Shown: positions 1 through 37,401 of the stretch, piece by piece
Position numbering within the stretch: the first letter of the stretch is position 1
Layout: each line of letters opens with the position of its first letter
From: Burkholderiales bacterium
GTDB lineage: Bacteria; Pseudomonadota; Gammaproteobacteria; Burkholderiales; Casimicrobiaceae
Direction: 5' to 3'
Assembly (NCBI GenBank): GCA_043777615.1
Contig: JAYWHV010000243.1
Span: forward strand, 1 to 37,401
Length of the DNA stretch: 37,401 nt
Notes under the pieces: generated by a model
The model's database searches: none
What the model was told of the DNA's origin: nothing
What the model saw: the letters and a program-made list of their open reading frames with translations, nothing else
Translations under genes and position numbers: made by a program

Positions 1-48
1 TCAGCGATTGCGCCCAATGCCACTCTACAAAGCACTTAAGGAAACACC

Positions 49-342
49 ATGAGCACCACCTTCGACAGATTGCGCACAATGTTGATCAACGACTACCCGT
101 CGACACCCGAGACGCTGACGCTGGACACGCCGCTTGAAGCGCTGGGTATCGATTCACTCGGCCTGGCTGAACTGCTGTTCAACGTTGAAGACGAATTCGG
201 AATCACGCTGCCAGCGCAACCCGTGCCGCTGCCAACCGTCGGCGACGTGGTTGCCTACATTGACGCGCTGATCATTGAGCAAGGCCGGACGGCCGCTTCA
301 GACGATGCAACGCCAACCACGGCGTCTTTTCGCATGTCATGA
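49..342 (+). CDS. Acyl carrier protein
   Basis: 97-aa acidic ORF with phosphopantetheine motif LGIDSL and ..EDEFGI; RBS-like AAGGAA upstream; ATGA overlap with the downstream ketosynthase. Confidence 0.9.
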   Translation: MSTTFDRLRTMLINDYPSTPETLTLDTPLEALGIDSLGLAELLFNVEDEFGITLPAQPVPLPTVGDVVAYIDALIIEQGRTAASDDATPTTASFRMS

Positions 343-1571
343 AACGTGTTGCGGTCACTGGCATCGGCGTGGTCTCGCCACTGGGCAATAGCGCTGCCGA
401 CGTGTTCAAAAATGCCTATGGCGGCCGCTCCGGCGTTCACCGTCTGCTGGCGCCCTTCGCGCACCGATTGGTTGCACCGCTGGCGGCCACATCGTCGTTC
501 GATGCCGCCCAATATTTCGACGCGGCAAAGCTGCGCATGCTCGACCGCGTCAGCCAGTTTGCGCTGATCGCCGCAGGCGATGCACTCACTGATTCTCGGA
601 TCAGGTTGAGCGAGATGGAATTGGGTCGTGCCGGTGTTTTTGTTGGCACCGGCATGGCAGGATCACAATCCACCGACGACGGCTACAAAACGCTATATGG
701 CGACGCGTCCGACCGCATCAAGCCGTTTACCGTGCTGCTCGGCATGCACAACGCACCCGCGGGCTGGATCGCCATTGAGCACGGCCTGCGCGGTCCCAAT
801 CTGACCTATTCGACTGCATGCTCGTCGTCCGCCGTTGCGATTGGAGAGGCGTGGCTACGCGTCGCGAGCAACAGCATTGACATGGCGCTGGCCGGCGGTT
901 CTGAAGCGCCGCTTTCATTCGGCTCATTGAAGGCATGGGAGGCACTGCACACGCTGGCTAGCGTTGACGAGGAAGATCCATCAACGTCGTGCAAGCCATT
1001 CTCAAAAAATCGCAGTGGCATGGTGCTTGGCGAGGGCGCTGCAATGCTCGTGCTCGAAGCGTGGGACGCTGCCGTTGCGCGTGGCGCCACGATCCACGGT
1101 GAAATCATCGGCTACGGACTCACCACAGACGTGGGACACATCACGCGGCCGAGTGCGGACGGCCAAGCCTCCGCCATGCGCGCGGCTCTGAAATCGGCCG
1201 CGCTTACGCCTTCAGACATCGACGCGATCAATGCTCACGGTACTGGCACTCAAGCCAACGATTCGACTGAAACGTTGGCGATCAAGACGGTATTCGGCGA
1301 ACACGCGCGCAATATCCCGATGAGTGCAACCAAGGCGATGCACGGACATCTGCTCGGCGCAGCCGGTGCGCTCGAATGTGCGCTGTCGCTGCTCGCTATG
1401 CAGCATCAGGTTGCACTGCCGACCGTGCATCTGAAAACGCCCGACCCGGAGTGCGATCTGGATTACGTCGCCAACGTCGCTCGCGACAACGTCAACGTCC
1501 GCACGATGCTGTCGAACTCATTCGCGTTCGGAGGAACCAACGCAGTGCTGGCGTTGCGCGGGGCATCCTGA
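339..1571 (+). CDS. fabF: Beta-ketoacyl-ACP synthase II family (FabF-like)
   Basis: VAVTGIGVVSPLG N-terminus; Cys-His-His triad motifs TACSSS, NAHGTGT, GHLLGAAG; C-terminal SNSFAFGGTN. Probably a paralogue dedicated to the adjacent ACP. Confidence 0.9.
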   Translation: MKRVAVTGIGVVSPLGNSAADVFKNAYGGRSGVHRLLAPFAHRLVAPLAATSSFDAAQYFDAAKLRMLDRVSQFALIAAGDALTDSRIRLSEMELGRAGVFVGTGMAGSQSTDDGYKTLYGDASDRIKPFTVLLGMHNAPAGWIAIEHGLRGPNLTYSTACSSSAVAIGEAWLRVASNSIDMALAGGSEAPLSFGSLKAWEALHTLASVDEEDPSTSCKPFSKNRSGMVLGEGAAMLVLEAWDAAVARGATIHGEIIGYGLTTDVGHITRPSADGQASAMRAALKSAALTPSDIDAINAHGTGTQANDSTETLAIKTVFGEHARNIPMSATKAMHGHLLGAAGALECALSLLAMQHQVALPTVHLKTPDPECDLDYVANVARDNVNVRTMLSNSFAFGGTNAVLALRGAS

Positions 1572-1576
1572 TCCGC

Positions 1577-2395
1577 TCACCCGTTCCTACGCTGGTGAAG
1601 CCAGCGAGCAAGCTCGATACAGGTGACACAGAATGCGAGCCACGCAGCACCGGACGCAACGCCTGCGATCACGTCACTTGCAAAATGCACCTGCAGGAAG
1701 ATCCGACTACTGCCCACGGTAATCGCGAGCGTCACCGCCAACAGCAACGCTGGCAGGTGCCAGCGAAACGGCAACAACCGAAGCGCCAGATAGGCAAGCA
1801 TGCCGTAGGCAACCACCGAGCCGGAGCTGTGGCCACTGGGGAAACTGAAGCCGTCTTCGAGCGTCAGCCCATCAGTCCCGAGTGGCCGCACACGAGCGAA
1901 TATCTGTTTAAGTACGGTGTTCAGCACACCGTTGCCTGCTACCGCCGCCACCCAGCCGAGCGTTAGCCACCAGCGGCCCAGCGCCGCAAGGGCAACGGCC
2001 ACCGCGATGCAAAGGCCGACGAGCGTTGCGGTGTCGCCTAGGCGGGTGAACATAGCGAAGGTTTGCACCACCGGTGTCGTCACGCTGCCGCGCAACGCTT
2101 CAGTAAACGCCCGATCCACTCGACCGAGCGCTTCTTGCGCTCCAAGTTCGCCCGCGAGTTCGACGAAGACGAAGCTGCCTAGCAGTATCACGGTCAAGCC
2201 GATGGCAAAGCGCGGGCTCAAGAAACGCATGGGCAATTGCGCAAAGCGAAACTCGGGCCCGCTGTAACGCCGCACCATCCACCAACACGCACATGTCGTT
2301 GCCAGAGTCAGCACAAGCATCGCGAAAAATAGCGGCAGCGCATGCTGACCTGCCCACCGCGCCCACTGCTCCAGAAGTTGCGGGTCAGGCTGCAA
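1577..2395 (-). CDS. PAP2-family membrane phosphatase
   Basis: PAP2 motifs KQIFARVRP, PSGH, SRIFLQVHFASDV; several hydrophobic helices. Start set at TTG 2395 because the ORF-track start 2542 lies deep inside the upstream gene; start uncertain. Confidence 0.85.
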   Translation of the reverse strand: MQPDPQLLEQWARWAGQHALPLFFAMLVLTLATTCACWWMVRRYSGPEFRFAQLPMRFLSPRFAIGLTVILLGSFVFVELAGELGAQEALGRVDRAFTEALRGSVTTPVVQTFAMFTRLGDTATLVGLCIAVAVALAALGRWWLTLGWVAAVAGNGVLNTVLKQIFARVRPLGTDGLTLEDGFSFPSGHSSGSVVAYGMLAYLALRLLPFRWHLPALLLAVTLAITVGSSRIFLQVHFASDVIAGVASGAAWLAFCVTCIELARWLHQRRNG

Positions 2396-3194
2396 AGGTC
2401 CGCCGCACCGGTACGATTTCGGTAACCGTCGAGGCAACGAATGCGTCGACCCCAGCGGCGTAGTCCCATTGCTCAATGACGCAACAACCGTCAGGCGCGT
2501 CAGCGCCACACCGTACGATGTTGACCGAATTCGGCATGCCATCGCGCACGCGGGATGACACCGATGTGCCAGCCTGTACGGCCCACATGGCCCGTGACAA
2601 TTTAGGCAAGGCCTTCACGTAAGGCAAGTGAATGTGTCCTCCCATGATGATGTCGCAACCCGCAGTTGACCACTGCGGCAACGCAACTTCGTGGCCGCGC
2701 AGGCAATCATGCGCATCCGCTACACGCATGACGGCAACCGGTTGATGGACAACGACCACACGAAGTTGCGCAGAACTGGCTTGCGCGAGAGCGGCGGCGA
2801 CGCGATCAATTTGTGCTGTTGAGACCTCACCGTTGACGTGCCGATACCAGCGGGTTGTGTTGACGCACAGCACCAGCAAATCGGGGGAGTCATGCACTGG
2901 CTCCAGCACATTGCCGAACGCGCGCCGATATCGCGAATACGGATTCAACAAACGCGCGCTCAGGTCAATCAGCGGAATGTCGTGGTTGCCCGGAATCGCC
3001 AGATACGGCACACCGAGACGATCCATGAATGCGCGAGCTGCGCGAAACTGAACAGATGTCGCCCGTTGCGTGATGTCGCCCGAAAGCACCACCAGATCGG
3101 GCTGCCGCTCTCGCGAAAGTGACACCAGCGCTTCGACCACCGGCGACTGTTCGGTGCCGAAATGCGGATCGGAGATTTGTAGCAGCACGCTCAC
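2385..3194 (-). CDS. Calcineurin-like metallophosphoesterase (Icc/CpdA-like)
   Basis: Motifs ISDPH, SGD, GNHD, HQP, GHIH; 4-bp overlap with the DAGK gene. Confidence 0.9.
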   Translation of the reverse strand: MSVLLQISDPHFGTEQSPVVEALVSLSRERQPDLVVLSGDITQRATSVQFRAARAFMDRLGVPYLAIPGNHDIPLIDLSARLLNPYSRYRRAFGNVLEPVHDSPDLLVLCVNTTRWYRHVNGEVSTAQIDRVAAALAQASSAQLRVVVVHQPVAVMRVADAHDCLRGHEVALPQWSTAGCDIIMGGHIHLPYVKALPKLSRAMWAVQAGTSVSSRVRDGMPNSVNIVRCGADAPDGCCVIEQWDYAAGVDAFVASTVTEIVPVRRTFAA

Positions 3195-4156
3195 ACACTG
3201 CCCCGTTCGGGTTCAATGACACCTGATTTAAGCAGGAACAGCGGCTTCGGGGCGACCCGAAAATCAAGCGGCGCGCGCATGTGGCTCAACTCGCCATCAA
3301 ACGCCACCTTCACCTTGCGTCCACCGCGTGCCGGTCTGGGCGTGACAAGCATGCGATGAAACTTGAAGCTCTCCAAGGTATCTGCCTCACCCAGACGGCC
3401 AAAGGCACCACGAAACAGCAGCCCGAGCATTGCCAGTGAGCCGATTGGCCGCAGCATCACCGCAGCAATACAGCCCTCGTCCAGCGCCTGTGCTTCGGGC
3501 AGGCCCACCTGCTCCAGTTGCAGGCGATTGTTGGCAACGAACAGCGTCGGTGTTTTCACGTGGCGCACACTCTCGCTGCGTTCGATGCGCAGGTGAAGTT
3601 GCCGGTGCCGGACCAGCAGTGTCGCCAGCGCCGCGGCGAACGCCACCAGTCGACTTCGACCGAAGCGCGCTTTGTAGGCCTCGCGATCCTTTAACAGGTC
3701 GGGATACAGTCCGAGGCTCGCATTAACCAGAAATACCTGATCGTTGATCAGGCCCACTTGCACCGAAACCGGCGCAGAATGCAGCAGCGCCTGCATGGCG
3801 CCGGCGGCATCAGTGGGAATGCCGTGCGTTCTGGCGAAGTAGTTGAAAGTGCCCTGTGGCACGACACCTATCGGGCAGTTCTCAATGTATGCGGCCTGTG
3901 CGACGGCATTGATGGTGCCATCTCCGCCGACGGCGACGACTGCGCTGTGGCGGGCTCTGGCCAACGCCACGCCCTTGCGGGCAACATCGGCAAGCTCACC
4001 GGGCTTTGCGTAAAGCAGTTCACCCGCACGACCGTTGGCGTGTAGCGCATGTTCAATCACCTTGCGCGTCGCGTCGGGATCGTTACGGCCCGACGCTGCG
4101 TTGATCACAAATAACAGTGGCGACGCGGTGTCGATTTCGGGAATGTTCGCCACCAC
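3191..4156 (-). CDS. Diacylglycerol/lipid kinase family protein (YegS/BmrU-like)
   Basis: INAASG, VGGDGT, PQGTFNYFAR and AFDGE motifs. Confidence 0.9.
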   Translation of the reverse strand: MVANIPEIDTASPLLFVINAASGRNDPDATRKVIEHALHANGRAGELLYAKPGELADVARKGVALARARHSAVVAVGGDGTINAVAQAAYIENCPIGVVPQGTFNYFARTHGIPTDAAGAMQALLHSAPVSVQVGLINDQVFLVNASLGLYPDLLKDREAYKARFGRSRLVAFAAALATLLVRHRQLHLRIERSESVRHVKTPTLFVANNRLQLEQVGLPEAQALDEGCIAAVMLRPIGSLAMLGLLFRGAFGRLGEADTLESFKFHRMLVTPRPARGGRKVKVAFDGELSHMRAPLDFRVAPKPLFLLKSGVIEPERGSV

Positions 4157-4165
4157 GCACCGGCC

Positions 4166-4609
4166 CTACATGGGCAGGTCGTTGACGGATGGCTTGGTGC
4201 CGTAGTACGAGTGAATGGCCTGTGCCCAGGTCCGATCGGACAAATTGGACCAGTTGTCCGTCTCAAATCCTGGCGCGCTCTCTAATCGCGTTTTGTCAAC
4301 ATTCAGCACAAAACGCTTGTTCACGGTGTCCAGTTTCAGTGCGTCCCATGGCACCGCGAAAAGTTTGTCGCCCATTCCGAGAAAGCCGCCATACGACAGT
4401 ACCGCGTAGCTTACGCGGCCAGTGTTAATGTCGAGCATGAATTCCTTGATGTCACTCAGATCTTCATCCTTCTCATTGAATACGTCGTTGCCATTGAGTG
4501 TGTCAGCGCCCATCAGGCGCGGGCCAGGTCCGTGATGACCATCGGCATGCGGCGCGCCGTTACTGCCTATTCTGTACATGCCGTAGGTGTCGCGTTCTTC
4601 GTAGTTCAT
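4166..4609 (-). CDS. PRC-barrel domain protein
   Basis: GPRLMGADTL..GNDV, GRVSYAVLSYGGFLGMGDKLFAVPW signature; start MNYEERD chosen over the longer ORF start. Confidence 0.85.
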   Translation of the reverse strand: MNYEERDTYGMYRIGSNGAPHADGHHGPGPRLMGADTLNGNDVFNEKDEDLSDIKEFMLDINTGRVSYAVLSYGGFLGMGDKLFAVPWDALKLDTVNKRFVLNVDKTRLESAPGFETDNWSNLSDRTWAQAIHSYYGTKPSVNDLPM

Positions 4610-4708
4610 ATCAAAGTCCTGTTGGTAGCTCGGGTTGATGCGTACCCACACCGACCGACCCGGAGGTTAGCGCCTTGGACAAAGATAGGCGAGGACCGAC
4701 GCGCAGTC

Positions 4709-4724
4709 TGTGCGACATCGCACC
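4709..4724. promoter_or_regulatory. Putative Crp/Fnr-family-type operator TGTGC-N6-GCACC upstream of the PRC-barrel operon
   Basis: TGTGCGACATCGCACC contains the perfect inverted repeat GTGCGA-ca-TCGCAC with CRP-like 5-6-5 geometry, about 100 bp upstream of the PRC-barrel start. Confidence 0.45.
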
Positions 4725-4813
4725 AAGCGGCATCTGCTTTCGGGAGAGAACATGCACACGCCGGCGGCCTTCGTGAGCGCGGCAAGTGGATAGGTCGACA
4801 GGTAAAATGGAGC

Positions 4814-4931
4814 TCAGCTTTTAGCTGAAACGCCTATTTCGTTGGGGCTAGCCCGCTATTGTGGCTAATGTCGACTTACTAACAAATATGCGTTTATCCC
4901 AAACGCAACGGTGCTTACAGCAAAAAGCTGA
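4814..4931. repeat. 118-bp dyad-symmetric element, copy A
   Basis: TCAGCTTTT...GGGGCT...GTCGAC (4870-4875)...ATCCC...AAAAGCTGA; arms match 36/59 without gaps; same motif spacing as copies B and C. Confidence 0.9.
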
Positions 4932-4932
4932 A

Positions 4933-6015
4933 TCACACGATTTGCGGCAATCGTGGATGAATAATCCGGCGAAACAGCGGCGGAATCAGCGCGATCTTGA
5001 TCATGGTTGCGTAATTGGTCGGCAATTGCGGCGCCTCCAGATGGCTGTTCAACGCGCCGAACGCGCGACCGCCGTGGGCGTGATGGTCGCTGTGCCGTTG
5101 CAGATTGATGAGTATGGCGTTGGTGACCCAGCCCGAGTAATCCCACGAGTGTTCATAGCGCACAGGTATGGGCACACCGCTCGCGTCGGTCGCGCGGGAC
5201 AGGCCGTAATGCTCGATGTAATCAACCAGTTCCAACTCAATAATTGCGATCAACGCAGCCAATAAAAACACCGCGAGCGCTGCCCAGCCTGCCCATAAGA
5301 ACGCCGCCGTAGCCAACACGACAGTGAGCAGCGTCCACTGCGAGGCCTCGTTGCGCAGGAGCGCTGCCAGCCATGGCGCACCACTGCGCGAAAGACGATC
5401 TGCTTCGAGCTGCCAGGCGTGACGGTAAGTGCCGAAAATCGCGCGCGGCACGAAGGCGTAAGCGGTTTCATTCAATTTCGCTGTGGCCGGGTCCGCCGAG
5501 GTGCCGACGAGCAAATGATGGCCGCGCACATGCTCCACTTTGAAAACGCCGTAGGCCACGCTCGCCAGCAACACACCGCCGAAAAATCGCTCAGCTTTAT
5601 TGTTGCGATGAATGAGTTCGTGGCCCACGTTGATGGCCATGATGCCACCGACAATGCCGAGCGACAGCACAAAACCAGCGATGTGCAGCGCAGGCAATTG
5701 CATGATCCGCGGCACCACCGAAATGGCCCAGACAAGCGTGACCAACCACACCCCGCCACACACCCAAGGCACGACGCGCAACATGCGGTCTCGGGAGAGG
5801 GTGGACTGCTCGTCACGACTAAACCGCGTGACCGCACGACCTAGCGGCGCATCCAGCATCGGAACAATCCCCTGAATCACAATCACCGCCCACCATGTCC
5901 ACCAGGCGTCGGCCGGATCATCCAACGCGCGCATCACGCCTAACCAAAAAGGCAACGCCACGAGCGGCGCGAGCCAGAACGAGTAGCGATAAAGCTGAAT
6001 TTGCAATGCGTTCAT
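4933..6015 (-). CDS. alkB: Alkane 1-monooxygenase family (AlkB-like di-iron membrane hydroxylase)
   Basis: His boxes GHELIHR, EHVRGHH, DYIEHYGL and LQRHSDHHAH; DPATA; C-terminal APQLP; transmembrane helices. Confidence 0.85.
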   Translation of the reverse strand: MNALQIQLYRYSFWLAPLVALPFWLGVMRALDDPADAWWTWWAVIVIQGIVPMLDAPLGRAVTRFSRDEQSTLSRDRMLRVVPWVCGGVWLVTLVWAISVVPRIMQLPALHIAGFVLSLGIVGGIMAINVGHELIHRNNKAERFFGGVLLASVAYGVFKVEHVRGHHLLVGTSADPATAKLNETAYAFVPRAIFGTYRHAWQLEADRLSRSGAPWLAALLRNEASQWTLLTVVLATAAFLWAGWAALAVFLLAALIAIIELELVDYIEHYGLSRATDASGVPIPVRYEHSWDYSGWVTNAILINLQRHSDHHAHGGRAFGALNSHLEAPQLPTNYATMIKIALIPPLFRRIIHPRLPQIV

Positions 6016-6051
6016 GATCGTCCTGAATGTAGTGCGGATGCAGGACGGTAG

Positions 6052-7149
6052 CTACAAAATCTTCGGCGTTGCTACCACGACATCCGCATTCTGCGCCCGA
6101 TGTCGGAGCGCATGATCGATCAAAACGAGCGCCAGCAGCGCCTCGGCAATCGGCGTCGCACGAATGCCCACGCAAGGGTCGTGACGACCGTGCGTGTTGA
6201 TGGTCACCGCATTGCCTGCCTTGTCGATCGTCTCACGGTCGAGGCGCATGCTGGAGGTCGGCTTGATCGCGATGTTCACCGTTATCGGCTGGCCCGTTGA
6301 GATTCCGCCGAGCACGCCGCCCGAATTGTTGCTAGCAAATTTGCCGTCACGGATTTCGTCGGAATGCTCGGTACCTCTTTGGGTGACGCTCTTGAAGCCG
6401 GCGCCAATTTCTACACCCTTAACCGCGTTCAATCCCATCATCGCGTGGGCGACGTCGGCATCGATGCGATCAAACACCGGCTCGCCCCAGCCGACCGGCA
6501 AACCGGTGGCTTCAACATAAATCTTCGCACCGCAGCTGTCGCCGCTCTTGCGCAGCTCGTCCATGTAATTTTCAAGTTCGGCGAGTTTCGGGGAGTCGGG
6601 CTGAGTCGGTGCGAAGAAGGGATTGCCGTTTACGTCGTCCCAGGACTCAAAAGGGATCGCCACATCGCCAATCTGCGCGCAATATCCGCGCACGTTGACC
6701 CCGTAGCGCTCAGCCAGCCACTTTTTCGCCACCGCACCGGCCGCCACAATCGGCGCAGTGAGTCGCGCGGAGGAACGCCCGCCGCCACGATAGTCGCGCT
6801 GCCCAAACTTCATCCAGTAGGTGTAATCAGCATGGCCCGGCCGGAACGTCTGCGCGATGTTGCCGTAGTCCTTGCTACGCTGATCAGTGTTGCGGATCAA
6901 AAGCCCAATCGGCGTCCCGGTCGTCACGCCCTCAAACACGCCCGAGAGGATTTCAACAGTGTCGTCCTCCCGGCGCTGCGTGACATGACGCGATGTCCCT
7001 GGCTTGCGCCGATCCAGATCGGGCTGAATATCCTCAGCAGACAACGGCATGCCCGGCGGACAACCGTCAATGACGCAACCGATGGCGGGGCCGTGGGATT
7101 CACCAAACGTGGTGACGGCGAAGAGATGACCCAGGGTGTTTCCAGACAT
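6052..7149 (-). CDS. aroC: Chorismate synthase
   Basis: [29 protein letters not shown] signatures. Confidence 0.97.
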
Positions 7150-7244
7150 TTGTCGATTTTATGCGGGAGCGCGCACTACTGAGTGCGTTCGTGCTGTGTT
7201 CAATCGTCCTTCACGGTCGGGCTCATCCCATTTCCAGTGGCGCT

Positions 7245-9131
7245 TCAGCGCATTTCCCCCCGCATCTCCCGAACATCGGCCTCAAGCTTGGCCGCCGTCA
7301 CAGTCCCCGCAGGCACCAAAGCCCCGCCCACCAACTCGATCCGGTTGAAGAATCCGCGGAAGCGCTTGAACGCAACGCCGTTCGCTGTACGGCTGAAGAA
7401 ACTGCCCCACAGTCCGCGCAGAGCAAGCGGTACCACGGGTGCACCGGTCTCGGCGACGATGCGTTCGATGCCGGGACGGAACGCGTTCATTTCGCCGTCT
7501 TTGGTTAGCTTGCCTTCAGGGAAAATACACACGACTTCGCCTTCGGCCAGTGCGAGTTTCACGCGATCAAAGGCACGCTCCATCATTTCTGGATTCTCCT
7601 TCGCGCTGGCGATGGGGATCGCTTTCATTTGCCTGAACACCCACACCATTCCCGGTGTTTTGAAAATGTTGTGATCCATCACGAAGCGAATCGGGCGACG
7701 GCAGGCTGCGCTAATGACTAAGGCGTCAACATAGCTCACATGATTAGCGACCACGATGACTGGGCCTTTGTCAGGAATGTTTTCTAGGCCCTTTACGTGC
7801 AGGCGATACGCGAACGAAATCAGCATCCAGCAGATAAATCGCAGCAAAAATTCTGGTGTCAACGAGTAGATGTACAGGGCCACGATGGCATTGAGCACCG
7901 CGATGGTGAGGATCAACTGTGGCACGCCAAACCCGGCGAATTTGATGAGCGCGATGGCGAGCAGCGCTGACGCCACCATAAAGATCGCGTTCAGAATATT
8001 GTTCGCAGCGATGATGCGCGAACGATGCGACTCGTCGGAACGCTCCTGAATCAGGGCATACAGCGGCACGCTATACAGACCGCCGCTCACCGACAACATG
8101 AACAGATCAAACACGACGCGCCAATGCTCGGATTTGCCGATAAATTCCATTGCGCCACTTTGGCCGACCGGATGCAAGCCTTTGGTGGCGAAGTACAAAT
8201 CAATAGCGAACACGCTCATGCCAATGGATCCGAAGGGCACAAGGCCAATCTCAACCTTTTTGCCAGATAGCCGCTCACACAAGAGCGAACCAACCGCGAC
8301 GCCAACCGCGAAAACCGCGAGCAAAAGTGTTGCGACCTGCTCATTCCCGCCCAGCACATCCTTGCTCATATTGGCGAATTGGTTCAGCAGCATCGCACCG
8401 TAAAACCACAGCCACGAAATGCCGAGCATCGAGCGCCAGACGACGATGTTTTTTGCAGCGAGACGCAGGTTGTTTGCGGTTTCGGTGAACGGATTCCAGT
8501 TGAGTTTGAGCGATGGATCGGTCGCCGCCGCTGCTGGAATGCTGCGGCTGACGAGATACCCAATCACCGCGACAATAATTGTCACTGCAGCTACAAACAT
8601 CGGCCCGCTCGGTTTGATCGCAACGACTACGCCACCGACAATCGTGCCCACCAAAATTGCCACAAACGTGCCCGATTCGACCAGCGCATTACCGCCCACT
8701 AGCTCATCGCTCTGCAACGCCTGCGGCATGATTGCGTACTTCACCGGACCGAACAGGGTTGAATGCAAACCCATTGCAAACAGGCAGACAAACAGGATAA
8801 GCAGGTTTGCGGTTACGAAAGCCACTGCGGCGAGCGCCATCACCACGATCTCGAAAATCTTTACGCTGCGAATCACGCGTGTCTTCTCGTACTTGTCAGC
8901 GAGCTGTCCCGCGAACGCAGAGAAAAGCACGAACGGCAGGATGAACACCGCGCCCGCAGCATTCACCAGCAAGTTCGAATCCATGCCCGCCAGCGTCATG
9001 CCACCAAACGCCATGAAAATGATCATGCCGTTTTTGAACACGTTGTCGTTCATCGCCCCTAAAAACTGAGTCCAGAAGAACGGCGCGAAGCGGCGCTCGC
9101 CCAGCAAGGCAAATTGACTGTGTTCCGACAT
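7245..9131 (-). CDS. MFS lysophospholipid transporter (LplT-like) fused to a PlsC-type acyltransferase
   Basis: N-terminal MFS (FFWTQFLGAMNDNVFK, FGPVKYAIMP); C-terminal acyltransferase motifs NHVSYVD and FPEG. Confidence 0.9.
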   Translation of the reverse strand: MSEHSQFALLGERRFAPFFWTQFLGAMNDNVFKNGMIIFMAFGGMTLAGMDSNLLVNAAGAVFILPFVLFSAFAGQLADKYEKTRVIRSVKIFEIVVMALAAVAFVTANLLILFVCLFAMGLHSTLFGPVKYAIMPQALQSDELVGGNALVESGTFVAILVGTIVGGVVVAIKPSGPMFVAAVTIIVAVIGYLVSRSIPAAAATDPSLKLNWNPFTETANNLRLAAKNIVVWRSMLGISWLWFYGAMLLNQFANMSKDVLGGNEQVATLLLAVFAVGVAVGSLLCERLSGKKVEIGLVPFGSIGMSVFAIDLYFATKGLHPVGQSGAMEFIGKSEHWRVVFDLFMLSVSGGLYSVPLYALIQERSDESHRSRIIAANNILNAIFMVASALLAIALIKFAGFGVPQLILTIAVLNAIVALYIYSLTPEFLLRFICWMLISFAYRLHVKGLENIPDKGPVIVVANHVSYVDALVISAACRRPIRFVMDHNIFKTPGMVWVFRQMKAIPIASAKENPEMMERAFDRVKLALAEGEVVCIFPEGKLTKDGEMNAFRPGIERIVAETGAPVVPLALRGLWGSFFSRTANGVAFKRFRGFFNRIELVGGALVPAGTVTAAKLEADVREMRGEMR

Positions 9132-9322
9132 GGTGACCCCGTTGTTATTCAGTGCGTGGATTCTGCCTCAGGCTGAATCAAAGCCACCAGAAACCCGGTG
9201 GGTATCGGTTTGCAACACTGTCGGTGCGGCCTTAAGGCGAAGAGATTTCAGCGCGAGCGGTTCTCTAGTCAAAATTCAAGCGCAGTACGACTCGCGTCGT
9301 GGGTGCTCCCGCGCTTCAACGC

Positions 9323-10156
9323 TTACTTCTTCACCGCATTCGGAAAGAACAACTGCTCGCCGCCAATTTTGTAGCCGGCAATCGTCGCCTGCCCATCGGC
9401 ACTCACCAGCCAGTTGATGAACTTCTGCCCCGCTTCGGACTTTACGTGCGGATGCTTTTTCGGGTTGACGAGAATCACGCCGTATTGATTGAACAGTTTG
9501 GCATCGCCTTCGACGATGACCTTGAGGTTCTGACGATTTTTGAACGACAGCCAGGTGCCGCGATCCGCGAGGATGTAGGCGTTCATTGCCGCAGCCGTGT
9601 TGAGCGCTGGCCCCATGCCCGAGCCCGTATCGCGATACCACGCCTGCTTTTCCGTCGCCGGGTCGAGGCTGGCCATTTTCCAGTACCGCAATTCCGCGGC
9701 ATGCGTGCCACTCTTGTCGCCGCGAGAGACGAAGGGTGCTTTGCCCGTGTACACCGCTTTCAAACCAGCAACGATGTCTTTCCCCCCCGCTTTGGCAGGA
9801 TCATCACTGGGGCCGATGAGCACAAAGTCGTTGTACATCACAGCGATGCGCTCAACGCCCGCGCCTTCTGCGATGAATTTTTCTTCAGCGACCTGATCGT
9901 GGACAAACACGACGTCCGCGTCACCGCGACGGCCAACGTCGAGCGCCTGTCCTGTGCCCAATGCAACGACTTTGACGGTAATTGCCGTGGCTCTCTGTGC
10001 CTGCGGCAGCAGATACCCGAACAAGCCTGATTGCTCGGTTGAGGTGGTGGACGAGACGGTGATGGTCGTCTCCTGCGCGAAAGCCGGCGTCGATGTCAGC
10101 GCGCTCATGGAAATGGCCGATAGCGCAAGTGCGGTCAGGTGCGAAATTCGATTCAT
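9323..10156 (-). CDS. tupA: Tungstate ABC transporter substrate-binding protein
   Basis: Signal peptide ending PAFA-Q; STTSTEQSGL, GTGQAL, DVVFVH, SRGDKSGTH, DRGTW motifs typical of TupA; RBS AAGGAG upstream of ATG 10156. Confidence 0.9.
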   Translation of the reverse strand: MNRISHLTALALSAISMSALTSTPAFAQETTITVSSTTSTEQSGLFGYLLPQAQRATAITVKVVALGTGQALDVGRRGDADVVFVHDQVAEEKFIAEGAGVERIAVMYNDFVLIGPSDDPAKAGGKDIVAGLKAVYTGKAPFVSRGDKSGTHAAELRYWKMASLDPATEKQAWYRDTGSGMGPALNTAAAMNAYILADRGTWLSFKNRQNLKVIVEGDAKLFNQYGVILVNPKKHPHVKSEAGQKFINWLVSADGQATIAGYKIGGEQLFFPNAVKK

Positions 10157-10175
10157 AACGATTCTCCTTTGATAC

Positions 10176-10895
10176 TCATAACAATTCCCCTTCGAGGAAA
10201 GACCGCGCGGCGGCTGAGCAGGGCGACGAAAAAAATTCAGCGGCGACTCGGTCTTCAACGATCCTTCCGGCATCCAGAAAAACGATTCGGCGCGCAAGGC
10301 GCTTGGCTTGCGCAACGTTGTGTGTGGTGAGCACCAGCGCCGTGCCTTCCGATTGAACGGCCTGCAACAGGGCTTCGACATCGCGCATTGCCGCCGGCGC
10401 GAGATTGGCCGTCGGTTCATCCGCGAGCAACAGGCGTGGCTTGCAGGCCCATGCGCGGGCGAGCGCCAGGCGTTGCTGCTCGCCGCCGGAGAGCGACCGC
10501 GCTGGCTGGTTCGCGGTCGCGCTCAAGCTGCAGGCGGCGAGTGCACGCTGCGCTTGTTCGGTGCAGGCAGGCTCCGCGACGCCACGGATCGACAGCACGA
10601 AACGCACGTTGTCCAGCACCGTGCGCTGAAGCAACGCGGGTCGTTGAAAAATCAGCGACTGCTCATTTACGGGCACAGTCTGTACGCTGCCGAGATTCGG
10701 CGAAGTGATTGCATTGCAAAGCTTCAGGAGCGTGGATTTTCCAGCCCCGTTAGCACCCAGCACGACAACACTTTCGCCTTCGTAAATTGTGAGATCAATA
10801 TCCGTGAGCAGTGCTTTTTCGTCAATGATCACTGAGGCACGGCGTATTTTCACCAGCGCAATCGGTGGGTTGGTGGACGTCAGTGCATCAACCAT
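10176..10895 (-). CDS. tupC: Tungstate ABC transporter ATP-binding protein
   Basis: Walker A GANGAGKS, signature LSGGEQQR, Walker B LLLADEPTANL; lies between tupB and tupA. Confidence 0.85.
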   Translation of the reverse strand: MVDALTSTNPPIALVKIRRASVIIDEKALLTDIDLTIYEGESVVVLGANGAGKSTLLKLCNAITSPNLGSVQTVPVNEQSLIFQRPALLQRTVLDNVRFVLSIRGVAEPACTEQAQRALAACSLSATANQPARSLSGGEQQRLALARAWACKPRLLLADEPTANLAPAAMRDVEALLQAVQSEGTALVLTTHNVAQAKRLARRIVFLDAGRIVEDRVAAEFFSSPCSAAARSFLEGELL

Positions 10896-11592
10896 GACGC
10901 CGCTCCATCCCCGATTTCAATATCTGCGCAGCCCCGTTGACAATGAGCACCAGCGTGACAAGCAACAAGCCGAGCGCAAGCGCTAAAGGCAAATCACCCT
11001 TCGATGTCTCAAGCGCAATCGTGGTCGTCATAACACGCGTCGAACCCGCGATATTGCCGCCGACCATCATCACTGCGCCAACCTCCGCGATCGCGCGCCC
11101 AAATCCTGCAAGCAGCACAACAGCCAACGAAAAGCGCGCTTCGAACAATAGCGTGACGATGCGCTGCCACGCGCCCAATCCCAGCGACGTGAACCAGTCA
11201 CGAAGCGGCACATGCGCGTCCTCTATGGTCTGACGTGCGAGTGCGGCAATGATTGGCGTAATCAATATCGTTTGTGCCATCACCATGCCGGCAGGCGTGA
11301 ATAGCCAGCCCAATGGCCCCATCGGACCACTGCGTGAAAGCAGCAAATACACAATCAGGCCGACTACCACGGGCGGCAACCCCATGGATGCATTGAGCAG
11401 CACAACTATCGGTGTTCGCAAACGACATGAAGTGAGTGCAGCCCACGCACCCAGCGGGAGTCCGATCAACGCGGCGATCACAGTGGCAGTCGCACTCACA
11501 CGCAGCGACAACGCTGTGATTTCCACGAGCGTTGAATCGCCAGCGAGCAGCAGCGAGCCCGCTGCGGCAATTGAGTCTGCGAAAAGACTCAC
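10888..11592 (-). CDS. tupB: Tungstate ABC transporter permease
   Basis: MGLPPVVVGL, SRSGPMG, GFGRAIAEVGAVMMVGGNI, TRVMTTTIALETSKGD motifs. Confidence 0.9.
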   Translation of the reverse strand: MSLFADSIAAAGSLLLAGDSTLVEITALSLRVSATATVIAALIGLPLGAWAALTSCRLRTPIVVLLNASMGLPPVVVGLIVYLLLSRSGPMGPLGWLFTPAGMVMAQTILITPIIAALARQTIEDAHVPLRDWFTSLGLGAWQRIVTLLFEARFSLAVVLLAGFGRAIAEVGAVMMVGGNIAGSTRVMTTTIALETSKGDLPLALALGLLLVTLVLIVNGAAQILKSGMERRHG

Positions 11593-12974
11593 TTCGGATT
11601 CGATGTTGCGTCAGATGGCAACTGCATCGGCATCAGCAAAGCAGCAATTTGTGCGCTTTCAATTTCTGAAAGTCTTAACTCGCAGCGCTCACCAGCGCCA
11701 ACGGCGAAACCCAGGTTCTTGCCAACGCCGGCGCAGCCGAGCCACCGATCGGACAGCACAGACTCCGCTGCGGTTTGATCCCGTACGCGCACAACGTCAA
11801 TCCACGCGCGCTGATCGAGAAACACTTCGAGATGCCCACTCACCGTTGCGGTGAACTCTACGACACCACCGAAGCTTGATTTCTTGCTGTCAACAGTAGA
11901 TCGTGAGCGACGGCCAAACGTCAGGGTCTCAGCGGACTGCAGCGTCATTGCCAGCCGTTTCGCGACGGCGACGACGGGAATCACCGCCGCTTCGTTGTCA
12001 GGCGTGCGCCCTGCCGCACCAGACACCGCTACCGGCGCGCTCGTCCAAGCGGAATGCGCCCCCTTGAGCCGCGTATCAACATTAGTACAAACCGCTGCAG
12101 GTGCTGAGAAGCCACACTCCGCCATCACCTTTTGCGCTCGCTGCGCTAGCACGAACCGTACAAATTCGCGTGCTGCGTCGGGTGCAACCGGCGTGAGTCC
12201 AAGGGCATAGGAAGTCGCTACGTCAAACTCAGCGGGAACGCTAATACTGGTGATTTTGGCGTCTGCCTTTTGCGCGATACGAGCGTTAGTGCAGTACGTC
12301 ACAAAGACATCGGCGCGTTTCTCAAGCAGGGCGCGGGCGTAGGGCGCTGTTGTGTCGAGAAGGTTTACTTCTGCGCCCGTCAGCTTTTTAGCCTTTGCGT
12401 CTAGCGTAGCGAACGCACCGGGTCGCGCGGCGTCAATCTTCTTAAACATTTGCCAGGTGTAGTCACCGGCGGGATCGGCGCCCGGTGTCGACGTGCCGAG
12501 AACTGTGGTTGGGGCGAGCAAGGTGTCGATCAGCGTCGATTCTGAAATCGGAAAGTCCGGACGCGCGATGATGCAAAGCGAATTGCTAGCAAACACGTTG
12601 GACGAGCGCAATTTGCCGGCGGCAACCAGCCTTTCGGTGTGAGTGGGCGAAGCAGAGGCGAAGATGTGTACGGCCTCGCCAGCCTCGATCTTTTCGCGCA
12701 GCTTGCCGGAAGGTCCGAACACGAACTGAAAAGTGGGAACGGGTTGAGTGGGCGCTGCACCGCGACGTTCTGCCACGTATGTTCGCTCAAGCGCTCCCAC
12801 CGCGTCACGCAGGCTGCCGGCTGCGTAGATTTTGATAACGGGTGGTTCTGCTGCGTTCACTATCGAAACCTGTGCGAAAACCGCACACAGCACGAACTGC
12901 ATGAACCAAAGGCGCATTGACTGGCGGGCGCACCACAAGCCAAATCCAGAGCCGCCGACATTCATTTCCGTCAC
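11589..12974 (-). CDS. modA: Molybdate-binding protein (ModA-like) with an extra ~170-aa C-terminal domain
   Basis: YAAGSL, FGPSGKL, IFASA, TSTPGADPAGDY motifs; the ModA fold ends near GFSAP (~12099) and the frame continues 169 codons. Exact start uncertain. Confidence 0.75.
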   Translation of the reverse strand: MTEMNVGGSGFGLWCARQSMRLWFMQFVLCAVFAQVSIVNAAEPPVIKIYAAGSLRDAVGALERTYVAERRGAAPTQPVPTFQFVFGPSGKLREKIEAGEAVHIFASASPTHTERLVAAGKLRSSNVFASNSLCIIARPDFPISESTLIDTLLAPTTVLGTSTPGADPAGDYTWQMFKKIDAARPGAFATLDAKAKKLTGAEVNLLDTTAPYARALLEKRADVFVTYCTNARIAQKADAKITSISVPAEFDVATSYALGLTPVAPDAAREFVRFVLAQRAQKVMAECGFSAPAAVCTNVDTRLKGAHSAWTSAPVAVSGAAGRTPDNEAAVIPVVAVAKRLAMTLQSAETLTFGRRSRSTVDSKKSSFGGVVEFTATVSGHLEVFLDQRAWIDVVRVRDQTAAESVLSDRWLGCAGVGKNLGFAVGAGERCELRLSEIESAQIAALLMPMQLPSDATSNPK

Positions 12975-13029
12975 TTCTTCACCCGTAAAACCAACCAGTA
13001 TTTTGCGTTTTCATGCGACGTTGATTTAA

Positions 13030-13047
13030 TATGTAATTGGCTACATA
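13030..13047. promoter_or_regulatory. ModE-type operator TATGTA-N6-TACATA
   Basis: Perfect 6-bp inverted repeat in the AT-rich gap between the modA-tup operon and the divergent ModE-HTH regulator; resembles the ModE box (TATAT-N7/8-ATATA type). Confidence 0.75.
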
Positions 13048-13075
13048 ACTTGCAAGCATTTACCTCAGTACCGCA

Positions 13076-14140
13076 ATGACCAGACCGCCAGCGTTACACA
13101 TCAGTTTCTCCACAGTGGCCGAAGCCGTAATCGGTGCAGAACGTGTGAACTTGAGCGATCTGGCCCGAAGCCTGCGTACCGTCGCCGACACGCAATCGAT
13201 CACCCAGGCTGCGCGGGCGTTAGGTGTGACTTACCGGACGCTTTGGGGGCGACTGCTGGACTTTGATGCGGCGCTGGGCTGCAAGCTGGTCGGCAAATCA
13301 CGGGGGCGGGGCACGAGTCTGACGAGCAAGGGTCGCGCGATTCTTGCCGTATTAGAGAAACATGGCGAACTTTTTGCTCAGCCCGCTCGGGATCGCGTGA
13401 AAATTTTTGCTGCCGATCTCATGCAATCGTTACGCGATGAGGCGCAGCTGCGACTGATGGCGAGTCATGACTTTGCGATTGCGCAGGTGTTTGCCCGCCC
13501 GACACCCGGCACAACGGATGCAAAAGCGCTGGGACTTGCGGATGCGATTCAGACAAGCAGCGGTGGTAGTGTGGACTGCATTCGCACGCTATTGCGAGGT
13601 GATGCTGATCTGGCGGGTTATCACCACGTGACACTGGCAACAAACATCGGTGCTGCACAGTCGGAATCATCTTTGTGGGCCGGCGTCGAACAGAGCTCAG
13701 ACTTCTGGAGTGTGCCCCTGATGCAGCGTGAGCAAGGGCTCATCATCTCGCCACGACTGAAAGGAAAAGTATCGTCGCTGGCTGATCTCACGCACAGCAA
13801 TGTGCGATTCATTAACCGTCAGCGCGGATCGGGCACACGGTTGCTCTTGGACTCGCTGCTTGCCGACGCGAGCGTCGCCTCCGCCAGAATTTCCGGCTAT
13901 GAGCACGAGGAATTTACCCATCAAGCGGTCGCAGCGAGCATCGCTGCGGGTGCCGCCGATGTCGGCTTGGGGCTGCGCGCTGCCGCAGCCCAGTTCAAGC
14001 TGCAATTTGTACCTCTCGCGGTTGAGATTTATCGGTTGGCGGGCCGCATCGAAACACAAAATCATCCACATGTGCGCGCGCTTATCGCGGCAGTGCGCAC
14101 AAACGCGGCAAGGCTGCCCGGATACAAAACGCTGAGCTAG
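13076..14140 (+). CDS. ModE-type winged-HTH regulator fused to a PBP-like sensing domain (FdsR/COG1910-like)
   Basis: N-terminal SITQAARALGVTYRTLWG...GRGTSLT; C-terminal ASHD, REQGLII, FINRQRGSGTR, GYEHEEFTHQAVA. Confidence 0.85.
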   Translation: MTRPPALHISFSTVAEAVIGAERVNLSDLARSLRTVADTQSITQAARALGVTYRTLWGRLLDFDAALGCKLVGKSRGRGTSLTSKGRAILAVLEKHGELFAQPARDRVKIFAADLMQSLRDEAQLRLMASHDFAIAQVFARPTPGTTDAKALGLADAIQTSSGGSVDCIRTLLRGDADLAGYHHVTLATNIGAAQSESSLWAGVEQSSDFWSVPLMQREQGLIISPRLKGKVSSLADLTHSNVRFINRQRGSGTRLLLDSLLADASVASARISGYEHEEFTHQAVAASIAAGAADVGLGLRAAAAQFKLQFVPLAVEIYRLAGRIETQNHPHVRALIAAVRTNAARLPGYKTLS

Positions 14141-14961
14141 GTCTTTGCAGGTTTTGCCTTACTGGATTTAGTGCTGAGCTTGCCACCAAACCCCTCAGCG
14201 ACCAGCGCCGCGCCGTAAAGCACCAGCGCCCAGATGACAAACACGGTCACCATGAGCACAGGGAACGCGATGAAGGCTCCGTAGAGTGATTTCAGTTGCT
14301 GTAGCTGCGCGAAATAATGCGTGATGAGGTAGCGCGCAACCACAATAAGCACGGTCACCAAAAGCGCGGAAGCGAGCGGCGACTTCCACGCATTTAGCCG
14401 AGCCGGAACCCATCGGTAAATCAGGGTCAGCGCAGCAATCAGGGGAACACCGATTTCAAACGGGTCGAAAGCCGATTGAATTGGTTGGCTCAGTGTCGGC
14501 ATTAATGCAGACAGGAATTTTTCGAGAAATCGAATCACCCAAAACAACGCAGCAACCACCGGCGGAACCACTAGCAGCACGACCAACGCGCCGCGAACAA
14601 ATCCCCAGAGATTACGTCGGTTCGAACCCCAAATCCGGTCTACTGCAGCGTTCAGGGCAAGTGCTTTCAGCAACAAGTCGCCTGCAATGATGGCGATACC
14701 CGTCATGCCCAAACCTTTGGCATTCGCACGCAACTTGTCCACCACCGCAACTACCTGTTTCGCCGTTTCCGGAAACAAGTTGGTGAACAGGAAATCGCGA
14801 AACGCACCGTCGGCGGCTTTGATGATCGAACTTTGCTGCGATAGCCAAAACAACACGCCGAGCACTGGTAACAGTGCAAGCAACGACAGAAAAGCCAGAT
14901 AGCCAGAATAGATCATGCCGTCGGCTTTGAGGAACCGCCGGAGAGCGCGCCAGAGGGTCAT
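14137..14961 (-). CDS. YihY/BrkB family membrane protein
   Basis: LAFLSLLALLP, LTLIYRWVP, SLYGAF, WALVLYGA motifs; stop codon overlaps that of the convergent regulator. Confidence 0.85.
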   Translation of the reverse strand: MTLWRALRRFLKADGMIYSGYLAFLSLLALLPVLGVLFWLSQQSSIIKAADGAFRDFLFTNLFPETAKQVVAVVDKLRANAKGLGMTGIAIIAGDLLLKALALNAAVDRIWGSNRRNLWGFVRGALVVLLVVPPVVAALFWVIRFLEKFLSALMPTLSQPIQSAFDPFEIGVPLIAALTLIYRWVPARLNAWKSPLASALLVTVLIVVARYLITHYFAQLQQLKSLYGAFIAFPVLMVTVFVIWALVLYGAALVAEGFGGKLSTKSSKAKPAKT

Positions 14962-15013
14962 ACTGCGGAAGTATTCAATTGGAATGGCGCGGGAACGCTC
15001 CGCGCCACCAGCG

Positions 15014-15050
15014 CCCTCACCCTAGCCCTCTCCCTCAAGGGCAGAGAGGA
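15014..15050. repeat. REP-like hairpin (CCCTCACCC-tail family), copy 1
   Basis: CCCTCACCCTAGCCCTCTCCCTCAAGGGCAGAGAGGA; reverse-complement relative of 29784-29819 and 35574-35611. Confidence 0.75.
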
Positions 15051-15076
15051 CCTTGAGCACATTAACGAAGGAACCA

Positions 15077-15179
15077 ATGCGCGTCGCGAGCGGGCGGCAG
15101 GCGAGGCGCGCACGAACGACGCGTACACACGTACGCGAGGTCGTGTGCAACGAAGCATCCCGCCCGCGCAGCAGCGCAT
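15077..15179. repeat. ~103-bp interrupted palindrome (REP/MITE-like) abutting the SDR stop codon
   Basis: Nested stems ATGCGC/GCGCAT, GCGGGCGG/CCGCCCGC, GCACG/CGTGT and apical CGCGTAC-acac-GTACGCG. Confidence 0.65.
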
Positions 15180-15931
15180 CAAACGTGCTGGCCGCCGTTG
15201 ACGTGTATCTCCGCTCCGTTGATATACGAGCTCTGCGAAGTACACAAAAAGTAGATCAGTGTCGCAACCTCGGACGGCTTGCCCAAACGCCTGAGCGGAA
15301 TCTCACGCTGCACGATTTCGTCCGTCCCTGCCGACAAAATCGAGGTATCAATCTCACCCGGAGCAATCGCGTTGCAGCGCACGCCATGACGCCCAAAATC
15401 ATTCGCCATTTCGCGCGTCAGGGACGCCAACGCCGCCTTCGATGCTGCATAGGCCACACCCGCAAAAGGATGCACCTTGCCGCCAGCAATCGAGGTGACG
15501 TTCACCACGCTGCCCTGCGCCGTTTTCAGCTCATCAAACAGGCCACGTGCCAAAAGCGCAGTCGCGAACAGATTCACATTCATGACGTTTTGCCAGACAC
15601 TGATATCTGCGTCGAGAACACCCATTCGACTGCCATCGGGCATCTTGGGCGAAATGCCGGCATTGTTAACCAGCGCAGAGAGTTTTCCGCCCGTCTCGGG
15701 CTCGGCCAGTTTGGCCTTGATGCGTGCGATCGCTGCCGGGAATTGGTCCAGATCGTTGAGATCCATCTGGACATGATCCTTTTCGCCTTGCGGCCAGGGG
15801 CAAATCTTGTCGAATGGCTGCCGTGAGACTGTGATCACCCGCCATTCCGCTGAATGAAAATGCTTGACCGTCGCATGGCCAATCCCGCGTGATGCGCCGG
15901 TGAGTAGCAGGGTTTTTTTGGTGTCAGGCAT
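15179..15931 (-). CDS. Short-chain dehydrogenase/reductase
   Basis: TGASRGIG, VNNAG, YAASK, NAIAPG, NGG motifs; start MPDTKK chosen because the longer ORF overlaps the TBDR gene. Confidence 0.9.
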   Translation of the reverse strand: MPDTKKTLLLTGASRGIGHATVKHFHSAEWRVITVSRQPFDKICPWPQGEKDHVQMDLNDLDQFPAAIARIKAKLAEPETGGKLSALVNNAGISPKMPDGSRMGVLDADISVWQNVMNVNLFATALLARGLFDELKTAQGSVVNVTSIAGGKVHPFAGVAYAASKAALASLTREMANDFGRHGVRCNAIAPGEIDTSILSAGTDEIVQREIPLRRLGKPSEVATLIYFLCTSQSSYINGAEIHVNGGQHV

Positions 15932-15980
15932 AGCCTCATTGTAGGCGCGCATCGCTATGTGCGCGCCGCCTTGCCCGCTG

Positions 15981-18275
15981 CTACAGCCGCATTTCCAGCC
16001 GAAGCGCCACCGCCATATCGGTTCGCCCGGTGGCAATGACGGTTTGGCGCTGGCCGTCGGCGAGGGTGACACCAGTGGTCAGCGCGTCAATGGGCGAGAT
16101 ATTCGATAGCGACAGACGCAGCTTGGCGAGCGAATTAACCGTCCACAGCGCATAGGCGTCATAAACACGCTTGGTCGATATTTTTTGCAGCTGCGTATCA
16201 CTCTGCTGCGTGGTGTAGGCGGGCGTCCAGGCGACATTGCCCCCCACCGAGACTGGCAGATTTCGCAACTTGTAGTCAGCGCCCAGATTGCCGGAAGCGC
16301 GTGGCTGCTGGTCGATACGGTTATAAGGCCCCATGATCGCAGCTACCTTTGAATCGTAAAGACTCAGATTGAACCGCAAATTCAGTGGAATCGCGTCGTC
16401 AATGAGCTCCTTCAGCTGGAATTTCGCATCGAATTCGATGCCTCGGGTGATTGCTTTGCCAATATTTTGCGGACGACTGACATAGCGATCAGCGGGTGCC
16501 CAGGAAACGTTTTCAAGAGCGGTGACGTTGCGGATCAAATCCTTGATGTCCCGCACAAACAGATTCGCAGACACCACGCCGCCGGATTTCAGGTAGCGTT
16601 CGAAAGCGAGATCAATGCCATTGGCGCGCTCGGGCTTGAGGCCTGGGTTACCGGCACGGTCGGGTGAAGTTGCCGTGTTCGCGCCGGGCACGGGATAGAG
16701 CGTGTTTAACGACGGCCGGGCGCTCAGCTGCCCGACGTTCGGAGCGCGGTAGCTCTGCGTCAAACTGAGGCGCAGCTGATCACGCGAAGGCGCAGCGAAG
16801 CGCCACACCAGATGTGCCAGTGGCGTCAGCACTTTGCTTGTGTTGGTAAAGGTATCCTGCGCGTTACTGCTCGACGTCCTGATCGTTTCGTAGCGCAGGC
16901 CCGCGTTGGCGGCCCACTGCGGATTGATATCCCATTCGTCCTGGATATAGACGGCGAATCGACGCGTCGTGACATCAAACTCTGAACCTAGATCAGCGAG
17001 CTGCTGAACGCCGTTGAGTAGAGTCACCGAAGTCTCGTTGCGCGCCAGATTTTCAACATCCCAGCCCGCGGTGACAGAGTGCGAACTGGAAGCGAAATTA
17101 CGAACGACCTTGCCGTTCATGCTCCACGACAGATCGCGCACATCGCCGCGGCTCGTTTGCAGCAGGCTGCGTACGCCGCCGTTGCCGAATTGCTCGGAAA
17201 CCGAATCCGTGTTGGACCAGAACTTGCCGACACCACCGCGAATTTCGTAACGCGTATCGGCATCGAAGCGCTTGTTCAGATTTAGATTGATACGTGCAAC
17301 ATCAAAACGACCGACGAACGAGCCAGCACGCGTCGCGTAGGGCGATGGGGTCAATCCAACGGGTTGATCGAGCGTGCCGTTGGAGTGATTTTCCGCAGTG
17401 TTATGAGCCAGAAAAGTTTGCACACCAAACTGCTCGCCGTTACCCAAACGCCACTGCATGCGACCGTTCAGAAAAATGTTTTCACGCTCGGCATTGCTTC
17501 GGCCAAAGCTGAATTGCTCCAGCGTCTTCGCGCCAGTGAGCAAATCTTCATAAATCGTATGCGACGCATCTTCGGTGAGCTGATGCGTGAATGTGGTCGA
17601 CGCCGAAACGTTAAAGGTACCCGCTTCACCCATCGTTCCGTTGTGCGTCCAGGACGCGTTCGGCGAATACTTTCGGCGCTCTTCCTGAACCCCCAGTTTC
17701 ACGTCGTTATTGGTTTGTCGCAGCGGTTCGCGCAGGATGATGTTGATGGTTCCGGCAATCGCCCGCGCACCGGTTTCCGCCGTTGGCGCACGAAGAATTT
17801 CGATGCGCTCCACCTGATCCGGCGTGATTTGTTCAACCGAAAAGCCCGGCGGAATGCGTTGCCCGTCAAGCAGAATCTGTGTGAAGCCGCCGCCCATACC
17901 GCGCATCATGGGCGCGCCGGGGCGCCCTGGACGCCCGCCAGTGGTCACTCCCGGCAGGCGACGCATCGCCTCCCCTAGATTGCTGTCGCCGTACTGCTCC
18001 AGATCCTCGCGTGTGATGATGATTTTTGCGGCGCTGGCATTGCGACGCTCATCGGTGGCGCTGTTTTTTCCAGTGATCTCGACGGCCTCGACGCGTTGCG
18101 CGCGAGTGCCGGGTTGAGCGGCGGGCGCTGGCGCGGGAGTCTCCGCCGGGGCGTCAGCTGGTGCAGATGCAGGCGACGGGGGAGGCGAAGGTGGCGTTTG
18201 AGCGACAGCGCTGATCGCTGGAAGGAAGACGCAGGCGATGGCGAGCGGCACTGCTCGTCGGGCAAAAGAAGGCAT
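15981..18275 (-). CDS. TonB-dependent outer membrane receptor
   Basis: Signal peptide, Pro/Ala linker, TonB-box-like VEITG, plug (RRLPGV, QILLDG, VERIEI), barrel motifs YIQDEW, GLRYE, GNPGLKPE; start 18275 or 18311. Confidence 0.9.
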   Translation of the reverse strand: MPSFARRAVPLAIACVFLPAISAVAQTPPSPPPSPASAPADAPAETPAPAPAAQPGTRAQRVEAVEITGKNSATDERRNASAAKIIITREDLEQYGDSNLGEAMRRLPGVTTGGRPGRPGAPMMRGMGGGFTQILLDGQRIPPGFSVEQITPDQVERIEILRAPTAETGARAIAGTINIILREPLRQTNNDVKLGVQEERRKYSPNASWTHNGTMGEAGTFNVSASTTFTHQLTEDASHTIYEDLLTGAKTLEQFSFGRSNAERENIFLNGRMQWRLGNGEQFGVQTFLAHNTAENHSNGTLDQPVGLTPSPYATRAGSFVGRFDVARINLNLNKRFDADTRYEIRGGVGKFWSNTDSVSEQFGNGGVRSLLQTSRGDVRDLSWSMNGKVVRNFASSSHSVTAGWDVENLARNETSVTLLNGVQQLADLGSEFDVTTRRFAVYIQDEWDINPQWAANAGLRYETIRTSSSNAQDTFTNTSKVLTPLAHLVWRFAAPSRDQLRLSLTQSYRAPNVGQLSARPSLNTLYPVPGANTATSPDRAGNPGLKPERANGIDLAFERYLKSGGVVSANLFVRDIKDLIRNVTALENVSWAPADRYVSRPQNIGKAITRGIEFDAKFQLKELIDDAIPLNLRFNLSLYDSKVAAIMGPYNRIDQQPRASGNLGADYKLRNLPVSVGGNVAWTPAYTTQQSDTQLQKISTKRVYDAYALWTVNSLAKLRLSLSNISPIDALTTGVTLADGQRQTVIATGRTDMAVALRLEMRL

Positions 18276-18402
18276 GAAGAACTTTGGTGGACAGACGATG
18301 CAGACATTCATGTCAGCGACACAAGAACTTTCGATTCTAGGGGCCGCATGGCATACCCGGTCAGCACGTTTAGCGATTTCGAAAGCACTCGATGATCGAG
18401 CG

Positions 18403-18627
18403 CTAGTCTGGTGCGCCGAGCACGAGCGTTACCGTGATGGGCGACGTCGTGAAGTCATAGGCTCGCTGAATCACCTTGAAAAAAACAGGTGGTTCATCCA
18501 GCGTGACGCGCATCAAATCGCCCACTTGCGGCATCGTCATGCCCTGATCCGCATTGGTAGAGAACGTGAACTCAGTGCTGTGAATGAGTTTTTGTGCGGT
18601 GGGGGTTAGGGTGAGTTTGAGTTCCAT
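18403..18627 (-). CDS. Small hypothetical protein (74 aa)
   Basis: Fills the gap between the aminotransferase and the TBDR on the same strand; RBS GGAGAGAG just upstream of ATG; protein-like composition. Confidence 0.65.
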   Translation of the reverse strand: MELKLTLTPTAQKLIHSTEFTFSTNADQGMTMPQVGDLMRVTLDEPPVFFKVIQRAYDFTTSPITVTLVLGAPD

Positions 18628-18650
18628 ATCTCTCTCCGTACAACGCGCCG

Positions 18651-20048
18651 CTAACTACGCAACCAAGTCTGTGTATCTTCCAGCGCCAAAGCAAACCGGC
18701 GCATCACCTCTGCAATCTCCGGCTCGGTGATGATCAGCGGTGGGCTGAATGCAATGATGTCGCCGCCCATAGCCCGCAGAATCAGACCGTGCTCTTGCGC
18801 GCGACGCACAAGATAAGGCCCAACGCCCCGCTTGGGGTCGAAGGGCTTGCGCAGCTTCGGGTCTTCGGCGAGTTCAACCGCGCCGATCAGACCCACGCTG
18901 CGCACATCGCCCACGAGCGGGTGCCCGGCAAATTTTTGCAGCCCGGCGGCAAACGCAGGCGCCACCGCACGAACGTGCTTCACCAAGTCGCGTTCTTCGT
19001 AAATCTTTAATGTCTCCAGCGCAATCGCACAGCCGAGCGGATGCCCCGAATAGGTGTAGCCATGGCCGAAGACTCCGACGCCTGCGCTCGCGTCGGCGCA
19101 GGCCTGATAGATCTTGCCACTCACGTAAAGCGCCGAAAACGGCACGTAAGCCGACGTGATCATTTTGGCGGTCGTGAGCATGTCGGGCTCAAGGTTGTAC
19201 GTCTGCGAGCCAAACAAATTACCGGTGCGCCCGAAGCCCGTAATGACTTCATCAGCGATAAAAAGAATCTCGTATTTTTTGAGAATGGGCTGAATTTTTT
19301 CGAAGTATGTCGGCGGCGGAATAATCACGCCGCCCGCGCCCTGCACAGGCTCCGCAATAAAACCACCGATCGTTTCAGCGCCTTCCTTGAGGATCAATGC
19401 CTCCAGCTCGTCGGCCAGACGGGTCGCGAATTGCTCCGATGACTCGCCGTCTTTTGCGAATTGATACGGATGCGGACAGCCCGTGCGCAACACGCCATCA
19501 ATCGGCAAATCAAAGTGCTGATGCATTGCCGGAATGCCTGATAACGAAGCGGTCGCAACGGTCACGCCGTGATAACCCTTGACCCGTGCGATGATCTTTT
19601 TCTTCTGCGGCTTGCCGATGGCGTTATGGTAGTAGCGCACCAGTTTGAACGCCGTGTCGTTTGCCTCCGAGCCCGAGTTGGCAAAGATCACCCGACCGTC
19701 ACGCAGCGCCTGCGTCGGGGCCAGCGAGATCAGCTTTTCGCTGACCTCTGCGACGACGTTGTGCGCCTTGCCTGAGAACGAGTGGTAGTACGGCAGCTTG
19801 TCCATCTGCCGCTTCGCCGCGTCCGCCAGACGCCGCTCGCTGAAACCGAGCGACGCGCACCACAACCCTGCCATGCCCTCGATGTAGCGCTTGCCCGTGT
19901 CGTCAATCACCTCGATGCCGTCACCCTCGACGATGATGAGCGGCGCATCCTTCTCAATCGCACGCAGGTTGGTGTAAGGATGAAAGTGATTGGCGACGTC
20001 TTTGCGGGCCAATTCGCCTGCGAGCGGGGCTGATACGGGTGCGTTCAT
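18651..20048 (-). CDS. Class III PLP aminotransferase (omega-amino acid/putrescine:pyruvate type)
   Basis: AGLWC, NSGSEAND, GYHG, FIAEPVQGAGG, IADEVITGFGRTG, PLP lysine in TAK, GHGYTYSGHP. Confidence 0.92.
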   Translation of the reverse strand: MNAPVSAPLAGELARKDVANHFHPYTNLRAIEKDAPLIIVEGDGIEVIDDTGKRYIEGMAGLWCASLGFSERRLADAAKRQMDKLPYYHSFSGKAHNVVAEVSEKLISLAPTQALRDGRVIFANSGSEANDTAFKLVRYYHNAIGKPQKKKIIARVKGYHGVTVATASLSGIPAMHQHFDLPIDGVLRTGCPHPYQFAKDGESSEQFATRLADELEALILKEGAETIGGFIAEPVQGAGGVIIPPPTYFEKIQPILKKYEILFIADEVITGFGRTGNLFGSQTYNLEPDMLTTAKMITSAYVPFSALYVSGKIYQACADASAGVGVFGHGYTYSGHPLGCAIALETLKIYEERDLVKHVRAVAPAFAAGLQKFAGHPLVGDVRSVGLIGAVELAEDPKLRKPFDPKRGVGPYLVRRAQEHGLILRAMGGDIIAFSPPLIITEPEIAEVMRRFALALEDTQTWLRS

Positions 20049-20100
20049 GGAGTTGCAATTTCACGCTGTTTGTAAGGTCTTTGCATTATCGGTGACAAGT

Positions 20101-20218
20101 ACGGCTTTTTTATGTAACCCTCATTACATTGGGGCTGCACCCGTCTTTTTATAGAAGTCGACTTTGCGCTTTTATTACGGTGAGCCCCTTACTCGTGGTA
20201 CTTCTAGCGAAAAGCCAT
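20101..20218. repeat. 118-bp dyad-symmetric element, copy B
   Basis: GGCTTTT (20103)...GGGGCT (20131)...AAGTCGACTT (20155-20164)...AGCCCC...AAAAGCC (20216); exactly symmetric about 20159/20160. Confidence 0.9.
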
Positions 20219-20328
20219 ACGGTCGTTTTCTGCAAAAATCGAGCAACATTGCCCGCCACGCCATGCGCAGTCTCCGGTCGTCGCTCAAGCCGCCTGCTGC
20301 GGTCAAATCGGTCCGCCGGGCAAGCGCC

Positions 20329-21768
20329 TTAACCTCCAACATGGATCTGCCCCCACTTCAAATTCCGCGTCATCAGCATCACACCTGCCAGCACGGCAAA
20401 CAGCAATAGCGATCCCGCCAGCAGCGCATGCTGCTCCGACTGCAGCACCAAATAGAGAACGCCGTAGAGCACCGTAAGGGCAGCCGCGGTCGGCAGGGCA
20501 CGCGCCCATCCGCCGAGCACCGCCTTGGCATAAACCACGATCAAGCCGATGCACGCGACAGCGGCCGCAAGGTAGGCTAGCGCGAACGACACATGCTCGG
20601 ACAAACTGAGCAGCAACAAAAAGAACGCTGCGAGCGCTGCGCCAATCAACAGATATTGCATCGGATGAACTGGCAGCCGCTTCAACAGTTCCAGCATGCC
20701 GATGCCGACAAAAGTCAGCGCGATGAACAGTAGTCCGTACTTCGTCGCGCGGTCAGCGAGCGAAGCGGGATTGACCGGATCAATGAATTCGACACCGAAG
20801 GATTGTAGGCAGGCACCACCCGCAGCCGTTGCGTTGGCCGTCTGGGCTTGCGGGTCCACGTACGACACGCCGCGCGCGTAGTTTTGCTCGCCGTATCCGG
20901 CGCGGCGCAGGTCGCAGAGTGCGCCACCGTTGCCCCCGATTTGTCCGCGCGCTGTTGACGCGAGCGACGACACGTTCCACGTCGCCTCGAAACCCGCGTC
21001 GCTGACCTTGCGCTCGCGAGGCAAGAAAGCGCCACTAAACGACGGGTGCGCCCAATCCGACTTGAGCGTCACCGTGTTGTCCACACCGAGCGGAATAAAA
21101 CTCAGCGATTCCACGCCGACAAGCTCAACCTCCAGCTGCAACGTGAACGGTGCCGCGCTCAAGGCTTCAACACCAGGAAGCGCTGCCTCGAAACCCGCTT
21201 TGAAAAGATCACCGCCCGAGCTTGCCTGCGCCTGCAAGGCGCCACCGGATGAGCCGATTTTTACGCTGCGAATGCCACGCAAATCGGTTACCGCAAATTC
21301 CACTTTGGGCGCATCGCATGCGACGGCGACTACCGGTGCTTTCACCGGCGGCGGCGAAAGCGCGGTCAGCGCCGTTGTGGGCCAGGCGACATCGGCCTTC
21401 GCGTCGAGGTTAAACGAGTTAACTTTGTAGAGGCCCCGATAGCGCGGCTCAATGCGGCTCGCCGCATTCCACTTCATCGTCTCGGGCAACGCTTTCAAAA
21501 CGTACTCATGTTCCGTGCGCTCTGTCGTCGTTTTTTTGTCGACCGTGACCTGTTTCTCGATGGTTTCCACGCATCGCCGCGTGAGCACGGGCCCGGCAAT
21601 GGCCTGCGGCCCGGCAAGGCTGCGGCGAATGCTCTCCGCCGCCTGCGCCCGATAGCCGATGCGCTCGGCAGCCATGCCAGAAATCATGGACAGGCCAGAA
21701 ATGAGCAACAACAAAATCGCCGCGAGCGCCGCTGCTTTTATTACGAGTGGTTTCAAAATTTTCCCCAT
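20329..21768 (-). CDS. creD: Inner membrane protein CreD
   Basis: SDWAHPSFSGAFLP, GFEATW, DRATKYGLLFI, VHPMQYLLIG, LLLSLSEH; downstream of creBC. Confidence 0.93.
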   Translation of the reverse strand: MGKILKPLVIKAAALAAILLLLISGLSMISGMAAERIGYRAQAAESIRRSLAGPQAIAGPVLTRRCVETIEKQVTVDKKTTTERTEHEYVLKALPETMKWNAASRIEPRYRGLYKVNSFNLDAKADVAWPTTALTALSPPPVKAPVVAVACDAPKVEFAVTDLRGIRSVKIGSSGGALQAQASSGGDLFKAGFEAALPGVEALSAAPFTLQLEVELVGVESLSFIPLGVDNTVTLKSDWAHPSFSGAFLPRERKVSDAGFEATWNVSSLASTARGQIGGNGGALCDLRRAGYGEQNYARGVSYVDPQAQTANATAAGGACLQSFGVEFIDPVNPASLADRATKYGLLFIALTFVGIGMLELLKRLPVHPMQYLLIGAALAAFFLLLLSLSEHVSFALAYLAAAVACIGLIVVYAKAVLGGWARALPTAAALTVLYGVLYLVLQSEQHALLAGSLLLFAVLAGVMLMTRNLKWGQIHVGG

Positions 21769-21823
21769 GAAATGACGTGAAGTCGTCAGTGTCGATCGCG
21801 TGTGTGCGGGGAAAATGAAGTTT

Positions 21824-21839
21824 GTGAAGTGAGTGTGAA
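21824..21839 (-). promoter_or_regulatory. cre-tag (CreB binding site) TTCAC-N6-TTCAC upstream of creD
   Basis: Minus strand reads TTCAC-ACTCAC-TTCAC, followed by a third TTCAT half-site at 21815-21819; matches the known CreB direct repeat and sits 55 bp upstream of the creD start. Confidence 0.85.
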
Positions 21840-21889
21840 GTTTGAGTAAACCTGGGTAAGGCGCGTATTTGGGTCGTTGCGTGCCCGCC

Positions 21890-23338
21890 CTACCTTGTCA
21901 TCGGCACGTTCATGCGAACGACGGTGGGATTTACAAAGCTCACCACAGTGAGTTTCCCACCGTGTAACTCCGCCACCTGCCGGGCGATTGCAAGACCAAG
22001 GCCGCTGCCCTTTGCCCGTGAACCTGCGGCATCTTCCGGTCGCGGTGTCGATATAAATCTTTCACCAATCCGATCACGCACATATTCGGCAAAGCCCGGC
22101 CCATGATCGATCACATCGATGTGTATTTCACCGTTCAACTCGCTCGCTTTAATCGCAACATCTGCGCCCGGCGGCGAAAAATCCATCGCATTGTCGAGCA
22201 GGTTATTAAGCGCCAACTGCAGCAATTCTGTGTCGCCACGAAGCGTCAGATCAACAGGTGAAATCGTCTGCGCGACGCGTACTTGTCGATGCTCCGCGCG
22301 GGGGTGTGAACGCGCCACGACGCCAGCAAAGAGTGCGCTGACACCGACCGAACTCACGTGCTGCGGCGCACTCAATTGCTCCAGCTTCGACAGCTCCAGC
22401 ATGCGCTCCACCGTCACATGCATGCGCTCGCTCTGCGCGACAACACTCGTCGCAAAGCGCTCACGGTCAGCCGCAGGCAGCTCCTCGCGCAACAACTCGC
22501 CCGACGCGCGAATCGCCGCCAGTGGCGATTTCAGTTCATGCGTCAATGCGCGCACCGTGCTCTCGATGTAGCGCTGGCCTTCAAGTCGTTCGCGCATCGC
22601 GGCCATCGCTTGCGCCAGCTTGCCCAGCTCACCAGGCAGCGCTGGCACGGGCGTTCGGCGCCCCGCCTCCACGGCCTCGGCATAGCGCGCCAGCCGCCGA
22701 ACCGATGCGACGATCCACAGCGTTGCTAGCACGCCAATCACGAGCGAAAGTCCCAACAGCCATGCGCCGCTCGTAAGAATCTTTAGCTCGGCGCGTTCAA
22801 TGAACGGCGCCACCGTCGAGGTGGGTTTGGCCACACTCAAGACGCCAATCGCTTTGCCATCCTTCACAATTGGCGCGGCAACGTAGAACACGGTGCCAGG
22901 GTCGTACGACTGAACATCCTTCGCTTCCTTGCTGGTTCTGGCTCCATAGCTCCCACGCAACGTCAGCAAAACATCGCGCCATTTCGAGAAATCCTGTCCG
23001 ACTGACTGGTTCTCGGAATCGAAGCGCACGATGCCGGCGTTATCGGTCACGTACACCCGAAAATCCACGCTGTTTTTTGCGAGTCCCCACACCTTCGCCT
23101 TAGGGTCGCGCTCGTTGTAGGCCTTCACGGCCCGTGAGAAATCGCCTTCGTTGATGCGTCCGTTCGCCAAGTCCGTGGTTGCGAGTTCGGCGAGCACGTT
23201 GGCCGAGTCAATCATCACCTCCTCCATGACTTCGCGCACAGAAGGTTTGATCTCGTTGACAAACACGTTGAGCACGAAGAATGCAGCCAATCCGAGAATC
23301 GCGAATACACCGAACAGCAGGCGAATACCGAGATGCAT
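21890..23338 (-). CDS. creC: Sensor histidine kinase CreC
   Basis: WRDVLLTLRGSYGAR periplasmic motif; H-box THELKSPL, N-box NLLDNA, DHGPG, GSGLGL. Confidence 0.93.
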   Translation of the reverse strand: MHLGIRLLFGVFAILGLAAFFVLNVFVNEIKPSVREVMEEVMIDSANVLAELATTDLANGRINEGDFSRAVKAYNERDPKAKVWGLAKNSVDFRVYVTDNAGIVRFDSENQSVGQDFSKWRDVLLTLRGSYGARTSKEAKDVQSYDPGTVFYVAAPIVKDGKAIGVLSVAKPTSTVAPFIERAELKILTSGAWLLGLSLVIGVLATLWIVASVRRLARYAEAVEAGRRTPVPALPGELGKLAQAMAAMRERLEGQRYIESTVRALTHELKSPLAAIRASGELLREELPAADRERFATSVVAQSERMHVTVERMLELSKLEQLSAPQHVSSVGVSALFAGVVARSHPRAEHRQVRVAQTISPVDLTLRGDTELLQLALNNLLDNAMDFSPPGADVAIKASELNGEIHIDVIDHGPGFAEYVRDRIGERFISTPRPEDAAGSRAKGSGLGLAIARQVAELHGGKLTVVSFVNPTVVRMNVPMTR

Positions 23339-23340
23339 GG

Positions 23341-24039
23341 CTAGGCTGTGCCGCCCGAAATATTGATGCTGTAGCCCAGTCCGCGATGCGTCTCAATCGG
23401 GTCGAGGTCAGGGCGAATAGCTTTCAGTTTCGCGCGCAGCGTTTTGATGTGCGTGTCGACGGTGCGATCGCCGCTCTCCGCCTCGGCGCCCCACGCGGCA
23501 TCCAGCAGCCGCTCGCGCGCGCACACCCGCTCCGGTCTCGCGAGCAGTGTCTTCAGCAGCAGATACTCACGCCGCGTCAGCGCAAGGGGCGTTCCGCTGA
23601 AGGTGATTCGCTGCGCGTCTTCGTCCACGCGTATCAGCGTCGTGGCAACCTGCGCGGGCGCAGCACTCACCCGCCGCAGCACCGAGCGAACACGCAAACT
23701 CACTTCACGCGGGCTAAACGGCTTGGTCACGTAGTCATCTGCCCCCAGTTCCAGGCCGACCACGCGATCAATTTCTTCGCTGCGTGCGGTCAGCAAAATG
23801 ATCGGCAGTGCAGATGACGAACGAACCTCACGACACAGCTCGAATCCGCTACCGTCTGGCAATCCCACATCCAGAATCATCAACGCGGGCAGGTGATCGG
23901 CAAGCTCACGCCGCGCATCCGCAATCAGACTCACATGCGTCGTCGTCATGCCATCGGTCGAGAGCGCATACGCCAACGCATCGGCGATGGCGTCTTCGTC
24001 CTCGACGATAAGGATACGAGGTTTGGGCATGGGGGTCAT
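23341..24039 (-). CDS. creB: Response regulator CreB
   Basis: ILIVEDE, LDVGLPD, KPFSPRE, DRTVDTHIKTLRAKL, THRGLGY; adjacent to creC. Confidence 0.93.
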   Translation of the reverse strand: MTPMPKPRILIVEDEDAIADALAYALSTDGMTTTHVSLIADARRELADHLPALMILDVGLPDGSGFELCREVRSSSALPIILLTARSEEIDRVVGLELGADDYVTKPFSPREVSLRVRSVLRRVSAAPAQVATTLIRVDEDAQRITFSGTPLALTRREYLLLKTLLARPERVCARERLLDAAWGAEAESGDRTVDTHIKTLRAKLKAIRPDLDPIETHRGLGYSINISGGTA

Positions 24040-24068
24040 CGCGAGCGACTAATTTTCCGGGATGCGGG

Positions 24069-25994
24069 TTAAAGGCCCGGAGCAAACTCTACCTGGTTTT
24101 TTCCTGCCTGTTTGGCTCGATATAGCGCTGCATCGGCTCTGGCCAAGGTAATTTCGAACGGTTCGCCCTCCGCTTTTCGCGTCGCACCACCAATGCTGCA
24201 TGAACCGAGGCCTGACCATTTTCCGGCTAACCCGTTGGCCACGCTTAGGCGCAAACGTTCGGCGATTTCGGCGGCGACCTTTGCATCGGTATCGAGCAGG
24301 AGGACAACAAATTCGTCGCCTCCCCAGCGACCCAGCACGTCCTGTTGACGCAAACTTGACGCGATGAGCGCAGACATTTCGCGCAGGAGAACATCGCCAT
24401 AAGCATGACCACGACTGTCGTTCACGGCTTTCAATCCATCAACATCGGCGATCAATATCGACGCCGCTTTGCCGTCAAGATTGCAGCGCTCAAACGCGGA
24501 GACGGCTTGGCTCTCGATGGCGGAGCGCGAAAGGATTCCGGTCAGGCTGTCGACCTCGGCGCGCCGCCGGAATCGCCGCGCACGGCTGAGTTGCCAGAAG
24601 GCGAAGGCGGCGGCCACGAGTGCAGAGAAAGTAACGAGCGCCACAACCAGTCGTTGCGTCAACACACGCTGTTCGGCAGCATCGAGTTGCGCCGCGCGCA
24701 GACGCGATTCCTGCTCCATCTGCTTTTCGCGCAACTCACGTTCGTTGAGCCGATACAAATCTCCCTGTGCGGCAACGACGTCGCGCAGCGTCAATCGATC
24801 ACTCTCAGTGTTCAACTGCGCAGCCTCGCGCATCGCCTGCAGCGACGCTTGCGATTGCCCCTCGCTGGCGAGCACCTCGGCTTCAGCCGTTCGCAGCAAC
24901 GCCTTCAGCCATAACTGCTGGTCGTTCGCAACCGCCGCTTTTGCGCTGTCAAGCGCCAACCGCGCCAGCCCCGGCTGACGGGCAATGGCAAGCAATCGCG
25001 CCTGCTGCAAACCGAAGCGCGCTCGCACAACCGGGTCATCAATGCGCGCGATCAGCGGTGCCGCCTTGTTGGACCACACCGTTGCCACTGCAAACTGTGA
25101 ACGCTCCATCGCGACATCCGCGCGATCCAGGGCGGCCACGGTCTGGCCCATCGGATCGGCAAACTCCAGAGCGCGCGTGTAGCTCGATTCAAGCGACGAT
25201 GCCGCTCGATCCAGTTGCCCCGCACGCGTGAAAACTCGTCCCAGCGCCAGATCCGCATAGCCCGCGAACTCCTGATTGCCCGATTGCAGCGATAACTTGA
25301 GGAGTTTTTCGCCGGCAGCGATTGCAGACTTGGCGTCGCCAACAGCACGCAGCAACTCGGCCTGTGTGTAGTAAACCCCGAGCGTCACCGACGAAATGAC
25401 ACCGGACTTCGTAGAGCGATCACCCTCAACCAGATTGACCGCTTCATTACTCATTTGCATCGCCGGCGCGAACTCATTAATTTCCTGCAGTAACGTTGCA
25501 TACGAGCTCAGCTGTCGCGCCAACGGCAACGCGCGCCCGGTTAAGCGTTGCGCCTTCAACGCGCGCACGATGCGATCACGTGCGGAACTGGAAGTTCGAT
25601 TCGACGCGAATTCCATCTGCCCTGCGAGGCCGTCAAGCGACGCCGCCATCGATGCGTCGCCCATTTTCGACGCGAGCGCAAAGGCTGCCTCGACCGCAGG
25701 CAAAGCTGAATGACTCGCGCCATACGAGTAACGCAGTTCACCAAACAAAAAAATCAACTCAGTGATGAGTTCAGGCGCATCCGCTGCGTCGAGTCGCTGA
25801 ATGGCGCTGACGAGTTCGGCGTCGAAGGTCGGGCTGCCGCGATCACTTTGCTGCTTTAACCGCGCCAGTTCGCTTTCGCTTAAACGACCTTGCGCTTGTG
25901 CAAAACTCAACGCGGTCAACGCAAAACACAGGCAGGCAAAGACGCCGACGACCCTCAAGCGTCGTCGCCTCTTGAATGAGTTTGTGAATCGCAT
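24069..25994 (-). CDS. Membrane-anchored diguanylate cyclase with a helical (TPR-like) periplasmic region
   Basis: Signal/TM segment, long Ala/Leu-rich helical region, second TM, DSLTG, DVDGLKAVND..GH..GD, RWGGDEF, ADAALYRAK. Confidence 0.88.
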   Translation of the reverse strand: MRFTNSFKRRRRLRVVGVFACLCFALTALSFAQAQGRLSESELARLKQQSDRGSPTFDAELVSAIQRLDAADAPELITELIFLFGELRYSYGASHSALPAVEAAFALASKMGDASMAASLDGLAGQMEFASNRTSSSARDRIVRALKAQRLTGRALPLARQLSSYATLLQEINEFAPAMQMSNEAVNLVEGDRSTKSGVISSVTLGVYYTQAELLRAVGDAKSAIAAGEKLLKLSLQSGNQEFAGYADLALGRVFTRAGQLDRAASSLESSYTRALEFADPMGQTVAALDRADVAMERSQFAVATVWSNKAAPLIARIDDPVVRARFGLQQARLLAIARQPGLARLALDSAKAAVANDQQLWLKALLRTAEAEVLASEGQSQASLQAMREAAQLNTESDRLTLRDVVAAQGDLYRLNERELREKQMEQESRLRAAQLDAAEQRVLTQRLVVALVTFSALVAAAFAFWQLSRARRFRRRAEVDSLTGILSRSAIESQAVSAFERCNLDGKAASILIADVDGLKAVNDSRGHAYGDVLLREMSALIASSLRQQDVLGRWGGDEFVVLLLDTDAKVAAEIAERLRLSVANGLAGKWSGLGSCSIGGATRKAEGEPFEITLARADAALYRAKQAGKNQVEFAPGL

Positions 25995-26024
25995 CGGGGC
26001 TATGTTTTCTTTACTCGCCTGCCG

Positions 26025-26786
26025 CTATCGCTGTTGCTTTTGCGCCACGCCAAGCGCGCGAGCCTGCACCACAAGCTTGTTATGCGCATCAAGGAACGCG
26101 GCGGCGATGACTTTGCCTTCGTTGGTGATGCCCCAGCCTGCCGCGCCACCGATCACCTTGCCGATTACCAGTCCGCCAACGCCGAGATCAGTCGCTCGCG
26201 CGCTTCCTGTAGCGGCGGCAAGTTGCTCGGTGGTTTCGTTATCCGTCAGAAGCAAAACGACCTGCGCTTCCTTGAATTTCACGCCGCTCGCAACGCCGGC
26301 AAAATCGCGCAATACCGGGATCATGCCAAGCAGCGCAGCAATGCCGCCGCCCGCGTTGTTTTCGCTGAACGTCAGGCTTGGCGTCAACGTCATGCGCGCA
26401 CCGATGCCCTCGCCCTTCTTCGGAACCGTCTCGGCCTTCAGGATGCCGGCATCCTTCAACTCCTGCTCCTGAATCGTGCCACGCAGGCCAGCCGCGCGAT
26501 CAACGATGCGGAAGCAGTTGCTCTGCTGCGCCATCACGCGGATGAGCGGCAGCGGCGTCGGCGGCAGCTGATAACTCGACAGGACGGTATAGCCGTTTGG
26601 GCTCTCTGCGAGCGCAATGGTCGCGATGGGTTCATTGCACGTCACCAGCTCAATCGCCGCGTCTCGGGCACCCGCAGGCCCGGCAGAACCGGACACTTTG
26701 CTGCCGCCTTCGCCAAGATCAGTCTGTCGACAGGCCGACAGACTGACAAGGATTGCGAGCAGGATCAGAACAATTACGCGGGTCAT
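26025..26786 (-). CDS. CsgG/HfaB-family lipoprotein
   Basis: Lipobox LSA-C after a hydrophobic signal; LIRVMAQQSNCFRIVDR and EGKVIAAAFLDAHNKLV resemble stand-alone CsgG-like proteins. Confidence 0.75.
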   Translation of the reverse strand: MTRVIVLILLAILVSLSACRQTDLGEGGSKVSGSAGPAGARDAAIELVTCNEPIATIALAESPNGYTVLSSYQLPPTPLPLIRVMAQQSNCFRIVDRAAGLRGTIQEQELKDAGILKAETVPKKGEGIGARMTLTPSLTFSENNAGGGIAALLGMIPVLRDFAGVASGVKFKEAQVVLLLTDNETTEQLAAATGSARATDLGVGGLVIGKVIGGAAGWGITNEGKVIAAAFLDAHNKLVVQARALGVAQKQQR

Positions 26787-26883
26787 ATCGGCATAGAGAT
26801 TACGATTGCTACACATTTAACCTGATTGTTGCAGCGCGGGACTGTTGCCCGCATATCCAACAGTCAATCGGAAAGCCAATGTC

Positions 26884-27525
26884 ATGCTGAAACTCTGGGG
26901 CCGCAAGAATTCATCCAACGTCAAAAAGGTGATGTGGGCCTGCGCTGAACTCGGCGTGCCTTACGCACGCATCGACGCCGGTCTTCATTTCGGCATCACA
27001 ACGACCGACGAATTCCGCGAAAAAAATCCCAACGGCATGATTCCGGTGATCGACGACGACGGATTTATTCTGTGGGAATCGAACGCCATCCTGCGCTACC
27101 TGTGCAACAAGCATCCGAAGGCGCCGTTCTGGCCAGACAACCCGCAAACCCGCGCGTCCGCCGACCGCTGGATGGACTGGCAATGCACCACGCTCGGGCC
27201 TCCGATCGGCCCGGCGTTCATGCAACTGGTGCGCGCGCCGCAAGCCGAATGGGACATGAAATTGATCTCCACCAACATTCCCAAAGCTGCGCAAATCTGG
27301 AAGATTGCCGACTGGCAACTCGGCAAGACGAAATGGCTGTCAGGCGACGATTTCACCGTTGGCGACATCCCCGCCGCAATCCTTGCCTACACATGGTTTG
27401 AAATGCCACTGGCAAAAGCCGGGCTCGAGCAGCATCGGGTGCCGATGGAGAACGTTGACCGCTGGTACGCGCAGTTGAACGCGATGCCGAATTTCCGCGA
27501 GATTGTGGCGATTGGGTTGACCTGA
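26884..27525 (+). CDS. Glutathione S-transferase (GstB/YliJ-like)
   Basis: MLKLWGRKNSSNVKKVMW, NPNGMIP, LWESNAILRYL, DRWMDWQ, FTVGDI. Confidence 0.9.
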   Translation: MLKLWGRKNSSNVKKVMWACAELGVPYARIDAGLHFGITTTDEFREKNPNGMIPVIDDDGFILWESNAILRYLCNKHPKAPFWPDNPQTRASADRWMDWQCTTLGPPIGPAFMQLVRAPQAEWDMKLISTNIPKAAQIWKIADWQLGKTKWLSGDDFTVGDIPAAILAYTWFEMPLAKAGLEQHRVPMENVDRWYAQLNAMPNFREIVAIGLT

Positions 27526-27545
27526 CCGGGACACCGGGACGACCT

Positions 27546-27663
27546 TCGGCTTTTTCGTCTATGCCTTGCTGCGTAGGGGCTAAGACGTCAAACTAATCAA
27601 AGTCGACTAACTGGCTTTTCGCCGCTTATCCCTGATACAATAAGAGTTTCAGCGAAAAGTTAA
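27546..27663. repeat. 118-bp dyad-symmetric element, copy C
   Basis: GGCTTTT (27548)...GGGGCT (27576)...AAGTCGACT (27600-27608)...ATCCC...AAAAGTT (27661); same spacing as A and B. Confidence 0.9.
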
Positions 27664-27722
27664 TCGTTAATCGAGCATTTTGGCGGCGAATTCGAACCCC
27701 GGCGTATCGCTAAACTCTTTCC

Positions 27723-28646
27723 ATGCAACCCGCCTTCGCCCCAGTGAATTCTCCGGTCAATTCCAATCTTCCGCCGCTCGAACAACCGTACCTCGATTTG
27801 CTGCAACAAGTCAGCGATCAGGGTGCCATCAAGGGCGACCGCACCGGAACCGGCACCCGCTCGGTGTTCGGCGCGCAACTTCGCTTTGACCTGCAGCGCG
27901 GCTTCCCGCTACTGACGACCAAAAAAGTCTTCTGGAAGGCCATCGCCTACGAATTGCTGTGGTTTTTGCGCGGCGACAGCAATGCCAAATGGCTGCAGGA
28001 ACGCGGCGTTACCATCTGGGACGAATGGGCGAAACCCGACGGCGATCTGGGCCCAGTCTACGGCGTCCAATGGCGCTCCTGGCCCAAGCGCGAGGAAGAC
28101 GGCGGCGGCACGATTGACCAGATCGCCAACGTGATCGACATGCTCAAGCGCGACCCGAATTCGCGCCGCATCATCGTCTCGGCCTGGAACGTCGCGGACT
28201 TGTCGAAGATGGCACTGATGCCGTGCCACGCGTTCTTCCAGTTTTATGTGGCCGACCCGATCTCAGCGCGAGATCGCGCGCGGGCAAAGGAGGAAGGCCT
28301 CGACGACACGCTCCCCAAGCCACGCCTCTCCTGCCAGCTCTACCAGCGCAGCGCCGACCTTTTCCTCGGCGTCCCGTTCAACATCGCGAGCTACGCCCTG
28401 CTCACCCACATGATCGCCCAACAATGCGATCTCGACGTTGGCGACTTCATCTGGACCGGCGGCGATTGCCACATCTACGACAACCACACCGAGCAGGTCG
28501 CAACACAACTGTCACGCACGCCGCTGCCCCCACCACGCCTCGTCATCAAACGCAAACCAGCGTCGATTTTTGAATATGAGTTTGAGGATTTTGAGATTGC
28601 GGACTATCAGAGTCATGCGGGGATTAAGGCGCCGGTGGCGGTATAA
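27723..28646 (+). CDS. thyA: Thymidylate synthase
   Basis: [75 protein letters not shown]. Confidence 0.97.
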
Positions 28647-28658
28647 GGGAGTACAAGA

Positions 28659-29600
28659 TTGGATCCCAACATTTGTCCGATTTACCGAAACACAACTAGA
28701 TCACCGATGACGGGCAACGGGAGCAATGGCACAAAAAATGTCGAATGCGACCAATGTGGCCCATACGTGATTTCGGACGAAGCGGCAGAGGACGCTGACT
28801 GCCTACCCGCAGGCAAGCGCGCTCTTGCTTCGGCTTGGCTGACTCACAATAGACCGGCGGTTTTTAACCAAGCGCATTTGGAACTCGTTCGACGAGATTT
28901 GCCAAGGCCATCTTTAATAGTTCGAGCAACATCTCTGCTGAAATGGCTCGCAAATAGGTATCCAGCGGGCACAAACTTTAAATTGGGGGAAATAGGGAGT
29001 AGAAGCGACAGTGATGCCAGTCCCTTGCTTCCACAAAGTTGGAGCCACAATTTGGAAGAAGCGATGTTCGTTTTCAATAGCGTCCTTGTCGGAGAATTGA
29101 AGTACGTCTCACAGCCGCGGTACGACGAATTTCAAATCAATCCGAAAGGCTGGCTCGCTCTCGAGGGAGAACCAAACGCTGAGTCTTCCATTGGGTTTGT
29201 TGCAATGTGGTTCTCAGAAGAAGTGCGAATACTCTTTGATAGCGTGATTGATCCCTCGATTCGCGATGCGGGCTATGAACCCTTACGCATTGATGGCACG
29301 GAACACAACAACAAAATTGATGACGAGATCGTCGCGTCAATTCGTGCCGCAAGGTTCGTCGTGGCGGACTACACCGCTGGCGACACTGGCCCACGTGGCG
29401 GCGTCTACTACGAAGCTGGCTTCGCGCATGGTCTTGGTTTACCAGTCGTTTTCATGGCGCGGGAAGGCACTGATCTGCACTTTGACATTCGCCAGTACAA
29501 CACGATTTTCTGGAAAACAGACGACCTGCCCGACGCACGCAAACGTTTGACGAACCGCATCCTAGCGACACTCGGACGTGGCCCGCTCAAAACTTCTTAG
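28659..29600 (+). CDS. Hypothetical protein with N-terminal Cys motifs and a C-terminal nucleoside 2-deoxyribosyltransferase/TIR-like domain
   Basis: CPI..CDQCGPY at the N-terminus; C-terminal GFVAMWF, IDDEIVASIRAARFVVADYT, GVYYEAGFAHGLGLPV, LHFDIRQYNTIFW; TTG start after RBS AAGGGAG; visibly more AT-rich than its neighbours. Confidence 0.8.
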   Translation: MDPNICPIYRNTTRSPMTGNGSNGTKNVECDQCGPYVISDEAAEDADCLPAGKRALASAWLTHNRPAVFNQAHLELVRRDLPRPSLIVRATSLLKWLANRYPAGTNFKLGEIGSRSDSDASPLLPQSWSHNLEEAMFVFNSVLVGELKYVSQPRYDEFQINPKGWLALEGEPNAESSIGFVAMWFSEEVRILFDSVIDPSIRDAGYEPLRIDGTEHNNKIDDEIVASIRAARFVVADYTAGDTGPRGGVYYEAGFAHGLGLPVVFMAREGTDLHFDIRQYNTIFWKTDDLPDARKRLTNRILATLGRGPLKTS

Positions 29601-32217
29601 TCCAAACCTCGCGGAATCTTTTTTTGCTTCTCGCGGTTGGACGCCGTTTGCTTTTCAACGCGAAACTTGGGCCGCGCAGGCGGCGGGCAAGAGTGGGCTG
29701 ATTAACGCACCTACGGGATTTGGCAAGACTTACGCCGCGTTTTGTGGCCTCTGTCGAACATCCAAAGCAGCCAACCCATTGCCCCCTCTCCCCATGCGGG
29801 AGAGGGTTGGGGTGAGGGGTTCGGTGGCGCTCCAGCCCGAGTCAGATGATGAAGCCAAGGCGCCCCTTCTCCCTGGCTCTCTCCCACGAGGCGAGAGGGG
29901 ACCGATCGCGCCCCCAATCACCATTCTCTGGATCACCCCCTTAAAAGCTTTGGCCGCCGACACCCTGCTTTCGCTAAAAGACGCAGCCGCCGCCATGCAG
30001 CCCACCTGGACTGTCGGTCTGCGCACGGGCGACGTGTCCACCAGCGAGCGCGCAAAGCAGGATCGCCGCTTGCCCACGGTGCTCGTCACAACCCCGGAGT
30101 CGCTCGCGCTGATGCTCACCAAAGCCGACTGGCAGGCGCGGCTCGGCAGCCTGAATTGCATCGTGGTGGACGAATGGCACGAGTTGTTGTCGTCAAAGCG
30201 CGGCGTGCTGCTGGAGCTCTGCCTCGCGCGCGTTCGCGGTGGCAGAAAAAAAGGCAGCAAGCCGCTGCAAACCTGGGGCATGAGCGCGACGCTTGGCAAC
30301 CTTGATGAGGCGATGCGTGTGCTGATCGGCCCGGACGCGGCGCTCGCGGGCGAAGGCGTGCTGATCAGCGGCAAGATCAAAAAAGACATCGTGATCGATT
30401 CGCTGATGCCGAAGACGATTGAGCGCTTTCCGTGGGGTGGGCATTTGGGACTGCGTCTGTTGCCCGAAGTGCTCGCGAAGCTGGATCAATCGAAGAGCAC
30501 GCTCATCTTCACCAACACCCGCTCGCAAACCGAGATCTGGTATCAGGCGCTGCTCGATGCCAAACCGGAACTAGCGGGTCTCATCGCGCTGCATCACGGC
30601 TCGCTCGACAAGGCGACGCGTGCTTACGTGGAGGAAGGCATCAAGAGCGGCGCGCTGGTGACTGTGGTGTGCACGAGCTCGCTCGACCTCGGAGTGGACT
30701 TTCGACCCGTGGAACAGGTGCTGCAAATTGGCTCGCCGAAGGGCATCGCGCGCCTCTTGCAGCGCGCGGGCCGCAGCGGCCATCAACCGGGCGCAAAGAG
30801 CCGCGTCACGGTCGTGCCAACGCATGCACTGGAGCTGGTGGAGGCCGCCGCTGCACGACAGGCGGCGTATGCAGGCCATATCGAATCGCGAACGCCGTTG
30901 GGTCATGGTCATAGCGGCGCAAAATGGCGCTCGCTGGATGTGCTCACGCAGCACATGGTGAGCTGTGCGCTCGGCGGCGGGTTCGATGCGGATGAATTGC
31001 GCGCGGAGGTTGAGCGCACGTTTTCGTACATGGCGCTGACCGATGCTGAATGGACGTGGTGCCTGGACTTTGTGACAAAGGGCGGCGCGTCGCTCTCGGC
31101 ATATCCAGACTTTCACAAGGTGGCGATTGATCCGGAGACCGGCCACTACGTCGTCACAGATCGACGCATCGCCACGCGCCACCGCACCAATATCGGCACC
31201 ATCGTGTCAGAGGCGTCGATCACCGTTCAGTTCCTGGGCGGCGCACGGCTCGGGCATGTCGAGGAAGATTTCATCGCACGCCTGAACCCCGGCGACGCGT
31301 TTATCTTCGCAGGCCGCGTGGTCGAGTTCATTCGTGTTCGCGAGATGACGGCGTACGTGCGACGAGCGGCAAAACGGAAGAATCTTGTGCCGCGCTGGGC
31401 AGGCGGAAAAATGCCGCTCTCCACTCAATTAGCGACCGCTACTCGCGCGTTGATTGCCGAAGCAAAAAACGGCATTTACTCAACACCCGAGACGAAACTG
31501 TGCGCACCATTATTCGCGCTGCAAGCGCGCTTGTCTATGCTGCCCGACGAGAAAGAATGGCTGATCGAATCGTTCAAAAGCAAAGAGGGCTGGCACCTGT
31601 TCTTCTTCCCGTTCGAAGGGCGATTGGTGCATTTGGGATTGGCTACGTTGTTCAGCTATCGCATCGCCAAAAATCATCCTGAACTCGGAAAAACGTTTTC
31701 TATCGCGATCAACGATTACGGCTTCGAATTGCTCTCACCCACCGAGGTTACGTTGAGCGCAAAGGAGCTGCGCGAACTGCTCGATTCACGAAACGTAGAG
31801 GCCGACATCCTTGCGGGACTTAACGCAGCAGAGCTGGGCAAACGTCAGTTTCGCGAGATTGCACGCGTGGCGGGACTCATCGATCAAGGCTATCCGGGTC
31901 AGAACAAATCCAGCAAACAGTTGCAGGCATCAAGCGGCTTGCTGTTTGAAGTATTCACTACTTACGACAGTGAAAATTTGCTGCTGAAGCAGGCGGTGCG
32001 CGAAGTGCTCGAACGGCAGCTGGAGGCGTCTCGTCTGGCCTCTGCGCTGTTGCGACTGCGCGGCAGCAAAGCGCTGATGGTCGCGTGTGATCGACCGACG
32101 CCGTTCTCATTTCCGCTGATGGTTGAGCGATTGCGTGAGAAGCTCTCAACAGAGCAGATTGAGCAGAGAGTGGCGAGAATGGTGGCGGAGCTGGATGGAG
32201 CGGCAACCGCGAATTGA
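29578..32217 (+). CDS. Ligase-associated DEXH-box helicase (Lhr-core family)
   Basis: GWTPFAFQ Q-motif, APTGFGKT, WITPLKALA, VTTPESL, VVDEWHEL, SAT, FTNTRSQ, HHGSL, SSLDLGVDF, QRAGRSGH. Start uncertain (GTG overlapping the upstream gene). Confidence 0.92.
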   Translation: MARSKLLSPNLAESFFASRGWTPFAFQRETWAAQAAGKSGLINAPTGFGKTYAAFCGLCRTSKAANPLPPLPMRERVGVRGSVALQPESDDEAKAPLLPGSLPRGERGPIAPPITILWITPLKALAADTLLSLKDAAAAMQPTWTVGLRTGDVSTSERAKQDRRLPTVLVTTPESLALMLTKADWQARLGSLNCIVVDEWHELLSSKRGVLLELCLARVRGGRKKGSKPLQTWGMSATLGNLDEAMRVLIGPDAALAGEGVLISGKIKKDIVIDSLMPKTIERFPWGGHLGLRLLPEVLAKLDQSKSTLIFTNTRSQTEIWYQALLDAKPELAGLIALHHGSLDKATRAYVEEGIKSGALVTVVCTSSLDLGVDFRPVEQVLQIGSPKGIARLLQRAGRSGHQPGAKSRVTVVPTHALELVEAAAARQAAYAGHIESRTPLGHGHSGAKWRSLDVLTQHMVSCALGGGFDADELRAEVERTFSYMALTDAEWTWCLDFVTKGGASLSAYPDFHKVAIDPETGHYVVTDRRIATRHRTNIGTIVSEASITVQFLGGARLGHVEEDFIARLNPGDAFIFAGRVVEFIRVREMTAYVRRAAKRKNLVPRWAGGKMPLSTQLATATRALIAEAKNGIYSTPETKLCAPLFALQARLSMLPDEKEWLIESFKSKEGWHLFFFPFEGRLVHLGLATLFSYRIAKNHPELGKTFSIAINDYGFELLSPTEVTLSAKELRELLDSRNVEADILAGLNAAELGKRQFREIARVAGLIDQGYPGQNKSSKQLQASSGLLFEVFTTYDSENLLLKQAVREVLERQLEASRLASALLRLRGSKALMVACDRPTPFSFPLMVERLREKLSTEQIEQRVARMVAELDGAATAN
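29782..29900. repeat. Inverted REP doublet (REPIN-like) inside the helicase coding sequence
   Basis: CCCTCTCCCCATGCGGGAGAGGGTTGGGGTGAGGGG (29784-29819) and the inverted degenerate copy CCCCTTCTCCCTGGCTCTCTCCCACGAGGCGAGAGGGG (29863-29900); same family as 15014-15050. Confidence 0.8.
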
Positions 32218-32239
32218 TCGACAAGCGCGCGCTAATCTA

Positions 32240-32332
32240 CCGTTCGCACTAAACCCGTCGAAGTGCTCGTAAGACGCGCTGATTTAGTGAGCCTGGGAGC
32301 AACCGGGCCTTCGACAGGCTCAGGCCGAACGG
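32240..32332. repeat. REP-like inverted pair (CTTCGACAGGCTCAGGCCGAACGG type) between convergent genes
   Basis: Left arm CCGTTCGCACTAAACCCGTCGAAG (32240-32263) matches the reverse complement of 32309-32332 at 19/24 positions. Confidence 0.7.
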
Positions 32333-32353
32333 AGAAAACTGGTCGGTTCCGCT

Positions 32354-32728
32354 TTACTCAGCTCGCCCTAACTGCTTCTCGCCAAAGCGAAACCACGCCC
32401 GCACAATGCGCTCGCCGTGCACCTCGTACATCGCGATCAGTTCGATGGTTCCGATGCCTTCTGGTTCAGGGAAATTCCGCGTAATCACCTCCTGGTCAAT
32501 CACCAGATTTCCCATCGCCATGCGGCTCACCAATCGGGCATGAAGATCCGGTTCCTGCAAGCGAACGCTCAAACGCTCCCGCACCTGCGCAGCTCCGGTA
32601 GCCACAAGCGTAGAAGGAAATTCAAAATGCTGAATATCCTCAGAATAGATCGCCATCAACGCATCTACATCGTGAGCGTTGTAAGCGTCCAGTTGGCGCT
32701 GGACTACGGTGGCAGGATCAAGTGTCAT
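32354..32728 (-). CDS. SnoaL/NTF2-like protein
   Basis: VVQRQLDAYNAHDVDA, LHARLVSRMAMGNLVIDQE, AMYEV..ERIVRAWF; start MTLDP. Confidence 0.85.
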   Translation of the reverse strand: MTLDPATVVQRQLDAYNAHDVDALMAIYSEDIQHFEFPSTLVATGAAQVRERLSVRLQEPDLHARLVSRMAMGNLVIDQEVITRNFPEPEGIGTIELIAMYEVHGERIVRAWFRFGEKQLGRAE

Positions 32729-32738
32729 GGCTGGCGCA

Positions 32739-33164
32739 TTACCGTTCGTGATTGGCGATCGCCTGCAACGCGGTTCGAATGCCCGCTGGAATCGCGACAC
32801 TTTTACCTGCTGCGCGATCAACAAACACATGTACGAAGAAACCCGTTGCGCGCGGCTCATCTTCGCCCTCACCAAACAGCCCAACCTCGTACCGCACTGA
32901 GCTGTTGCCCAATTTGCTGACAGATAGACCCGCATGCACAGTCTCGGGAAACGCGAAGCTCTTCTTGTACGTGCAGCCCGAATCCACGGCGAAGCCGACG
33001 ATGGGCGCATTGTGAATATCGAGCCCGCCGACGCGGATCAGGTATTCATTGATGACGGTGTCGAACCAGCTGTAGTAGACGACATTGTTTACGTGCCCGT
33101 AAACGTCGTTGTCCATCCAGCGGGTGGGGATGGTGAGGAAGTGTTTGTAGTCGCTAGAGGGCAT
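32739..33164 (-). CDS. Acyl-CoA thioesterase (4HBT/YbgC hot-dog family)
   Basis: TRWMDNDVYGHVNNVVYYSWFDT; LGNSSVRYEVGLF; GFFVHVFVDR. Confidence 0.92.
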   Translation of the reverse strand: MPSSDYKHFLTIPTRWMDNDVYGHVNNVVYYSWFDTVINEYLIRVGGLDIHNAPIVGFAVDSGCTYKKSFAFPETVHAGLSVSKLGNSSVRYEVGLFGEGEDEPRATGFFVHVFVDRAAGKSVAIPAGIRTALQAIANHER

Positions 33165-33218
33165 ACACAAATTATTAACCAACTTGTGCCGCAGGTGTCC
33201 AGGTCTCCGGTGTGAGGG

Positions 33219-34439
33219 CTACGTTAACCGCTCATCCAATAACTCAATCCAGTGCTTCACTACGAGCTCAGTCCCGCTTTGCAAATGCGTCATGCAACCG
33301 ATGTTGGCGGTAGCGATTTGCGTGGGCGCGCCAGCGGTCAGCGCCTTGAGCTTTCGGCCTTTGAGTTCATTGCTGAGCGTGGGCTGTAGCACCGAATAGG
33401 TACCCGCCGAGCCACAGCAGAGGTGGCTATCGGCGACGGGGGCGAGCGCGAAGCCCATGTCTTTAAGCAGGCCCTCAACGCCGCCTTTCAACTTCATGCC
33501 ATGTTGCAGTGTGCAGGGTGGGTGATAGGCGATTTTGTCGGTGGCGGGTTTGACTTTTGTTTGCAGCTTCGGCCACTCGGCAGCGATGACCTCAGAGATG
33601 TCTTTTGACAGCGCGGCAACACGCTCGGCTTTGGCCGCGTATGCAGCGTCATGCTTCATGAAATGGCCGTAGTCCTTGAGCATCACCGAACAACCTGATG
33701 CCGTTCCGACGACGGCTTCTGCGCCCGCTTCGATGAGCGGCCACCATGCGTCAATATTGGCTCGCACTTTAGTCACGGCCTCGTCATGTGCATTCAGGTG
33801 ATGCGACAGCGCGCCGCAACAGCCACCTGCTCTGACGCGTTTGAGCGCAATACCGGCAGCGCTGAGCACTCGGGCAGTGGCGCTGTCAATCGACGGCGCG
33901 AGGGCGTCCTGCACGCAGTTGTCGAGCAACAGCATGCTGCGCGCATGTTGTGCAGTCGGCCATGTGCCTGTTGCGCGACGGGGCTGGATTTTGGCTTTCA
34001 AGGCCGCAGGCAGCAGCGGTCGGGCGGCACGACCGAGCGCAATTGCGGCGGCGAATGATTTCTTGCTGAGCAGACCTTTACGCAGCACCCGACGTTGCAA
34101 AGATTGTCCGAACGTGCGGCCGACTTTCTTCTCAACCACGGCACGACCGATGTCGACCAGACGACCATATTCCACGCCACTCGGGCAGGTACTTTCGCAG
34201 TTGCGACAGGTCAGACAACGATCCAGATGCTGCTGCGTTTTTATGGTGGGTTCGACACCTTCGAGCACTTGCTTGATGAGATAAATTCGCCCGCGCGGGC
34301 CGTCGAGCTCATCGCCCAGCACCTGATACGTTGGGCAAGTCGCTGTGCAAAAACCACAATGTACGCACGAGCGAAGGATGGCGTCAGCCTCGATGCCTTC
34401 GGGCGTGTCTTTGATGAAGTCGGCGAGATTGGTTTGCAT
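33219..34439 (-). CDS. glcF: Glycolate oxidase iron-sulfur subunit
   Basis: CVHCGFCTATCPTY, CLTCRNCESTCPSGV, two CCG motifs, TANIGC; follows glcE. Confidence 0.95.
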   Translation of the reverse strand: MQTNLADFIKDTPEGIEADAILRSCVHCGFCTATCPTYQVLGDELDGPRGRIYLIKQVLEGVEPTIKTQQHLDRCLTCRNCESTCPSGVEYGRLVDIGRAVVEKKVGRTFGQSLQRRVLRKGLLSKKSFAAAIALGRAARPLLPAALKAKIQPRRATGTWPTAQHARSMLLLDNCVQDALAPSIDSATARVLSAAGIALKRVRAGGCCGALSHHLNAHDEAVTKVRANIDAWWPLIEAGAEAVVGTASGCSVMLKDYGHFMKHDAAYAAKAERVAALSKDISEVIAAEWPKLQTKVKPATDKIAYHPPCTLQHGMKLKGGVEGLLKDMGFALAPVADSHLCCGSAGTYSVLQPTLSNELKGRKLKALTAGAPTQIATANIGCMTHLQSGTELVVKHWIELLDERLT

Positions 34440-34505
34440 GGCGGCTTTGTGCTTGTTCGAGCGGCGCGAGCCGCGAATGACGGTTGTCTGCGGCTCGTGC
34501 GGCTG

Positions 34506-35552
34506 CTACGACAAAGTTGGAAAGACGTTGTAGGGATCAAAGCTGGCTTTGATTTTTTGGCTGACTTCAGCGAGCGCCGGCTGCGTCGATTCGGAGCGCT
34601 CCCCTGGTGTGGTCGCGCCACGAAATACGGTGGCGTACCCGCCTTCAGCACGCGCCCATTCGCGAATGACGGGCAGCGCGATGGATTGCGTGCACAACCA
34701 GCGCTGCGCTCCGCCCCAGTCGATGGCCTGCATTTCCCGGCTGCTAGCGAGATCGCCCCAGGGCGCGGTTGATTTGCAACTCACTCGAATCAACGGGCCA
34801 TCGCCTGTGAAGAAAGAATGTGCCTGCTCGCGCCAGTCTCGCCACCATTGGACATCATTGGCCAGGGGTTCGCCGCCGAGCCGCGCAACCGCTGAATTCA
34901 CAGCGGGTTCTGCACCCGCAAGACGCACATAAAGGTTGCCATCGACCCACGTAGTGGCCGTCACCGGATTCGCCTCGGCATACCAGCGGTTCATGGCGAC
35001 GACGGCGCTTGGCGCGTCCATCGCAAACACGCGCGTTTGCTGTGCCTTGGGCAACGGCAGGCATTTGAACGAAACCTCAGTGATCACGCCCAGCGTGCCC
35101 ATGGACCCCGTAATCAGACGAGACACGTCGAAACCTGCGACGTTTTTCATCACCTTGCCACCAAAGCTCAGGTAATCACCTTTACCGTCAAGCACTTTAC
35201 AGCCCAGTACGAAATCTCGCACCGCTCCTGCATACGGGCGGCGCGGACCAGACAAGCTGCTTGCGACCATGCCACCAATCGTTGCAAGCTCGCCGAAGTG
35301 AGCGGGTTCGAAGGCGAGCATCTGGGTGGCTGCGGCCATCGCTTGTTCTACGTCAGCGATCGGAGTGCCGCAGCGGACGACGATCACGAGTTCTTTTGGA
35401 TCGTATTCAACGATGCCCGCGTGGGTGCGCGTGTCGAGCACTTCGCCTTGCGCTTGCGGCGCGAGGAAAGTCTTGCTGCCGCTGCCACGAATGGTGAGTT
35501 TTTCTCCCTTGGCAGCGGCGGCTTTGATTTGGTTTTGCCAGGCTTCGATCAT
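34506..35552 (-). CDS. glcE: Glycolate oxidase FAD-binding subunit
   Basis: GIVEYDPKEL, QMLAFEP, GPRRPYAGAVRDFVLG, GGKVMKNVAGFDVSRL, DWGGAQRW, IKASFDP. Confidence 0.93.
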   Translation of the reverse strand: MIEAWQNQIKAAAAKGEKLTIRGSGSKTFLAPQAQGEVLDTRTHAGIVEYDPKELVIVVRCGTPIADVEQAMAAATQMLAFEPAHFGELATIGGMVASSLSGPRRPYAGAVRDFVLGCKVLDGKGDYLSFGGKVMKNVAGFDVSRLITGSMGTLGVITEVSFKCLPLPKAQQTRVFAMDAPSAVVAMNRWYAEANPVTATTWVDGNLYVRLAGAEPAVNSAVARLGGEPLANDVQWWRDWREQAHSFFTGDGPLIRVSCKSTAPWGDLASSREMQAIDWGGAQRWLCTQSIALPVIREWARAEGGYATVFRGATTPGERSESTQPALAEVSQKIKASFDPYNVFPTLS

Positions 35553-35573
35553 ATTGAGTTACAAGGTTTTACT

Positions 35574-35611
35574 CCCTGTCCCGCAGTGCGGGACAGGGTT
35601 GGGGTGATGGG
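35574..35611. repeat. REP-like hairpin (CCCTCACCC-tail family) between GST and glcE
   Basis: Perfect inverted repeat CCCTGTCCCGC-agt-GCGGGACAGGG followed by the family tail TTGGGGTGA. Confidence 0.8.
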
Positions 35612-35618
35612 ACCCACG

Positions 35619-36290
35619 CTATTTCGCAGCGTAAATATGTTCCGGCTCTTCGTGGTCAACGACTTCTTTTTCTGCGTTTGAATCGGCGATCCACTGCTGC
35701 ATGGACGGGTGCGCCAGCATGGCTTTTATGTAGTCTGTGACCACCGGAGAACACTTGACGGCGTAAGTGTTGAACCGGAATACAACGGGCGCAAAGTAGG
35801 CATCTGCCACACTGAATTTTCCGTACATGAATGAACCGTCAGCGCCAAATTTCACACGCGCCTCAGCCCACAGCGCCTGGATGCGGTCGATGTCCTTCTG
35901 AACATCTTCACGCGGAACAGCAATCGGATAGCTTCGACGAACATTCATCGGCATCCAGTTGCGCACTGCCTGAAAACCCGAGTGCATTTCAGCACACGCA
36001 GAGCGCGCATGCGCTCGCGCTGCAGCATCAACAGGCCACATACCAGCGTGGAGTTCAGCCAGATACTCGCTAATCGCGAGCGAGTCCCACACCGTGATAA
36101 CGCCTTCAACGAGCACCGGCACTCTGCCGTTGGGCGAGCGCTTGCGCGACTGAATTTCAGCGGCGAATTCAGGTGTATCGAATACGTGGCGCTCTTCGGT
36201 GAACGGAACACCAAAAGCATGCAGCAGCAGCCACGGACGTAGTGACCAGGAAGAGTAGTTTTTGTTGCCAATCAGGAGGGTGTAGGACAT
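35619..36290 (-). CDS. Glutathione S-transferase family protein
   Basis: IGNKNYSSWSLRPWL, SPNGRVPVL, VWDSLAISEYLAE, AEMHSGF, ADAYFAPV. Confidence 0.92.
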   Translation of the reverse strand: MSYTLLIGNKNYSSWSLRPWLLLHAFGVPFTEERHVFDTPEFAAEIQSRKRSPNGRVPVLVEGVITVWDSLAISEYLAELHAGMWPVDAAARAHARSACAEMHSGFQAVRNWMPMNVRRSYPIAVPREDVQKDIDRIQALWAEARVKFGADGSFMYGKFSVADAYFAPVVFRFNTYAVKCSPVVTDYIKAMLAHPSMQQWIADSNAEKEVVDHEEPEHIYAAK

Positions 36291-36385
36291 AGCCGTGTTG
36301 TGTGGTGGATCGGGGCAACTACTTTAGTTTGTTCGGGCAAGCGATGTTTGCAAAATTTGCTGGGTAGACTGCGTCCGCTTCCGTT

Positions 36386-36404
36386 TCCCGTAGTGCGGGA
36401 CAGG
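36386..36404. repeat. Degenerate REP-like hairpin upstream of the GST gene
   Basis: TCCCGTAGTGCGGGACAGG differs by one base from TCCCGCAGTGCGGGACAGG in the 35574 copy. Confidence 0.6.
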
Positions 36405-36413
36405 AGCCAGCAA

Positions 36414-37401
36414 CTACTGCATTGGAATCGTCTTCCCGGGATTCATGATGTTGTGCGGATCGAGCGCCTGTTTGATCGTGCGCATTACATCAACGCCCTC
36501 GCCGTGTTCGGCTTTGAGGGCGTCGAGCTTGTGAATACCGATGCCGTGTTCGCCGGTGCAGGTGCCGCCCATTTCGATGGCGACCAATGCAATTCGCGAG
36601 GCTGCGTCGTCAGCGCGCTGATGCTCGTCCGCGTTGTTTGGATCGAACGTGATTTGCACATGAAAATTGCCATCGCCGACATGGCCTACAATCATGCAGA
36701 TCAGGCCGCTGGCGTCCGCGATGCGCTTGGCCTCGGTGATGCAATCGGCGAGTCGCGAAATTGGCACGCAGGTATCGGTGGCGAAACACTGCTTGCCTGG
36801 CACGAAGTTCATGCCTGCCCAGTACACATCGTGGCGCGCCTTCCACAACTTGCTGCGATCCTCCGGCTTGTCAGCGAAGCGGTAATCGCTGCCACCGCAA
36901 TCGGTAGTGATCGATTTCATCTGCTCAATCTGCTCGCTCACATAGGTGTCGGTGCCGTGGAACTCCATGAAGAGTGTTGGCACAGGTGCCAAACCTTCGA
37001 GCTTGCTGTACTTGATGCAGGCCTGCATTTGCATATCGTCCAGCAGTTCAATCCGCGCCATCGGAATACCCAATTGCATCGCAGTAATCACGGTGTTCAC
37101 CGCACCGCGCAAATCGGCAAATTGACAAACCGCTGCGCTGATGCGCTCGGGCACGCCGTACAGCTTCAACTGAATTTCGGTGATGATGCCGAGCGTGCCT
37201 TCGGAGCCAATGTAGAGCCGCGTGAGGTCGTAGCCAGCGCTTGATTTGCGAGCCCGAGTGCCGGTCTTGATGATTCGGCCGTCCGGCGTGATGACCGTCA
37301 GACCGAGTACGTTTTCGCGCATCGTGCCGTAGCGCACGGCGTTGGTTCCGCTGGCGCGCGTGGCGCTCATGCCACCGATGCTGGCATTGGCGCCCGGATC
37401 A
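36414..37401 (-). CDS. FAD-linked oxidase (D-lactate dehydrogenase/GlcD family), 5' end outside the window
   Basis: GTNAVRYG, TRARKSSAGYDLTRL, GSEGTLG, GHVGDGNFH, GEHGIG, ALDPHNIMNPGK; the frame is open to the window edge. Confidence 0.9.
   Translation of the reverse strand, partial: DPGANASIGGMSATRASGTNAVRYGTMRENVLGLTVITPDGRIIKTGTRARKSSAGYDLTRLYIGSEGTLGIITEIQLKLYGVPERISAAVCQFADLRGAVNTVITAMQLGIPMARIELLDDMQMQACIKYSKLEGLAPVPTLFMEFHGTDTYVSEQIEQMKSITTDCGGSDYRFADKPEDRSKLWKARHDVYWAGMNFVPGKQCFATDTCVPISRLADCITEAKRIADASGLICMIVGHVGDGNFHVQITFDPNNADEHQRADDAASRIALVAIEMGGTCTGEHGIGIHKLDALKAEHGEGVDVMRTIKQALDPHNIMNPGKTIPMQ

What the first reader, a model, noticed from the sequence alone, without database searches (positions are those of the whole stretch)
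4814..27663. Dispersed family of 118-bp fixed-geometry palindromic elements (3 copies): candidate unrecognised chromosomal protein-binding or organising site
SEEN: three intergenic elements (4814-4931, 20101-20218, 27546-27663), each centred on GTCGAC. Written outside-to-centre, all six 59-nt arms align with no gaps. A-L TCAGCTTTTAGCTGAAACGCCTATTTCGTTGGGGCTAGCCCGCTATTGTGGCTAATGTC; A-R TCAGCTTTTTGCTGTAAGCACCGTTGCGTTTGGGATAAACGCATATTTGTTAGTAAGTC; B-L ACGGCTTTTTTATGTAACCCTCATTACATTGGGGCTGCACCCGTCTTTTTATAGAAGTC; B-R ATGGCTTTTCGCTAGAAGTACCACGAGTAAGGGGCTCACCGTAATAAAAGCGCAAAGTC; C-L TCGGCTTTTTCGTCTATGCCTTGCTGCGTAGGGGCTAAGACGTCAAACTAATCAAAGTC; C-R TTAACTTTTCGCTGAAACTCTTATTGTATCAGGGATAAGCGGCGAAAAGCCAGTTAGTC. 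Fourteen positions are invariant in all six arms (CTTTT 5-9, T13, A16, GGG 32-34, T36, GTC 57-59) while the spacers have diverged. Arm-to-arm complementarity is only 36/59, 26/59 and 29/59. The flanking genes are functionally unrelated, and I see no target-site duplication or transposase. INFERENCE: exact spacing conserved despite sequence decay implies selection by a symmetric protein complex covering about 11 helical turns, far longer than a normal transcription-factor operator. Candidates are a nucleoid or chromosome-organising site, a topoisomerase/gyrase-type wrapping site, a recombination synapse or a domesticated MITE. I do not recognise it as a named element.
Basis: partly seen in the sequence, partly recalled or inferred. 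Interest (0 to 1): 0.92.

Follow-up and report, generated by a model that had tools for sequence, protein, structure and literature searches.

The report
Evenly spaced DNA-wrapping sites in Casimicrobium
Bacteria of the genus Casimicrobium carry hundreds of copies of a symmetric 118-letter DNA element, about one per 10 kilobases and more evenly spaced than chance in the three genomes tested, which likely binds a still-unidentified protein and would fix where the chromosome's supercoiled loops turn.

Summary
This genome holds 341 full copies (369 with indel and half copies), and 33 of 34 genomes of the genus (Casimicrobium) carry the element; 0 of 50 genomes of sister genera do. Copies are intergenic, sit just after stop codons, are largely inherited at orthologous places, and change motif by clade while geometry holds. 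Arms do not covary, there is no target duplication, no near-identical pair and no Rfam match, so it is neither a structured RNA nor an active MITE. Two new features: copies are spaced more evenly than an intergenic null (three genomes tested), and AA/TT steps stay phase-locked to the dyad with an 11.2-bp period for about 170 bp on both sides, against about 9.7 bp inside. Best reading: a protein-wrapped apex that pins negatively supercoiled loops of about 10 kb (inferred, 0.55). The E. coli gyrase matrix, the IHF consensus, histones, Lrp and a methyltransferase were tested and do not explain it; the binding protein is unidentified. Not found in ten literature searches.

The parts
4814..4931 (.). 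Element A, 118-bp imperfect palindrome; starts one base past the stop of a fatty-acid desaturase gene (4933-6015, minus) and lies upstream of a PRC-barrel gene (4166-4651, minus)
20101..20218 (.). Element B, between creD (20329-21768, minus) and an aminotransferase gene (18651-20048, minus)
27546..27663 (.). Element C, 20 bp after a glutathione-transferase-like gene and upstream of thyA; an element or clade variant stands at this place in 16 of 20 relatives whose locus could be read
4870..4875 (.). Central 6-bp palindrome (SalI-type) of A; A/T steps at 4 bp and A/T tracts at 11.5-14.5 bp from the dyad on both sides
20157..20162 (.). Central 6-bp palindrome of B
27602..27607 (.). Central 6-bp palindrome of C
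4683..5062 (.). Reach of the phase-locked 11.2-bp AA/TT flanks around A (about 190 bp each side of the dyad); a statistical feature of all copies together, not shown for this copy alone
19970..20349 (.). Same reach around B (statistical, as above)
27415..27794 (.). Same reach around C (statistical, as above)

Best explanation
The element is a fixed-geometry, evenly spaced, vertically inherited 118-bp site that likely binds a symmetric, still-unidentified protein complex as double-stranded DNA and is predicted to wrap into a tight left-handed turn, which would pin the apex of a negatively supercoiled loop and divide the chromosome into roughly 10-kb units. Shown: copy number, rigid spacing, base-specific blocks at the centre, at 23-28 bp, at about 38-46 bp and at 51-57 bp from the dyad, an internal dyad in each arm 33 bp from the centre, no pairing covariation, placement after stop codons, even spacing, clade-wide motif shifts, a best-fit AA/TT period of 9.7-10.1 bp inside and 11.05-11.25 bp outside with one phase in five genomes. 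Inferred: protein binding, the handedness of the wrap (period below 10.5 means a left-handed path, above 10.5 a right-handed interwound path; textbook geometry, arithmetic), apex pinning, and a role in absorbing or confining transcription-driven supercoils at gene ends.
For: Copies: 341 full, 369 with indel and half copies. Geometry: of 726 arms, 656 at offset 0, 23 at +1, 6 at +2, 2 at -1, 2 at +10, none at 3-9, 37 without an outer part. Information 86.6 bits against 13.3 needed to pick the sites, with near-random spacers. Own-arm identity 29.98 versus 29.91 +/- 0.19 with shuffled partners; no within-arm stem covariation. Context: 329 of 331 centres outside called genes; 99 of 205 convergent, 182 of 810 tandem, 36 of 338 divergent gaps of 100 bp or more; median 22 bp after a stop. 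Even spacing against class-matched intergenic draws: G008 CV 0.55 versus 0.93 +/- 0.16 (P 0.0005), G004 0.37 versus 0.85 +/- 0.16 (0 of 2000 draws as low), G000 11 gaps under 3 kb versus 53 +/- 6. Flank phasing: amplitude 0.057 versus at most 0.011 when anchors are jittered and 0.002-0.007 at stop or start codons; same phase in G000, G001, G013, G008, G004; also present where the flank is coding. A 5-nm, 55-degree plectoneme predicts 11.1-11.3 bp (radius and angle recalled). Inheritance: 8 of 10 G008 elements in syntenic gaps are shared with G000; clade variants at the same loci. Range: 33 of 34 genus genomes, 0 of 50 in 11 other genera at E 1e-9.
Against: No binding protein was identified and nothing here is experimental. 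Spacing looked less regular in two other relatives (CV 0.67 in G001, 0.82 in G013; half sites included, several contigs, no null run). The core period is a best fit to irregularly spaced tracts (4, 13, 21-23, 30, 35, 43, 53, 59 bp), not a clean wave. The 11.2-bp period is the genome's ordinary period (11.3 far from elements), so the elements set its phase rather than create it. G075 (97% complete) has no copy and G015 and G099 only about 10-13, so the system is dispensable in reduced lineages. The bias to gene ends and convergent gaps could simply reflect where 118 bp is tolerated. Real copies fold slightly better than column-resampled ones (-34.6 versus -32.7 kcal/mol, 150 each).
Confidence: 0.55

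Rival explanations
1. Gyrase loading station: the element or its edge recruits gyrase, the only type II topoisomerase found in nearly all of these genomes, to clear positive supercoils at gene ends, as BIMEs and strong gyrase sites do.
For: Bias to 3' ends and convergent gaps; Topo IV subunit found in 1 of 11 genus genomes and a single GyrA-like gene in most; footprint near the 130-bp gyrase motif (PMC6379681, passages); best E. coli matrix scores fall at the element's edges (+1.05 at 63 bp, +0.69 at 72 bp).
Against: Centred on the dyad the matrix scores -5.6, below the genome mean (-1.9 +/- 3.5) and below in-place shuffles (-4.9); GC phase correlation -0.09. Edge scores are under one SD above the mean. 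Topo IV is missing family-wide (over the cut-off in 7 of 61) without elements. GyrA has no unusual insert in the alignment blocks printed.
Confidence: 0.15
2. Gene-level insulator or road-block terminator: a bound complex stops read-through or shields neighbouring promoters at operon ends.
For: Median 22 bp after stops, stop codons often end inside the outer motif; convergent enrichment; upstream genes have a higher coding score per codon (0.323 versus 0.288, P 2e-7; this also tracks nativeness).
Against: Does not predict mutual repulsion of copies or phasing 170 bp into both flanks; 36 copies stand between divergent genes; flanking genes are unrelated.
Confidence: 0.12
3. Protein-free mechanical code: the sequence itself is curved and kinkable enough to pin plectonemes.
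For: Many conserved features are shape-like (A/T tracts of either strand at arm 45-48, TA step, G-run); bare-DNA pinning by curvature is published (PMC6301789, search listing and start of abstract only).
Against: Strand-specific bases at 94-97% and a clade-wide switch of the arm block with a matching change in its partner (10 copies of G012) point to direct read-out.
Confidence: 0.08
4. Decaying or selfish MITE, REP or CIR-like repeat without a host function.
For: Length, symmetry and intergenic 3'-end position resemble these repeats (PMC2229807 and PMC3333891, passages); elements are gained and lost at syntenic gaps; nearest neighbours are slightly closer than a column-independent simulation (75.5 versus 73.0 of 118).
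Against: Closest pair 84 of 118; no target duplication at any boundary and length tried; TA is 107 of 588 terminal dinucleotides; saturated spacers with almost no indels; 0 of 8 Y1-transposase loci are flanked by a full element.
Confidence: 0.05
5. Site-specific recombination or synapsis site with accessory-protein arms.
For: Multi-subsite anatomy like resolvase sites (recalled); one case of element-insert-element in G001 against a single element in G000; 2 of 12 G015 sites join genes that each border a different G000 element.
Against: Six gene-block indels on one contig beside an element left no second element; no serine recombinase by motif search in G000 (genome 79% complete); hundreds of symmetric crossover sites would scramble a chromosome, yet 13 G001 and 11 G008 sites keep both flanks.
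Confidence: 0.05

Closest known systems
E. coli BIME-1 (RIB): inverted REP pair around an IHF-binding linker
   Same: About 110-120 bp (length recalled), two inverted arms each with an internal dyad, single intergenic copies near gene ends, proposed topological role (PMC3333891, passages).
   Different: No hairpin covariation, no GTAG tag, no linked Y1 transposase, IHF consensus not met, copies about 53% alike, even spacing and phased flanks.
Caulobacter CIR repeats and enterobacterial ERIC/IRU
   Same: 110-127-bp intergenic inverted-repeat elements; CIR carries a methylation site (PMC2229807, passages; the original CIR paper was not held).
   Different: No conserved GANTC, no supported stem-loops, no terminal TA duplication, a different class of bacteria, 10-fold more copies than recalled for CIR.
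Gyrase motif and strong gyrase sites (Mu SGS, pSC101)
   Same: Long symmetric site with about 10-bp phased composition (PMC6379681, passages and supplement DS10).
   Different: Out of phase at the dyad, core period below rather than above 10.5 bp, strongly base-specific, hundreds of copies.
Cyanobacterial HIP1
   Same: Lineage-wide palindrome under selection, periodically placed, proposed chromosome-structure role (PMC5861425, abstract).
   Different: HIP1 is 8 bp and also lies in genes; this is 118 bp, intergenic, with internal geometry and phased flanks.
Nucleosome-type positioning sequences; matS/MatP and parS/ParB (recalled)
   Same: GC at the dyad with A/T steps about every 10 bp; sequence-specific chromosome-organising sites.
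   Different: No histone fold found (0 of 5 genomes, one Pfam family); matS and parS are short and regional, whereas the 78 best G008 copies spread evenly over the chromosome (chi-square P 0.36).

Membership tests
MITE | Target-site duplication | tested here: not met
   No excess for 2-9-mers at nine boundary choices
MITE | Near-identical recent copies | tested here: not met
   Closest pair 84 of 118, mean 62
MITE | Self-complementary terminal repeats maintained within a copy | tested here: not met
   Own arm no closer than a random arm
MITE | Autonomous IS with matching ends | not testable with these tools
   No ISfinder library; only Y1 transposases were examined
REP/BIME-1 | GTAG-tagged hairpin arms | tested here: not met
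   No such tag among the commonest ends, no stem covariation
REP/BIME-1 | Linked Y1 (RAYT) transposase flanked by the repeat | tested here: not met
   0 of 8 loci with a full element; one has a half element beside its own REPs
REP/BIME-1 | IHF consensus in the linker | tested here: not met
   Core hexamer aligns at the centre but the downstream TT is at 7% only; 74 of 323 copies within 2 mismatches (consensus recalled)
REP/BIME-1 | Intergenic, at 3' ends of transcription units | tested here: met
CIR | Conserved CcrM (GANTC) site and two stem-loop arms | tested here: not met
   Not in the 59-position profile (read by eye); no covariation; best CcrM-model hit 76.7 bits against a cut-off of 830
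E. coli-type gyrase site | GC phase and matrix score centred on the dyad | tested here: not met
   Score -5.6, r -0.09
E. coli-type gyrase site | Cleavage by gyrase | not testable with these tools
   Needs Topo-seq
Structured RNA (Rfam) | Family match or compensatory pairing | tested here: not met
   No match at gathering score or at E up to 1 on the elements; no covariation
HIP1-like organiser | Selection and non-random spacing along the chromosome | tested here: met
HIP1-like organiser | Short octamer, abundant inside genes | tested here: not met
   118 bp, 329 of 331 intergenic

The most novel reading that the evidence does not exclude
Casimicrobium hard-wires its nucleoid: a nucleosome-scale, sequence-specific particle sits at several hundred evenly spaced sites, each the fixed tip of a plectoneme whose arms have been tuned to an 11.2-bp repeat even inside genes. 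Supercoiled domains, thought to be stochastic in bacteria, would here be encoded in the genome, with site and protein co-evolving clade by clade and a recently acquired methyltransferase marking the dyad in at least one species.
Probability: 0.4. Interest if true: 0.95.

Novelty: categorically new. Interest (0 to 1): 0.86.

Why it matters
Where roughly 10-kb supercoiled domains begin and end, and whether the 11-bp periodicity of bacterial genomes records plectoneme geometry (PMC4132750, start of abstract), are long-standing questions that lack fixed landmarks. These elements supply hundreds of landmarks to which that periodicity is phase-locked, natural variants across clades, and a natural loss (G075). 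The type species is cultured and has been made transformable (PMC13515534, passages and two sections), so the idea can be tested directly, and the binding protein would be a new kind of bacterial chromatin factor.

Tried and rejected
Gyrase matrix at the dyad: no fit. Loss of Topo IV or TopA as the cause: family-wide (ParC over cut-off in 7 of 61, one of them the unpublished G091; TopA 0 of 61). Topo VI 0 of 5; histone fold 0 of 5, one Pfam family only; HU/IHF copy number ordinary. Methyltransferase: the published C. huifangae methylome lists an 8-bp palindrome equal to the element's consensus centre, methylated at 329 of 332; 95 of 132 such 8-mers in G000 and 12 of 15 in 400 kb of G008 are element centres; but the XamI-family enzyme that could write it is found in 3 of 25 genus genomes (the enzyme-to-motif link is my inference), so it is an add-on, not the cause. 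Lrp (dadA-linked): in 29 of 34 genomes and cleanly deleted in element-free G075, with an element just downstream in the main clade, but its recognition helix is the same in clades with different motifs, it occurs in element-free genera (8 of 50), and it is deleted in element-rich G098. A look through small basic or conserved proteins gave no candidate (no library on the script machine, so by eye). A strict pattern found only 13 of 41 genomes; this was an artefact of clade variants. Metatranscriptome contigs were too thin to show ends or levels at two G008 elements. No scan of the named all-species DNA collection for the element was made, so its range outside the sampled family and order is open. 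Earlier scan notes: none for this genome or sequence.
Full report
Observation. The three elements are at the stated coordinates, with the stated arms, complementarities and shared positions. They lie between unrelated housekeeping genes. The window's chorismate synthase falls in a 90% cluster with Casimicrobium huifangae proteins and its thyA has Burkholderiales relatives, so the host genus is Casimicrobium.

Size of the family. An iterated matrix finds 341 copies above score 20 in the 3.73-Mb, 79%-complete genome; shuffled DNA peaks at -15.5. With indel and half copies there are 369. It matches 0 of 50 genomes in 11 other genera of the family at E 1e-9 (the sample includes the unpublished G091), with single borderline places in G043 and in 1 of 16 other families. 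Densities in fetched stretches: 30 in 400 kb of G008, 32 in 200 kb of G004 (27 at score 30 or more), 10 in 80 kb of G012, 40 in 382 kb of G001, 41 in 397 kb of G013, 2 in 312 kb of G015.

Anatomy. Each arm has base-specific blocks at the centre, at 23-28 bp (a G-run, C and a TA step), at about 38-46 bp and at 51-57 bp from the dyad (ending in a T-run), with A/T tracts of either strand at 11.5-14.5 bp and near-random spacers between. The two middle blocks form an internal dyad 33 bp from the centre. The element holds 86.6 bits where 13.3 would locate it. Geometry is rigid: 656 of 726 arms at offset 0, 31 within 2 bp, 2 at +10, none at 3-9, 37 without an outer part (four further weak +10 cases appear).

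Not RNA, not an active repeat. A copy's two arms are no more alike than random pairs (29.98 versus 29.91 +/- 0.19), there is no target duplication and the closest pair shares 84 of 118. Pairs across the internal dyad do not covary apart from one adjacent dinucleotide; folding energy is only slightly better than column-resampled controls. Rfam gives nothing. None of 8 Y1-transposase loci is flanked by a full element.

Inheritance and co-evolution. Upstream of thyA, 16 of 20 readable relatives carry an element or variant (variants with low matrix scores judged by eye, then confirmed as families); 4 lack it. In syntenic gaps G008 and G000 share 8, G008 alone has 2, 49 have none; G004 and G000 share 2 and each has 2 of its own. 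Orthologous arms are 38.3 of 59 alike in G001 (random 28.4) and near random in G013 and G008: spacers drift, geometry stays. Clades differ throughout: the G012 clade has swapped the G-run block and its partner for another complementary pair; the G004 clade has a degenerate centre; in G008, 39 of 60 arms have the G-run one base further out, independently per arm.

Placement. By my own gene caller, 329 of 331 centres are intergenic, a median 22 bp after a stop; 99 of 205 convergent, 182 of 810 tandem and 36 of 338 divergent gaps hold one. Copies repel each other. Against random draws of gaps matched by orientation, the spacing CV is 0.55 versus 0.93 +/- 0.16 in G008 (mean 12.8 kb) and 0.37 versus 0.85 +/- 0.16 in G004; G000 has 11 gaps under 3 kb where 53 +/- 6 are expected. 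G001 (0.67) and G013 (0.82) look less regular and were not tested against a null. The 78 best of about 400 G008 places spread evenly over eight bins; origin and terminus were not mapped.

Helical phasing. AA/TT steps peak at 67, 78, 89, 101, 112, 124, 134, 146, 158, 170, 181 and 192 bp from the dyad, period 11.2, in coding and non-coding flanks alike; inside the element the best period is 9.7. Five genomes give 11.05-11.25 outside with one phase and 9.7-10.1 inside; jittered anchors and stop or start codons give little or nothing (weakest in G004, 0.025 against 0.020). The genome's general period is 11.3, so the elements lock its phase. By standard geometry a period above 10.5 fits the right-handed interwinding of negative supercoils (11.1-11.3 for recalled plectoneme dimensions) and a period below it a left-handed wrap; a left-handed turn between two in-phase plectoneme arms is the apex of a negatively supercoiled loop. 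This step is inference.

The protein. Not found. The E. coli gyrase matrix (PMC6379681 supplement DS10) fails at the dyad. Lack of Topo IV and TopA is family-wide. Topo VI and one histone family are absent from five genomes each. The centre has the outline of an HU/IHF bend, but the IHF consensus is not met. Lrp looked promising, being lost with the elements in G075, but is deleted in element-rich G098 and does not change with the motif. The C. huifangae methylome has an 8-bp motif equal to the element centre (PMC13515534 Table 3) and most such 8-mers lie in elements, yet the candidate XamI-family enzyme is in only 3 of 25 genomes: a lineage add-on that also shows the dyad is accessible to an enzyme at some point in the cell cycle.

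Comparison and novelty. It works most like a BIME-1 or HIP1-type chromosome-structuring site and fails membership of MITE, REP/BIME, CIR, ERIC and gyrase-site families on tested features. Ten searches of open-access full text, one listing 13 papers that name Casimicrobium, showed no description; subscription journals, the original CIR paper and bioRxiv supplements were not seen. Papers seen: PMC2229807, PMC3333891, PMC6379681 as passages (the last also three supplement parts); PMC13515534 passages, section 16 and tables; PMC5861425 and bioRxiv 2025.10.21.683783 abstract; the rest as listings.

Verdict. Real, genus-wide, under selection, almost certainly read as DNA (my estimate 0.85); apex-pinning organiser 0.55; protein unknown. 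Interest 0.86.

Noticed in passing
L203:850-2580 (G008): Solitary XamI-family adenine methyltransferase between housekeeping genes; if it writes the published 8-bp motif, its specificity has narrowed from 6 to 8 bp onto the element centre.
   Followed up: partly
window 18403-18627 (minus): 73-aa protein without Pfam family, 85% identical in distant G004; Atlas look-alikes are unnamed, one cluster labelled DNA-binding, weak recognition score.
   Followed up: partly
family sample: Most of the family appears to live with gyrase plus a TopB-type enzyme only: ParC over cut-off in 7 of 61, TopA in 0 of 61.
   Followed up: partly
L341:1-200 and L337:290-370 (G098): An IS30-like element (recognised from memory) splits one copy at the A/T tract 12 bp from the dyad, and the neighbouring lrp gene is reduced to a relic.
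   Followed up: partly
G001:C156 near 113970; L291:1380-1620; L106 upstream of thyA: REP-like hairpins replace or abut element arms in several genomes.
   Followed up: no
G001:C76:4884-9255 versus G000:C325:4256: Two elements bracket a 4.4-kb block where G000 has a single element.
   Followed up: partly
element centres genome-wide: The fully symmetric A-variant of the central hexamer is avoided (16 of 646 strand readings have A on both sides against 262 with A on one side only), so the centre has a directional requirement.
   Followed up: partly
G015, G099, G075: Reduced (2.5-2.8 Mb) members of the genus keep about a dozen copies, mostly at places orthologous to G000 in G015, or none.
   Followed up: partly
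G021:C24:476-1921: The only ParC-like gene seen in the genus; transfer or contamination not resolved.
   Followed up: no
window 9323-14140: Tungstate/molybdate ABC transporter cluster with a divergent ModE-like regulator.
   Followed up: no
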